A stretch of 64,000 bases of DNA from an uncultured Acidobacteriota bacterium (GCA_963741955.1 CAVUKB010000004.1:128001-192000), one strand, 5' to 3'. Shown: positions 1 through 64,000, numbered from the stretch's first letter. Translations and numbers: made by a program. Notes: generated from the letters alone by a model not told the origin.

Positions 1-3000
1 CGCAAAGGCGTACTCGACGTCCTCACCCCGATCGGTGGGGGACTCCAGAAGGGGTCATGCCTCCAGCGGTGGGCGGGACTCATCGTGAACGACCCGGCGT
101 CCGGATACCTCCTGAGCCGGTTTCAGGGCGTCAACGACGAATTCACGGAGAAACATCACCCGAACCCGTTCATTCGATTCAGCTCGGCCGACTATTTCGA
201 CTGGACTGTCCAGGCAGAAGACAACACCATCGGACTTCGGGGATCGGAACCCGGCACGAACGTTCATCGTGAGTACGCGCTGGTCGCCGGTGGAGACTAC
301 GGGCTCCTGGTGGTCGAGATCGGTGGCGATCCCCTCCCGAGCAAGGCTCCAGTGACTCATCCGCTCGATGCGGTGAACCTGGTCGACGACATCTGGTTCC
401 CTGCAGGGGCCTATGCCGTTCGAGCGATTCCCGGTACCTCGATGGCCGCAGTCCTCGATGGGAAGCACCGGCTGCTGCTCGTCGACCTCTCGAGGATCGA
501 CGAACGGTGGGACGAAGGCGTCGGGCCGAACGATTTCTTTCCCATCCCGGATGCGGCGATGAAGAACAAAGGTGGGCTCCCTGACGAGGTGGGTGTGGAC
601 GACCCACGCATCATCTGGAAGTCGAAAGAGGACTTCATCGCTGGAAGCATTGCGCCGATCGTCGACCCGCGCACGGGCATCGTTTACGCGGGCGATTCCA
701 CTGGCAAGAAGGTGAAGATCGGGTCAGTCCTCGATCCGCGGGTACGAGCACTCGCAGATCCCGATGGCACGGGACAACTGCGGGAGGTTGGCTCGGTCTT
801 TGGCCTCGGAGTGAAGACCCTTCTCGCTCTTCCTTCGGTCGGTGGGCTCTCGGCGTTTCGATTCGAGGTCGATCTTCCCGGAGGCGTCGCTCAGTCGATC
901 TCGGATCACAAACTCCACTTTGCCGTCGAAAGTGAGCGCCTCCCGGGTGTGGCCGAATTGCAGACCGCCGCTCCATGGCCGCTGTCGAGCCTCCGACTGA
1001 CTACACGTTCCGGTGAGGCGGAGCTGACCGGCAGGCAGACCGATATCGTTCTCGAGCAGGAGCTCACGAGCGGATTGACGCCGGAGGAGGTGGCGGAGCT
1101 CGCCCCGATCCTTCGAAAGCAGGAAGGATCCGCGCGATTCGTCTCGCCCTGGATCGTGGTCCTCGCAGATCCGCGTGCGAGCGAAACGGCGGCCCCACCC
1201 GTGGGCGGCCTTGCCGCTGCCGGATGTGAGAACTGCGTGCGGCCCGAGGCGCTTCGGAACAAGAGTCGAAGCGATGGCGTGTACGAGATCATGGCCACCG
1301 GCCCGCGGATTGCGATTCGTCCCGAGTGCGAGCTCGCCGCAGGATGCAACAACGTATTCGCGGGAACCCCGTACGAATATCTTGGCCAGAAGGGGAGACT
1401 CGAAGCGGTCCTCCAGACCACTCCCGCCGATACGATTCGCCCGACGGAAGCGCTCGTCGCCGCACAGAACCCTCCCGTCGCCGACGGGATGTTCCAGGAC
1501 GCGATCTATCTTCACAGTGGCGAGCTCGAGACTGTCTCGACGGACCTTGATGCGGGAGGTCGCGCTGGCTTCGAGGTCACGATCGATCGCTTCTACCGAT
1601 CGCGATCGATGGGAATGTCCCCGCTCGGCAATGGATGGGACTCGCCGCTGTACCGGCGTTTGCGGCAGCTTCCGGATGGGAGCGTCGAGTACCGCGACGG
1701 GGCGGATGTCTGGATCTTCAAGACCGGCGACGCCAGCACGGGAGTGGCGGACGTTCTCGCATCGATCGTTCGTCCGACTCTCGTCTACAAGTCACCGGCC
1801 GGACTCGATCTCAAGCTCGTCGCGAATCGCGACGGATGGGTCCTGATCGACCAGCAGTTCCGACTCACCCGATTCGACACGACCGGGCGCCTCGTCTCCG
1901 AGTCGGACGTGATGTACGACCCGAACAAGCCCGGGTCGGGCAACGTCATTCACTATCTCTATGATGACGAAGGTCGCCTCGCGCGCATCGTCGATCCTGT
2001 TGGGCGAGAAACGACGCTCACGTACTGGCACTACGGCGACGACCCGGCGAGGCGCTACCCCGGCCTTCTCGCGAAGGTCACCGACTGGCGTGGCCGTGAG
2101 GTCGAATACGACTACGATGCCGAAGGTCGCCTCACGGACGTTCGGCTCCCCGAAGCCGCCGCAGCGGACGGCGTTCCGTCGAAGTATTCCCATAGCCGGT
2201 GCGGCGCGCCCCGTGATCCACTACACGTACGACAAGACTCCCAGCCAGATCGCGTCGGGTCTCGATGCCCAGCACTCCCCGGAGGTCCTCGACTCGATGG
2301 AGTTCGTCGGAAATCTCGGCAGCGAAACGGATCCTGCCGAGGTCGCGTCCGGCGGCCCGCCGCGAGTGAGCTACACGTACGGCGCCGCTGGCGACGCGCT
2401 CACGCGCGACCGCATCTCGATCCAGCACTGGCCGTGCGGAAATCACGTCGGTGGTAGCTGCTCGAACCTCGACGCAACGCTGTCCTGGACCGCTTCGAAC
2501 GCGGTCAAAACGACCGATGTTCTCGGGCAGGTGCGGGAGTACACGCTGACCGATCCCGCGAAGTATGACGAAAAGGTTCACATCGGATCGATCAAAGCGT
2601 CCATACCAGCCATCGACTACTCGAACGGATTGCCGGAGGTAGCGCAACCTTCCCTGACACCCACCAGCGCCGACATTTCTATGAGTTACGAGTACGACGA
2701 CGCCGGAGAGATCCACATTGCCGACTCGTCCACGGGCCTCAAAACGCAACTCGACCACAAGGCGGCGAACAACGGGGCATCGGGCGAGCTGCTCTACGGA
2801 ATTGTTCAGATGGCACCGTCAATCGGTCAGTTAATCGCGAGCGTCGGTTACGACAATGTGCATCCGACCTCATCGAACGTGCTCTTTCAGATTGGGCGTC
2901 CGGATGCGGCGACAGGCAAGGATGTTTTTCGTGAACTTTCCATCGGCACACGCGATCGATCGAGCATCGAGCGCACCGATGCGGGAACGAAGAGCACCAC

Positions 3001-6000
3001 GAGCTTTGATGATGCCGGTCGTGTGAAAGAGATCAAGACGGTGGATGACCAGGGTACCGTCACTCAAGTCACGAAACTCACGCCGTGGGGCGATACCGAT
3101 GGCACCCTCGCCATTGCACGGGGCCGAAATCACGTGGTCGACTCCGGAAATGGGAGCGTCGTCACCGAGATCTCGTACCAGGATGGTCCCGGCCACGGAA
3201 TGATCGTCACCGCGACGGACCAGAAGAATTCCGCGGAGACGGTGACCTCGTATGACGCGGCCGACCGGCCCATCCACGTCGTCGTGACCGGGCCGAGCGG
3301 CACTCTGAAGGACGAGACGTACGGCTACGACGCGTCGGGACGACTCGCCTTCACGCGCCGCAAACAGAAGGGCGTCGGCAACGTCACCAGCGAAACGACC
3401 TTCGACGCGATGGGCAGGGTCGTCAAGACCACCCTCGACCAGACCTCGGTAGGTGGCTCGCTGCAGAATGTCTCCGCGAGCAGCAGCTATGACCTTTCCG
3501 GCCACACGATCCTGACCGAGCCCCTCCACGCAGGTTCCGCTCCGTACACGACGGAAACTCAGATCGACACACTCGGTCGAGTGGTCAAGCGCACCACGAA
3601 CGGCACAACGGACGGAAGCCTCATTTCGGTATTCGGCTACGACAAGCATGGGCAGCAGAGCTATGTCTCCGACACCGTGCGCACCGCAGAGATCCGGCAG
3701 TTCGACGATCTCGGACGGCAGATCGGCTCCGCCACATCCGATGGTCGGAAGACAATTACGACCTGGTCCGCCTGGAACGAGCCGCTCGAAACCACCGAAT
3801 ACGCCTCAGATGGTTCGATCTCCAGCCATGACAAGAACATCTTCACTTCTCATGGCCGCCTTCGTGCGACCAACGAGGCAATCGTCACGAATGGCGCTGC
3901 CCGGCAGTCCCGCTTCAGCTGGGATGATGGCGACAAGACTCACGGAACCTCGGTCGCACCGATCGCATCGATCGACACGATCAATCTCACCGGTCCGAAC
4001 CGTCGGGCGGAATCCGTAGTCGACGACGCCGGACGCACGATCGCGACGCGAATGGGGCTCGGTAACGGCATCGCGAAGTCCCTTCTTGATGACGGCTCCG
4101 TGATCTTCGGATCGAGCGATACGAACTACCTCGGTACCCTTCCCCTGAGCGTCACGACGAGAGAGCCACTGGCGGGAGCCCAGTACGCGACCACGACGTC
4201 CTATGATGTCCTGGGCCGCCCGATCGCCAGCACCCTGGCGGGCATCTACACGACGAAAACTGAATGGGACGAGGCCGGCGATGGCCTCAGCGTCACGCGC
4301 CCGGGGACGAGCCCCGAAAGTGCGACGTATGACTCCCGTGGCCTCGTTCTCACAAGGACCCTTCCCGACAACGAGACGCAGTCGTACCAGTACGACTCCC
4401 TCGGCGGCGTCACCACCTCCACCGACGAAGCCGGTGAGCCGACGATTTACACCCGCGATGACCTCGGGCGCGTGAAACTGATCCGCTATCCCGATGCCAC
4501 CACGGAGGAGACCCAGTACGAGCCGGTCACGGGCGCGGTTCTCGCGCACAAGAATCGCGCCGGCACCTGGCTCTCGTACGCCTACGACGCTGCGGGACGG
4601 GTGACGGAAGTGCACGAAGGCGAGGACCCTGCGAACGGAAAACTCCTCGAGAAGTACCAGTACGACGCCGCCGGACGTCTGCAATTCGCGAAGAATGCCG
4701 ACGCCTGGATCGAATACGCGGATTACGACCTGCTCGGCCGCCGGCACACCACGCGCAGCTACCGGCTCGCCGGCGATGGACTCGCGCTCACTGCGACGAC
4801 GCTCGACATCCACACGCAGAGACACGACTGGAACGTTTACGACGAGCGCTCGTCGTGGCACATGCCGGTCAACGGGTTCGAAGTTCCCAACGACGACCCG
4901 AATCTCCCGTGGCTCCAGACGATCGTCGAGACTCGGGATGCCGGATCGAATCTCGTCGGGCAGGCGAGACCTGACGGAACGCTTCTCACCGAGGCCACTC
5001 CCCGCGGCGCGGGGCGCGTCAAGGATCGCACGGTGCATCTTGCGGGAGGCTCGGTGGCCGTGACCTCGTTCGCATTCGAAGACGGCAATCCGGTTCCCCC
5101 CACCGGAGATGAGATCCCGGGTCTGTCGTGGCCAACCGGTCCGTCCACAGGGTTTCCTCTCGGCGACATCACCGAGTCGAATGGCACCGTGATCTCCGGA
5201 AGCCTCCTCGATCGCGATTCGGCCGCCCGGGTCGCGAAGATCGATCTCGCCGGGCTCGTCTCGCACGAATCGAGCTTCGGCTATGACGGTCGGGGACGCC
5301 TCCAGCAGTCGCTCCTCATTTGGCCCGACGGAAAACTTGATTCAGCACCGAAGACGATCGACACGTTCGTCCCTGCCGACTTCCTCACTCTCCACGAAGC
5401 TCCTTCGGCACTCTCTACAGCGCAGAACCAGAAGCTCGGGGAGAAGGCCTGGTCGATCGAGCCCGCAACCTGGAGCGCCTCGCGGCGGACCGGCGGACGG
5501 ATCGGAACGCTTACTCTTTCTCTGCCGGGTCTGAACGAAAGCGCCCGCACGTTCCAGTACACCGGCGGCCGCCGCACCTCCGACGGAGTCTGGACTTACA
5601 CGTGGGACGATTTCGAGCGGCTCACCGCGATGGAGAACCCCTCCACCTCGCGCCGTATCGAGTTCCGGTACGACACGAGCGGCCGCGTCATTTCCCGTAC
5701 CGCGTATCGGATCGGCGGCACGGAGCCGCTCCTCGAAGACCGTGGGGACATTCTCGCGAAAGACGGGCTTCCGGCCGACACGACGTTCGTCTGGGATCCG
5801 ATCGCCGACCGTCTCGTGGCCATCTTCGAAGGGCGCCAGACACTGGTCCCCGGCGGCCCGAAACCGTACGACGGTCTCCTCCGCCAGATGCTCCATGGCG
5901 ACCAGGGGTACGACGATCCGGTCGAGGTCCTCAAACGCGTCGGCGGCAGCTCGTCGTACCCCGAGGTCGAGCACTTCTATCCGGTGGTCGACCACTCGGG

Positions 6001-7645
6001 GACCGGATCCCTCCAGGCGGTGCTCGGCGCGGACGGCAATCTCATCGAGCGCGTCCTCTACGGCAGCGCCTGGGGAGCGAAGCCGAAGTACCTCCAGGGA
6101 CCGATGGTCGAGAACGCGAAGCTCGAAGCAGAGAAGGACGGGAGCGGGAATCTGAGGAAGGTCACCGCCGAGATCCGGCTGACCGAGAAGATCGCCGAGA
6201 GCTCGCTCCCGGGCATGGGGATCCATCTTCTGAAAGCCGACGGGAGCGAAGCTGCGCCGCCCACCGGCTCGCTGACGCTCGACTCGAAGAGGCCGAACGT
6301 CCTGGTCTGGAGCGTGAGCGGAGCCGAGTGGCAGTCGTGGACGAGTGCGAGCGGGGCAGCGACGCTCGAGATCGCCGTCACGGACCAGCTCCGTGCCGAA
6401 GGATGGGGCGACACGCCGGTGATGCCCGCTCCGGAGTGGGCGACGACGCTATATGGTGTAAAATCGAGTGCATCACGACCGTGGCAGCGTCGCGAATCGC
6501 TCGCGACGCTCGCCACCGAGCTCTTTGACAAGACCGCGGCCGGTGCGACCCGCGACCGGGAGATCTACGACATCCCGGATCTCTATCTCGCCGCCTCGCC
6601 CGACTCAAAGACGCAGCTCCTGACCGGGTTCAAAGCCTATCCCTTCACCGAACCCGCCTCCGGGATGGTGTACGTCCGCGCCCGCTGGTACGACCCGGAG
6701 ACCGGAACGTGGCTCTCCCCCGATCCGCTCGGCTACCGCGACTCCTCGAACCTCTACGCGTTCGCGGGCGGGGACCCGGTGAATGAGACAGATCCGACGG
6801 GTCTTGCTCTGTACGCTTTCGATGGGACGTGGAACGACCGCACCAAGATGCAAGGGCATGAGACGAACTCTGCAAAGCTGTTCGATGTGTACGGCGGTCC
6901 AAACAAACAGTACGAAGTCGGGGTCGGGAACAAGTGGTATTCGTCGTGGGTCGGCGGGGCTACCGGGTTAGGAGGGCGTGCTCGGCTGAACGAGGCTTAC
7001 AAAGCTCTCGAAGAGTTTTACAATAGCGGCGATCATGATATCGATATCATCGGATTCAGCAGGGGCGCGGCCGAGGCGCGTGAGTTTGCGAATCTGATCA
7101 ACGAACGCGGCGTTTACAACCGGGCGACCGGGAAGGTCGACCACCCGCCGGTTCGCTTCCTCGGGGTGTTCGATACGGTTGCTTCATTTGGCATTCCGGG
7201 GAATGACATCAATCTCGGTTACAACTTGAAGGTTGCGCCGAACGTCCAAACGGCCCGGCAGGCGATCGCCGCCAATGAGTACCGCGGTACATTCCCGTTA
7301 TCGCGCCTAGAGAATCCGAAATGCCCTGACCCGCGCGTTGAGGAGCAGCCCTTTCCGGGCTCACACTCTGACGTTGGCGGCGGATACGAAGATAACCAGC
7401 ACCTTTCTCGCGAAGCATTGAAATGGATGTGGGCGCAGATGAAAGCGGCTGGTTTGCCGGTTGATGAGCTTTCAGAGGAGGATCTCAACGACACTGATCC
7501 TGCCAAGGTCCATAAGTCGTATCGAAGCTGGATGTCGATTCCGACTTGGGTCAGGGTCGCGTGGGCTCATCACCAACGCCGGAAGCCGAGCCGAAAGACA
7601 TATTACCCACCCTGCACGCAACCGAGGTTGGAGGCAGGACGCTGA
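1..7645 (+). CDS. Giant Rhs/YD-repeat polymorphic toxin (5' partial, stem family A) with C-terminal DUF2235/Tle1-like alpha/beta-hydrolase toxin; +1 frameshift near 2190
   Basis: Frame is open from base 1. DUF6531-like segment (IYLHSGEL...RFYRS...LGNGW), many YD repeats, Rhs core RARWYDPETGTWLSPDPLG...DPVNETDPTG. Tip has FDGTWND, GFSRG, GVFDTV, FPGSHSDVGGG. ORFs 85-2457 and 1961-7645 join if one C is removed from TTCCCATA (~2189-2191). Confidence 0.9.
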
Positions 7646-7653
7646 GGGAGATC

Positions 7654-8007
7654 ATGAGAACTTTAGGGCTGATGCTGACGATGGTACTGATCACCTGCGC
7701 ATCGACGCCGACGTACAACGTCGTTTTGCGGAATGCGACGGCCGAAAAGATTACCGGCGCCCACGTCTCGTACGCCGGTTTCCGATCAGTTGGAGGGGTG
7801 CTCGTCCCGGGTGCGATGGCACGGCAAGCACTGGTTCAGAAACCTGTACCTCAAAAAGCGAAAGTTGAATGGAGAACAGCAGACGGGCAATTGCACGTCA
7901 AAGAAGTCGCTGTGAAGACAGCAATCCCCGAACGGTTTTCCGGGGACATCACATTCGAAATCTTGGATCACGAACAGGTACGTGTCTCGGCTCAGGGCGG
8001 CGGTTGA
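7654..8007 (+). CDS. Putative Tli1-like immunity lipoprotein
   Basis: Directly after the toxin stop, GGGAG RBS, signal peptide ending in lipobox-like LITC. Confidence 0.75.
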   Translation: MRTLGLMLTMVLITCASTPTYNVVLRNATAEKITGAHVSYAGFRSVGGVLVPGAMARQALVQKPVPQKAKVEWRTADGQLHVKEVAVKTAIPERFSGDITFEILDHEQVRVSAQGGG

Positions 8008-8084
8008 GTGGGATAAGATCGCGTCTCGCAGTAGCGGGACCGGGTGCCTGGAAGAGGGTGTCGTGGCTGCGCCGGGAGAGAAGA

Positions 8085-8720
8085 GGGGTCACAGCTTCCC
8101 TTCTATACAGTTCCAAGGCAGCGTCAGCGTTAGGAGTGGCTCATGGAGCTTGCTCGCATCTATCTTTCGATCCAATGATCGGAAGATCGGGGCCAGGCCT
8201 TGGATTCTCGGGAGAAATGGGGTCACAGCTTCGCTTCTCGGTCCGATCCTTCAGATTTGCGGTCCGACGCAATACTGATGGGTGGCTGTTGGCCGGTCGC
8301 GGGACCGTTGGGAAGGAAGAGGGTCAGGGGGCTTCGCTCGTCGGTCAAGTCGATCGGAAGAGGTGGGTGGCGAGATGCGTGACGGTCCGAGTCGCGTCCG
8401 ACCTGCACCCGACGTGCGAAAGACAGGCGACTTGCGCTGGTTTTCGCGCAACGACCGGGATTTCGGCCGATCTCGGACAGAGCTCCGCCACGTCGATTCA
8501 GATCGATCTTCGGTTTTCGGGAGGCGGAGCCCGCCTCAGAACGGTGGTGGGCCGACTGAGTCGCGGATGATATCCGGGGGCGGAAGCATCGGCCAGATCG
8601 GAAGCGGACGCGCCGGAGGGGAGTCCGGAAAATGAAGAAAATGAAGGGTCAGGCCTGCGTCTCTCGCTTATTCCTCTAAGTAACCGAATATACGCGAGTT
8701 ACTCGTCTGTTTGTCGCGCG
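8085..8720. repeat. Cluster of GGGGTCA end motifs (8085, 8189, 8219, 8321, 8646) with 3'-tip relic of Y1 transposase (8536-8630, minus)
   Basis: Repeated GGG(G)TCA(C/G)..CTTCG. Minus strand encodes PIWPMLPPPDIIRDSVGPPPF, as at 15682, 44004 and (diverged) 51637. Confidence 0.75.
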
Positions 8721-8729
8721 ACGGGACTT

Positions 8730-8939
8730 GATGCGGCCCTTTCGCGGCGTTGTTGAGTTCTCGGATGTTCATCCACTGCTCCTGTTCGATCACTTGATTC
8801 CTCCGCCCTCCGGCTCGCTCCGCTCGCCTCCGGACGGAGGAATCATCACCCAGCACGGTTCTCCCCGGCGGAGCCCCTTCCCCTCAGGTGGTCAACTTTT
8901 ACTTCTTCGCAGTGTGTCACTTTTACATCTTCATCGACA
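8730..8939 (-). mobile_element. IS21-family left-end relic with start of istA
   Basis: Minus strand begins TGTCGATGAAGATGTAAAAGTGACAC..GTAAAAGTTGACCAC (TGT end plus internal repeats), then VIEQEQWMNIREL. Abuts Rhs sequence at 8940. Confidence 0.6.
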
Positions 8940-8940
8940 C

Positions 8941-10812
8941 GCGATCTTCGAAGGGCGCCAGACGCTGGTCCCCGGCGGCCCGAAACCCTACGACGGTCTC
9001 CTTCGCCAGATGCTCCACGGCGACCATGGATACGACGATCCGGTCGAGGTCCTCAAACGCGTCGGCGGCAGCTCGGCGGCCCCGGAAGTCGAGCACCTCT
9101 ATCCGGTGGTCGACCACTCGGGGACCGGCTCCCTCCAGGCGGTCCTCGGCGCGGACGGCAACCTGATCGAGCGCGTCCTCTACGGCAGCGCCTGGGGAGC
9201 GAAGCCGAAGTACCTTCAGGGACCGCTCGTCGAGAACGCGAAGCTCGAAGCAGAGAAGGACGGGAGCGGGAATCTGAGGAAGGTCACCGCCGAGATCCGG
9301 CTGACCGAGAAGATCGCCGAGAGCTCGCTCCCGGGCATGGGGATCCATCTTCTGAAAGCCGACGGGAGCGAAGCTTCGCCGCCCACCGGCTCGCTGACGC
9401 TCGACTCGAAGAGGCCGAACGTCCTGGTCTGGAGCGTGAGCGGAGCCGAGTGGCAGTCGTGGACGAGTGCGAGCGGCGCGGCGACGCTCGAGATCGCCGT
9501 CACGGACCAGCTCCGCGCGGAAGGGTGGGGGGAAACGCCGGTCATGCCGGCCCCCGAGTGGGCAACAACGCTCTATGGTGTAAAATCGAGTGCATCACGA
9601 CCGTGGCAGCGTCGCGAGTCCCTCGCAACGCTCGCCACCGAGCTCTTTGACAAGACCGCGGCCGGCGCGACCCGCGACCGGGAGATCTACGCCATCCCTG
9701 ATCTCTACCTCGCCGCCTCGCCCGACTCGAAGACGCAGCTCCTCACCGGCTTCCAGTCCGCTCCCTATGTGGAGCCTGCGAACGGAATGGCGCAATTCCG
9801 CGCGAGATGGTACGACCCCGAGACCGGGACGTGGCTTTCCCCTGATCCACTCGGCTACGGAGCGTCCGGGTCCAATCTCTATAGCTACGCTCACGCGGAC
9901 CCGGTGAACGGTAGAGATCCGACCGGTGAGCTGTGCGAGACGAGCAACGCATCGGGCGTGTTCAACTGGCTGCAGCGATGCGGCGAAGACATGTTCAACG
10001 TGCAGCAGGACTTCAGCGAAGGCATCCTGCTGCACCCGTTGAAGACCGGCGGTCGCGCAGTCGCCGGTGTGGTCGGCACGGGGAAGATGATCGGAAAAGC
10101 GGCCATCGGTATCACAGCGATGGTTGTCGATCAGCAGCTCGCGCGAACGGGCGACGTGAACGCGATGATGCGCCAAGGCCAGCGCGTCATGGCGATGGGC
10201 AACGCGCTACGGCATCCGATCGACACGGTGGTCAAAGCGCATACCGACATGGCGGAGAACGTACTCGCTCACGAACAGAAGGGCGAGTGGTTCCAAGCGT
10301 CAATCGAAGCCGGCGAAACCGGTGCGGCCGATGCGGCGGCGATAGCTGGCGCGACGGAGATCGGTATCAGTCTTGGACGCTTCGGCACGCGATTACTGAC
10401 GCGCACGGCCGCGATTGAGTCAGGCGCTGCAGGCGGTACGGCAGCGGGCGCCGAAGCCGCGGCCGGTCCGACAGGCGACATATACAGCGTTATGTATCAA
10501 ACGGAACTGAGGAGCACGTCGTATCCCGGTTTGTCACGCGCAGCGCACTTCCAGGAGGCGAATGAAGCCCTGCTTACAACGATGGAAGCAAACCCGGAGT
10601 TCGCGACCGCATTGCGGCAGGCGGGCGTTAATCTTGAGCGAACACCGACAGGCCTTGCGCCTCGGACTTCACCTCAAGGTTGGACCTGGCACCACGCACA
10701 GCAGCCTGGTGTCATGCAGCTCGTGCCGCGGCTGCAACACACGGCAGGCAGTATCTTCTGGGACGCTTTCCATCCAGGAGGTATCGGCGGCTTCGCAATT
10801 TGGGGGAGATGA
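8941..10812 (+). pseudogene. Orphan Rhs-A cassette with WHH (HNH/EndoVII) nuclease tip
   Basis: Near-identical to 5819-6800. Tip GWTWHHAQQPGVMQLVPRLQH...FHPGGIGG. No native 5' end. Confidence 0.85.
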
Positions 10813-11090
10813 TGACGCTGCTGGAGGTGACGGGGAGTCTCGCTTCGCTCGACGATGCAAGCACGATCTATGCGGCCGAGCCGTGGACGCCGGAGTCGGC
10901 CGCGGTGGTTGCCGCAGAGCCTCTCGGCGGCGGCGTGCCTGCAGAGGCCGGGCACCTTGGGTGCAAGTACTTTCTCGAGGTCGTGATCGCGCGCGAATTT
11001 CTGGATGGATGGAAGATCCATTTCGCCGGCACACCGACTATAGCCCAACAGTGCGAACGATTGATCCAGTACGCAGTCACCGACGCTTAA
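10809..11090 (+). CDS. Putative immunity protein (93 aa)
   Basis: ATGA overlap with toxin stop; small protein with KYFLEV motif. Confidence 0.75.
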   Translation: MMTLLEVTGSLASLDDASTIYAAEPWTPESAAVVAAEPLGGGVPAEAGHLGCKYFLEVVIAREFLDGWKIHFAGTPTIAQQCERLIQYAVTDA

Positions 11091-11373
11091 CCGTCAGCGG
11101 CATGACAGCGCTGCAGAAATCGCAGCGGCGCTCGGCGCGCATTAACAAGTCCTACCGAACGACGTACGGGCGGTTCACGAGATCGGTCATCTCGGGTCCT
11201 TTGTAATAGGGCTTGGGATGCCGGGCGGATGTGTCGATCCGACGGGAACGTCCGGATGGTGGTCGACGAACGTCGGGTGGCTCGACGAAGAAGGATGGCG
11301 AGAGTTCCGGGGTCTGATGAGCAACGAGGCCGGAAGGCCGACCGGAGCCGCCTCTGGGACCAAGCTCGTTATC

Positions 11374-11506
11374 GGGGCCAGGCCTTCGATTCTCGCTTGC
11401 GTGTGTAGCGACGCCGACGGAGCGACGTGCTCTGCCTCTGAGAAGAGATGGGTCAGGGCTTTGCCTGTCGGTTGTCCATCGTAACTCACTGCCGCAGCGT
11501 CACTTA
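11374..11506 (+). repeat. Two GGGGTCA end motifs; second carries a TAA-N19-TTA box (11482-11506) abutting Rhs-B coding sequence
   Basis: GGGTCAGGGCTTTGCCTGTCGGTTGTCCATCG TAACTCACTGCCGCAGCGTCACTTA; near-identical copy at 24937-24995. Confidence 0.75.
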
Positions 11507-14450
11507 GCGTCAACGTCGACTCCATCCAGCGGACGCTCTTCGGCGGCCAGACGCCACTCCCTCTCCTCACCGCGAGCTACCGCAACGCGGGACGTCCCGA
11601 TGTCCGCGCCGTCCAGACCGATTGCACCGCGATCCCGAACTGCACGCCGAGCTCGTTCGCGAGGAGATACGGCTACGACAGCGAGACCGGACGGCTCGAC
11701 GAGATGCGCGTCGAAACGGCGGGCGGGATGACCCTCGCCGGATCGCGCGTCGGCTTCGACGGGCTCCAGATCAACGACATCGAGATCCTCGGCGTGTCGA
11801 ACGGCGCGCGTCATTCGCGTTTCGCGTACGACGCCAGGAGCCGCCTCGCCGGGTCGATCTACGGCACGACCACCGACGCGCAGCCGACTCCGGGCGCGCC
11901 GAGCACGAGCCAGGCCACCGAAGAGCTGACCCCTGCCGACTTCCGCTCCGGCCAGGAGCGGACGCCGCAGCTCGACTCGGCGACGCGCTCGGTCCTCGCC
12001 TCGGGCGGGATCGACCTCTCGCTGCTCGACCCGCCGTCGATGACCGCGGCCGAGAGCGCGGGACACAAGATCGACTCGATCACCCGCGGCTCCACCACCG
12101 AGGCGCTCCACTACCCGCAGTCGCAGAGAACCGAGGACGGGACGTTCGTCTACGAGTGGGACGAGAAGGGGAGGCTCACGAGCGTCACGGAGAAGCCCAC
12201 GTCCGCGAACGGGAAGATCCGGCGGATCCTGTACGACTACGACGGCAACGACCGTCTCGTCGGACGCCGTGCGGAGATGGCCGAGGTTACCGATCCCGCG
12301 GCAGACCTCGCGACGCTCAGCTGGGAGCCGGCTCGGATTTCTCCCACCATCTCTGCTGCGGAGGCGGATAGCGGCCTGTCTGCTGCGTTGCGCTTGCTTC
12401 GGCTCCTCGACATAGTCACCACTATGCCTTCGTCGCCGAAGCTGCGCACGCCTTGCATCCAGACCCCTCTCCACCTTCTCGCGACGAGACGGTGAGAGAA
12501 ATCCGAGCCGGAGCCCGGTCCCGATGTCCTCGCGAGCGACGGGCTGCCGGCGGACGTCACGCTGGTGTGGGATCCGCTCTCGGACACGCTCGTCTCCATC
12601 TTCAAGGCGGGGGCGAGCCGGAACGTATCGATCGACCCGAATGGCGGACTCCTCGCGCAGTTCATCCACGGCGGGCTCTCGTACGACGACCCGATCGAGA
12701 CGACCCGCGTTTCCACGCGCCCGAGCACGACTGGCAGCGAGATCGGCCGCTTCTATCCGGTTTACGACGAGGCCGGGACGGGGAACCTCGACGCGGTGCT
12801 GAACGCGAGCGGGGAGATCGTCGCCCGCAACGTGCCGAACGACCCGTTCGGCGCGCACGAGCTCGATCTCAACGGCGCGGCGGTCGACGGGATGGCGATC
12901 CGCGCCGCAAAGGACCGCAACGGCCATCTCTCCTCGGTCGACGTCACGGTGCGGACCACCGAGGCGCTTAGCGCGGCGACGCTCGCAGCGGGTCTGCGGC
13001 TCGCGGCGGTGGACGGCGGGGGAGCGGTGGTAAGATCCTCGGGCGCAGTCCCGCAGCTCATTGACAACGATCCGTATACGGCACGCTTCACGCTGACTCC
13101 CGCGCAGTGGACCGCGCTGACGGATGCGTCTCCGGTGGGACGCTCACGCCGGCGGCGATGTCGGTCGCGGTGACGAAAGACCTCCGGGCCGCGGCATGGG
13201 GATCGGACGTCCCCGTTCTCCCGGCGCCCGACTGGGCGACCGCATCGCAGCCGGTGACGAGCTCCGGGGAGCTTCCGGTGGAAGTGCGCGAGTCGCTCTC
13301 GAGCCTCTCGGCCTGGCTCGCCGGGGTCCCGGCGGACGGCGAGGCGACGAAGAAGCTCTACGAGGTCGACTCGCTCGCCCTCCTCGCCTCGGCAGCCCCC
13401 GCCTCAGGAGGCGGCGAGAGTCCCATGGGCGCGATGCTCACCGCCCGCTTCCAGGCCCAGCCCTTCACTGAGCCGCTCACCCGCCACAACTACGTCCGCG
13501 CGAGATGGTACGACCCGGAGACCGGGACGTGGCTCTCGCCGGATCCGCTCGGGTACCGGGATAGCTCGAACCTGTACGCGTTCGCGGGCGGAGATCCGGT
13601 CAACGGAAGGGATCCGAGGGGGGCGCAAACTGCGGAGGATGACCCGAGAGATGTAGCGGACAGCGGCGTCGACATGTATTACGACGCCCGCAAGAGAGAA
13701 ACGCAGGCTCTCAAGACTGCTGGAAAGATTGGGAGAGCTGGATATCAGGTTCTCGATCTCGCGACTGACTTCGCGCCGGGCATCGGCGTATTAAAGATTC
13801 CGCTCCCTTTCATCGAGGCCTACAAGCGTGGCGGACGACGAGAGCTCATGCGCATGGGCCTAGATGCCGGCGCGGTCGTCATGATCTCCGCTGTTCTCAC
13901 ACACCGGCTCCACCCTAAAATTCAACTTACCAAGGAGGAACTGGCGCTCGAAGAGAAAGCTGAGTTCAAGCTATCGCTCGAAGCAGACGAGCTGGAGGCG
14001 AAAGCAGCCTCACTTAACGCCTCAAGTGGCCTACCAACCACCAATCCTCGACGATTGCTAGCTGGAAAGACCTCATCCGAGATGGGACTCGACTTTCAAC
14101 GGTCCGTTCATGAAGCGCTCGGCATTCCAGAGAATACGGCAAAGTTCACGGGAACAGCTCGGTCAGGGAAACTCGTTAACACCGAACCAGATCTGTACGG
14201 GCTGAGGACCGGCGTTACCGAAATTAAGGACGTTCGTGAGATCAGCTTCGGCGAGCAATTGCAAGCTCAGTTCGACGTCGCGAGGCAGTCGAACCAGTCA
14301 TTTAACCTGATCATAGGTCCCCAAACGGAAACTGTCTCGCGAGCACTACAGCAGGCCATTCGATCTCGTGGGGGTGTGATCGTTTAGTACGATGCCGCGA
14401 CGGGAAAGTGGCGGTACGTGAAATTTGATCGCAATAAGGTGGTTCGATGA
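11506..14450 (+). pseudogene. Orphan Rhs-B cassette with Tox-REase-7-like tip (MITE insertion, frameshift ~13137, TAG at 14385)
   Basis: Rhs core RARWYDPETGTWLSPDPLG. Tip EPD...TEIKDV..ISF.EQL....A.....FNLII....TVS..L. Frame continues past TAG to TGA at 14450. Confidence 0.8.
12329..12510. mobile_element. 182-bp MITE inserted in Rhs-B stem
   Basis: TIRs CGGCTCGGATTTCTCCCACCATCT / AGACGGTGAGAGAAATCCGAGCCG, GAGC on both flanks; absent from the paralogous stems at ~25815 and ~47595. Confidence 0.85.
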
Positions 14451-15199
14451 AAGAACGGCTTGCCATCGGGCTTTTGACGCCATTATCGATGGACGACGCG
14501 TCAAGCGGCGCAAGAGTGCTTGACATCCTAGTTCGAACGGCACCGGAGCTATCGCCTGAGTTCTATGGCAACTTCGAGCCGGTAAAGACGCCGTTTCAGT
14601 CAATTGAAGAGAGCGTCGGTTGGTGGAAGCCTCCGTTTCTTTGGAAGCGTACAAAGCGCGTGCGCGTCGATGGTGCTGTGTGGTTTACAAACCGAGGCAA
14701 TCACTCTGCTGTGTACATCACGGTGAAGGCGCGGCGTCCGCCAATAGAACAGGCGGTCGCTTTCATTCAAGCTGCGGCGCTTACGCTGTCGGCCGACTTA
14801 GCATATGTGCATCTGATGACGGAAGAGGAGACCAAGTCGTCGCGCGGCACCTACGATACGTGGTACCCGATCGACATCGGAATCACGACGCACGACTTGA
14901 AGAACGGCATTCCGAACGTCTGCTGGGCCATGGTGTTCGGGCCGGCATATGTCCGACTGATTGGCCGGGAGAAGCTCCGTACCGCGCCATGCTTCGACGT
15001 TAAGGATCTGGCTGACGAGCATGTCTATCTTCAGGTAACGGCGGACGTTGAAGCTATCCAGCAAGACTTCCAAGATTTCGATGACCTGCGGCAAAGAATC
15101 AGAGAGCATCTGGGCGAACAGTTTTTCCTAGCGCGACATCCTGATGATTCGGCGCGAGCTGTCCCGCAGTTCAGCGACAAACTCGGCGCCACTTCGTGA
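14447..15199 (+). CDS. Putative immunity protein (250 aa)
   Basis: ATGA overlap with the toxin's restored stop; lower GC; W..VFGP.YV motif. Confidence 0.75.
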   Translation: MKERLAIGLLTPLSMDDASSGARVLDILVRTAPELSPEFYGNFEPVKTPFQSIEESVGWWKPPFLWKRTKRVRVDGAVWFTNRGNHSAVYITVKARRPPIEQAVAFIQAAALTLSADLAYVHLMTEEETKSSRGTYDTWYPIDIGITTHDLKNGIPNVCWAMVFGPAYVRLIGREKLRTAPCFDVKDLADEHVYLQVTADVEAIQQDFQDFDDLRQRIREHLGEQFFLARHPDDSARAVPQFSDKLGATS

Positions 15200-15336
15200 T
15201 GTTGCCCTGCTCAGAAACTCTGCACGGAGCATCGGATCCTATTGAAGGTGGCGAGCGATATCACGGCTCGCGGGCACGATGAGCGGAAGAGCGGCGGCGG
15301 AATCTCCCCGCAGCGGTGTCCTGCTCGGAAGGAAGA

Positions 15337-15681
15337 GGGTCAAGGAAGAGGGTCGGGCCTTCGCTCATCGCTCGCCCATCGTGCCGCGAAGATCGGGGTC
15401 AGGCCTTCGATTCTCGGTCGCGAGTGTAAGCGGCTGCATGGTCTGTGGTTAGCGACACGGTGACTTTGACTCTGAACGGAGAAAGCGGGGTCAGGTGCGT
15501 CGCTTCTCGGTTGATTCGTCAGATGCTCGATCGAATGCGGCGTAGTGGACTGGTGTCGATGGAGATCAGAACGGATTCGGCCTCCGTCTCGTGCCGAAAC
15601 CTGGACCGGGCGTCACTTGGAACGAGGCTCCGCCAGGGCGAATCGTCAGGAGTGATCAGTTTTCAGGGGATCGCGGTTGCC
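15337..15681. repeat. GGGGTCA motif cluster (15337, 15350, 15395, 15487); block homologous to ~43710-44003
   Basis: Direct sequence similarity; TAA-N19-TTA box at 15427-15451. Confidence 0.75.
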
Positions 15682-15991
15682 TCAGAACGGTGGTGGGCCG
15701 GCTGAGTCGCGGATGATGTCCGGGGGCGGAAGCATCGGCCAGATCGGAAGCGGACGCGCCGGAGGGGAGCCCGGGACTCCGGGCTGAAGCGACGCGAGGC
15801 ACTGGTCGGCGAGAACGCGGAGAAGAGGATCATTCGCCAGCTCGCGCTCGGAACGCGAGATCAAGTTCGAGACGTGTCCGGTGCTGCCGAGGCGCAAGGT
15901 GGCAGCGATCGGACGGAGCTGCTCGGCGCTCTCGTATCGGCCGAGCCACGCGGCCAGCATCCGTGCCGCGCCGCCTCGGCCGTGACGAATC
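15682..15991 (-). pseudogene. C-terminal relic of Y1/RAYT-like transposase (DnaA-C-like HTH tail)
   Basis: AWLGRYESAEQLRPIAATLRLGSTGHVSNLISRSERELANDP; the homologue at 51637-51910 is joined to a RAYT N-terminus. Cut by ISL3. Confidence 0.65.
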
Positions 15992-17575
15992 GGATCTCCT
16001 AACAGGTGTGTAGCAGAGTTCATAGGCCGAGAGGATGGAATGCGATTGCTGACGTACAGAGGAACGCCATTGCGATCAGAGCTTCCGCGGTGTGAAAGCC
16101 GAAAGCGCGGTGACTGAGCATTCGGATCTTGTTGTTGCAGCCTTCAGCAACTGCATTCGTGAGTCGATACTCGAAGTAACGGCGGATGCCAGGCCATTTC
16201 GCCGCGACGGTTCGCGCGAAGCGAACGAGGGGTTGAATGCGGCTATGAACCGCGGACTGATACCAGCGCTTGAACCGTCGATCAGCTTGGCGGACGGACG
16301 AGGAGTCATAGATTTCCTGAAAGGATTCCTTGACCAGGTAACTGCGAAAGAGGGTGTGATTCATCCGCGCGAGCTCCGAGAGTTTCGCCTCCTCGGCATC
16401 ACGCAGGTTCCAGGGGTTCTTCAGGAGGACGAACCGAGTGGATTTGAGAGCGGAGCGCTCCTCGCCGGTGGCCTTTCGCATCTCGTCCCGCCTCACCTGA
16501 TCGATCGCATTCCCGAGGAGTTGGACCACGTGGAACCGATCGAAAACGACCTCGGCGTTCGGCAGTCGGTCGCGAACAGCTTTCTCGAAGGCCGCGCTCA
16601 TGTCGATGCTCACCAGACGGATTCGCGCGCAGCGCTCGGGGCCGAGCAGATCGAACAGCCCGTCGAGAACCTCTGCACTTTTACCCTTCGCCGCCCAGAT
16701 CATCTGCCCGGTCTCGTGGTTCGTGACCACGGTCATGAACTTCTTCGGCCGCCCCCAGCAGATCTCGTCGATGCCGATCCGGGTCAGATTCTCGAGCGCG
16801 TTCGGGTCGCGTTTTTCGGCAACCACTCGAGCGGCGATCCGTCCGGCCGTGAGCCAGCTGACCTTGAAGTACGCCGAGACCGCGGTTTGATTGGATCGCT
16901 GCAGAAACCAGGCAAGCTCGTCTTCGAACGCGCGGGTGAACATCGAACCAGGCCGTGCCCACGGAACCGCGGCCGTTCGCACCCCGCAGCGGCGGCAACG
17001 CACCCGCGGCAGATCCGCCCGCAGGATCACCCGGCATCCCCAGAGGCCGAGATGACGCCATTCGCGATGCTTCATCACCGTTCCGTGAAGCTCGGGAGCA
17101 ACCCGTCCGCACCCTCCGCACCGCGGACGTCTCCACGTTGGACTCACGTCGAGATAGAGACTCCGAGCTTCGAACCGAACCCCGCGAACCGTTACGTTTG
17201 CCATGTTGAGCAACTTCCGGAACAATGTCGTCAGGCGCACCGTGCCTGTCCTCCCCGTGTCTTGGTTTCATCGACTACAGACTACGGGAAATGGGCAGCA
17301 CGGTTCGCCGATTCCAACCTGCTATCGCTGCTTCGATCTTCACCTCTCCACGAGCAGCGACTTTCGGGGCACCTTCAGATCCTTCCGCGACGGCGGGGCA
17401 AGTTGTGGGAACGGCGGAAAACGCGGCGGCCGGGTGGCGGCGTTTTCCGCGGTTTCCACAACTTCGCTTTCCGAACGCTTCGGCGAACACCGACTTGCTC
17501 CTCGAAAACAGCCGCGTCGCCGTTCCTGCATGCCTCCGACAATCATTCCGCACCTACACACCTGTTAGGAGAACC
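15992..17575 (-). mobile_element. ISL3-family insertion sequence
   Basis: 22-bp IRs GG(A/T)TCTCCTAACAGGTGTGTAG; no target duplication. Confidence 0.9.
16020..17240 (-). CDS. ISL3 transposase
   Basis: CxxC zinc finger, IGIDE, SIDMS, VFDRFHV, TNAVAEGCNNKI. Confidence 0.95.
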   Translation of the reverse strand: MRLTTLFRKLLNMANVTVRGVRFEARSLYLDVSPTWRRPRCGGCGRVAPELHGTVMKHREWRHLGLWGCRVILRADLPRVRCRRCGVRTAAVPWARPGSMFTRAFEDELAWFLQRSNQTAVSAYFKVSWLTAGRIAARVVAEKRDPNALENLTRIGIDEICWGRPKKFMTVVTNHETGQMIWAAKGKSAEVLDGLFDLLGPERCARIRLVSIDMSAAFEKAVRDRLPNAEVVFDRFHVVQLLGNAIDQVRRDEMRKATGEERSALKSTRFVLLKNPWNLRDAEEAKLSELARMNHTLFRSYLVKESFQEIYDSSSVRQADRRFKRWYQSAVHSRIQPLVRFARTVAAKWPGIRRYFEYRLTNAVAEGCNNKIRMLSHRAFGFHTAEALIAMAFLCTSAIAFHPLGL

Positions 17576-18843
17576 ACACATTTCAGGTTGGCGTAGCGAC
17601 GGGCCAACTCGGCCTGGATCTCTACCTGATGAAAGGAGGTGGCGAGCTCGCCGAGATGAAGGAAGGCTCGCTACTCGCTGAAGCCAAAGCGGCCGAGCGA
17701 TTCAGGAGAGAGGTTCGCGCCGCGGAGGAGTTGTCGGATCTCGAACGTGGTGGCGGGCGAGCGATATCCGAGGTCAAGGCAGGGATGAAAGAGGTCGGGC
17801 TCGAGCCGTGCCCGATCGGTGCGTGCCTCATCGGGAGTGCGCACATCGCAACTCCCGGCGGCTTCGAGCCCATCGAAGACATCAAGGTGGGGGACCGCGT
17901 GACCTCGACGTATGTCGATTCCTCGCACCCCGACGGGTGGACCGATGTCGATCCGATCGACTGGCATGTCCTCACGTTGCGGATGGACAATCCGCAGCAG
18001 CCAGGCGACACCTATGAAATCGAGATGCTCCGTCCAGTCGGATGGGTCGTTGCGCACGGAGCATACCCTGGCCGCACGATCGAGCTCGCGACCGAACGCA
18101 ATGCGAGGGACGAGGCGCACGTCGTGAGCGTCGAGCCGGCACCGCGGATCGCCACCGGCTCGGGTCGCGTCGTTCTCGCGACGTACGTTCACCAGGACCA
18201 GATTCTCTCTATCCGGTTCGTTGGAGTGGACGAGCCGGTGGCGTCCTCGCCGTGGCACCGTCTTTTCTCCGTCGATCGACATGACTGGATCATGGCTCGG
18301 GATCTCCGCGTCGGCGAGCGCGTTCGCGCGAGATCCGGAGAGGCCACGATCGCGGCGATCGAGCAAGAATTTGCAGGAGCGCGCGTGTTCGACATTGAGG
18401 TTGAGCGCGATCACGCGTACTATCTTGGCCCGGCCGCCATACTGAGCCACAATTGTGGAGATCGTCTGCGCGACCTTCCCGATCGACCCGGTATCTACCA
18501 CGTTGAGGCGGAGGGTCGCTATTATACGGGGTCGGCGATAAACGTCCGGAGCAGAGTTATGGATCCGAATCATCCAGCGCGAGAGCTGTTCGACGCCGGC
18601 GATGCAAAGATTACGATCTGGGACGTCGACCTTGGTCACGCGAATCCGGCTCTGACGACAAGGGGAACGATGGGGGCAGCATACAACCACAGCCTGCGAG
18701 GCGCCGAGCAAACGATCATGGATGAAGTAGGAAACGTGCCACGTACGGGCGGTTCCCTGAACCGCATCCGTGCGGCTGCCGTAGGTCGGCATGAACATTT
18801 CCTGCGTCAGAACCCTCTCGTTGGTCTTCCGAAGAGGTACTAG
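17576..18843 (+). pseudogene. 5'-truncated toxin cassette: pretoxin Hint domain plus GIY-YIG-like nuclease
   Basis: CLIG...IEDIKVGDRV...VFDIEVERDHAYY...LSHN/C, then LPDRPGIYHV..RYYTGSAINVRSR. Upstream part lost at the ISL3 end. Confidence 0.8.
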
Positions 18844-18844
18844 A

Positions 18845-19711
18845 ATGAGCTTGTCGATGATGCACCAAGAAATGGTGAGCTATGTTGGCTCCATGCCATC
18901 TGAGCGAATTGTGATCGTTGCAGATCGCAACCAGCAAACACGGATGAGCGCGATTCTGGGCCCGGGGCGGGTAGTACTACCTCAACAAGCGGCTACGCTG
19001 TTGCGGTCTCGAACCGACGTCGCTGTTAGACTCGACATCAAACAGCCCAATGTACTTCGGGACGTGTTACTCGATATGGCCGAACTTCAGGTGAAGTATT
19101 TGGCCATACCATCCGTACTCGCGACGGAGATTTACACCACTCTCTTGCCGAAGGCGGTCAAAGTGTTAGAATTCACGGGCCCTGAAGTCGCCCGAGTTGA
19201 CGCATCGGCCAGAGTTGAAGGTCTGACGCGTCTAGTAGGGGATCGCGTTAAGTGCGAGCCGCAGTCGTTTCGCACCCTTTTGCACACAGACATCGAGGCC
19301 GACTCTGCGGGCGTGCGGTTCATCGTTAACTCGCGGCAATTGAGGACTGTCAACGCGAAGAAGGCGGGCAATTCGGATTTCATAAAGTCTTTGGAGGGAT
19401 CTGAACTGGTGCAGCTGGGTATCCGTGGCGCGTCGCGTGTGAATCTGTTTGATGTGTCCAGGATGCGTAAGCTGGTCGGTCTATGGGTCCAAGACGTTAG
19501 GGGTGAACTTGATCTCGCGCCCCTTGCTGCCAGCGAGATTTGCGAGCTCACGATCGGTTATTGCTCCCAAGTTCGAAACATCGACGTGCTACGAGACTGG
19601 ACATCCTTACGCAGGCTTCATGTCTTCGGTTGTGGGGATATCGGCGTAGAAAAGGCGATCAGAGCCGTCGAAGGCCGCTTCGAGGTTGTGGTCATCGATG
19701 GTTCGGGATAA
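18845..19711 (+). CDS. Putative LRR-like immunity protein
   Basis: Starts 1 nt after toxin stop; LxxLxI repeats (LVQLGI, LVGLWV, ICELTI, LRRLHV). Confidence 0.65.
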   Translation: MSLSMMHQEMVSYVGSMPSERIVIVADRNQQTRMSAILGPGRVVLPQQAATLLRSRTDVAVRLDIKQPNVLRDVLLDMAELQVKYLAIPSVLATEIYTTLLPKAVKVLEFTGPEVARVDASARVEGLTRLVGDRVKCEPQSFRTLLHTDIEADSAGVRFIVNSRQLRTVNAKKAGNSDFIKSLEGSELVQLGIRGASRVNLFDVSRMRKLVGLWVQDVRGELDLAPLAASEICELTIGYCSQVRNIDVLRDWTSLRRLHVFGCGDIGVEKAIRAVEGRFEVVVIDGSG

Positions 19712-19731
19712 CAGCGACCTAACTCCAATAT

Positions 19732-20073
19732 GGGGGCGAGGCCTTCGCCTGTCGGTTCTTCGTCCTAAGCCACTGTCGAAGCAGCACTTCGGTTGCGCTG
19801 TCTCTCGGCGCGGATTGCACTCCATGCCCCTCCGCAGTGGTCGTCCGGGCCCTCGAGAGCCGGCGCGTTGCTCCGAACCTATTCTACGAGGAGTAGAACC
19901 CTGGGCGCGAGAGCCGAGGGACTCTCGGTCGCCTGGTACGACCACGTCGACTCGAGTTTCGCGCCGCCGCGTTCCACGTCGCCCGGCGCGGCAACGGGCC
20001 GATTCAATTCGCGGAGACGTCGTTTTCGTGCAGCAACTTGGACGCATCGACCGAAGAGCGAAGGCCTGACTCC
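19732..20073 (+). mobile_element. 342-bp non-autonomous element with inverted GGGGTCA-type ends containing decayed Y1 transposase 5' end
   Basis: Left GGGGGCGAGGCCTTCG, right CGAAGGCCTGACTCC; internal LVRPRRLEFRAAAFHVARRGN resembles MARPLRLEFPGAVFHVTSRRN. Confidence 0.7.
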
Positions 20074-22666
20074 GAACAACCGCCTCGGGTTCGAGGACGG
20101 AAAGCCGGTTCCGCCGTCCGGGAACGAGATCCCCGGCCTCTCCTGGCCGACCGGCCCCGTGACGGGATTCCCGAGTGGCGAGGTCACCGTCTCGGGAGGA
20201 ACCGTGGTTTGGGGCGGCGCGCTCGAGCGAGACACGGCCGCTCGCATCAAAAAGATCGATCTAGCCGGAGTCGTCTCCCATGGTTCCAGCTACACCTACG
20301 ACAAGGACCGTGGATGGCTCCGCGAGTCGATTCTGGTGCGGCCGGACGAGAAGCTCAGTTCGGTCCCGCCCACGATCGATTCGTTCGTCCCGGCCGACTT
20401 CCTCACTCTCCACGAAGCTCCTTCGGCACTCTCTACAGCGCAGAACCAGAAGCTCGGGGAGAAGGCGTGGTCGATCGAGCCCGCAACCTGGAGCGCCTCG
20501 CGGCAGACCGGGAGCCGGATCGGAACGCTGACCCTCTCTCTCCCGGGTCTGGACGACCTCTCCCGCACGTTCCAGTACACCGGCGGCCGGCGCACCTCGG
20601 ACGGAGTCTGGACGTACACGTGGGACGATTTCGAGCGGCTCACCGCGATGGAGAACCCCTCGACCGCGCGTCGCATCGAGTTCCGGTACGACACGAATGG
20701 GCGGGTGATCTCCCGGACGGCATTCCGAACCGATGGCATCGATCCGCTCCTCGAAGACCGTGGGGACATTCTCGCGAAAGACGGGCTTCCGGCCGACACG
20801 ACGTTCGTCTGGGATCCGATCGCCGACCGTCTCGTGGCGATCTTCGAAGGTCGCCAGACACTGGTCCCCGGCGGCCCGAAAGCGTACGACGGTCTCCTCC
20901 GCCAGATGCTCCATGGCGACCAGGGGTACGACGATCCGGTCGAGGTCCTCAAACGCGTCGGCGGCAGCTCGGCGGCCCCGGAAGTCGAGCACCTCTATCC
21001 GGTGGTCGACCACTCGGGGACCGGCTCCCTCCAGGCGGTCCTCGGCGCGGACGGCAATCTCATCGAGCGCGTCCTCTACGGCAGCGCCTGGGGAGCGAAG
21101 CCGAAGTACCTCCAGGGACCGCTCGTCGAGAACGCGAAGCTCGAAGCAGAGAAGGACGGCAGCGGAAATCTCACGAAGGTCACCGCCGAGATCCGGCTGA
21201 CCGAGAAGATCGCCGAGAGCTCGCTCCCGGGCATGGTGATCCATCTGCTAAAGGCCGACGGCAGCGAAGCCGCGGGAACGACGGGTACGCTCACGGTCGA
21301 TTCGAAGAAGCCGAACGTCCTCCTCTGGACGATGACCGGCGCGGAGTGGCAGTCGTGGACCGCCGCGAGCGGAGCGGCGACGCTCGAGATCGCCGTCACG
21401 GACCAGCTCCGCGCGGAAGCGTGGGGGGAAACGCCGGTCATGCCGGCCCCCGAGTGGGCGCCGACGCTGTATGGTGTAAAATCGAGTGCATCACAACCGT
21501 GGCAGCGTCGCGAGTCCCTCGCAACGCTCGCCACCGAGCTCTTTGACAAGACCGCGGCCGGCGCGACCCGCGACCGGGAGATCTACGACATCCCGGACCT
21601 CTATCTCGCCGCCTCGTCCGACTCCAAGACGCAGCTCCTGACCGGCTTTCACGCCTATCCCTTTACGGAACCCGCATCCGGGCTCGTCTACCTCCGCGCA
21701 AGGTGGTACGACCCAGGGACGGGGAGCTTCCTCAGTCCTGACCCGCTGGGGTATCAGGACTCCTCGAATCTCTACGCATTCTGCGGCGGCGATCCGGTCA
21801 ACTGCTCGGACCCGACCGGCAACGCTGGCGTCAAGAAGGGATCGATCAGCTATCCCGACAATCCTCTGCCAGGTGAGACGCGCGAGCAGTACGTCACTCG
21901 GCTAACCAAGAGCGGCCAGGTCAGCTTCATGGACGCCGCAATGATGGGCGAGTGCTACTTCACGAGCCAATGCGGCAGCGCCCGAATCACGGAGATCGCA
22001 CAGCAGGTCGATACCCGTGTAAAGGCACAAGCGAAGCTGATGCTGACGATGGAGGCTGTCGGAGTCGCGACGGTCTTCACGGGCGGTGCAGCGGGCGGGT
22101 TGGTGACCACATACGGTGGCGGGACATTGCTTGCCACAACCATCGGCGGAGCTGTCGGAGGAGCAGCGGGGCAGGGAACGGCAGACCTCATCAGAGGCAA
22201 GCGTTCGTCGGGCGCTGACTACGCACAGTCAGCGCTGCTCGGAATCGGCGGTGCTTACATTGGTGGCGCCGTCATGGGCGGTGTGGATCCAGGGCCGCTC
22301 ACGATCTTCAAAGCTCCGGTTCGATCGTTTCCGACGCTAACGTTCAGGTACTCGGAGACGCCTGGCATCGCCGCGAACATCGAGACAGCGCAGCAGTCTG
22401 GAACACCAAGTACGCTTTCACGGGCGACGAACAGAAGCTTGATTCGTGCGAATCGCCGTGTAGCTCTGCGGGGTCAGACCGCTCCGGGGTCGGGTTTGTC
22501 GCTCGATGAATATCCGTTCGCATCGACGTATCAAGGTGGATCAGGGGCGCAGGTAGCGGCCGTGCCGGTGCACGAACAGAACGTACAGGGAGGGAAGCTG
22601 TCCATCTTCTATCAGGAGCATGCGATCGGTGAAGGTGACTGGTTCCATGTAGTGATAAAACCATGA
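20074..22666 (+). pseudogene. Orphan Rhs-A cassette with NucA/NucB-type DNase tip
   Basis: Stem homologous to ~5070-6800; tip NRRVAL...LDEYPFASTYQGG...EQNVQGG. Confidence 0.88.
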
Positions 22667-23247
22667 CTTCGCCGGTTGCGATCGAAAACGCTCTTGCGCG
22701 AATCGAGGCTGGCTTTAATCGCCTCGGCTTGCCCGTGCATCACCTACTTTGCCCTGGGATATCGAGAGACGCAGTCGAGAAGGAATTTCGCGAATTTGGC
22801 TTCGCGCTCACAGATGAACTTGCGCGACTCTGGAACTGGCGTGATGGCACGGATGTCGTTGGGCGTGTGCTCGACGACACGCATTTCTTCCCTGGGTTCT
22901 ACCTAATCTCGCATGCCGATTCGATCGAGCATTACCGGCGCTTTCGCAACGATCATCGCTGGGACCCGAGCTGGGTGCCTATCTTTGCAAACGGTGGCGG
23001 CGATTTTTATGTCGTGTCGTTAACGGCATCTCGCCGGCCAACGAGCGAAGTAATAGGGTTCATTCTCGGCGAGGAAACGCATCCAGTTGAGTTTCTAAGT
23101 CTCACGGTGATGCTTGAAGTGATTGCCGAGTGCTACGAACACGGTGCGTATTTTCTTTCGGATGAGGGATACCTCGAGACGAACGATGAAATTGAGATCG
23201 CGATCGCGAGTCGTCTAAATCCGGGTGTCGAACGCTGGGCCTCGTAG
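22663..23247 (+). CDS. SMI1/KNR4-family immunity protein
   Basis: ATGA overlap; L.PG......EK...F.L.DEL..LW.WRDG, WVPIFANGGGDFY. Confidence 0.88.
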   Translation: MTSPVAIENALARIEAGFNRLGLPVHHLLCPGISRDAVEKEFREFGFALTDELARLWNWRDGTDVVGRVLDDTHFFPGFYLISHADSIEHYRRFRNDHRWDPSWVPIFANGGGDFYVVSLTASRRPTSEVIGFILGEETHPVEFLSLTVMLEVIAECYEHGAYFLSDEGYLETNDEIEIAIASRLNPGVERWAS

Positions 23248-23415
23248 CGAGAAGAGTTGGAGATGAAGCTTCGGGTGTCTGCCGCGTGTCCGAGCGCGTT
23301 GCAACGTCAGCAGTTCCGGGTCGCTGAGCTCGAGCAGCTGGCTCGAAAACGACCGCTTCGTACGTCTCTCCCTTCTTCCGTCGCGCCATTCTTCACATCT
23401 CCATGGCATCACGTC

Positions 23416-24318
23416 TCAAGCTTCGTTCCGCTGCTGCGCTCTCTTGAGCACATCGAAGTAGGGAAGACGAAGCAGAATGCCGAGCGCCTCGTGCGTCAGT
23501 TCGGCCGACATCTTCCTGAGTGCGTCGCTCGCTGCGATGGCGTGCGGTGGGTCAACAGGGAAAGCAATCAGTTCGCCGATGATCGTCTCCGCCTGCCGCG
23601 CGTCGGCATCAATCAGACGAAGCAGTCCGCTGGCGATCGCGTTTTCGTATGGGAACAGAGCGCGCTTCGGCATCGCGGCATCCAGTCGTGCGAGAAAATG
23701 AACCACGGCATGACTCAGCATGAAGTAGTAGTTACCTCGTGCAGCGGGCGAGAGGACATGTCTCCAAACATCCCACGCGATGCGCTTCTGCACCTCGATC
23801 GCGAATCCGGTGACGGGGAACTCCGCGCCGAGCGAGCGGATGTCGTTGACGTAATCATCGAGCACCTCGTGTGCTTCGTCGAAACTGAGACGGCTAAACG
23901 AATCGTGAGCATGCTCGAACATCATCTCGCGGTACGAGCGCAGTCCTTTCGACTCACGGAATCGCCGGGCGAGATCCTCGGCACGTTCTCGCGGCGGTCC
24001 ACTTTCGTACTCGGATGAGAGGAGGGTGTCGCGAAGGACCTGCAGAAACAGTTTCAATCGCTGGCCGCGACTCGCTGCGTCGGCGGCTTCGATGTCGGCG
24101 CGGGGTATCGAGCGCACGCGCAGTTCGCAGTCGGCCGCGTAGGCCTGATCAGCCGCGTAGTGCGACAGGTAGTGAATCGGAGCTGACGAATCGCGAACGA
24201 CTTTGAACACGGGCTCTCTGCATGCCGGACAGACGATCTGAAAGCTTCGGCAGTCGTCGTAGCTGACAGCAGGTGCGTGAATGTGTTCGCCGAGAAGGAC
24301 GCTGTAGCCCAGATCCAC
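23416..24318 (-). CDS. Hypothetical protein with N-terminal Zn-binding (CoiA-like) motif
   Basis: 300-aa ORF, CPAC.EPV...YLSH...CE. Confidence 0.65.
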   Translation of the reverse strand: MDLGYSVLLGEHIHAPAVSYDDCRSFQIVCPACREPVFKVVRDSSAPIHYLSHYAADQAYAADCELRVRSIPRADIEAADAASRGQRLKLFLQVLRDTLLSSEYESGPPRERAEDLARRFRESKGLRSYREMMFEHAHDSFSRLSFDEAHEVLDDYVNDIRSLGAEFPVTGFAIEVQKRIAWDVWRHVLSPAARGNYYFMLSHAVVHFLARLDAAMPKRALFPYENAIASGLLRLIDADARQAETIIGELIAFPVDPPHAIAASDALRKMSAELTHEALGILLRLPYFDVLKRAQQRNEA

Positions 24319-24394
24319 GCTTCACCTTGTCATTCGCGCGCTAAGCTCGCGGAGGATGTGGTGTCGCGCACCGGCTTCTTGTGAGCGATCGTCA

Positions 24395-24808
24395 TCAACC
24401 GGCCTTTCCCAGGAACGCGTCGATGGTTCGGAGCAGCGCTTCCTGATCGCGCCGCGGGAGCTGCTCGAGCTGCTGAAGCTTGCGAAGCAGGCGGCGGTTT
24501 TTGATCGGAGCACCGGCGCGCGGCTCTGCGATGCCGAGGATCTCGTCAGCCGACGCGCCGAGGATCTGCGTGAGCGCGATGATCACCTCGCCGTTGAGAC
24601 GGAACGAATCGCGTTCCCATCCTGAGATCATCGGTTGCGCAACGCCGAGCATCCCCGCCAACTCCTCCTGCGTGATGCCGCGGTCGCGGCGCAAACGTGC
24701 GAGCCGCTGACCGACCGTCTCTTCCTGTTTCGCTGCAGCCTTCCGAACCAAGTCGCGAGCCTCCCTGAGATCTTCCGAATCGATTTTAGGGAGTAGGTTC
24801 GTGGTCAT
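24395..24808 (-). CDS. XRE-family HTH transcriptional regulator
   Basis: GQRLARLRRDRGITQEELAGMLGVAQPMISGWE; start may instead be 24832. Confidence 0.9.
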   Translation of the reverse strand: MTTNLLPKIDSEDLREARDLVRKAAAKQEETVGQRLARLRRDRGITQEELAGMLGVAQPMISGWERDSFRLNGEVIIALTQILGASADEILGIAEPRAGAPIKNRRLLRKLQQLEQLPRRDQEALLRTIDAFLGKAG

Positions 24809-24830
24809 CGGCTGTGCTTCTTGACTCTTC

Positions 24831-24875
24831 ATAAGCATAGCTTATATTCTACTGGGCAGTTTCGCGAGGTAGCAA
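24831..24875 (-). promoter_or_regulatory. Putative XRE promoter and operator
   Basis: Minus strand TTGCTA-N18-TAGAAT, followed by palindrome ATAAGC-N3-GCTTAT. Confidence 0.5.
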
Positions 24876-24936
24876 ATTCATCGAAAAAGCCCTTGACACG
24901 TTTTTCGAAGGAGGCCAGAAGCGACGCGTGAAGAGT

Positions 24937-24995
24937 GGGGGTCAGGGCTTTGCCTGTCGGTTGTCCATCGTAACTCGCTGCCACGGCGCCACTTA
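24937..24995 (+). repeat. GGGGTCA end motif with TAA-N19-TTA box
   Basis: Copy of 11450-11506. Confidence 0.75.
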
Positions 24996-27660
24996 GCGTC
25001 AACGTCGACTCCATCCAGCGGACGCTCTTCGGCGGCCAGACGCCACTCCCTCTTCTCACCGCGAGCTATCGGAATGCAAGACGTCCCGACGTTCGTACCG
25101 TCCAGACCGACTGCACCGCGATCCCGAACTGCACGCCGAGCTCGTTCTCGCGGATCTACGCCTACGAGACCGAGACTGGACGGCTCGACGAGATGCGCGT
25201 CGAAACGGCGGGCGGGATGACCCTCGCCGGAACCCATGTCGGCTTCGACGACTCCAGATCAACGACATCAACCTCCTCGGCGTCTCGAACGGCGCGCGTC
25301 ATTCGCGTTTCGCATACGACGCCAGGAGCCGCCTCGCCGGGTCGATCTACGGGACGACGACCGACGCACAACCGTCCGTCGGCGCTCCGAGCACCGGGCA
25401 GTCGACCGAAGACCTGACCCCCGCCGACTTCCGCTCGGGCCAGGAGCGGACGCCGCAGCTCGACTCGGCGACGCTCTCGGTTCTCGCCTCGCGCGGGATC
25501 GACCTCTCGCTCCTCGACCCGCCGTCGATGACGGCCACCGAGTCGGCGGCGGGACACAAGATCGAATCGATCAGCAGCGGCTCCACGACCGAGGCGCTCC
25601 ACTACCCGCAGTCGCAGAGAACCGAGGACGGCCAGTTCGTATACGAGTGGGATGAGAAGGGGAGACTGACCAGCGTCACCGAGAAGCCCACCTCCGCGAA
25701 CGGGGAGATCCGGCGGATCCTGTACGACTACGACGGCAACGACCGTCTCGTCGGACGCCGCGCGGAGATGGCCGAGGTTACCGATCCCGCGGCGGACCCG
25801 GACACACTCTCCTGGGATCTCGAGGCCCGTCCCGACGTCCTCGCGAGCGACGGGCTTCCGGCGGACGTCACGCTCGTGTGGGATCCGCTGTCCGATACGC
25901 TCGTCTCCATCTTCAAGGCGGGGGCGAGCCGGAACGCATCGATCGATGCGAACGGCGGGCTCCTCGCGCAGTTCATCCACGGCGGGCTCTCGTACGACGA
26001 CCCGATCGAGACCACCCGCGTTTCCACGCGCCCGGGCACGACTGGCAGCGAGATCGACCGCTTCTATCCGGTCTACGACGAGGCCGGGACGGGGAATCTC
26101 GACGCGGTGCTGAACGCGAGCGGCGAGATCGTCGCGCGCAACGTGCCGAACGATCCGTTCGGTGCGCACGAGCTGGATCTCAACGGCGCCGCGGTCGACG
26201 GGATGGCGATCGACGCCGCAAAAGACCGCGACGGCAACCTCACTACGGTGGAGGTCACGGTGCGGACCACCGAGGCGCTGAGCGCGCCGACGCTCGCAGC
26301 GGGTCTGCGGCTCGCGGCTGTGGACGGCGGGGGAGCGGTGGTAAGATCGTCGGGCGCAATCCCGCAGCTCATTGACAACGATCCGTACTCGGCACGCTTC
26401 ACGCTGACGGCGGCGCAATGGACCGCACTGACGGACGCGTCTCCGGTGGGGACGCTCACGCCGGCGGCGCTGTCGGTCGCGGTGACGAAGGAGCTCCGGG
26501 CCGCGGCGTGGGGAGCGGATGTCCCCGTCCTCCCGGCGCCCGACTGGGCGACGGCGACGCAACCGGTGACGAGCTCCGGCAATCTTCCGGTCGAAGTGCG
26601 CGAGTCGCTCTCGAGCCTCTCCATCTGGCTCGCAGGGGTTCCCGCGGACGGCGCCGACAAAAAGACGTTCTACGAGGTCGATTCGCTCGCGCTCCTCGCC
26701 TCGGCGGCGCCCGCCTCAGGCGGCGGCGAGAGCCCCATGGCCGCGATGCTCACCGCCCGCTTCCAGGCCCAGCCCTTCACCGAGCCCCTCACCCGCCACA
26801 ACTACGTCCGCGCCCGCTGGTACGACCCGGAGACCGGGACGTGGCTCACCCCAGATCCACTCGGCTATCGCGACTCTTCGAATCTTTACTCCTATTGCCA
26901 CGGCGATCCGGTGAATCGAAGGGATCCGACGGGGCAGTACGAAACAGACGTACATCGCGTCTTCACGCAGTACCTCGCGTTGCGTGCAGGCTTCTCTCCT
27001 GCCGAAGCCCTCTTGATCGCTGCTGGCGACGAAGCCGTAGATCAGGATCCGGTGTCTGAGCCGTTAGGAAATGCTCGCGCCGGTAACTGGCCCGCGGTTC
27101 GCCGTAACCATTTCGCTATTTCGTCAGGCGAAATCAAGGTACGGAGAAATAGCCCTATAGCGCGCCGCGGAGTGGAGACCGCGACCGATCTGGGCGCCCT
27201 TGGCCGAGGCCTCCACGTGCTGCAGGACTCGTACTCACATGAGGATGCGTACGTAGGTGATATTGCCGATCAGTACAAGAAGTACGGCGGCGTGCGGCTC
27301 GGCACTGTGATGCGCGCGATCAAAGATCCGGAGGAAGGGATCGGTCACCCCGACAAGCCCGAAATCGGCAGTCGAGCCGACAATCATTTGACTGACCAGA
27401 CATGGACCGATCCAGGGAAGGCGGTCGAAATGGCACGCACGACGTCTGATGCGCTCGTCGATTATCGCCTCCGCTCAGGTCAGATCACGACTGCTCAGGC
27501 AGCGGCGTTGCGAAGCAAGTGGGATCGTCTCCAACCAAGCGTATCCGCATTCGCTCAAGCGAAAACGAAAGCAGAGAAACAGCAGTGGCTCCAACGGTAC
27601 GCGCAAACACTTGAATTTACGGAGGAGGACTTGAAGGATATGAGCATCCCGAAAGACTGA
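24995..27660 (+). pseudogene. Orphan Rhs-B cassette with Zn-dependent phospholipase C/P1-like (DUF6765-like) tip
   Basis: Tip YETDVH...NHF...LGRGLHVLQDSYSH...GH; 1-bp deletion near 25250. Confidence 0.78.
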
Positions 27661-27661
27661 T

Positions 27662-27931
27662 ATGACAAGACGCCTGCTCCCATCGCTGATCATTGCGTCG
27701 ATCGCTCACTCGGCACTCTGGCTGACGTGGCCGGCTTACAGGTACGGGTTCGGACTGCGCTTGCCAAAGGTTGTGCTCGACTTTGTTGCTTCCGCTTTTC
27801 GATACCGCCAAATCGAAGATCTGCCTGATGCACAAGCGAAAGGCATTCTGATCATGGGGTTTCTTCTGATAGCAGCCGGCGGCGTCGCTGCTTTCGTTTT
27901 GGACCGACGTCGTAAAGCGCAATCGATCTGA
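27662..27931 (+). CDS. Putative membrane immunity protein (89 aa)
   Basis: Starts 1 nt after toxin stop; two hydrophobic segments and a basic C-terminus. Confidence 0.65.
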   Translation: MTRRLLPSLIIASIAHSALWLTWPAYRYGFGLRLPKVVLDFVASAFRYRQIEDLPDAQAKGILIMGFLLIAAGGVAAFVLDRRRKAQSI

Positions 27932-28116
27932 CGCCTACAGCCCAGTGACCTTCTGACGAAGCTTCTCCTTCAGAAGAAGAGCAGGTGTTCTGCCTCAGTC
28001 GGAACGTGACGGACGAACGGCCGTGCCGGAACCCGCAGCAGGGCCAAAGCTTCATTTTTCTCATCCCGGGCAGTGGTATCCGGTCCTGCAGGGTCGACAT
28101 CAGGTCGCCACTGTGC

Positions 28117-29010
28117 TCATGACGCAGCGATCCTTGCGTCGGTGACGATGGCACGCAGCAGAGCCTCGGATGAGGCGAGCACGTTGCGGTCGGCGCGGCG
28201 GGCGAGGGCGACATTCGCGAGGCGGACGGCACCTTCGTTGAGAGTTGTGCGGTTCAGAGAAGGTCCTTCAGTCGGATGGCCGATGAACAGAGCGGCGCGT
28301 GGTGAGAGCGGGAAGGCGCGGATCAGACGCGGATCGAATGGATCGTCGCCGAATCCTCCCTGGCGAACGAGAAGGCCGAGGGGGCGATCGCTCGTGATGA
28401 AGGCCGAGTTCGCGGGAGCGCGGCCGACGAGCCATTCGGTCCAGAACAGATGCATCGCGAGCTCAAACCCGCCGGCGAGCATGACGCTGATCTGGTCGAA
28501 GCCTTTGGTTAGGTCGAGGTGAGCGCAGTCGTCGAGAACGAGGTTCTTGATCGTCCACGGGTCGAGCCACACGCCGGTCACGCCGCGGAACGCTTCGGAA
28601 AACCGCTCGAGAAAGGCCTCGTCGTCGTCGAGGTTGTCGCGGGCGGAGAGCGGCGGGGTGGTGGTGCGAAATCCCGAGCCGCGTGAATCGGCGAATCCCA
28701 TGAAGAACGCCACGCTCCAGCGCTCTTCGCGCGTGAGCGTCTCGCCGTGTTCGATCTTGTCGAAGATCGCGACGGCGCTGTCGATCTCAGCCAGCCGGCC
28801 TTCCACCCAGCGCTCGGTCGCGCCCTCCTTCGTCTTCATCGCGTAGAAGTCGGTCTGCGCCGCGATGTTCCTCGTTCCGCTGAATCGGTACTTGCCTGTC
28901 ACGCGGTCGAACACGTGAACACGGGGGCCATCGGGTGAGAATCGCCGCATGTAGCCCTGCGGCAGCAAGTGGTGGAGCTTCGCGTCGGTCTCGGGAGCGC
29001 GTTGGCGCAT
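28117..29010 (-). CDS. DUF4238-family protein
   Basis: HHLLPQGYMRRFS, DFY, FITSDRP, FPLSP. Confidence 0.85.
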   Translation of the reverse strand: MRQRAPETDAKLHHLLPQGYMRRFSPDGPRVHVFDRVTGKYRFSGTRNIAAQTDFYAMKTKEGATERWVEGRLAEIDSAVAIFDKIEHGETLTREERWSVAFFMGFADSRGSGFRTTTPPLSARDNLDDDEAFLERFSEAFRGVTGVWLDPWTIKNLVLDDCAHLDLTKGFDQISVMLAGGFELAMHLFWTEWLVGRAPANSAFITSDRPLGLLVRQGGFGDDPFDPRLIRAFPLSPRAALFIGHPTEGPSLNRTTLNEGAVRLANVALARRADRNVLASSEALLRAIVTDARIAAS

Positions 29011-29061
29011 TGCGTTAGGTCGTCAGGCGCATGGGTGTGATGAGGTCTTCTGGCCTCCGGC

Positions 29062-29856
29062 CTACTTCTTCTCGAGTGCTCGGCGTACGGTGTTCTTGAT
29101 GGACCGTTCGAGCAAGGCGAGAGACTCGTCGTAGCGGTTCTCGTCGCGGAAGTCGGCGTAGCGGTAATCAGCGAGGAAGAGGGGCACGGTGCATTCTTTG
29201 TGCAGCACCGGAAAGATCTTGAAATCGCTCCCCAGGCGCAGCGCGTACGCGGCACGGAGCTCCTCGTTGACCCACGGGCGCGAGAGCGCTTCGGGCGAGA
29301 GAACGATGAGCATGGAGTACGAGTTCTGCAGTCCTTCCTGAATCTTCGCGGAGAGCGAGTCACCGATCTCGATCTCGTGTTCGTCGCGCCAGATGTTGAT
29401 CTCACGCAAGCCGAGATCGTGCTCGAGACGTCGCGCGAAGTCGGCATCGCCGCTGAAGTAACTCATGAATGTGTCGAAGCGCTTTGGGCGAGTCATATCG
29501 AGGAGGCTGCCGCGTGGGACCAGGACGTCCATCGCCCCGTAGCGTGATCCTTCCGGGTTGGCGGGAGCGAGTCGATCGATGATCGTCTCCGGTGGCGCGT
29601 TGCGGACTAGCACTCCGCGCCGGCTCCAGTACGGATCATCGGCGAATCTTGTCGTGTAGTTGATGATCTTCTCGCCGGCAGTGACGAGACTCGGCAGGTT
29701 CAGAATCCACTCGGCTTCATCCGGGAAGAAGTCGAGCAACAGCAGATCCCGGCCATTCAGCATGTCGCCGATGTTGACGATCTGAATGTTGTTCCCCTTG
29801 GTCGTCAGCTCGTGAATGCCCCAGCAGGGGTTCTGCGCATCGGGCTTGGGGAGCAT
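29062..29856 (-). CDS. TIR-domain protein
   Basis: FDTFMSY..D..FA..L...IWRD..I.IGD...IVLSP....PWVNEEL (catalytic Glu present). Confidence 0.88.
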   Translation of the reverse strand: MLPKPDAQNPCWGIHELTTKGNNIQIVNIGDMLNGRDLLLLDFFPDEAEWILNLPSLVTAGEKIINYTTRFADDPYWSRRGVLVRNAPPETIIDRLAPANPEGSRYGAMDVLVPRGSLLDMTRPKRFDTFMSYFSGDADFARRLEHDLGLREINIWRDEHEIEIGDSLSAKIQEGLQNSYSMLIVLSPEALSRPWVNEELRAAYALRLGSDFKIFPVLHKECTVPLFLADYRYADFRDENRYDESLALLERSIKNTVRRALEKK

Positions 29857-29890
29857 GAAGAAGACGTTGGGTGTCTCCGGGAAAGATGAA

Positions 29891-29965
29891 GGGTCAGGGC
29901 TTCGTCTCTTGCTTGTTCCTCTAAGTACCCGAATATACGCGAGTTACTCGTCGGTTTGTCGCGCT
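29891..29965 (+). repeat. GGGTCA end motif, CTCTAAGTA.CCGAATATACGCG subtype
   Basis: Copies at 8646, 33762, 37491, 51307. Confidence 0.8.
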
Positions 29966-30030
29966 ACGAGAAATGATGCGGCGCCTTCGCCCGTCGGTTG
30001 TGACAGGAGATCATCGGGGGGACCGAATAT

Positions 30031-30372
30031 GGGGGCGAGGCCTTCGCCTGTCGGTTCTTCGTCCTAAGCCACTGTCGAAGCAGCACTTCGGTTGCGCTGT
30101 CTCTCGGCGCGGATTGCACTCCATGCCCCTCCGCAGTGGTCGTCCGGGCCCTCGAGAGGCGGCGCGTCGCTCCGAACCTATTCTGCGAGGAGTAGAACCC
30201 TGGGCGCGAGAGCCGAGGGACTCTCGATCGCCTGGTACGACCACGTCGACTCGAGTTTCGCGCCGCCGCGTTCCACGTCGCCCGGCGCGGCAACGAGACG
30301 TTCAATTCGCGGAGAAGTCGTCTTCGTGCAGCAACTTTGGGCGCATCGACCGAAGGGCGAAGGCCTGACTCC
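30031..30372 (+). mobile_element. Second copy of the 342-bp inverted-end element
   Basis: Near-identical to 19732-20073. Confidence 0.7.
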
Positions 30373-32938
30373 GAACAACCGCCTCGGGTTCGAGGACGGA
30401 AAGCCGGTTCCGCCGTCCGGGAACGAGATCCCCGGCCTCTCCTGGCCGACCGGCCCCGTGACGGGATTCCCGAGTGGCGAGGTCACCGTCTCGGGAGGAA
30501 CCGTGGTTTGGGGCGGCGCGCTCGAGCGAGACACGGCCGCTCGCATCAAGAAGATCGATCTCGCCGGAGTCGTCTCGCATGGGTCCAGCTACACCTACGA
30601 CAAGGACCGTGGATGGCTCCGCGAGTCGATTCTGGTGCGGCCGGACGAGAAGCTCAGTTCGGTCCCGCCCACGATCGATTCGTTCGTCCCGGCCGACTTC
30701 CTCACTCTCCACGAAGCTCCTTCGGCACTCTCTACAGCGCAGAACCAGAAGCTCGGGGAGAAGGCGTGGTCGATCGAGCCCGCAACCTGGAGCGCCTCGC
30801 GGCAGACCGGGAGCCGGATCGGAACGCTGACCCTCTCTCTCCCGGGTCTGGACGACCTCTCCCGCACGTTCCAGTACACCGGCGGCCGGCGCACCTCGGA
30901 CGGAGTCTGGACGTACACGTGGGACGATTTCGAGCGGCTCACCGCGATGGAGAACCCCTCGACCGCGCGTCGCATCGAGTTCCGGTACGACACGAATGGG
31001 CGGGTGATCTCCCGGACGGCATTCCGAACCGATGGCATCGATCCGCTCCTCGAAGACCGTGGGGACATTCTCGCGAAAGACGGGCTTCCGGCCGACACGA
31101 CGTTCGTCTGGGATCCGATCGCCGACCGTCTCGTGGCGATCTTCGAAGGTCGCCAGACACTGGTCCCCGGCGGCCCGAAAGCGTACGACGGTCTCCTCCG
31201 CCAGATGCTCCATGGCGACCAGGGGTACGACGATCCGGTCGAGGTCCTCAAACGCGTCGGCGGCAGCTCGGCGGCCCCGGAAGTCGAGCACCTCTATCCG
31301 GTGGTCGACCACTCGGGGACCGGCTCCCTCCAGGCGGTCCTCGGCGCGGACGGCAATCTCATCGAGCGCGTCCTCTACGGCAGCGCCTGGGGAGCGAAGC
31401 CGAAGTACCTCCAGGGACCGCTCGTCGAGAACGCGAAGCTCGAAGCAGAGAAGGACGGCAGCGGAAATCTCACGAAGGTCACCGCCGAGATCCGGCTGAC
31501 CGAGAAGATCGCCGAGAGCTCGCTCCCGGGCATGGTGATCCATCTTCTGAAAGCCGACGGGAGCGAAGCTGCGCCGCCCACCGGCTCGCTGACGCTCGAC
31601 TCGAAGAGGCCGAACGTCCTGGTCTGGAGCGTGACCGGAGCGGAGTGGCAGTCGTGGACGGCGGCGAGCGGCGCGGCGACGCTCGAGATCGCCGTCACGG
31701 ACCAGCTCCGCGCGGAAGGGTGGGGGGAGACGCCGGTCATGATGGCCCCCGAGTGGGCAACGACGCTGTATGGTGTAAAATCGAGTGCATCACAACCGTG
31801 GCAGCGTCGCGAGTCGCTCGCGACGCTCGCCACCGAGTTCTTTGACAAGACCGCGGCCGGCGCGACCCGCGAGGCGGAGATCTACGACATCCCGGACCTC
31901 TATCTCGCCGCCTCACCCGACTCGAAGACGCAGCTCCTGACCGGCTTTCACGCCTATCCCTTCGTCGAACCCGCATCCGGGCTCGTGTACGCGCGAGCAC
32001 GCTGGTACGACCCGCAAACCGGCACGTTCATGAGCCCTGACCCTCTCGGCTATCGCGACTCCTCCAATCTATACGCGTTTGCTGGTGGCGATCCGGTCAA
32101 TGGTCGCGACCCACTGGGCGAAGGGACCTTGGATAAGGTTGTCGGGTTCTTCCTTCCTGGATGGGACGAGAAAGGTCGCACGGAGACCTCAGCTCGATTG
32201 CACGCCGCTGCTGATGCGATTGATGCCACAGCTGAAGAGGCCCTCAACGGGACCGACGATTCTCAGTGGTTCACTCGGTCGGCCGCACAAACCATGCAGC
32301 TCGCGTCGGGCTTTTTGCGGCAAGGAGACGCTTCAGGGACTGAGCTAGGTAGTGGCGTATCTCCGTGGCAGGTCGTGCAAAACCGTGTCTACGAGGGAAT
32401 GCCTCTCGAAGAGGCGCGGGCGCTGATTCAGGACTGGGATTACCTCAGCGATGAAGACCGAGCGCGACTGATTTCGTTGGGAATCTCGAAGACCGCTGCC
32501 GTAGTCGGTGGGGCGCGGGGACTGCAGCAGACAATCTACAAACCGACGCCGGTTCTCCCGAAGCCAAGAAGCACGCCAACTGTAAACCTTGCTAAGCCGC
32601 GGCCCTCGGCTCCTGCCCCACGTGTTGAGCCGCCATATGCGGTCACCCGTAGCAACTACGCGAAGAACTTCAAAGCAGTCAGTGCGACTCCGGCGGGTTC
32701 CGAAGTTCATCACACGCTCTTCCAAAAGTATCGCGCTGCGTTCGCTGCGCGTGGGATCAACATCGACGAAATGCGTTTTCTTCGTGGCGTAGACCCGAAG
32801 GTGCACTCGCGCATAACGACCGCTGTGAAGCGGCTTGAACGTCAGCTCGGCCGTGATCTGACGCCCGAAGAAGTCCTTGATCTCGCAGTCAAGTTCGACA
32901 ATGAGTTCAGTGGATCGTTGATCCATCGGACACCTTAA
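30373..32938 (+). pseudogene. Orphan Rhs-A cassette with HNH-like (DUF2380-like) tip
   Basis: Stem near-identical to 20074-21800; tip EVHHTLFQKY...F..RGINID...L......HSRIT. Confidence 0.8.
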
Positions 32939-32955
32939 CGGCCGGCAGGTACGAG

Positions 32956-33309
32956 ATGAATCTAAAAGAAGCATTCTTTCAGGATTTAGCGGCTCGCTTA
33001 ACGACGTGGCGCGACGACTTGGTCGCCGCAGTTAAGGATCCGTCTACTGCGGTTTGGGCGGAGTCGCAGCCCGCGATCGCACGGCTACATGGCAAGTTGA
33101 GCGAATCTGACATTGAAGATTTGCGCGTTGTGTTGGACGAGTGTTTTCGAGGGCTACTGCACTCTACGCTCGTCACGATTGACGGCGGGTCGGATGCGAG
33201 CACCTTCGGGAATCTTCAGCTTATTGACGCGGCGACGGGCCAAACGCTAACTGACGGGGCACTTCACGAGGATTTTGTGGAGTACCTCGCGGCTCACGAC
33301 ATGCTCTGA
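32956..33309 (+). CDS. Putative immunity protein (117 aa)
   Basis: Follows toxin; LHS.LV.IDG...LHE.F. Confidence 0.75.
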   Translation: MNLKEAFFQDLAARLTTWRDDLVAAVKDPSTAVWAESQPAIARLHGKLSESDIEDLRVVLDECFRGLLHSTLVTIDGGSDASTFGNLQLIDAATGQTLTDGALHEDFVEYLAAHDML

Positions 33310-33322
33310 AGTCGCAGCCGTG

Positions 33323-33745
33323 TCACTCCGGAATCGCCCCCGTGCCGCCGGCGATGCGGTAGGGGGCGAGGAGGGGGCGGAGATCTTTGGGGAGGCCGGC
33401 GAAGGAGTAGCCGCCGCGTTCGGACCATGACTGCGTGGTGGCGATCGAGGTCTTTCGGAGGATGACTTCGAGCAGCTCGTCGTGCGGGTAGAGATACCAC
33501 TCGTCGCCGCTGCCGAACGCGATCCAGATCCCTTTGCCTCGATACTTCTCGGCGAATGCGAGCCTGCTCTTCAACTGCACGCGCAGCACGTCGCCGTTGA
33601 TGTGCAGCGCGATGAAGTCCGCTCCGGCCCAATCATCCGACAGCCGCATCGTCACGAACCCATAGTCGGCGAGCACGGCCGAGATCTTCTGAAAGTTGAA
33701 GTTCTCCTTCTGCCGGGCGTTGAGCCTCGCGTACGCGATCTTCTC
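33323..33745 (-). pseudogene. Putative PD-(D/E)xK-like nuclease, 5' end clipped
   Basis: EKIAYARLNARQKENFNFQKISAVLADYGF...GADF...VQLKSR; in-frame TGA lies in the adjacent motif with no ATG/GTG ahead of the conserved N-terminus. Confidence 0.6.
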
Positions 33746-33761
33746 GGCGGTAATCGCGCTT

Positions 33762-33929
33762 GGGGGTCACACCTTCGTCTCTCGCTTGTTCCTCTAAGTA
33801 ACCGAATATACGCGGGTTGCGCGTCTGTTTGTCGCAGCGCCAAAGGAATAGAGCGCATGGAATAGCGAAGGAATAGGGTCACGCCTTCGCTCATCGGTTC
33901 TGCCGTCGGAGATCTCGACGGGACGCAGC
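33762..33929 (+). repeat. Tandem pair of GGGGTCA motifs (33762, 33876) leading directly into Rhs-C
   Basis: Same leader at 37491-37658 and 51307-51461; ends with hairpin CCGTCG-N7-CGACGG. Confidence 0.8.
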
Positions 33930-33930
33930 C

Positions 33931-36354
33931 GTCGACACGAAGAAGGACCTCTCGATCCTCGACGGGTTCGACCTCGCAAACTTCCGATCTGCGCGAACGG
34001 TCGCCGGCCGCTTCGACCCCGACCAGCGAAAGAAGCTCGGCGAGACCACGTGGAGCCTCGAGCCTGCAACCTGGACTGCGGTGCCCGGTTCGGTTCACGA
34101 AACGAAGTCGCGGACCCTCTCGCTCGAGGGGCTTCTCCCGAAGAAAGAGCTTTACGCATTCACCAGCGGGAACCGCACCGGCGACGGCGGAGCGACGCTT
34201 CACTACGACGAGAGTGATCGCCTGGTCGAGATCACGACGGCCCAACGACAGATTCTCTACGCCTATGACCCGCTCGACCGCCTCATCGGTCGAACGGTGA
34301 ACGTTCGCGAGTCCGCGGACGTGCCATGGGCGCTCGAGGACCGCACGACCGCGCTGGCGCGGGACGGACTCCCGCCGGCGGTGACGTTCGTATGGGATCC
34401 GATCGCCGACCGCCTCCTCGAGATTTTCGAGGCCGGGAAGGGGCCGAAGACGGCGACCGATCCGCCCAACCTCTACGCGGGGCTGATGCGGCAGTACATT
34501 CACGGAGATCAGGGCTACGACGATCCGATCGAAGTTCTCGCCGCGACCGAGCCCGGCGCACCGCCGAAGCGGTACCTCCCATTCATCGACCCGACCTCGG
34601 GCGGCTCGGTCACCGCGATCCTCGACGCGTCCGGGAACCTGGTCGAGCGCGTTCTCTACGCCGACAGCTATGGCGACGCTCCGCGCTACGTGGAGGGCCC
34701 GGTCATCGACGGGATCAAGGCCGAAGCCGCGAAGGACTCGGCCGGCAAGTTGGAGTCGATCCGGTTCCGCATCCACAGCTCCGAGGCGATCGACGCCGAT
34801 TCGATCGACGGCAATGTCGCGCTGGTCGTCAGAACGGGGAAGAACGTCGACGGAACGCCGATCGAGTCGGATTATCCGCTCGTGGCGAAAGCCGAGGGCG
34901 CGAACGTGGTCCTGGTCGAGCTGGATGCGACTCAGTGGGCGGATCTTGCCTCGGAGGCGACCGAGATTCGTCTCGAGGTCCGCTCGGGCCTCCGTTCTCC
35001 GGCCTGGGGCACGACCCCGGTCCAGCCCGCCCCCGCCTGGGCCACGAAGCTCTACGGTGTACAATCCTCGACGGCGACTCCGGTCGCCTGGAGCGAGTCG
35101 CTCGCGACTCTCTCCATGCTCATTGAGAATACATCGTCCGGGCAGAGCTCCGAGAAAACGCTCTACGAGATCCCCGATCTCTACCTCGCCGCGACCATCG
35201 ATTCGAAGACGAAACTCTTCACCGGGTTCAAGGCTGCACCGTTTGTCGAACCCGCCACGGGACTGGTCTACCTCCGCAATAGATGGTACGACCCTAGTAC
35301 CGGCACGTTCTTGACTCCGGATCCTGCCGGATACACCGACTCCTCGAACCTCTACGCGGCGTTCGCCAACGACCCGGTTAACAATTCGGACCCGTTAGGC
35401 CTAGAGAGTATCCGGCAATGGTTCGCCGCTGACGAGGACATTGCGGAAGGCGATTGGGCCTCGGGCTACGGGAAGAAGGGCGTTTACTTTGCTTGGAACG
35501 CTCTGACATTCGGATTCCTTGGCCGGCATGACGCAATTTACGAGGACTACGAGGCGTCCGGAGACACCGGGGCGTACGTCCGTGGGACGGGCGTTGAGAT
35601 TGGTCGAGCTGCCGTCATCGGGGTCGCTTCTTACTACACGGGTGGCCTCGCCGGAGGTTCGGCGACGACGTTCGGCGGGGCCGTTGTCCGAGGCGCTGCC
35701 GGAGGAGCCGCATCCGGCTTGGCAGTCACCGGCGCTGGCGATGTTTACGACCGGCTAACCGGCGGACCCGGAGCGACGTTTGAGGACTACGCAGCCGGAA
35801 TGACCGGTGGCGCGATCTTCGGCGGCGTTGCGGGAGGCATCAACTACCGGTTGACCTCAGGATCAGCCACTCCAACTGGACTAAGCCGTGGCGCTCGACT
35901 GCGCGCCAGGTACGGAAGTATCTCTCGCGAGGAACTCAATGCTCGCATCAACGCGCGCGGGGTCGAAAGTGCCATTCAGAAGAACGCTGAGCAATCCGCG
36001 GGTCTGGGGCGGCTTGATCGGACTCGTGGGTTGATCACGGAAGGACCTCAGGCGTTTGGGACTCGGGCCCATCTCTTCTTCGAACGTCTGAACAATCGTC
36101 TCGCCAGCCGGCTCGCCGGTACCGCGAGAATCACAACCGAAGAGTTCAGGAACCCGCTCGGCCGGGTGGTTTTCCCTCGCAGTGCGGGATCCATCGGGGC
36201 AGACGTCACCGTCAGAGGTTGGACGGGCGGTCCGCTCCAAGTCTTCGACCTCAAAACGTATGGCACGGTTCAGCGCCCAATCAGTGCGGCGCGCCAGCTT
36301 GAGTTCTTGGTTCGTTTTGGTGTCAGGGCGACCGAAATCTTCGTTCGGCGATAA
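33931..36354 (+). pseudogene. Orphan Rhs-C cassette with PD-(D/E)xK-like nuclease tip
   Basis: Third stem family (RNRWYDPSTGTFLTPDPAG...NSDPLG); tip FGTRAH...GADV.......VFDLK. Confidence 0.8.
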
Positions 36355-36370
36355 GGAGGTGTTCAAGTTG

Positions 36371-37039
36371 ATGACTCCGGACGAGCTATTCCGCTATGCT
36401 GACCAGAAGCTGGGGCCAGCACTCTCCGCTGAAGGTTTTTCGGTTGGCCAGAATGGCGAGTTTGTTCGCGAATCGAGTGAGGGGTTGGATCGGGTTCTTC
36501 TCGACACGGACAGCAGAAAGGCGAAATTTTATGTCGGGTTGAGCTTCTACCCTGCCGAGATGGAAGTTCTGACTGACTTCCTCGGCGGGGAGGACCGGGG
36601 ATTTCCCTGTGGTCCCTATCTTACCCCTGCTGGGGTCAGGCGCGGGAAATACCGATGGTCTTATCAGCCGCAACACCTCGAGTCGTCTATGAAGAAAGTT
36701 GAAGAACTTCTCCAGTCTGTCGGGCTTCCTTGGCTGCGTCAGCTACGGAATCCGGAGTTCTTTGCGGCAGAAGTTGATCCTGAGGCGTTATTTGATGCTG
36801 GTCTGGCTCATGAACGCGCTGGCCATCACGCCAAAGCCGGGGAGATTTACCTGCGGTTGTTCGATCGATTTCGCGAGATGCTCTCGTATGCCGGTGATGA
36901 TCTCGTCATGAGAGAATCGGGCAAGCGGTTTATCTTTGTCGCCGAGAAACTCGGAGTAGAACCCGAGAGGGTTCGCCGGTTCCGGGAGTACCACCAGTAC
37001 TGGAGGCCGATCCCTCGTCTCCGGGATTCGTCGAGCTGA
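36371..37039 (+). CDS. Putative immunity protein
   Basis: AGGAGG RBS overlapping toxin stop; start 36368 or 36371. Confidence 0.75.
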   Translation: MTPDELFRYADQKLGPALSAEGFSVGQNGEFVRESSEGLDRVLLDTDSRKAKFYVGLSFYPAEMEVLTDFLGGEDRGFPCGPYLTPAGVRRGKYRWSYQPQHLESSMKKVEELLQSVGLPWLRQLRNPEFFAAEVDPEALFDAGLAHERAGHHAKAGEIYLRLFDRFREMLSYAGDDLVMRESGKRFIFVAEKLGVEPERVRRFREYHQYWRPIPRLRDSSS

Positions 37040-37062
37040 AGTCTCCTGATGCGAGACAGACG

Positions 37063-37330
37063 TCCTCAGAAACTCCGTCCGGAAGGCTCGATGCTATTGA
37101 AGGCCATTGGGGTCACCCATTGGGGCGCATTGTCAAGGCGGGCGGAAAATGAGGCGCCGCCTTTTGAGGTCTTTCGGAAATCGAGTGGACTGAAAACGGA
37201 AGGTCCCGGCTATGGAAAGTGGAAAAGGCTCCCCGTCCTGCTCAGAAACTCCGAATTGACGGTTCGATGCTATTGAAGATGGCGAACGACATCACGATCC
37301 CGGAGGAATTCGACGGGCGACGGCTCCGAG
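37063..37330 (+). mobile_element. Possible IS end relics (IS1182/IS5-like)
   Basis: CTCAGAAACTC...CTATTGAAG occurs twice here and near 15210; followed by MANDITIPEEFDGRRLRDPVR. Confidence 0.35.
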
Positions 37331-37474
37331 ATCCGGTTCGAAGCGAGCAGACGGAAGCGCGATCGGGACAAAGGAGCCCGAAGGCGGTGGTGGTTTCGTC
37401 CTGCGGGCGATGTTCGAGCCAGGGTCCGAGGCGGACGCGGTGAACGGGTTTCGACTCGAACGCTCAGGCGACCA

Positions 37475-37858
37475 GGCGGTAATCGCGCTTGGGGGTCACA
37501 CCTTCGTCTCTCGCTTGTTCCTCTAAGTAACCGAATATACGCGGGTTGCGCGTCTGTTTGTCGCAGCGCCAAAGGAATAGAGCGCATGGAATAGCGAAGG
37601 AATAGGGTCACGCCTTCGCTCATCGGTTCTGCCGTCGGAGATCTCGACGGGACGCAGCCGTCGACACGAAGAAGGACCTCTCGATCCTCGACGGGTTCGA
37701 CCTCGCAAACTTCCGATCTGCGCGAACGGTCGCCGGCCGCTTCGACCCCGACCAGCGAAAGAAGCTCGGCGAGACCACGTGGAGCCTCGAGCCTGCAACC
37801 TGGACTGCGGTGCCCGGTTCGGTTCACGAAACGAAGTCGCAGACCCTCTCGCTCGAGG
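37475..37858 (+). repeat. Direct duplicate of 33746-34129 (motif leader plus start of Rhs-C), cut by IS66
   Basis: Near-exact sequence identity. Confidence 0.9.
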
Positions 37859-37922
37859 GTAACTCCTCGCCGTACCCCGTCTTGACTGCCGGAGGCGACG
37901 GCAGAGTGGTGGGTAGAGGTCG

Positions 37923-39425
37923 TTACGAGAGAAGTTCGGCGGGGAGAACGACGATCCCGGGATTGGCGATCGACTTCCTAAGGGCGTAACTGAGGTAGGC
38001 CTTCGGCTCGACGCCGTGGAGCTTGGCGGTCTCGATGAGGGTGTAGTAGAGCGCCGCGACCTCGGTGCCGCGCCGGCTTTTCGAGCCGTAGTGGTTCTTC
38101 CGTCCGACGACCAGACCGCGAAGGGCGCGCTCGGTCGCGTTGTTGTCGAGCGGGATCCGCGGGTCATCGATGAAGCGGGTCAGCCCTTCCCACATCCCAC
38201 GGGTGTAGGCGATCGCCTTTCCCAGCCCGCTCTGCGGAAGAGCCGGGGTGAGCGAGATCCGACTCCAGAATCTGCCGCACCACGCCACGCGAACGCGTCT
38301 GGCGCAACTCGAGACGCAGAGCATCGCCCTCGCGCCCCGCAGGTGCGAGGGCGTCGATCGCGTACAGCTCCCGAATCAGAGCGAGCATCTCGCCGCTCTC
38401 GGTGGGGAAGTTCTCTTCGGTCTCGATGAACTTGCGTCGGACGTGCGCCCAGCAGTGCACGACGATCAGATCGGGCGAACCCCGCGAGAGCGAGTCGTAC
38501 GCTCCGTAGCCGTCGGCCATCACGATCCCGCGAAATCCTTCGAGCACCGTGGCCGCCGCCTGGGTCGAGCGGCTGTCGAGAATCCGGTAGAAGCTCGCTT
38601 CTTCGCTCGTGACGTTCCAGACCCACCAGCGCTTGTTGGTGCGCTCTTCGCCCCGGCTCGTGAGCATCAGCCATCGCGTCTCGTCCGCCCCGACCACGTC
38701 CGCCGCGAGCACCATCTGCAGGATCGCATCGTAGGTCGGCAGCAACGATCGCGCTGCCGCTTCGATCTGATCCCACAGCGTCTGTGAGGTCACCACGAGC
38801 CCTTCGCGGCGCATGATCCGGCACTGCCGCTCGAGCGGAAGGTGATCGAGATACTTCTGGGTGATCACCTCCACCGTGAACCCGGTCCCATACCGCCCTC
38901 CGGGGATCAGCTTCGCCGGTCCGGGCGCCGTCACGACGCACCCGTTGCAGCCGCAGCGATACTTGCGACGCCGATGACGAACCAGGACGAACCGTCGCTC
39001 CACGACGTCGACCTCTTCCGACTCTTCGAACTGATCGCCGAGCGGTTCGAGCGACCCGCCACAGCTCGGGCACTGTTGCTCGCCCGGCGGCAGCTCGTGC
39101 TCTTCGCTCACCAGTTCGAGCTCCGGCTGTTCGGTCGGACCATGACCCTTCCGAGGCTTTTCTTCCGCGCCCTCCTCGGAGCTCTTCTCGTCAGACTTGC
39201 GCTTCTCCGACGAGCGGCCGAAGATCCTCCGCTCACGCATCGCGAGCAGCTCGCGGAGCATCTCGATCTCGGCCTGCGCCTTCGATGCGATCCGATTCCT
39301 TTGAGACGACTCAGCTCTTCAGTGGCAATACGGAGCTTGTCGATCAGGCGGGTGTTCTCGTCCGAGAGAAGAAGGGCGATCTGCCGTAGAACTTCCGGAT
39401 CACTCTCCCTCTCAATCGGCCGCAC
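37923..39425 (-). pseudogene. tnpC: IS66 transposase TnpC (two frameshifts)
   Basis: FGRSSEK, CPSCG, KYLDHLPLERQ, ADET, CWAHVRRKF, DNNATERALR spread over three frames. Confidence 0.9.
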
Positions 39426-39471
39426 GAGTATGTATTATGCAGATATACACCGCTCCTTCAAGGGCTTTCTG

Positions 39472-39846
39472 TTACAAGTGTGTACGTTGTGTGTGAACTG
39501 TGTATAGAGGCGGAGACAGAGGGAGCCGGCCGCGCAGTTCCATCCCTTCGAGAAGCAGTTGCAGCTCACTCGTGGTCAGCTGCAAAGGTCCTTCCGCACC
39601 GCAGCTCCAGGGCGCGCTGAACCGGCCCTGCTCGAGCCGCTTCGCATACACGCACAGTCCCGTTCCATCCCAGAGCAGAACCTTCGCTCGCTTCCGGTTC
39701 CGGCTCACGAACAGATACAGCTCGCCGGAGAGCGGATCTTCTCCGATCTTCTCCCGCACGATCGCCGCCAACCCATCGAACGACTTCCGCATGTCCACCG
39801 GCTCGTCGTACGCCAGTACCCGCACGCTGCGGGAGCCCGTGATCAC
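39472..39846 (-). CDS. tnpB: IS66 accessory protein TnpB
   Basis: PVDMRKSFDGL, KVLLWDGTG, KRLEQGRF. Confidence 0.92.
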   Translation of the reverse strand: MITGSRSVRVLAYDEPVDMRKSFDGLAAIVREKIGEDPLSGELYLFVSRNRKRAKVLLWDGTGLCVYAKRLEQGRFSAPWSCGAEGPLQLTTSELQLLLEGMELRGRLPLSPPLYTVHTQRTHL

Positions 39847-40202
39847 CCGACTCTCCGCAGCAGCTCTGCCAGTCCGTCGAGGGTCAGCCCCTCGACTCGA
39901 ATCCCGGAAGGCGTGATCACGATCGCGGATGACGCCCGGAGCTCATCAGATGCTCCCGATCCCGCCTCGACCAACTCCACGGCCCGGAAGCTCCCGCCCC
40001 GCCGCTGCTCCCACTTCGCGAACGTGTAGCGGTTCACTCCGAGCTCCTCTGCGATCTCCGAATCGCTCTTGCCTTCGGCCCGCGCCTGTCGCGCGTAGAG
40101 CACCGCACGTTCCCTCAGCTCTCGCGGATACCGCCGACGCTCTCGCCGCCGGCTCTGCCGCTCCAGCTCGCGCCGCAGCTTCTTCACTTCCCGATCGATC
40201 AT
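39843..40202 (-). CDS. tnpA: IS66 TnpA HTH protein
   Basis: RRRYPRELRERAV...IAEELGV...TPSGIRVE. Confidence 0.8.
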   Translation of the reverse strand: MIDREVKKLRRELERQSRRRERRRYPRELRERAVLYARQARAEGKSDSEIAEELGVNRYTFAKWEQRRGGSFRAVELVEAGSGASDELRASSAIVITPSGIRVEGLTLDGLAELLRRVG

Positions 40203-40275
40203 CGTCCGCTCCTTTCCCGGAGAAGACTGACCGATCCGCTGCCTCAACGCCAGACGGGGTACGGCGAGGAGTTAC

Positions 40276-42934
40276 CATCAACCTCCTCGGCGTCTCGAAC
40301 GGCGCGCGTCATTCGCGTTTCGCATACGACGCCAGGAGCCGCCTCGCCGGGTCGATCTACGGGACGACGACCGACGCACAACCGTCCGTCGGCGCTCCGA
40401 GCACCGGGCAGTCCACCGAAGACCTGACCCCCGCCGACTTCCGCTCCGGGCAGGAGCGGACGCCGCAGCTTGACGCGACGGCGCGCTCAGTTCTCGCCTC
40501 GCGCGGGATTGACCTCTCGCTCCTCGACCCGCCGTCGATGACGGCCACCGAGTCGGCGGCGGGACACAAGATCGAATCGATCAGCAGCGGCTCCACGACC
40601 GAGACGCTCCACTACCCGCAGTCGCAGAGAACCGAAGATGGGAGCTTCGTCTACGAGTGGGATGAGAAGGGGAGACTGACGAGCGTCACCGAGAAGCCCA
40701 CCTCCGCGAACGGGGAGATCCGGCGGATCCTGTACGACTACGACGGCAACGACCGACTCGTCGGACGGCGCGCGGAGATGGCCGAGGTTACCGATCCCGC
40801 GGCGGACCCGGACACACTCTCCTGGGAGCCGGCTCGGATCTCTCCCACCATCTCTGCTGCGTTGGCGGATAGCGGCCTGTCTGCTGCGTTGCGCTTGCTT
40901 CGGCTCCTCGACATAGTCACCACTATGCCTTCGTCGTCGAAGCTGCGCACGCCTTGCATCCAGACCCCTCTCCACCTTCTCGCGACGAGACGGTGAGAGA
41001 AATCCGAGCTCGAGGCCCGTCCCGACGTCCTCGCGAGCGACGGGCTTCCGGCGGACGTCACGCTCGTGTGGGATCCGCTGTCCGATACGCTCGTCTCCAT
41101 CTTCAAGGCGGGGGCGAGCCGGAACGCATCGATCGATGCGAACGGCGGGCTCCTCGCGCAGTTCGTCCACGGCGGGCTCTCGTACGACGACCCGATCGAG
41201 ACCACCCGCGTTTCCACGCGCCCGGGCACGACTGGCAGCGAGATCGACCGCTTCTATCCGGTCTACGACGAGGCCGGGACGGGGAATCTCGACGCGGTGC
41301 TGAACGCGAGCGGCGAGATCGTCGCGCGCAACGTGCCGAACGATCCGTTCGGCGCGCACGAGCTCGATTTGAGCGGCGCCGCGGTCGACCGGATCGCAAT
41401 CAGCGCCGAAAAGGACCACGACGGCAACCTCACTACGGTGGAGGTCACGGTGCGGACCACCGAGGCGCTGAGCGCGCCGACGCTCGCAGCGGGTCTGCGG
41501 CTCGCGGCTGTGGACGGCGGGGGAGCGGTGGTAAGATCGTCGGGCGCAATACCGCAGCTCATTGACAACGATCCGTACTCGGCACGCTTCACGCTGACGG
41601 CGGCGCAATGGGCCGCACTGACGGATGCGGCCCCGGTGGGGACGCTCACGCCGGCGGCGCTGTCGGTCGCGGTGACGAAGGAGCTCCGGGCCGCGGCGTG
41701 GGGAGCGGACGTTCCGATCCTCCCGGCGCCCGACTGGGCGACGGCGACGCAACCGGTGACGAGCTCCGGCAATCTTCCGGTCGAAGTGCGCGAGTCGCTC
41801 TCGAGCCTTTCGAGCTGGCTCGCAGGGGTTCCGGCGGACGGCGACGACAGGAAGACGCTCTACGAGGTCGACTCGCTCGCCCTCCTCGCCTCGGCGGCGC
41901 CGGTCTCGGGCGGCGGCGAGAGCCCGATGGGCGCGATGCTCACGGCGCGCTTTCAGGCCCAGCCCTTCACCGAGCCCCTCACCCGCCACAACTACGTCCG
42001 CGCGAGATGGTACGACCCGGAGACCGGGACGTGGCTCTCGCCCGATCCCATGGGGTACCGCGACAGCTCGAACCTCTATGCGTTCGCAGGCGGGGATCCA
42101 GTCAATGGGAGGGATCCGAGGGGAGAGGGGGATCCCCGCGTGCGACTCCCAGCCCAACTCGATCCTAGTCACGGAATGTTGGCATCGTCGGCGCCGATCC
42201 GGCCGGCGCTCACGAAGGTGACGGCGATTTGCGTCTCTTGCGTACTCAAGAGACTGCGTGACGCCATTTTCGAGTGGGAAGCGCAGCGTCAACAGAGCCT
42301 TCGAAGAAGACAGATAGAAGACCGGATTCGCGCGGAGAGGTTCTTAGCCAATTGGTTTCATCTTTCTCCCGAAGAAGCGAGAGATCAGCTTGATTTCTTG
42401 GAAACCGTCGGCCAAGTAGGGAACCTCATGATCGGCGTGGGTAAGGTCGGACCGGAAGTCCCGATCTCGGGCGAACTCGGGCTGAGCGCAGAAACGGAAG
42501 GAGTCGCAGCGGTTCCCAACAGTGGCCTTGATGTGGTCCCAAGACCGAACATGCCGGTGCGGAGAGTTCAAGATCCGATGGGACGTATTGTAACCGTCTG
42601 GGGACAGGCAGAGCACGCTTCGTCGAAAACTCCCGGTCATGCCGAGGCGATCAATCAGACCGTCGACGAAATGATCTCCAGCGGCGAATACGAGTACATT
42701 ACTATTCAACGGAGCTGGCGGACCGCGACAGGGAGAGTCGGGGAAAGCGCCCGCATTCCTGACATCATCGGTGTTCGACGAACCGGCGAGGTTGATGCGA
42801 TCGAGATCATGTCCAAGACAGATACCGAACTCGGATTACAGGAGAGGCTGCAAAAAGCGATGGAATCAGTGCCGGAGTCGCGAAGAGGATTCATATCGGT
42901 GCGACCTCCGTTAGACGGAGGGGGTGGATGGTAA
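40276..42934 (+). pseudogene. Orphan Rhs-B cassette (MITE-interrupted) with PD-(D/E)xK-like tip
   Basis: Stem as at 25266 onward; tip RIPDIIGVRRTGEVDAIEIMSKTD. Confidence 0.8.
40830..41009. mobile_element. Second MITE copy at the same stem position
   Basis: Near-identical to 12329-12510. Confidence 0.85.
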
Positions 42935-43695
42935 CGGAGAGTTCGGTTGCAGTGGTAGCAGCTCTGTATGGCATACAGAATCCGGCGGTTGATTCCTATA
43001 CCGACATCATCGTTCGTTGGCTGCGCGCGCGCGGCCTGAATTTCGACAAGGCCGTAATAACGTTAGCGTCGGGGGATACCTTAAGCGGCCGGTTCGAGGA
43101 CGTGTTCTCGAAGTCGCGTCCCTGTCGTCAGTACTTGGACGTTAGCCTTTACATCCTGCTGCCAGACGCACGTGTAATGGCTCGGGATCATCTGGTGGCA
43201 CTGGTTTATTCCAAACGCCTCGATTGCGTTGCGTTGTCGGTCCGCCGGTCCGTGGTCAGTTTCGACGCGGATGAGTGGCGCGCAATCGTAGGAGACCTTG
43301 TCACGTTGGTACGACCTTGGTACGGAATCGCTTACGAACGTCCCGCTCACCTTGGCCCGGTAATGTTTGCGATCGGCATTTCGCAGGGCTTGGGTTTCGC
43401 ATCAGAGGATCTGAAGGCCGCCTCAGAAATTTCACGATGGGGTTCAACAGGCCTTCGTGAGAAGGTGTACATGAAAGGATTGCTGCGCGATGTATACCGG
43501 TGGAACATCCTCTCAGAGGTGCACCTAAATTCTCGGGTCGGCGGGATGGCCTTGGATGAATGGATCAAGAACGGCCAAGGCACCCGCGGAGCCGTCGACG
43601 TGCTTGCAGATGGAAGATGGTTGTGGCGTGTACCGCCCGAAGGTCTTGACGCGATGAGGCGAGCTTTGCGCGGCGAGGGCCTATTATGGGTTTAG
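42928..43695 (+). CDS. Putative immunity protein (255 aa)
   Basis: Overlaps toxin stop; LRDVY.WN.LS..HL, G.WLW.V. Confidence 0.75.
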   Translation: MVTESSVAVVAALYGIQNPAVDSYTDIIVRWLRARGLNFDKAVITLASGDTLSGRFEDVFSKSRPCRQYLDVSLYILLPDARVMARDHLVALVYSKRLDCVALSVRRSVVSFDADEWRAIVGDLVTLVRPWYGIAYERPAHLGPVMFAIGISQGLGFASEDLKAASEISRWGSTGLREKVYMKGLLRDVYRWNILSEVHLNSRVGGMALDEWIKNGQGTRGAVDVLADGRWLWRVPPEGLDAMRRALRGEGLLWV

Positions 43696-43716
43696 GGGAA
43701 TCGTGATCGGAAGATC

Positions 43717-44270
43717 GGGGCCAGGCCTTCGATTCTCGCTTGCAGGTGTAAGCGACTCGATGGTCTGTAGTTAGCGACACGGTGACTTTGACTCTGAACG
43801 GAGAAAGCGGGGTGAGCGCGTCGCTTCTCGGATAATTCGTAAGATGCTCGATCGAATGCGGCGTAGTGGACTGGTGTCGATGAAGATCGGAACGGATTCG
43901 GCCTCCGTCTCGTGGCGAAACCTGGACCGGGCGTCACTTGGAACGAGGCTCCGCCAGGGCGAATCGTGAAGAGTGGTCAGTCTTCAGGCCGATCGCGCCC
44001 GCCTCAGAACGGTGGTGGGCCGGCTGAGTCGCGGATGATGTCCGGGGGCGGGAGCATCGGCCAGATCGGGACGGGCCGCTTCGGAGCGGATTCGGGGACT
44101 CCGGCCTGAAGCGACGCGAGGCACTGGTCGGCGAGAACGCGAAGGAACGGATCATTCGCGAGCTCGCGCTCGCAACGCGAGATCACGTTCGAGACATGCC
44201 CGGTGCTGCCGAGGCGCAGGGTGGCCGCGATCGGGCGAAGCCGTTCGGCGCTCTCGTAGCGCCCGAGCCA
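43717..44270. mobile_element. GGGG(T/C)CA motif block plus Y1 transposase C-terminal relic (44004-44270, minus)
   Basis: Homologous to 15395-15950; TAA-N19-TTA at 43749-43773. Confidence 0.7.
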
Positions 44271-44380
44271 CGATGATCGAGGCCATTCTCGGCTCAGCCC
44301 CTCCCGCGGCACGCCTTATCCGAGGTGCCTTCGGACGGCGGCGGAGTTTCTCATCGGTAAGGCCTGATCTCGACTCTCCA

Positions 44381-44641
44381 CTATTCGTACGCTTTGCTGC
44401 GATGGCGTATCCGCACGATGTCGACGGCCCTTTTTCTGTCATCAATCGCGTAGATAACGCGCCAGTCGCCCGCGCGAATGCGCCACAGATCGAGCGCACC
44501 TTTGAGCTTCTTCACGCCTGGAGGACGCGGATTGCTCGATAGTGCGGCGATCTTCGCTTCGATCCGTGATGCGATCGTCGGCGCGAGCTCGTCGAATTCT
44601 TTCGCTGCCGATGGCTTGACGGTGATGCGGTATTCAGCCAC
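44381..44641 (-). CDS. relE: RelE/ParE-family toxin
   Basis: YRITVKPSAAKEF...NPRPPGVKKLKG..LWRIRAGDWRVIY. Confidence 0.9.
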   Translation of the reverse strand: MAEYRITVKPSAAKEFDELAPTIASRIEAKIAALSSNPRPPGVKKLKGALDLWRIRAGDWRVIYAIDDRKRAVDIVRIRHRSKAYE

Positions 44642-44828
44642 GCGCCTGCCGTCGGCGTCGTGCAAGCCGGCGTCGGACGACATCGAATGGGATGCTCTTC
44701 TCCGCCTGGCGCTCCTCGGCGACGAGCTGATCGTAGAAATCCTCCCACGCATCGCCGTACAGATCGAGGTCGATCAGGACGGCGACCTTTTTGCCCTTGT
44801 CGTCGGTCACGAAGTGAATCCCTTCCAT
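44634..44828 (-). CDS. Cognate antitoxin
   Basis: 64 aa, FVTDDKGKKVAVLIDL, overlaps toxin start. Confidence 0.8.
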   Translation of the reverse strand: MEGIHFVTDDKGKKVAVLIDLDLYGDAWEDFYDQLVAEERQAEKSIPFDVVRRRLARRRRQARG

Positions 44829-44928
44829 CTCATCTCCCGAGTCGGTCGTTCGCCGAAGCTTTCGCCATCCGGTGTGTACAACATGATCGCACGAATGAGG
44901 CTTCCCGGGACGCACTCCACGTGAAATC

Positions 44929-45153
44929 GACCTGACCCCCGCCGACTTCCGCTCCGGCCAGGAGCGCATGCCGCAGCTCGACTCGGCGACGCGCTCGGTT
45001 CTCGCCTCGCGCGGGATCGACCTCTCGCTCCTCGACCCGCCGTCGATGACGGCCACCGAGTCGGCGGCGGGACACAAGATCGAATCGATGACCAGCGGCT
45101 CCACGACCGAGACGCTCCACTACCCGCAGTCGCAGAGAACCGAGGATGAGAAG
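44929..45153 (+). pseudogene. Isolated ~225-bp Rhs-B stem fragment between outward-facing motifs
   Basis: DLTPADFR...YPQSQRTED; begins at GACCTGACCCC and is followed by GGGGTCAGGTCTTCG at 45158. Confidence 0.8.
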
Positions 45154-45157
45154 AATT

Positions 45158-45350
45158 GGGGTCAGGTCTTCGTCTCTCGCATGCTTCCGTTAAACCACTG
45201 TGGAAGCGTCACTTCGACTCATCCCATCGCGCCGTGGATTGTACGGCATCCACGCCGACGCCAGCCGTTCCTGCCTCCGCTCACCCTCCTCGAGACCCGT
45301 CTCCGATTCTACGAGGGGTAGAACCTCGGTATTTCGCGAAAGCCGAGGTA
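45158..45350 (+). mobile_element. GGGGTCA element end carrying the transposase upstream region
   Basis: ATTCTACGAGGGGTAGAACCTCGGTATTTCG matches the minus strand of ~52045-52087. Confidence 0.65.
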
Positions 45351-45581
45351 CTGTGGGGGTCAAAAACGATTGTCACGTCGGATTAGGAGTGTCGAAGTGG
45401 CGAGAGAGGCGTGCGAGAGGGAGCTCCGCCGACTCGGTCGATCGTCTTTCAAGGCGAGGCCGGATCGAATTGTCGCCATTCGAGGCGGTGATCCGCTGAG
45501 GATCTGACGTGGAGGTAGCGCTTTCGCTCTCGGCCTGGTCGGCCGCGGCGGATGATCTTTGAAAAGCAGTTCGGTCTGACG

Positions 45582-46657
45582 CTACGCTGCGCGATCGCGC
45601 ATCTCGAGCCGGTACTCGTGATGGAGCCCGCCGAGGTGCGGGATGGCGACGACGGCGGCGCCGTTCGGGAGTCGGTGTCGGCCGGAGGCGATGAGCCGGG
45701 GTTCGGTGTAGTAGGCGCGGTAGTGGGCGAGAAGGCGATTGAGGTGGCGGACGCCGAGGGGCCAGATCCGGTCGAGAAGCTCGCGACGGAGGGTGCCGAT
45801 CATCCGCTCGGCGAACGCGTTCGCCTGCGGAGAGCGCGGAGGGATGCGGAGCGCTTCGATGCCGAACGAGGCGAGAGTCGCGTCGACACCGCCCCAGAGC
45901 GGGTCGTTGTCGCGGACGAGGAAGCGGTGCCGATGATCGCACGGGATCGCTTCGCGCAGCTTCTGATTGATCCAGTCGCGAGTCGGGTTTTCCGTTGCTT
46001 CGAGGCATAGCAGCCGTCGTGACCCGATCTCGAGCAGGACGAGGACGAAGACCTCCCGGAGCTTGCCGCTGAGTGAGGGAACGTAATCGACTGCGAAGTC
46101 CATCGCGAGGGTGACGTTCGCATGGTTGCGGATGAACGCCGACCATCGCTGATCGCCACGCGGGCGCGGGCCACGTACCTCGCGAATATAGCGGCGGACC
46201 GTGTTCCGTGAGACGGAGACCCCGAGCTTCGCGATCTCCCGGAGGATCCGCCCCGCTCCCCAGAGCCGGTTCTCGCGCGCCATCTGCCGCACGAGCTCGC
46301 GCGTCTCTTCCGGGAGCCTGCGCCGCCGCAGATGCGCTGACGCCGCCGCATCAGAATCGCGACCCACTCGCGCCGCCATCGCATCACCGTGCGCGGGGTG
46401 AACGCGATCGAGAGATCCCTCCAACGAGGTACGAGCCGCGAGAGGATCGCGAACACGATCTTCTCGCTGCGCGTCGCGCGCCGGACGCTCCTTTTCGTCA
46501 TCCGATACAGCCGCAGCTGCCGCTCGAGCCAGAGCGCGTCGAGCGTATTCGCTTGAACGAGCGTAAGGCTCAGAAAGACGATGACGAGCAACTCGCCGAG
46601 AGCGGAGAGGAGAAGAAGAGAGCGGAGCAAGAGTTGACCTCGTGAGGGGCGCGGCAC
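45582..46657 (-). pseudogene. Integrase-core (rve/DDE) transposase, frameshifted
   Basis: MARENRLWGAGRI, WSAFIRNH..AMDF, FLVRDND, PPRSPQANAFAER, HLGGLHHEY. Confidence 0.85.
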
Positions 46658-46775
46658 TTGGTGGGCGTGCGCGCTTGGCGAAGGATCATATCAATGCGAA
46701 GATCCGTCTGGAACGGCGTCTAAGGGGACGGAGTCGAATACCCGTCGACGTGACGCGGTAATGCGATGAATTCGA

Positions 46776-47138
46776 TCAAGAGCGCGACTCTCGATGAGTC
46801 GAGCGGGAAGTGATTTCAACGAGAGTCTCGCCATTCTCGATCATCCGGAGTGCTTCCGGCAGGGCCTTCTCGAGGAGGTGCCGGAGAAAGGCGTTCGATG
46901 TGTTACCCGAGGTAATCCAGATCACCCGGGGCGGTGCACCACGGCTCTCGAGAAGGCGAGGGAAGTCGGCATCTTTCGTGATCACCACCGCATCGGCCGT
47001 ACGTGCGGCGTCGAAAATCTCGCGATCGGATGCATCGCGCAGACCGAGTCGTTTGATCGAAAGAGCCTCGACATCGAAGGTGGCGGTGATCCACGGCGCG
47101 AGCTCGGGAGAGAGTTGTGCGTCAACCCAGAGGATCAT
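46776..47138 (-). CDS. DUF5615 PIN-like toxin
   Basis: WVDAQLS...GLRDASDREI...VITKDADF. Confidence 0.88.
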   Translation of the reverse strand: MILWVDAQLSPELAPWITATFDVEALSIKRLGLRDASDREIFDAARTADAVVITKDADFPRLLESRGAPPRVIWITSGNTSNAFLRHLLEKALPEALRMIENGETLVEITSRSTHRESRS

Positions 47139-47359
47139 GCTGCGATCACAGGATGGTCGATACGGTGACTCGCGTACCGCAGGCTCGCCTGAATGTCCTC
47201 GATCTCGAGGTCCGGCATTTCGATCAGGATTTCGTCGGTGGTCAACCCCGATGCAAGGAGATCGAGGACGTCGGAGACGCGGATGCGCATACCGCGGATG
47301 CAGGGACGACCTCCACACTGTTCCGGATCGATCGTGATTCGGGGTTCGAATTCAACCAT
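47135..47359 (-). CDS. DUF433 antitoxin
   Basis: RITIDPEQCGGRPCIRGMRIRV. Confidence 0.92.
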   Translation of the reverse strand: MVEFEPRITIDPEQCGGRPCIRGMRIRVSDVLDLLASGLTTDEILIEMPDLEIEDIQASLRYASHRIDHPVIAA

Positions 47360-47458
47360 TGACCGTTCTCCTTCGACTCGAAGCGCGCCAGATTCTGCGA
47401 GAACAGAGTATAGCTGCCGCAGAGTCTTCGATCCAAACCGGATGCCCATCGGCTGGCG

Positions 47459-49550
47459 ACCGAGAAGCCCACCTCCGCGAACGGGGAGATCCGGCGGATC
47501 CGGTATGACTACGACTGCAACGACCGTCTCGTCGGACGCCGCGCGGAGATGGCCGAGGTTACCGATCCCGCGGCGGACCTCGCGACGCTCAGCTGGGAGC
47601 TCGAGGCCCGTCCCGATGCCCTCGCGAGCGACGGGCTCCCGGCGGACGTCACGCTCGTATGGGACCCGCTGTCCGATACGCTCGTCTCCATCTTCAAGGC
47701 GGGGGCGAGCCGGAACGCATCGATCGATGCAAACGGCGGGCTCCTCGCGCAGTTCATCCACGGCGGGCTCTCGTACGACGATCCGATCGAGACCACCCGC
47801 GTTTCCACGCGCCCGGGCACGACTGGCAGCGAGATCGACCGCTTCTATCCGGTCTACGACGAGGCCGGGACGGGGAATCTCGACGCGGTGCTGAACGCGA
47901 GCGGCGAGATCGTCGCGCGCAACGTGCCGAACGATCCGTTCGGTGCGCACGAGCTGGATCTCAACGGCGCCGCGGTCGACGGGATGGCGATCGACGCCGC
48001 AAAAGACCGCGACGGCAACCTCACTACGGTGGAGGTCACGGTGCGGACCACCGAGGCGCTGAGCGCGCCGACGCTCGCAGCGGGTCTGCGGCTCGCGGCT
48101 GTGGACGGCGGGGGAGCGGTGGTAAGATCGTCGGGCGCAATCCCGCAGCTCATTGACAACGATCCGTACTCGGCACGCTTCACGCTGACGGCGGCGCAAT
48201 GGACCGCACTGACGGACGCGTCTCCGGTGGGGACGCTCACGCCGGCGGCGCTGTCGGTGGCGGTGACGAAGGAGCTCCGGGCCGCGGCGTGGGGAGCGGA
48301 TGTCCCCGATCCTCCCGGCGCCCGACTGGGCGACGGCGACACAACCTGTGACGACCTCCGGCAATCTTCCGGTGGAAGTGCGCGAGTCGCTCTCGAGCCT
48401 CTCGAGCTGGCTCGCAGGGGTTCCGGCGGACGGCGACGACAGGAAGACGCTCTACGAGGTCGATTCGCTCGCCCTCCTCGCCTCGGCGGCGCCCCCGTCC
48501 TCTATGTCGGGCGGCGGCGAGAGCCCGATGGGCGCGATGCTCACGGCCCGCTTCCAGGCGCAACCCTTCACCGAGCCCCTCACCCGCCACAACTACGTCC
48601 GCGCCCGCTGGTACGACCCGGACACCGGAACGTGGCTCTCGCCCGATCCGATTGGATACCGCGATAGCTCGAACCTGTATGCGTTCGCGGGCGGCGATCC
48701 GGTGAACTGCGCAGACCCTACAGGCCAAGCGGCGTCAGTGACCAAGACGGGTTTGGTGGTCGGCCGACGGCCGGACGGCACGTCCTACCGGATCGAGCCG
48801 GGGGCCGACTCGGCGGAAATGATGCGCATTCTGGAGACCGACGCTGACGTTGGGAGCGAAGAGCGCGAGGAGATAATAGAGACCGCTCTGCGCCGGGGGC
48901 CGGGGTCGATCAGCGCGATGAGGGGGAGTCCAGGCCCTGGCGCGTTCTGGTGGGCGGTCGACACAGCAACCGTTGGCTTCTTCTCTATGCCCGGTGGCAA
49001 CTACAGTCCGTTGAGAGAAGACGAACCTGTCCAGGCGTCGCTCGATCTGCGAACTTTCAAAAGGGAATATCCGAAGACGATCTTTGTGGCGGACGCCGCG
49101 CAAGCGCTGACGGCGAAAGGCTGGGCTGTGAAGGCGATGGGAATCGTCGGCGCAGGTCTTGGTCTCGCCGACAATCTTGGTCGCAGCAAGCCTCTGCAGC
49201 CTGGCGAATCTGGGCGATTCTCGGATCTGGATCGACGCGGTGTTACCGGGGATGACCTGACGCCACATCACATGCCACAGGCCGCCGCTGGCTTCACGTC
49301 CAGAGAAGAGGGTGGCGCTCTCGTAATGGAGCATGGAGAGCACATTCAAACGCGAACGTACTTCAGCAAGGGGCGAGCTGTCGCGAGAGCGGAGGCCGGC
49401 ATGTCGTTTCGCGATGTGCTGGCACGCGACATTCGCGATGTTCGGAAGATCGTCGGGACGGAGTACGACGAGGGGATCTTGCACCTGCTCAAGTACTACA
49501 GAAAGTATTTCCCTGAGCTGATGGAGAAAGTGGCAAAGGTGGCGAAATGA
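47459..49550 (+). pseudogene. Orphan Rhs-B cassette with HNH/EndoVII-like tip (frameshift ~48305)
   Basis: Tip GDDLTPHHMPQ...GGAL....EH..TRTY. Confidence 0.8.
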
Positions 49551-49843
49551 TCCGTAAAGAAGTTCTGGAGCTAAAGCTTCTTGGGCCGCTGCCGGATCAG
49601 CACGCAGATGAAGAAGCGTTCGAAAGGCACGAGAAGGTGCTGTCGGCGATTACGCCGCCTGTCAGTGCTGAAGAGGCGAAGATCCTCGTCAGACTGTTCG
49701 GGCCGGATGACGCATACGGCGCAGCATGGACGCTTCTTCATCTGATTGAGTCTGCGCCGAGTTGGCCAATCGAGGAGTGCCTGCGGGGCGCCGGTCTGTG
49801 GATTGACACCCTCCGGCGTCGGGCGGCCGATCTGAAGCGGTAG
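49547..49843 (+). CDS. Putative immunity protein (Imm30-like)
   Basis: ATGA overlap; FGPDDAYGAAWTLLHLIESAP. Confidence 0.75.
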   Translation: MIRKEVLELKLLGPLPDQHADEEAFERHEKVLSAITPPVSAEEAKILVRLFGPDDAYGAAWTLLHLIESAPSWPIEECLRGAGLWIDTLRRRAADLKR

Positions 49844-51275
49844 TGTCCAAAAAGTTCTGCAAAAAGGAAAAGGGCCAAGGAGGTCTCCTGTAAAGTTCAA
49901 GTCGCTAAAGCAAGAACGAGAACAGGAGAGAACTCGATGGCCCGAAAGGATAGTACCGCAGTTGACGTCAGAAGACTCGTCGAGGAGTCCGCAGATCCGG
50001 TGCGAGCGATCGTGAAGGAGACGATCCAGCAGATTCTCGAGTGCGAGATGGAAGAGGCATTAGGGGCTCGGAACGGGGAACGAACAGCGGAGCGGCTGGG
50101 GTACCGAAGCGGGTACTACGAACGGTCGTTCATCACTCGAGTCGGGAAGCTTGAGCTCCGGATTCCGCAGGACCGAAAGGGACTGTTTCGAACGGAGTTG
50201 TTCGAGCGGTATCAACGGAGCGAGAAGGCGTTGTTCGCGGCGTTGACGGAGATGTACGTGCAAGGGGTGTCGACGCGGAAGGTCAAAGCGATCACCGAAG
50301 AACTGTGCGGACACTCGTTCAGCGCGAGTTCGATCAGCGAGATCACAAAAAGGCTGGACCAGCAGTTGGAGGCCTTCGCGAAGCGAAAGCTGGAAGAGGA
50401 GTACCCGTACCTGATCATGGACGCGAGATACGAGCGGATCCGAGAGAACGGAACGATCCAGAACCGAGCAGTGCTGATCGCGATCGGGATCAACAAGGAT
50501 GGACGGCGTTGCATCCTGGGAGTGGAGCTGGCGCACCGAGAGAGTCGGAACAGTTGGACTGAGTTTCTGGTGGGCCTACGCGAGCGGGGCCTGCACGGGG
50601 TCGAGTTCGTGGTCAGCGACGACCACGCAGGGCTGAAGGCTGCGATCCGGGAGGTACTGACCGACGCGGCCTGGCAGCGCTGCTACGTCCACTTTCTACG
50701 AAACGCACTCGATTACCTGCCAAGACGAGGAGATCACGACTGCCTGCAGGAGTTGCGATGGATCTTCGGGCGACGCAACGTCGAGGAGGCCCGCAGAGAC
50801 CTGGCGGCTTGGATCGCGAAGTGGGAAGGAAAGTATCCGAAGCTATGCGACTGGGTAGAGCAAAACATCGAAGAGACGTTGAGCTTCTATCGGTTGCCGG
50901 CCGAGCACCACAAGCACCTGAAGTCGACCAACATGCTCGAACGGCTCAACGAAGAGATCAAGCGACGGACCCACGTGGTCCGGATCTTCCCGAATGAAGC
51001 AAGCTGTCTGAGGCTGGTCCGGGCGCTGGCGGTCGAGACGCATGAGAACTGGATCGAGGCGACTCGGTACCTGAACATGGATCTGTTGGCCGAACACAAG
51101 AAACTCATGCTGCGAGGTGTCGCGTAGGAACCAAGGGGTGTGGAAACTGCGGAAAACGCCGGTCGGCGTTTCCCGCAGTTTCCACACCCCCCCACCACCA
51201 TCAACCCATGGATCCGAGGAGAACCGAACAGGAGACCCAATAACTCTAGTTTTGCAGAACTTGACAGACACAACT
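49839..51275 (+). mobile_element. IS256-family element
   Basis: Imperfect IRs sharing AAGTTCTGCAAAA; target duplication TCTGAAGC(G) at 49831 and 51276. Confidence 0.92.
49937..51127 (+). CDS. IS256 transposase
   Basis: GVSTRKV, YLIMDA, VSDDH.GL, QRCYVHF.RN, STNMLERLNEEIKRR. Confidence 0.96.
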   Translation: MARKDSTAVDVRRLVEESADPVRAIVKETIQQILECEMEEALGARNGERTAERLGYRSGYYERSFITRVGKLELRIPQDRKGLFRTELFERYQRSEKALFAALTEMYVQGVSTRKVKAITEELCGHSFSASSISEITKRLDQQLEAFAKRKLEEEYPYLIMDARYERIRENGTIQNRAVLIAIGINKDGRRCILGVELAHRESRNSWTEFLVGLRERGLHGVEFVVSDDHAGLKAAIREVLTDAAWQRCYVHFLRNALDYLPRRGDHDCLQELRWIFGRRNVEEARRDLAAWIAKWEGKYPKLCDWVEQNIEETLSFYRLPAEHHKHLKSTNMLERLNEEIKRRTHVVRIFPNEASCLRLVRALAVETHENWIEATRYLNMDLLAEHKKLMLRGVA

Positions 51276-51306
51276 TCTGAAGCGATAGCACGAGAAGGTG
51301 GGGGTG

Positions 51307-52234
51307 GGGGTCACGCCTTCGTCTCTCGCTTGTTCCTCTAAGTGACCGAATATACGCGGGTTGCGCGTCTGTTTGTCGCAGCGCGAAAGGAATAGAGCGC
51401 AAGGAATAGGGTCACGCCTTCGCTCATCGGTTCTGCCGTCGGAGATCTCGACGGGACGCAGCGGGAAGCGGACGTAGAGACCGTGGTCGGGATCCAATGA
51501 GGTCGTCTCGATCGGTTGGAATCGGTGATCAGGCCATCGAAGTCTCGCTTCGGAAGCGATGAGGCTGCAGTCCAGACGCAGCTCCGCCCTGAAGTCGTGG
51601 AGGTCCGGGTGATTTGGAGCAACCTGGCGCGTCGCCTCAGAACGGCGACGGGCCGGGTGCGTCGCGGATGATGTCTGGCACCGGGAGCATCGGCCAGATC
51701 GGGATGGGCCGCTCGGGAGCGGATTCCGTCGTCCCCGCGAGGAGCAATGCGAGGCAGCGATCGGCGAGATCACGGAGAAGCCGGTCATTCGCGAGCTCGC
51801 GCGCTCGCAACGCGAGATCAGGTTCGAGACGTAGCCGGTACTGCCGAGGCGCAAGAGGGCCGCGATCGGGCGAAGCCGTTCGGCGCTCTCGTAGCGCCCG
51901 AGCCACGCGGTCAGCGGGTGAGGAACACTAGGCGATCCGCATCGCATCGGAAGATCGGCTTGCGCTCGTTGCGGCGCGAGGTCACGTGGAAAACCGCGCC
52001 GGGGAACTCGAGGCGAAGTGGTCGTGCCATGCGATCGAGAATACCTCGGGTCTTCCGAAATACCGAGGGCTCTACTCCTCGTGGAATCGGCGGCGACTCC
52101 CGAGGCCCTGCTTGGAGGCGCGAGTCGGTGATCCGGCAGCGGGTGTCGTAGAATATCGTGCGACAAACGAGGCGAAGAAGTAACGCCGTGACAAAGAGAT
52201 AGGGGAGAGAACCGACAGGCGAAGCCCTGACCCC
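51307..52234 (-). mobile_element. Element bounded by inverted GGGGTCA ends carrying an internally deleted Y1/RAYT-like transposase (51637-52030)
   Basis: MARPLRLEFPGAVFHVTSRRNERKPIF...FL joined directly to the AWLGRYES... C-terminus; catalytic HUH/Tyr core missing. Confidence 0.75.
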
Positions 52235-52235
52235 A

Positions 52236-52554
52236 AAGTTCCTGAACAAATGGATCCGACACCGACTCCGCTCGCTGCTGTGGCGACAGTGGAAGACGTG
52301 CCGGAAACGTCGGAAGGCGCTGGTACGACTCGGAATCCCGCTGGAGGAGGCCCGACAGGTCGCCTCCAGTCAGCGCGGACCGTGGCGCGTGAGCAGTGGC
52401 CACGTCCTGCATCGAGCCATCGGCAAGGGCCACTTCAGTTCACTCGGTCTCGTCGAACTCTCGTTGAACGGTTAACAGCCGAACCGCCGTGTGCGGACCC
52501 GCATGCACGGTGGTGTGGGAGGGTGGAAGCCGCGAGGCTTCCCCCTATCCCGAT
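52236..52554 (+). mobile_element. 5'-truncated group II intron (class C-like): maturase C-terminus plus domains V-VI
   Basis: KWIRHRLRSLLWRQWK...GPWR..TAA at 52475; DV GAACCGCCGTGTGCGGACCCGCATGCACGGTGGTGT; DVI ending CCTATCCCGAT. Confidence 0.88.
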
Positions 52555-52621
52555 CGAGCGATCTGGTGGTGGCTGGCGAGCCGGACGGTCGCAGGCTATG
52601 ATGGCGGGGGAATAGAACACC

Positions 52622-53848
52622 ATGGCAGAGCCAATCGCGCCGGAAGCGATTGCAGAGACGCACCAGCCGCGTTTTCGTACGGAGATTCACGCAGACCTCG
52701 AGGTCTCGGTGGTGATCCCATGTCTGGACGAGGAGGATACCGTCGGAATCTGTGTGGCCGAGGCGTTGCGGGTGATGCGTGCGAGCGGGATCCGCGGGGA
52801 AGTGATCGTCGCAGACAACGGAAGTACGGACGGCTCTCAGGATGTCGCGGTTGCCGCCGGTGCTCGGGTGGTGGCGGTCGAACGCCGCGGATACGGGAAT
52901 GCGTTGATGGGAGGAATCGAACGAGCGCGAGGCGATCTGGTCGTGATGGGGGATGCGGATGACAGCTACGACTTCGGCGAAATTCCGAAGTTCGTGGAGG
53001 CACTCCGGGAGGGTGCCGATCTCGCGCAAGGGTGCAGACTTCCTTCGGGCGGAGGACGGATACTGCCGGGAGCGATGCCTCCGCTGCATCGGTGGTTGGG
53101 AAATCCGATGTTTTCGGGACTGGCCAGACGGATGTTCTCCGTCCCAGTACACGACATCAATTGCGGGCTCCGCGCATTCCGTCGCGATCTGTACCGGAGT
53201 CTCGATCTTCGCTGCACGGGGATGGAGTTTGCGACGGAGATGGTGATCAAATCGAGACTCTACGGTGCGCGGATCGTCGAAGTGCCGACGGTTCTTCATC
53301 CCGACGGACGGAGAGGTCGCGCGCCGCACCTGCGGACTGTCCGGGACGGCTGGCGAACATTGAGGTTCTATCTCCTCTACAGTCCGAGATGGCTGTTTCT
53401 CTACCCATCGGTGGCGCTCATTCTGTTCGGTCTGATCGGGTACGCGCTCGCGTATCCCGCTGTCCGCATCGGGCCTGCGACGCTGGGCGTGCACACCCTT
53501 CTGGTGTCGAGTCTCGCGATTCTGATCGGACACCAGGCGCTCCTTTTTGCCATCGCGTCGAAAACATTCGCCATCGCCGAAGGGCTTCATCCTCCCGATC
53601 CACACCTCGACAGATTCTTCCGTCTGATGAATCTGGAGACGGGGATTCTGGTGAGCGTCATGACTCTTGCCGCGGGGATCGGACTGCTCGCTTTGTCAGT
53701 CGACCAGTGGATCTCGGTCGGATTCGGCCCGCTCGATTACTCCAGGACGATGCGCTGGGTGATTCCGGGCGTCACTCTGACTGCGCTCGGATTTCAGACG
53801 CTCCTCTGGAGCTTCTTCGTCAGTGTTCTGGGGTTGCGGCGGAAGTGA
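52622..53848 (+). CDS. GT2 glycosyltransferase (polyprenol-phosphate sugar synthase-like)
   Basis: VSVVIPCLDE, ADNGSTDGS, GYGNAL, DAD; C-terminal TM helices. Confidence 0.93.
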   Translation: MAEPIAPEAIAETHQPRFRTEIHADLEVSVVIPCLDEEDTVGICVAEALRVMRASGIRGEVIVADNGSTDGSQDVAVAAGARVVAVERRGYGNALMGGIERARGDLVVMGDADDSYDFGEIPKFVEALREGADLAQGCRLPSGGGRILPGAMPPLHRWLGNPMFSGLARRMFSVPVHDINCGLRAFRRDLYRSLDLRCTGMEFATEMVIKSRLYGARIVEVPTVLHPDGRRGRAPHLRTVRDGWRTLRFYLLYSPRWLFLYPSVALILFGLIGYALAYPAVRIGPATLGVHTLLVSSLAILIGHQALLFAIASKTFAIAEGLHPPDPHLDRFFRLMNLETGILVSVMTLAAGIGLLALSVDQWISVGFGPLDYSRTMRWVIPGVTLTALGFQTLLWSFFVSVLGLRRK

Positions 53849-54513
53849 ACTGGATCGAGGGTCTGCACGGGAGAGTGATTGTCGGCCGGCGAGTCGAGTC
53901 GCTCGCGAAGGGGCTCGCTGAATTCCTTCCGGCTGCGGGATCCGTTCTCGACGTCGGCGCAGGTGACGGAAAGTTGGCGTGGCGACTCCAGCAGGGTCGC
54001 TCCGAGCTGCGTTTCTGCGGTGTGGATGTCCTGAGGCGGGAGGAAACGCTGATCGATGTGATCGAGTACGACGGTCGTACGCTCCCGTTCGGCGATCGTT
54101 CGTTCGACGCGGTGGTCATCGTCGACGTGCTTCATCACGCGGGTGACCCTCGACAGCTGCTGATCGAGTCGGCGAGAGTCAGTCGTCAGAGGATGATCGT
54201 GAAGGACCATCTCTGCGAGAACGGATTCGATCGAAAGCTTCTCTCGTTCATGGATTCGATCGGGAATCGTCGCTTTGGCGTGGCGTCTCCCGGACGTTAC
54301 ATGAGCCGCCACGAATGGAACGAAATGTTCGGGGCTCTGCCGTTCTCTCTGAAGGGCTGGATTCCGCGTCTGCACCTGTATCCGTGGCCGTTGTCTGCAA
54401 TGTTCGAAAGGAATCTCCACTTCGTGGCGCTTCTCGAGCGATCGGATGAAATCGAAGGCCCTCCCCCGGTCCACTCTCGCGGGCAAAGCCCGGAAAAGGA
54501 CGAAGAAACTTGA
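53845..54513 (+). CDS. Class I SAM-dependent methyltransferase
   Basis: VLDVGAGDG, LPFGDRSFD, VLHH; GTGA overlap with GT2. Confidence 0.9.
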   Translation: MNWIEGLHGRVIVGRRVESLAKGLAEFLPAAGSVLDVGAGDGKLAWRLQQGRSELRFCGVDVLRREETLIDVIEYDGRTLPFGDRSFDAVVIVDVLHHAGDPRQLLIESARVSRQRMIVKDHLCENGFDRKLLSFMDSIGNRRFGVASPGRYMSRHEWNEMFGALPFSLKGWIPRLHLYPWPLSAMFERNLHFVALLERSDEIEGPPPVHSRGQSPEKDEET

Positions 54514-56189
54514 CCGGATCGGGGTCGATCGAGCCCATTCCGGCGGGAACCCCGCGCGGTACGAGCGCGGTGTTCCTCGCGATCCTCGAATGGTGTGTCT
54601 TTGCGATTCAGGCCGTGGCTCTCGGGATCGTTGCAGCACGTAACTTCTTCGCATTGAACCCGGATGCGATGTCGTACTTCCGGATTGCGAAGTACTACGC
54701 GGAAGGGCGATTCGGGCTCGCAGTGAATGGCTACTGGAGTCCGATGCTGAGCTGGATGATGACGCCCCTGGTCGCTACGGACGTCGGCGCGCTGACCGCC
54801 CTTCGGGTCGCGATGATGCTCTCCGCGCTCGTGTTCACGGCCGGATACGACTTCCTCCTGCGCACGGTAGTCGCGGATCGAGCGCTCCGCGTGCTCCTAC
54901 TGGCGCTCCTCGCGGTGGCGACGCTCGCCTGGTCGGTCGAGAACATCACTCCGGACCTCCTGGCCGACGGCATCGTTCTTTTTGCACTCGCCTCCACTCT
55001 GAGGGCGGTTCGGTCGGGATCGAGCGGGATCGGATTCGGTGCCGGAGCGCTCTGGGGGGCGGCGTACCTGGCGAAAGCGGTCAACCTTCCGGTCGCTCTC
55101 GGTTCGCTGCCTCTGCTCGTGCTTCTCATTCATGCCGAGGATGGGGATCGGTCGCGCTCACGGCAGGCGCGGCTGCTTCTGTTCGCCGGAGCCGGTCTCG
55201 CCGCCGTCGCTCTTCCGTGGATCGTGACGCTGTCGATCCTGTATCAGCGTCCGACGTTCTCGACGGCGGGGAGGATCGCGCACGCGATCGTCGGGCCGAC
55301 GGACCGAGACCGGCGGCTCCCGATGTTCGTGAACTTCGTCACGCCGCCACAGGGTCGGATCACGATCTGGGAGGAGCCCTCGCGTTCTCCATTCGCGTAC
55401 TGGTCACCATTCGAGAGTTCGGCGTATTTTCGGCATCAGGTGAATCTGTTCCGCTCGAATGCCGCATTGATCTGGAAGACGCTCGCCAGCTTCGATCTCC
55501 TCGGCTTCGGCTTGACCGCTGGTCTCGCATCGTTGTTCGCGCTGCTCGTGCGGCCCTCTATCGAACGAAAGTTTCCGTGGATCGTATCGATCGTGCCCTT
55601 TCCATTGGTCTGCCTCATTTATGCGCAGGTCTTCGCGGTCGACAGCCGTTACTATTACGTGGTCTGGCCACTTCTACTGCTCTGTGCGGTCGAGTGGGGA
55701 CGCGTCGCCGGGATGCGGCTCTTCGGCCGGCGCGGTGCGCACATCGCGGCGGCGATCGTGATGGCGTCCTTTGCGCTCGCTCTCCGCCGGCCGGTGGAGG
55801 CGGCGTGGGGAGGGCTGTCGGACGATGCAGGTCGATCCGCGTACGCTCTGGCCGCCGCTCTACGGCGGGAGGGGCGGGTCGGGCCCGTCGCGGGTGCTGC
55901 CGACGTCCCGGGCGGGATGGGTGGACTCGATCTCGCGTTCTTTCTGGAACAGCCGTGGTGTGGTGACGAGCCGGAACTGTCGGTCGACGATCTTCGGAGA
56001 TCGGACGCGCGTCTCTACGTGCTCGCTTCGAGTGATGAAGCGGACGAGGCAAAGCTCGCCCGCGCGCCCGATTTCGTGCGGCTCGACTTGGGGAGCGGAT
56101 TGCCGCAGAACGGATCGAATTTCCCGTTGACGGTTTTCTGGCGGAAGGAAGCCGTGAGCGATGACGGTCGTGTTCCGCGCTCGCGATGA
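54510..56189 (+). CDS. Multi-pass membrane protein, GT-C-like
   Basis: Many TM segments, NPDAMSY, TPDLL, YLAK; coupled to GT2 and methyltransferase. Confidence 0.7.
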
Positions 56190-56368
56190 ATGCGGAGGGT
56201 GAGCGGGGGAGCTCCGGCCGCGGGAATCACGAGTTTGTACGGGCACGACAGTGGCATGCGGTTTCGCGCGGATCCGGGAGTGGTGTAAGCTCCGGGAGGA
56301 GTGAGGCATCCGGCTGCGATCTGCGGCCGCGCGGCGTTTCGGCTGCCCGGGAGCGCCAGAGCGAAGTC

Positions 56369-57430
56369 ATGGAACGAGTGAGGGCCATTCTCTGGGGGGG
56401 ATCGTTCACGGCGGTCGTCGCGATTCTCGTCGTCGTCGGTTCACGGAACCTCGAGCACTTCGACGCCGCGCTGGTCGGCTACACGTTCGCCGTTCTTTTC
56501 GCGACGTTCGCCATCGTCTACCGCTACGCGATGTGGCTCCAGCGTCCTCCCACCGCACTCTACTGGCGCCGCGGATGGCAGTTGTTCTTCCGTCCCCGCT
56601 TTCTCGCGAGCAATGTCCGCGAATGGTTCGTGCGGGTGGTCAGCGAGTTCGCGCTCAACCAGTTCATCTTCCGGCGCGACCGGCTTCGCGGGATCACGCA
56701 CTGGCTGATCATGTGGGGCTGCATCCTCGGCTGTGCGATCACGTTTCCCCTCGTCTTCGGGTGGATCCATTTCGAAACGGTGCCCGGGCATCTCGACACG
56801 TACCAGGCGTACCTCTTCGGGTTTCCCACCACCACGTTTCCGATCGAATCGTTGACCGGCTTTCTGGTTTTCCACGGACTGGTGTGGGCGTCCTTCCTGG
56901 TCATCGCGGGCGTGATGCTCGCGATGCGGAGGCGGATGCGGGACCACGGAGCCGCGGCGGTCCAGCGTTTCGGCGAAGATTTTCTTCCGCTGATCCTTCT
57001 CTTCTCGATCAGCGTGACCGGGCTGATGCTGACCGCGAGTTACACGTGGATGAAGGGATACGCGTACGACTTTCTCGCGATCCTCCACGCGGTCACGGTG
57101 ATCTTCACTCTCCTGTGGTTGCCGTTCGGAAAGTTCTTCCACATTTTCCAGAGGCCGGCGCAGCTGGGCGTGGCGTTCTACCAGAAGGTGGGGGCCGCCG
57201 AGGAGATGGCCCGATGCGCGAGGTGTAGTGAGGAGTATGCGCCGCTCATCCAGATCGAAGATCTGATGAAAGTGGAGCGGAAGCTCGGCTACCACTACGC
57301 ACTCGAACGAGGGGGCGTGGATCATTACCAGAGGATCTGTCCCGCATGCCGCCGTTCCATGCTCGGCGTCGCGCAGGGGAGGATCTGGGAACGGAGCGCC
57401 GGTCCGAATCCGCCGGCGGAGTCGATCTGA
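56369..57430 (+). CDS. NarI-like membrane subunit with C-terminal Cys motifs
   Basis: TM helices with His (HWLIMWG, FHGL, ILHA, PFGKFFH); CxxC...CPxC. Confidence 0.75.
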
Positions 57431-57433
57431 ATC

Positions 57434-59665
57434 ATGGCAAAACTTCCGGCAGCACCCGAGACTCTGGCCGAACATTTCGGACCGCACCTCGCGCGGTCGG
57501 AGGGCGCGAGGCTGGAGACCGACGTCGAACCGGACCGGCTGGTGAAGACGCACTGCTGCTTCTGCGGACAGCAGTGCGGCATTCAGCTGAAGGTCCGCGA
57601 CAACGAAGTGATCGGATTCGAGCCGTGGCTGGAGTTTCCCTTCAACAAGGGGATGCTCTGTCCGAAGGGGGTGAAGCGCTACCTCCAGGGCTCGCATCCG
57701 GACCGGCTGAAGACGGCGCTCCGGCGTGATCCATCGTCGCCGAAGGGGTTCAGCCCGATCGGATATGACGAGGCGATCCGCCGGGTGGCGGGAGAGATCG
57801 AGCGGATCCAGCGCGAGCACGGGCGGGACGCGTTCGCGCTACTCAGCGGCGCGAGCATCACCACCGAGAGGGCGTACCTGATCGGGAAGTTCGCGCACAT
57901 GACGCTCCGCACCGCGAACATCGATTACAACGGGCGGCTCTGCATGGTGAGTGCAGGAGCGGGGAACAAGAAGGCGTTCGGAATCGACCGGGCCGCGAAT
58001 CCATGGTCGGACATCCCGAAGGCGGACGTGGTCTGGATCAGCGGAGCGAACATCGCCGAGTGCGCGCCGATCACGACGAACTACGTCTGGCAGGCGCGAG
58101 AGAACGGGGCGAAGATCATCGTGGTCGATCCCCGGATCACTCCGATCGCCCGGACCTGCGATCTTTTTCTGCCGGTCAAGCCGGGACGCGACGTGGTGCT
58201 CTTCAACGGGATTCTCCATCTGATGATCGAGAACGACTGGGTCGACCACGATTTCATCGAACGTTGGACGATCGGATTCGACGCGGTTGCGGAGAACGTA
58301 CGCGAATGGACGCCGCGCAAGACTGCGGAAGTCACAGGGATCGCAGAGAAGGCCATCCGCCAGGCCGCGGAGATGTGGGGGACGGCGAAGAGCAGCTTTC
58401 TCCTCCACGCGCGCGGAATCGAGCACCACAGCCACGGCGTGCAGAACGTTCTCGGCGCAATCGACATCGTGCTCGCTTCGGGTCGCATCGGACGGGAAGG
58501 CTGCGGTTACGCCACGATCACCGGCCAGGCGAACGGGCAGGGTGGCCGCGAGCATGGACAGAAATGCGATCAACTTCCGGGATACCGGGACCTCGGCAAT
58601 CCGGAGCACCGGGAGTACATCGCCGGCGTGTGGGGAATCGCGGCGGACGATCTCCCGCAGCCGGGTGTCGACGCGTACGAGATCTTCCGGAAGATCGACA
58701 GTGGGGAGATCAAGGGTCTCCTCAGCATCTGCTTCAACCCGAAAGTCTCGCTGCCGGACAACAACTTCATCACCCGCGCGCTCGGCAAGCTCGACTTCTA
58801 CGCCAATATCGAGTTCTTCCTCAGCGAGACCGCGCAGCATGCGGACATCGTTCTTCCAGGCGCCCTGCAGGAGGAGGACGAAGGAGTCGTGGCGCAGCTC
58901 GAGGGGAGAGTGATCAAGATCAACAAGGCGGTCGATCCTCCCGGTGACGCGAGGCAGGACTGGCGCATCATTCAGGATCTCGCCCGCGCGCTGGGGCGGG
59001 AAAAGGGGATGACCTTCGCCTCGCCGCGGGAGATGTTCGACGAACTGCGCGTCGCGTCCCGGGGAGGAATCGCGGACTACTCCGGGATCACCTGGGAGAA
59101 GATCGAGAAGGAGGGAGGGGTCTTCTGGCCGTGCCCGGACGAGAGCAGTCCGGGAACGCCGCGCCTGTTCGAGACGGGGTCGTGGAATCCGATCGCAAAA
59201 GGGGCGGGACCGTTCTATTTCCCCGACGGGAAGGCGCGGTTCAACGTGGCTGTCTACACCCCGCCGGCCGAAGACGTCGACCAGGAGTATCCGATCATCC
59301 TGACCACCGGACGGGTGGTGAGCCAGTTTCTCTCGGGGACCCAGACGCGGCGGATCGGGCCGCTGGTGGACCAGTACCCGGAGCCGCGCATCGAGATGCA
59401 TCCGCGGATGGCGGAGAAATACGGGATCGCGGACGGCGACTGGGTGACCGTCGAATCACGTCGTGGAGACCTGACCCTTCAGGCGATGGTGGTGACCACC
59501 ATCCGTCCCGACACGATCTTCATTCCGTACCACTGGGGCGGAAGGAAGGCGGCGAACCAGCTGACGATCTCCGCCCAGGACCCGATCTCCAAGATTCCCG
59601 AGTACAAGGTCTGCGCGGTACGGATTCGGAAGGGAGAGGCGAAACCAGCATGGGCGAACGAATGA
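57434..59665 (+). CDS. Molybdopterin oxidoreductase catalytic subunit (NasA/NarB/Fdh clade)
   Basis: [11 protein letters not shown]...LCPKG, NGRLCM, GQANGQG, LTTGR, PEYK. Confidence 0.92.
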
Positions 59666-59682
59666 CGGGCGACCACTGAGAG

Positions 59683-60318
59683 ATGGTACCGGAGTCGATG
59701 GAGTTCTTCGTGGATCCGAACCGATGCATCGGATGCCAGTCGTGCGTCCAGGCATGCTCGGAGTGCGACACCCACAAGGGTCACTCGATGATTCATCTCG
59801 AGTACGTGGCCCGGCCGATCTCGGTGCAGACGGTTCCGGTGATCTGCATGCACTGCGACTCGCCGACCTGTGCCGAGGTGTGTCCGGCGGATGCGATCAA
59901 GCGGACCGAAGACGGAGTGGTGCAGAGCGCGCGAAAACCGAGGTGCATCGCGTGCAACAACTGCGTGTACGCGTGCCCGTTCGGTGTCCCGAAGATGAAG
60001 ACCGAACTGAAACTGATGATGAAGTGCGACATGTGCTACGACCGGACCACGGTCGGAAAGAAACCGATGTGTGCGACGGTCTGTCCGAGCGGGGCGCTGC
60101 ACTACGGAACGCGGGCGGAGATCGAGTCGCTGCGTCCGCGGTCGACGCCGATCCACGAGTTCCGATTCGGCGAACAGACCATCACCACGAAGGTGAACAT
60201 GATGGTGCCGAAAGATCAGCCCGTCGCGAACATCGACGTCACGTCTGCGATGGACGAAGGGCCGGTCGGCCGTGAGCGGCCGATGAACCTTCTGGACGAC
60301 ATTTTCGAGAGCGACTGA
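59683..60318 (+). CDS. 4Fe-4S dicluster electron-transfer subunit
   Basis: [37 protein letters not shown]...C..VCP. Confidence 0.95.
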
Positions 60319-60327
60319 GACGAGACC

Positions 60328-60879
60328 ATGGTTCGCATCGAGGATCCCGACCGACTGAGCATTCCTCCCGACGCGCGTCCGGACGAGGAGCAGCCGCAGT
60401 GGCGAAAAGACTTCGCCATCGACTGGCCGAAGGACGACTACATCGCGAGGCGCGACTTCACCAAGTTCATGGTGCTGACGAGCTTCGCATTCGTGATGGG
60501 ACAGTTCTGGATCGTCTTCCAGAACCTGGCGCGGAGCAGAAAAGGGGAGCCGCCGATCCGGAGGATCGCGGCACTCAGCGAGATTCCGCCCGGAAGCGCG
60601 AAAGGCTTCACCTACCCGGAGCCGCATGACGATTGCCTCCTGGTGCGCTTTGCGTCGGGCGAGCTCGCCGCGTTCAGCCAGAAATGCACCCACCTGTCGT
60701 GCGCGGTGAAGCCGGAATTCGGCTCGGGGCGGTTCCACTGTCCCTGCCACGAAGGGTGGTTCGACATGGCGAGTGGGGCGCCGCTGGCCGGACCTCCGCG
60801 GCGTCCGCTCCCGCGAATCCGGCTGGAGGTCCGGAACGGCGAGATCTACGCGACGGGTGTGGAGTTGAGGACGACATGA
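60328..60879 (+). CDS. Rieske 2Fe-2S protein
   Basis: CTHLSC...CPCH; RRDF followed by a hydrophobic segment. Confidence 0.93.
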
Positions 60880-61100
60880 GACGACCGTTCTCGAGATCCC
60901 AGAAGACGACCATCGTGTACGGCATTCTCTGTATCGTGATGCTGATCGTGGTTCTGCAGCTCTGGCTGCTGACGGCGACGATGAACGCATGGCTCGGCGG
61001 AGACGTTTCGGTCGTCCTTCCCGCCGCGTTCGCGAGCCTCGGCTGCTTCGGGTTGAACGGAGGGCTGCTCTGGTATCTCTACCGGCTCGATCGGGCGTGA
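60876..61100 (+). CDS. Small two-TM membrane protein
   Basis: ATGA overlap; QLWLL motif. Confidence 0.75.
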
Positions 61101-61113
61101 GGCGACGGCTGGA

Positions 61114-62202
61114 ATGACGGGCTCGCGCGCGCTCACGCAACCCCGCTGGAAGCGTGCGGTGGAGGAGTTCTCCGCGGTGAACTTCGCCATGGTGATGGCC
61201 ACCGGCATCGTCTCCATCGCCGCCGAGCTCCTGGGGTGGGAAGCGGTCGGCATCATTCTCTTCTGGGTCAACGTCACGGCGTTCGCGCTCTTTCTGGTGA
61301 TGATGACGGCGCGGGTGGCGCTCTTCCCGCGGCGGGTGTTCTCCGAGATGATCGATCACATGCTCGGGGCTGGATACTTCACCGCCGTCGCGGCGTCGTG
61401 CATTCTCGGGACGCAGCTGATCCGGCTCTTCGGGAACTATCACCTGGCGATGGTCCTCTGGATCTTCGGCATCGTTCTGTGGGTGGGGCTCACGTACACG
61501 TTCTTCACCGCGCTGACGGTGAAGGAAGAGAAGCCGCTGCTGAATGAGGGGATCAGCGGGGCGTGGCTCGTGGCGGTGGTCGCCACACAGTCGATCGCGA
61601 TCCTCTCCACGCTGATGGCCGCGCACTGGCCGCAGCCGTGGCGTCTGATGGCGAACTTCCTCGGGTTGTCGATGTGGCTGTGGGGCGGAATGCTCTACAT
61701 CTGGATGATCTCGCTGATCTTCTACCGCTACACGTTCTTCAAGTTCCCGCCGGGAGACCTGACCCCGCCGTACTGGATCAACATGGGAGCGATGGCGATC
61801 TCGACTCTGGCCGGTTCGCTGCTGATCGTGAACAGCGGTCCCGAGGCTCCGTATCTGATGTCGCTTCGTCCGTTTCTGGAAGGATTCACGGTGTTCTATT
61901 GGGCGACCGGAACGTGGTGGATTCCGATGCTGGTGCTGCTCGGGTTCTGGCGCTACGTCTACAAGGGATATCCGCTGCAGTACGACCCGCTGTACTGGGG
62001 CGCGGTCTTTCCGCTCGGGATGTACACCGCGGCGACGTTCCAGATGGCGCACGCGATGAAGCTCGGGTTCCTCCTCCCGCTCCCCCGAGGCTTTTTCTTC
62101 ATCGCGCTCGGCGCGTGGCTGATGACGTTCGTGGGACTCTGCCGATCCTCGCTGCGGAGCGGAGGGATGGCGCTGTCCGCAGGGGGAGGGCGCGGGGTGT
62201 GA
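61114..62202 (+). CDS. TDT/SLAC1-family (tellurite-resistance/C4-dicarboxylate) anion transporter
   Basis: FAMVMATGIVS, PPYWINMGA, YWGAVFPLGMY. Confidence 0.9.
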   Translation: MTGSRALTQPRWKRAVEEFSAVNFAMVMATGIVSIAAELLGWEAVGIILFWVNVTAFALFLVMMTARVALFPRRVFSEMIDHMLGAGYFTAVAASCILGTQLIRLFGNYHLAMVLWIFGIVLWVGLTYTFFTALTVKEEKPLLNEGISGAWLVAVVATQSIAILSTLMAAHWPQPWRLMANFLGLSMWLWGGMLYIWMISLIFYRYTFFKFPPGDLTPPYWINMGAMAISTLAGSLLIVNSGPEAPYLMSLRPFLEGFTVFYWATGTWWIPMLVLLGFWRYVYKGYPLQYDPLYWGAVFPLGMYTAATFQMAHAMKLGFLLPLPRGFFFIALGAWLMTFVGLCRSSLRSGGMALSAGGGRGV

Positions 62203-62295
62203 GTGGTTTTTCCACGGCATCCGAAGGCGCGTGAGCTCCCCTCTGCTGGGGGAGTCGTCCGGGCGAGGCATCAGCGTTCCGTTTCCGGGGGCGCC

Positions 62296-62330
62296 TTGAC
62301 GCCTCATGTGTACCGTGGTACATTCGTACC
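62296..62330 (+). promoter_or_regulatory. Sigma70-type promoter with overlapping palindrome; probable leaderless transcript
   Basis: TTGACG-N17-TACATT preceded by TGG; TGTACC-GT-GGTACA; ATG 6 nt downstream. Confidence 0.55.
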
Positions 62331-62645
62331 ATGATCGAAGTTGACCGCACCCAGACCGGCGTCCGGATCGAGAAGCGGATCCTGAAGGTCCTCAAAGGGC
62401 TCGCCGAGTACCACGACCTCACCCTCGGCGATCTGCTCGAGGGGATCGTCCTCCACGTCTTCGAAGGGAAGACTCCGTTCGGGCCGACCTCGCTGAAGAA
62501 GATCGCGGAGCTGAAGAAGACCTACGAACTGGATCTCGACGCGAGCGCTTCGCACCAGCTGGTGGAGCGGAAGGCGGGCGAGACACGGCGCGCGACGAGT
62601 CGCAAGCCGTCGGCGTCCCCGAAGAAGAATCGTTCGAAGGGGTAG
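62331..62645 (+). CDS. Small putative DNA-binding (RHH-like) protein
   Basis: RTQTGVRIEKRILKVLKGLAEYHDLTLGDLLE. Confidence 0.75.
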   Translation: MIEVDRTQTGVRIEKRILKVLKGLAEYHDLTLGDLLEGIVLHVFEGKTPFGPTSLKKIAELKKTYELDLDASASHQLVERKAGETRRATSRKPSASPKKNRSKG

Positions 62646-62732
62646 GGCTCACGCCTCGGCGCGATCTCCGACGGAGAGATGCACGCGCGCGGGATCTCCA
62701 CTTTTCAGCGATCGATGAGCCGAGGTGCGGAG

Positions 62733-63320
62733 ATGAAAGTGTGGATCGGGTTTGCAGCAGGAGTGATCGCGGGAGCGTTGGTGGTTCCGCCGCTCCTCCA
62801 CCATCTTCATGCAGCAATGAAAGGAACGGTTCCGATGACGTCCGCGAATGCCTCTGCACTCGCACACACCCGCGAGAGTTTTTCATTCACCGCGAACGGC
62901 CCGATGAGCGAGGTGGCGCCGCTCTTCGGCGCGGAGAGGGAGAAGGAGTGGGCGAGGGGTTGGGAGCCGCGATTCGTCTGGCCCACGCCCGCCGTTGATC
63001 GGGAAGGGATGGTGTTCACGGTGGCGCACGGCGACAGGACCGCGGTGTGGGTCAACACGCGTTTCGACCTCGAGAAAGGCGACGTGCAGTACGTCTACGT
63101 GATCCCGGAGGTGATGACGACGCGGATCACGCTGAAGATCTCGCGAGACGGGGAGCGGACGCGCGTGAAGGTCGACTATGAGCGTACGGCATTGAGCGCC
63201 GGCGCGGCTCGGCTGGTGCGGGAGATGGCGGAGCACGACGCCACCGCGGGAGAAGAGTGGCGAACCGAGATCGACGCCGCTCACGCGAAGAGGTCGGCGG
63301 GGAGCGCCCGGCGATCGTGA
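62733..63320 (+). CDS. SRPBCC-like hypothetical protein with N-terminal anchor
   Basis: VAPLFGAEREKEWARGW.P; hydrophobic N-terminus. Confidence 0.7.
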   Translation: MKVWIGFAAGVIAGALVVPPLLHHLHAAMKGTVPMTSANASALAHTRESFSFTANGPMSEVAPLFGAEREKEWARGWEPRFVWPTPAVDREGMVFTVAHGDRTAVWVNTRFDLEKGDVQYVYVIPEVMTTRITLKISRDGERTRVKVDYERTALSAGAARLVREMAEHDATAGEEWRTEIDAAHAKRSAGSARRS

Positions 63321-63400
63321 GTGAGAGCTGCGACTGACCGACGATCGCGTCGTCGATCCGAGCCGATACGGCCACGAATCGGCGACGGGGTCGGATCGAG

Positions 63401-63841
63401 TCACCGGTTCTGCTGCAGCGTCTCCTGGGCCGACACCGCGCGCCAGTGGCCGTCGCGGAGGAGAAAGATGTCGGTGAAGCGGATCCGGGCGAGATCGGAG
63501 GGGTCCTTCCCTTCGAGGACGTTCACGCCGGTGACGATGGCAGTGTCGCGTCCGTAGCGACGGACCTTCAGCTCCTCCAACCTGATGGAGTGGTAGGGCC
63601 CTCCGGCGGGAGGGCCGGTGAGGACATCGGCCTTCGTGCGGATGCCGCCGCGGAAGGTCGAGTCGACGAAGGAGTCGTCGAGAAGACGGTCGAGAAACGC
63701 CGTGTCGTGCGTGCGAAGCGCGTCGACCCACTGCTGCTCGATCGCGACGAGATCGGCCGGTGCTGACGGTGGTGCCGACGCGCAGGAAGAGAGCAAGACA
63801 GCGAGGCATGCGGTGACAATACGGATTCGCGTGCTCTTCAT
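63401..63841 (-). CDS. NTF2-like (DUF4440) lipoprotein
   Basis: Lipobox LSSC; LDRLLDDSFV, VRRYGRDTAIVTG, RFTDIF...GHW. Confidence 0.85.
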   Translation of the reverse strand: MKSTRIRIVTACLAVLLSSCASAPPSAPADLVAIEQQWVDALRTHDTAFLDRLLDDSFVDSTFRGGIRTKADVLTGPPAGGPYHSIRLEELKVRRYGRDTAIVTGVNVLEGKDPSDLARIRFTDIFLLRDGHWRAVSAQETLQQNR

Positions 63842-64000
63842 TTCGGGTGCCCCCCGGTCCGGCGAGTATAGCCTGACCGGCAGTGCCGAGGAGTGCCAGG
63901 AGTACATCAAGGCGGTCTTTTCCGACGGCTCGGTGTCGGATCCGAAGAAGTTCGACTTCTGTGAGGACGATCTGGAGATCGAGTTCGAGTAGCGGTTCGG

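Follow-up and report, generated by a model that had tools for sequence, protein, structure and literature searches.

Remnants of TIRtrons, members of a known but little-studied transposon family, in the spacers of an orphan Rhs cassette array

The window analyzed here, a stretch of DNA of 64,000 nucleotides, carries between 8 and 52 kb an ordinary Rhs polymorphic-toxin locus that has turned into a graveyard of mobile DNA. A single long Rhs gene heads the locus, and about 10 orphan cassettes of three core lineages come after it; the plan of a cassette is a partial core, a variable toxin tip and a putative immunity gene. The main gene (1-7645, +), recognized by Pfam and ORF searches and having two overlapping frames at 1961-2457, encodes DUF6531, RHS repeats and a Tle1-like phospholipase tip. 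The orphan cores aligned to residues 1037-1616 of the main gene, and divergence began after the GDPVN region. Pfam matches to RHS_repeat and toxin domains, together with the core alignments, supported the orphan array, and the initial annotation was correct in describing a true Rhs toxin/immunity array with a recurring motif in its spacers. SUKH-1 (22663-23247) was the only immunity family recognized by Pfam among the downstream genes, the others having no family, and none of the 55 frames scanned matched an integrase family.

All cassettes lie on the + strand. Type-1 cores were present in cassettes C1 (8941-10812; from main residue 1287, with a WHH/colicin-DNase tip), C4 (20074-22666; from main residue 1037, with a NucA/NucB DNase tip and followed by the SUKH-1 gene) and C6 (30373-32938; also from main residue 1037, with a tip belonging to no known family). 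Type-2 cores were present in C2 (11506-14387; in three frames, with a Tox-REase-7 tip by Pfam), C5 (24995-27660), C8 (40276-42934; in two frames, beginning at an IS66 end) and C9 (47459-49550; in two frames), and a further type-2 core fragment of 218 nt lies at 44929-45146 (+). Cassette C7 (33931-36354) had a type-3 core from main residue ~1133, and C3 (17629-18843) retained a PT-HINT toxin piece (Pfam) with its Rhs core gone.

Pfam matches and inverted repeats identified an ISL3-family insertion sequence (15992-17575, -; 22-nt inverted repeats) and an IS66-family insertion sequence (37858-40276, -; 28-nt inverted repeats), and Pfam an IS256/Mutator-family insertion sequence (49840-51274, +). 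A group II intron is represented by a 3' remnant (52235-52554, +) that comprises the maturase tail (GIIM, E 0.0018) and domains V-VI (52482-52554; Rfam RF00029, 46.4 bits); this remnant adjoins the end of a copy of the spacer motif at 52234 and is cut there, as had been claimed. A cargo gene had likewise been described as clipped at ~33745; the open frame 33323-33766 (-) does reach the motif head at 33763, but its clipping is our reading, which makes it a candidate clipped gene.

The pattern GGGGYCASNNCTTCG had 12 exact matches in the window, with 0 expected and none in any of 100 shuffles, a recurrence far above chance. Nine of these were heads of a longer repeat, and the remaining three (11919, 25407 and 40417, minus strand) were one paralogous site within the type-2 Rhs core, seen in C5 as a 15-mer look-alike (25407-25421, -); a 15-mer of this core is identical to the repeat head at 45158. 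The conserved repeat unit was ~26 nt long, rGGGyCAsrsCTTCGnyynTCGsTyg (alignment A1). When a 28-nt profile was run with nhmmer over the 64-kb window and copies were accepted at E <= 0.024, 26 copies were found, every one within 8085-52234, of which 23 were plus-strand and 3 minus-strand copies. All 20 forward copies in the initial annotation were recovered, and copies at 8189, 15349 and 43809 were added to them; three of its four inverted copies were also recovered, but the one at ~44939 was not a repeat, only 11 nt of the look-alike site in the Rhs core. The reported absence of the motif from 52.6-64 kb held, with no profile match in 1-8084 or 52235-64000, where only ~620 nt of DNA is non-coding; at the density of the array ~2.1 copies would be expected there, which gives a P(0) of ~0.12.

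Comparison of sequences indicates that the motif is the terminal inverted repeat (TIR) of a known element, the TIRtron, and does not represent a candidate new system as first proposed. TIRtrons encode TIRYT, the TIR-associated tyrosine transposase (Di Nocera et al. 2013, PMC3733652), which forms subclass 2.1 of TnpA-Y1 (Quentin et al. 2018, PMC6006769). According to the available text of both papers, the head consensus is GGGGWSAS, the layout of the element is in print, and an acidobacterial group is known. Here 11 of the 26 heads fitted GGGGWSAS exactly and 15 with one mismatch, and in each of the 11 pairs compared the homology between copies set in 0-17 nt ahead of the GGGG head. The predicted element is 1.5-1.6 kb long, with a TIR, a leader of ~200 nt, a gene for a TIRYT of 350 aa and a 3' flank with at least two inverted TIRs.

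The intact 350-aa TIRYT homologue P0002 carries PF01797 (47 bits, cut-off 23), and its score on NF047646, the RAYT model, was 76.8 bits (cut-off 80; three homologues at 76.8, 76.7 and 69.1). The profile of 30 homologues (alignment A4), in which H60, H62 and Y119 are invariant, matched DnaA domain IV (2hcb/1l8q) at positions 223-310 with E 4.9e-4 and, weakly, E. coli TnpA-REP (4er8, E 0.052); the Pfam scan gave no Bac_DnaA_C match. The data suggest that TIRYT is a Y1/HUH transposase akin to RAYTs whose C-terminal DNA-binding tail resembles DnaA domain IV. The earlier reading of the motif as the end sequence of a Y1/HUH transposase element, flanked by relics of that transposase, was borne out.

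With P0002 as the tblastn query, relics of the TIRYT gene were found at 72-92% identity over their retained parts. Four were 3' relics, all on the - strand: 8539-8625 (residues 322-350, 72%, E 2e-10), 15685-15990 (residues 249-350, the DnaA-domain-IV-like HTH part, cut by an ISL3 end; 78%, E 1e-47), 44007-44276 (residues 261-350, 79%, E 1e-42) and 51640-51947. The 5' relics lay at 19933 (+), 30232 (+) and 52030 (-). These are sites named in the initial annotation, which placed a further relic near 44900, where no transposase codons were found; only a C-type TIR core with its leader remains at 45158-45352 (+), followed by an IS3-like fragment at 45373-46690. H60, H62 and Y119 were covered by none of the seven relic pieces, and no intact TIRYT enzyme was found in the window, in which all TIRtron copies are predicted to be catalytically dead. 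Pairwise dS among the C-terminal relics was 0.34-0.71 with a dN/dS of 0.20-0.29, indicating separate origins, with divergence as working genes before truncation.

At least seven TIRtron remnants, plus loose TIRs, lie within 44 kb in the inter-cassette spacers. Most of the truncated remnants retain the left part of the element and have lost the right part, and both ends are retained only in two 341-bp derivative copies and in the copy at 51305-52234. The first MITE-like derivative (19733-20073, +) consists of a TIR, a 200-nt leader, codons 1-21 and an inverted TIR (20046-20073), giving one TIR per end; the second lies at 30032-30372 (+), within a block (30026-32112) 96% identical to 19727-21813. 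The copy at 51305-52234 (-) is the sole two-ended TIRtron that carries both 5' and 3' gene parts. It has a TIR (52207-52234), a 204-nt leader and codons 1-38 (52030-51917); residues 39-248 are deleted, and codons 249-350 (51947-51640) contain a frameshift. Its 3' end carries TIR A' (51408) and TIR A (51307), both inverted, so that a TIR at 52234 (-) faces those at 51307 and 51408 (+).

Loose TIRs were clustered at 8085-8348 (+; heads 8085, 8189, 8219 and 8320 in the nhmmer profile and alignment A1), 15349-15515 (+; heads 15349, 15395 and 15487), 33763-33902, 43717-43836 (+; cores 43717, of B type, and 43809) and 51307-51435, as mapped by the nhmmer profile. Other copies on the + strand were an A-type core at 8645-8672, in a block (8638-8745) 88% identical to 29883-29990; an A-type core at 29890-29917, followed by a headless TIR piece at 29983-30001; and a B-type core at 11374-11401, with ~43 nt of element left. 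At 11449-11505 (+) a C-type core plus leader breaks off after 57 nt, where the type-2 Rhs core is joined on, and the C-type core plus 57 nt at 24938-24994 (+) ends in the same junction. The element at 33763-33930 (+), whose TIR cores are A (33763) and A' (33875), breaks off after ~170 nt and there meets the type-3 Rhs core. The segment at 37475-37859 (+) is a 99.7% duplicate of 33746-34130, comprising 17 nt of the open frame, TIRs A and A' and the type-3 core start, and stops at the IS66 end.

Rhs cores thus begin directly after motif-bearing sequence at 11506/24995, 20074/30373 and 33931/37660. These abutments had been described as four independent junctions; the abutment of the cores was confirmed, but not the independence, since the identities within the three pairs (91%, 96% and 99.7%) indicate that each pair is one junction copied with its cassette. 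The alignments thus point to three independent junctions, each present twice, plus the special case at 44929, where the left breakpoint lies within the TIR-head look-alike of the core. The breaks at 11506 and 33931 fall 57 nt and ~170 nt inside the element, which is not what an end-cutting HUH enzyme would produce. Of the three starts read earlier as IS ends (8941, 17576 and 40276), those at 17576 and 40276 were confirmed, being bounded by the ISL3 and IS66 inverted repeats, and the start of C9 at 47459 has no TIR or IS end alongside, also as noted before. Borders were of four kinds: some coincide with an outer TIR end, some with a break within the element, some with the end of another IS and some with none of these.

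A TIR lay 90 nt or less upstream of 6 of the 11 cassette starts (permutation P = 0.019) before duplicates were collapsed; with duplicates collapsed the adjacency was no longer significant (3 of 8 starts, P = 0.19). In three places (20074, 33762 and 52235) an intact outer TIR end adjoins a cut or interrupted neighbor, respectively the Rhs core, the open frame and the intron, and two duplicated blocks (11450/24939 and 19727/30026) start at a TIR end.

The identity of the element, its ends, its relics and the map of the junctions are established by this analysis, and the dead TIRtrons and loose TIRs probably fill the Rhs spacers as debris, with no sign that they built the array. Active copies elsewhere may have inserted into the locus repeatedly, or the remnants may have entered it with imported cassettes, of which they formed the right-hand flank. 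Classical C-terminal displacement predicts the latter route, because the imported piece retains the left part of the donor's downstream DNA. The remnants would then have been trimmed by later insertions, deletions and inter-repeat recombination, like the ISL3, IS66, IS3-like and IS256 copies, and the TIR-plus-core blocks would later have been copied together with their cassettes. That TIRs mark cassette borders would reflect their filling of the spacers and not any part in making the borders. Points against this reading are the P value of 0.019 before collapse, the polarity of the remnants, the outer-TIR abutments, the duplicated blocks started by TIRs, and the 44929 breakpoint. The polarity, with left parts kept and right parts lost, appears to need a directional process, and the displacement model could supply one.

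A second possibility is that ordinary homologous recombination, with the Rhs core serving as left-hand and a TIRtron relic as right-hand homology, swapped tip-immunity modules; no transposase would be involved, and the TIRtron 3' part would be the conserved right-hand neighbor of Rhs cassettes in the lineage. Cassettes C2 and C8, whose tips and putative immunity genes are unrelated, share left flanks (cores, 11786-13621 vs. 40284-42123) and right flanks (15378-15950 vs. 43700-44272) that are ~90% identical. B-type TIR pieces 93-97% identical to 43704-43756 likewise follow the main gene and C1, and the divergence of the relics under purifying selection is as expected from different donors. However, the full pattern was seen in only 2 of ~10 cassettes, right flanks elsewhere are of different kinds (A type, C type or other IS), and the shared flanks are equally explained by one old duplication followed by tip replacement; we therefore regard such swapping as unlikely.

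The initial annotation proposed that the HUH enzyme assembles an integron-like array. On such a model, TIRYT acting in trans would cut TIR heads and look-alikes and excise or copy the bounded segments, gathering Rhs, immunity and defense DNA. It is favored by the same-strand TIRs that bracket cassettes (23 of 26 on the + strand), by the outer TIR end adjoining the Rhs core at 20074/30373, by the TIR ends that start the two duplicated blocks, and by the 44929 breakpoint within a core 15-mer identical to a TIR head. IS200/IS605-family Y1/HUH enzymes form circular single-stranded intermediates (PMC6006769), and a circular intermediate, itself unexplained, was proposed for Rhs tips by Jackson et al. 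(PMC2935791). Against this stand the relics without catalytic residues and the lack of an intact enzyme in the window, the internal breaks at 11506 and 33931, the borders at 17576, 40276 and 47459, and the loss of significance on collapsing duplicates. In addition, no abutted TIR-TIR circle junction stood out in the TIR copy map, one look-alike breakpoint among ~8 is about what chance would give by our rough, uncomputed estimate, and the available text of PMC3733652 and PMC6006769 reports no assay of TIRYT binding or cutting DNA. Assembly by this enzyme is thus highly improbable. A role of the TIR units as cassette terminators, stabilizers or promoters under selection is hardly credible, for although the units lie 0-170 nt past the last gene in most cassettes and such roles have been ascribed to REP-type repeats in other bacteria (PMC3733652), the window had no Rfam family at gathering score apart from the group II intron, 12 TIR units folded as DNA had no shared hairpin (z-scores -2.2 to +1.9), and the units are transposon pieces with gene relics alongside.

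The likeness to integrons and to IS91/ISCR elements extends to the general picture only. In integrons, cassettes are separated by a recurring short site; IS91/ISCR elements perform one-ended capture, HUH enzymes being able to move neighboring DNA, and their enzymes are Y2 rolling-circle transposases, not Y1. An integron-like array was rejected, there being no integrase family among the 55 frames scanned, no attI or attC, and borders of four kinds in place of one uniform recombination site. The array resembles displacement-type Rhs arrays (Jackson et al. 2009, PMC2935791; Koskiniemi et al. 2014, PMC3967940) in its full-length gene followed by partial-core orphans, in tips that diverge directly past the conserved core end and in the putative immunity genes after the tips. 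It differs from the arrays described in the available text of these papers in its three interleaved core lineages, several frameshifted orphans, unusually heavy mobile-element debris and a host that is acidobacterium-like rather than an enterobacterium.

IS200/IS605 elements share the HUH/Y1 superfamily (PF01797), but they have subterminal hairpins and no TIRs (PMC6006769) and their protein is less than half as long as TIRYT; this identity was rejected, as P0002 reached 14.8 bits on the IS200 model NF033573 (cut-off 55), TIRs are present and conserved hairpins are not. REPtrons, RAYT genes with REP/REPIN repeats as portrayed in the available text of PMC3116915 and PMC3479197, likewise have a related Y1/HUH protein (NF047646, below cut-off as given above; weak match to the solved E. 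coli TnpA-REP) and short repeats of their own that flank the gene and are scattered through intergenic DNA as well. Here no GTAG-type foot is present at the TIR heads and the folded units have no conserved hairpin, the TIRs being long and linear; an additional HTH domain is present in the protein, and there are many gene relics instead of one vertically kept copy. With published TIRtrons the locus shares a RAYT-like Y1/HUH gene (homologue P0002) with a C-terminal DnaA_C-like HTH, flanking inverted repeats with heads fitting GGGGWSAS, and repeats that are also loose, paired and clustered. It differs in that all gene copies are relics, at least seven in 44 kb of one Rhs array, in a conserved TIR core of ~26 nt and in the two copies of a 341-bp internally deleted derivative; Rhs loci are not mentioned in the available text of PMC3733652 and PMC6006769. 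On a Rhodospirillum (R. rubrum) plasmid, a distant TIRtron had its repeat at 6 sites in 50 kb, two of them flanking the gene as inverted GGGGTCAGACCCC copies on both sides and four solo, in neighboring intergenic DNA among ordinary genes and with no Rhs there. A related gene on a Skermanella plasmid was preceded by three tandem GGGGTCAG heads, and a related Gemmatimonadales gene had a similar motif upstream.

The repeat first described as a transposase end motif proved to be the terminal inverted repeat (TIR) of a known kind of element. Its pattern, GGGGYCASNNCTTCG, had 12 exact matches in the window and none in 100 shuffles, and alignment of the motif copies (A1) gave a conserved unit of about 26 nt. 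A 28-nt nhmmer profile detected 26 copies (E ≤ 0.024), all within 8085-52234, with 23 on the plus strand and 3 on the minus strand. All 20 forward copies listed in the initial annotation and three of its four inverted copies were recovered by the profile, the fourth inverted copy was not, and copies at 8189, 15349 and 43809 were added.

Comparison of the window with itself placed the motif copies in longer shared blocks, one of which (51305-52234) keeps both ends. Read along the minus strand, this block opens with the repeat at 52234, after which come a leader of 204 nt and an open frame that starts MARPLRLEFPGAVFHVTSR; a C-terminal frame then runs to 51640, and two inverted copies of the repeat follow at 51408 and 51307. 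Pfam and NCBIfam searches with the relic pieces themselves gave no match because the pieces are too short; the identification came via a database homologue, P0002 (350 aa, carrying PF01797), to which the C-terminal frame at 15685-16002 is 78% identical. By tblastn with P0002, seven relic pieces were mapped: residues 322-350 at 8625-8539, 249-350 at 15990-15685, 1-21 at 19933, about 1-24 at 30232, 261-350 at 44276-44007, 1-38 at 52030-51917, and 249-350, frameshifted, at 51947-51640. The transposase relics noted earlier are thereby placed, except for the one near 44900, which is a repeat and leader only (45158-45352) and holds no codons. Across 30 aligned homologues (A4), H60, H62 and Y119 do not vary, and none of the seven pieces covers any of them; therefore, every copy of the transposase (TIRYT) gene in the window is dead. 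A 341-bp derivative, found at 19733-20073 and 30032-30372, keeps the leader and 21 codons between a repeat and an inverted repeat, and restoring the 210 deleted codons would give a full element of about 1.56 kb. The C-terminal relic parts differ by dS 0.34-0.71 with dN/dS 0.20-0.29, so their divergence took place while the genes still functioned and not during the decay of local copies, which supports separate origins of the relics.

Two relic frames, 15682-16023 and 44004-44312 (both minus strand), are small intact ORFs (113 and 102 aa) that both have a start codon and encode the DnaA-like HTH part only. The dN/dS between them is 0.20, and an annotated 191-aa C-terminal fragment (P0001) is present in another Thermoanaerobaculia genome. 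Such frames may have a regulatory role as remnant DNA-binding proteins, or may simply be young relics. A gene for a ParE-like toxin and a small upstream gene (44381-44840, minus strand) directly adjoin a TIRYT relic.

Several lines of evidence agree that the element, proposed initially as a candidate new system, is a TIRtron encoding a TIRYT: protein scores, a DnaA-like tail and the consensus of the TIR head. P0002 and two relatives scored 69-77 bits against the NCBI RAYT model (cut-off 80), and P0002 scored just 14.8 bits against the IS200 model. The profile of 30 homologues matched DnaA domain IV among solved structures (E 4.9e-4) and, weakly, E. coli TnpA-REP (E 0.052); both were reached by the profile only, as phmmer with P0002 against solved structures gave no hits. 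Botulinum neurotoxin chains in the same table (E 0.27-0.53) were ignored as chance matches. In the available text of Quentin et al. (PMC6006769), subclass 2.1 of Y1 proteins is described as long with a Bac_DnaA_C-like tail and is identified with the TIRYTs that Di Nocera et al. had described; the inverted repeats flanking these have GGGG[AT][CG]A[CG] in common. The name TIRtron and the TIR consensus GGGGWSAS come from Di Nocera et al. (PMC3733652); the available text of that paper describes TIRs as moderately abundant families arranged as dimers or clusters, and acidobacterial TIRYTs as a sharply defined group. Among the 26 heads in the window, 11 fit GGGGWSAS exactly and the remainder are one base off. 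No shared hairpin was found among 12 units folded as single-stranded DNA (z-scores -2.2 to +1.9), as would be expected of TIRs and not of REP-type structures. Pairing between the CTTC of the motif and a GAAG box that precedes many heads was considered, but no consistent structure emerged on folding. The accessible portions of the literature on TIRYT elements, described in 2013, yielded neither a link to Rhs nor a bench study.

Related elements were present in other records. On a Rhodospirillum rubrum plasmid, the TIRYT gene is flanked by inverted GGGGTCAGACCCC, and the TIRYT gene of a Skermanella plasmid has three GGGGTCAG heads in tandem upstream of it. A toxin-antitoxin pair lies directly upstream of the TIRYT gene in both plasmid TIRtrons (doc, L003 772-1382; MazEF, L004 704-1232). 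In a Gemmatimonadales record (L001), GGGGACGGAGCTTCGCTTTTCG lies some 146 nt upstream of the gene start; taken alone, this match is weak, being only slightly above chance (2 matches vs 0.38 expected; 11 of 200 shuffles reached 2), and no downstream partner was found at this locus. Locus L002 was rejected as a TIR example, the inverted repeats there being of unrelated sequence. This is a very large family, with E ≤ 1e-20 for 6968 of 8000 scored candidates. Among the matches listed, 60 of 120 proteins were on contigs shorter than 3 kb (our own count); repeats that break assemblies would account for this, and so would the shortness of metagenome contigs in general. A search of the genome contigs with P0002 gave no close intact element, only two distant loci of 51% and 37% identity.

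The window (G+C about 63%) opens partway through a long Rhs gene (1-7645) that encodes DUF6531, RHS repeats and a Tle1-like phospholipase tip. Close relatives of the transposase relic bear names suggestive of Thermoanaerobaculia (Acidobacteriota). From 52.6 kb to the window end lie housekeeping genes for a glycosyltransferase, a methyltransferase and a molybdopterin oxidoreductase with Fe-S and Rieske partners, and between the two, partial Rhs cores with differing tips are arrayed (all by Pfam). The orphan tips include WHH/colicin-DNase, Tox-REase-7, PT-HINT, NucA/NucB followed by a SUKH-1 gene, and several without a known family. Three core lineages occur among the orphans, whose alignments to the main protein fall within residues 1037-1616. 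The main gene is in two overlapping frames (1-2457 and 1961-7645), with RHS repeats in both; the overlap at 1961-2457 may be a frameshift, the "intact" main gene then being itself broken, or an assembly error. The cores of cassettes C2 (11485-14387), C8 (39917-42934) and C9 (47414-49550) are readable only via two or three frames, and as they stand, these cassettes are pseudogenes. Three of the 12 exact pattern matches (11919, 25407, 40417) are one paralogous 15-mer within the type-2 core and not repeat copies; their match is limited to the first 15 profile positions. Over this 15-mer (11919-11933, 25407-25421, 40417-40431, minus strand), which fits the TIR head pattern, the core codes ...TEDLTPADF...; in two of the three copies (25407 and 40417) it is GGGGTCAGGTCTTCG, identical to the TIR head at 45158. 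This may reflect chance, an old in-frame insertion or a target-like site. The C4/C6 breakpoint in the type-1 core was also considered as a TIR look-alike and dropped; the collinear stretch matched 7 of 15 bases (A2, by eye).

The four independent Rhs junctions claimed initially reduce to three events plus 44929, as the paired junctions belong to duplicated blocks: 11450-12307 / 24939-25798 (91% identity), 19727-21813 / 30026-32112 (96%), and 33746-34130 / 37475-37859 (99.7%). Two of the three have breaks within the element, 57 nt from the head (11506/24995) and about 170 nt from it (33931/37660), and an intact outer TIR end meets the Rhs core only at 20074/30373. Other insertion sequences bound further cassette starts, as had been cautioned: ISL3 at 17576 (inverted repeats 15992-16013 and 17554-17575) and IS66 at 40276 (repeats at about 37858 and 40276). 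The start at 47459 has nothing beside it, again as noted, and the sequence before 8941 (8746-8940), described initially as an IS end, matched nothing else in the window. The suggested permutation for enrichment at breakpoints was run on our own approximate gene map (ORFs plus Pfam), which gives the array 7.5 kb of non-coding DNA. Uncollapsed, a repeat lay within 90 nt upstream of 6 of 11 cassette starts (null mean 2.6, P = 0.019); with duplicated junctions collapsed, the figure was 3 of 8 (null mean 1.6) and not significant (P = 0.19). The motif is indeed absent from the housekeeping part, but this says little because the motif-free flanks hold about 620 nt of non-coding DNA, where about 2.1 copies would be expected at array density (P(0) = 0.12).

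The data are probably best explained by TIRtron debris filling the spacers of an ordinary Rhs array. Four of the six copies of the repeat in 50 kb of the R. rubrum plasmid are solo (the other two flank the gene) and lie within about 5.5 kb between ordinary neighbours, namely the doc toxin, a DUF6447 gene, a hemolysin-type gene and rfbC, and no Rhs was found in this region; dispersal into adjacent spacers is therefore ordinary behaviour for such elements. Some observations hint at more than passive filling. Most truncated remnants retain the left part and have lost the right, the exceptions with both ends being the two 341-bp copies and the 51305-52234 copy. This polarity would follow from the C-terminal displacement model, in which an imported segment of core, tip and immunity gene plus flank would retain the left portion of the donor's downstream DNA; the available text of Jackson et al. 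(PMC2935791) proposes a circular intermediate of unknown origin for such imports. Intact TIR ends each meet a cut or interrupted neighbour, namely Rhs sequence at 20074, an open frame at 33762 and a group II intron at 52235, the last two described initially as clipped. A TIR head begins two duplicated blocks, and the 218-nt core fragment 44929-45146 breaks inside the GGGGTCAGGTCTTCG of the type-2 core. C2 and C8 are about 90% identical in their left (core) and right (TIR plus relic) flanks, with unrelated tips. Such flanks leave some room for the TIRtron relic serving as portable homology, which we regard as possible at a low probability. Active capture of cassettes by the HUH enzyme, as first proposed, is unlikely given the internal breaks at two of three junctions, the other IS ends at cassette starts and P = 0.19; in its specific form, also improbable, a working TIRYT elsewhere would cut TIR heads and the Rhs-core look-alike, releasing circles (TIR, core fragment, tip and immunity gene) that enter Rhs-gene cores by homologous recombination.

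Here TIRtrons of one family occur very densely within a short region; their ends are clear, they include a miniature derivative, and their relics form a dated series. This yields a usable definition of the element (26-nt TIR, 200-nt leader, clustered 3' TIRs). The borders of an Rhs orphan array can consist largely of transposon debris, a warning against taking such debris for a cassette system. If a circle-releasing TIRYT were real, it would supply the unexplained circular intermediate of the displacement model; TIRtrons would then be what makes the cassettes of Rhs arrays in this lineage, and an HUH nuclease would be connected with the long-standing puzzle of Rhs tip movement.

Other features were noted in the array. 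A group II intron 3' remnant with a maturase tail and domains V-VI lies at 52203-52554 (plus strand; RF00029 match at 52482-52554), directly followed by the first housekeeping gene. Between two cassettes, genes for a DUF4238 protein and a Toll/interleukin-receptor-domain protein (28117-29856, minus strand) matched PDC-S66 (1e-20) and DUF4238-Pers in PADLOC and form a candidate anti-phage pair. A DUF5615 protein (Pfam, E 6e-23) is encoded at 46776-47318 (minus strand), adjoining an IS3-like fragment. Two near-perfect 27-28-nt palindromes, at 17400-17464 inside the ISL3 copy and at 51135-51190 inside an IS256 copy, have in common the word TGTGGRAACKGCGGAAAACGC (4 matches vs 0 expected) and represent a second family of repeats that may be REP-like.
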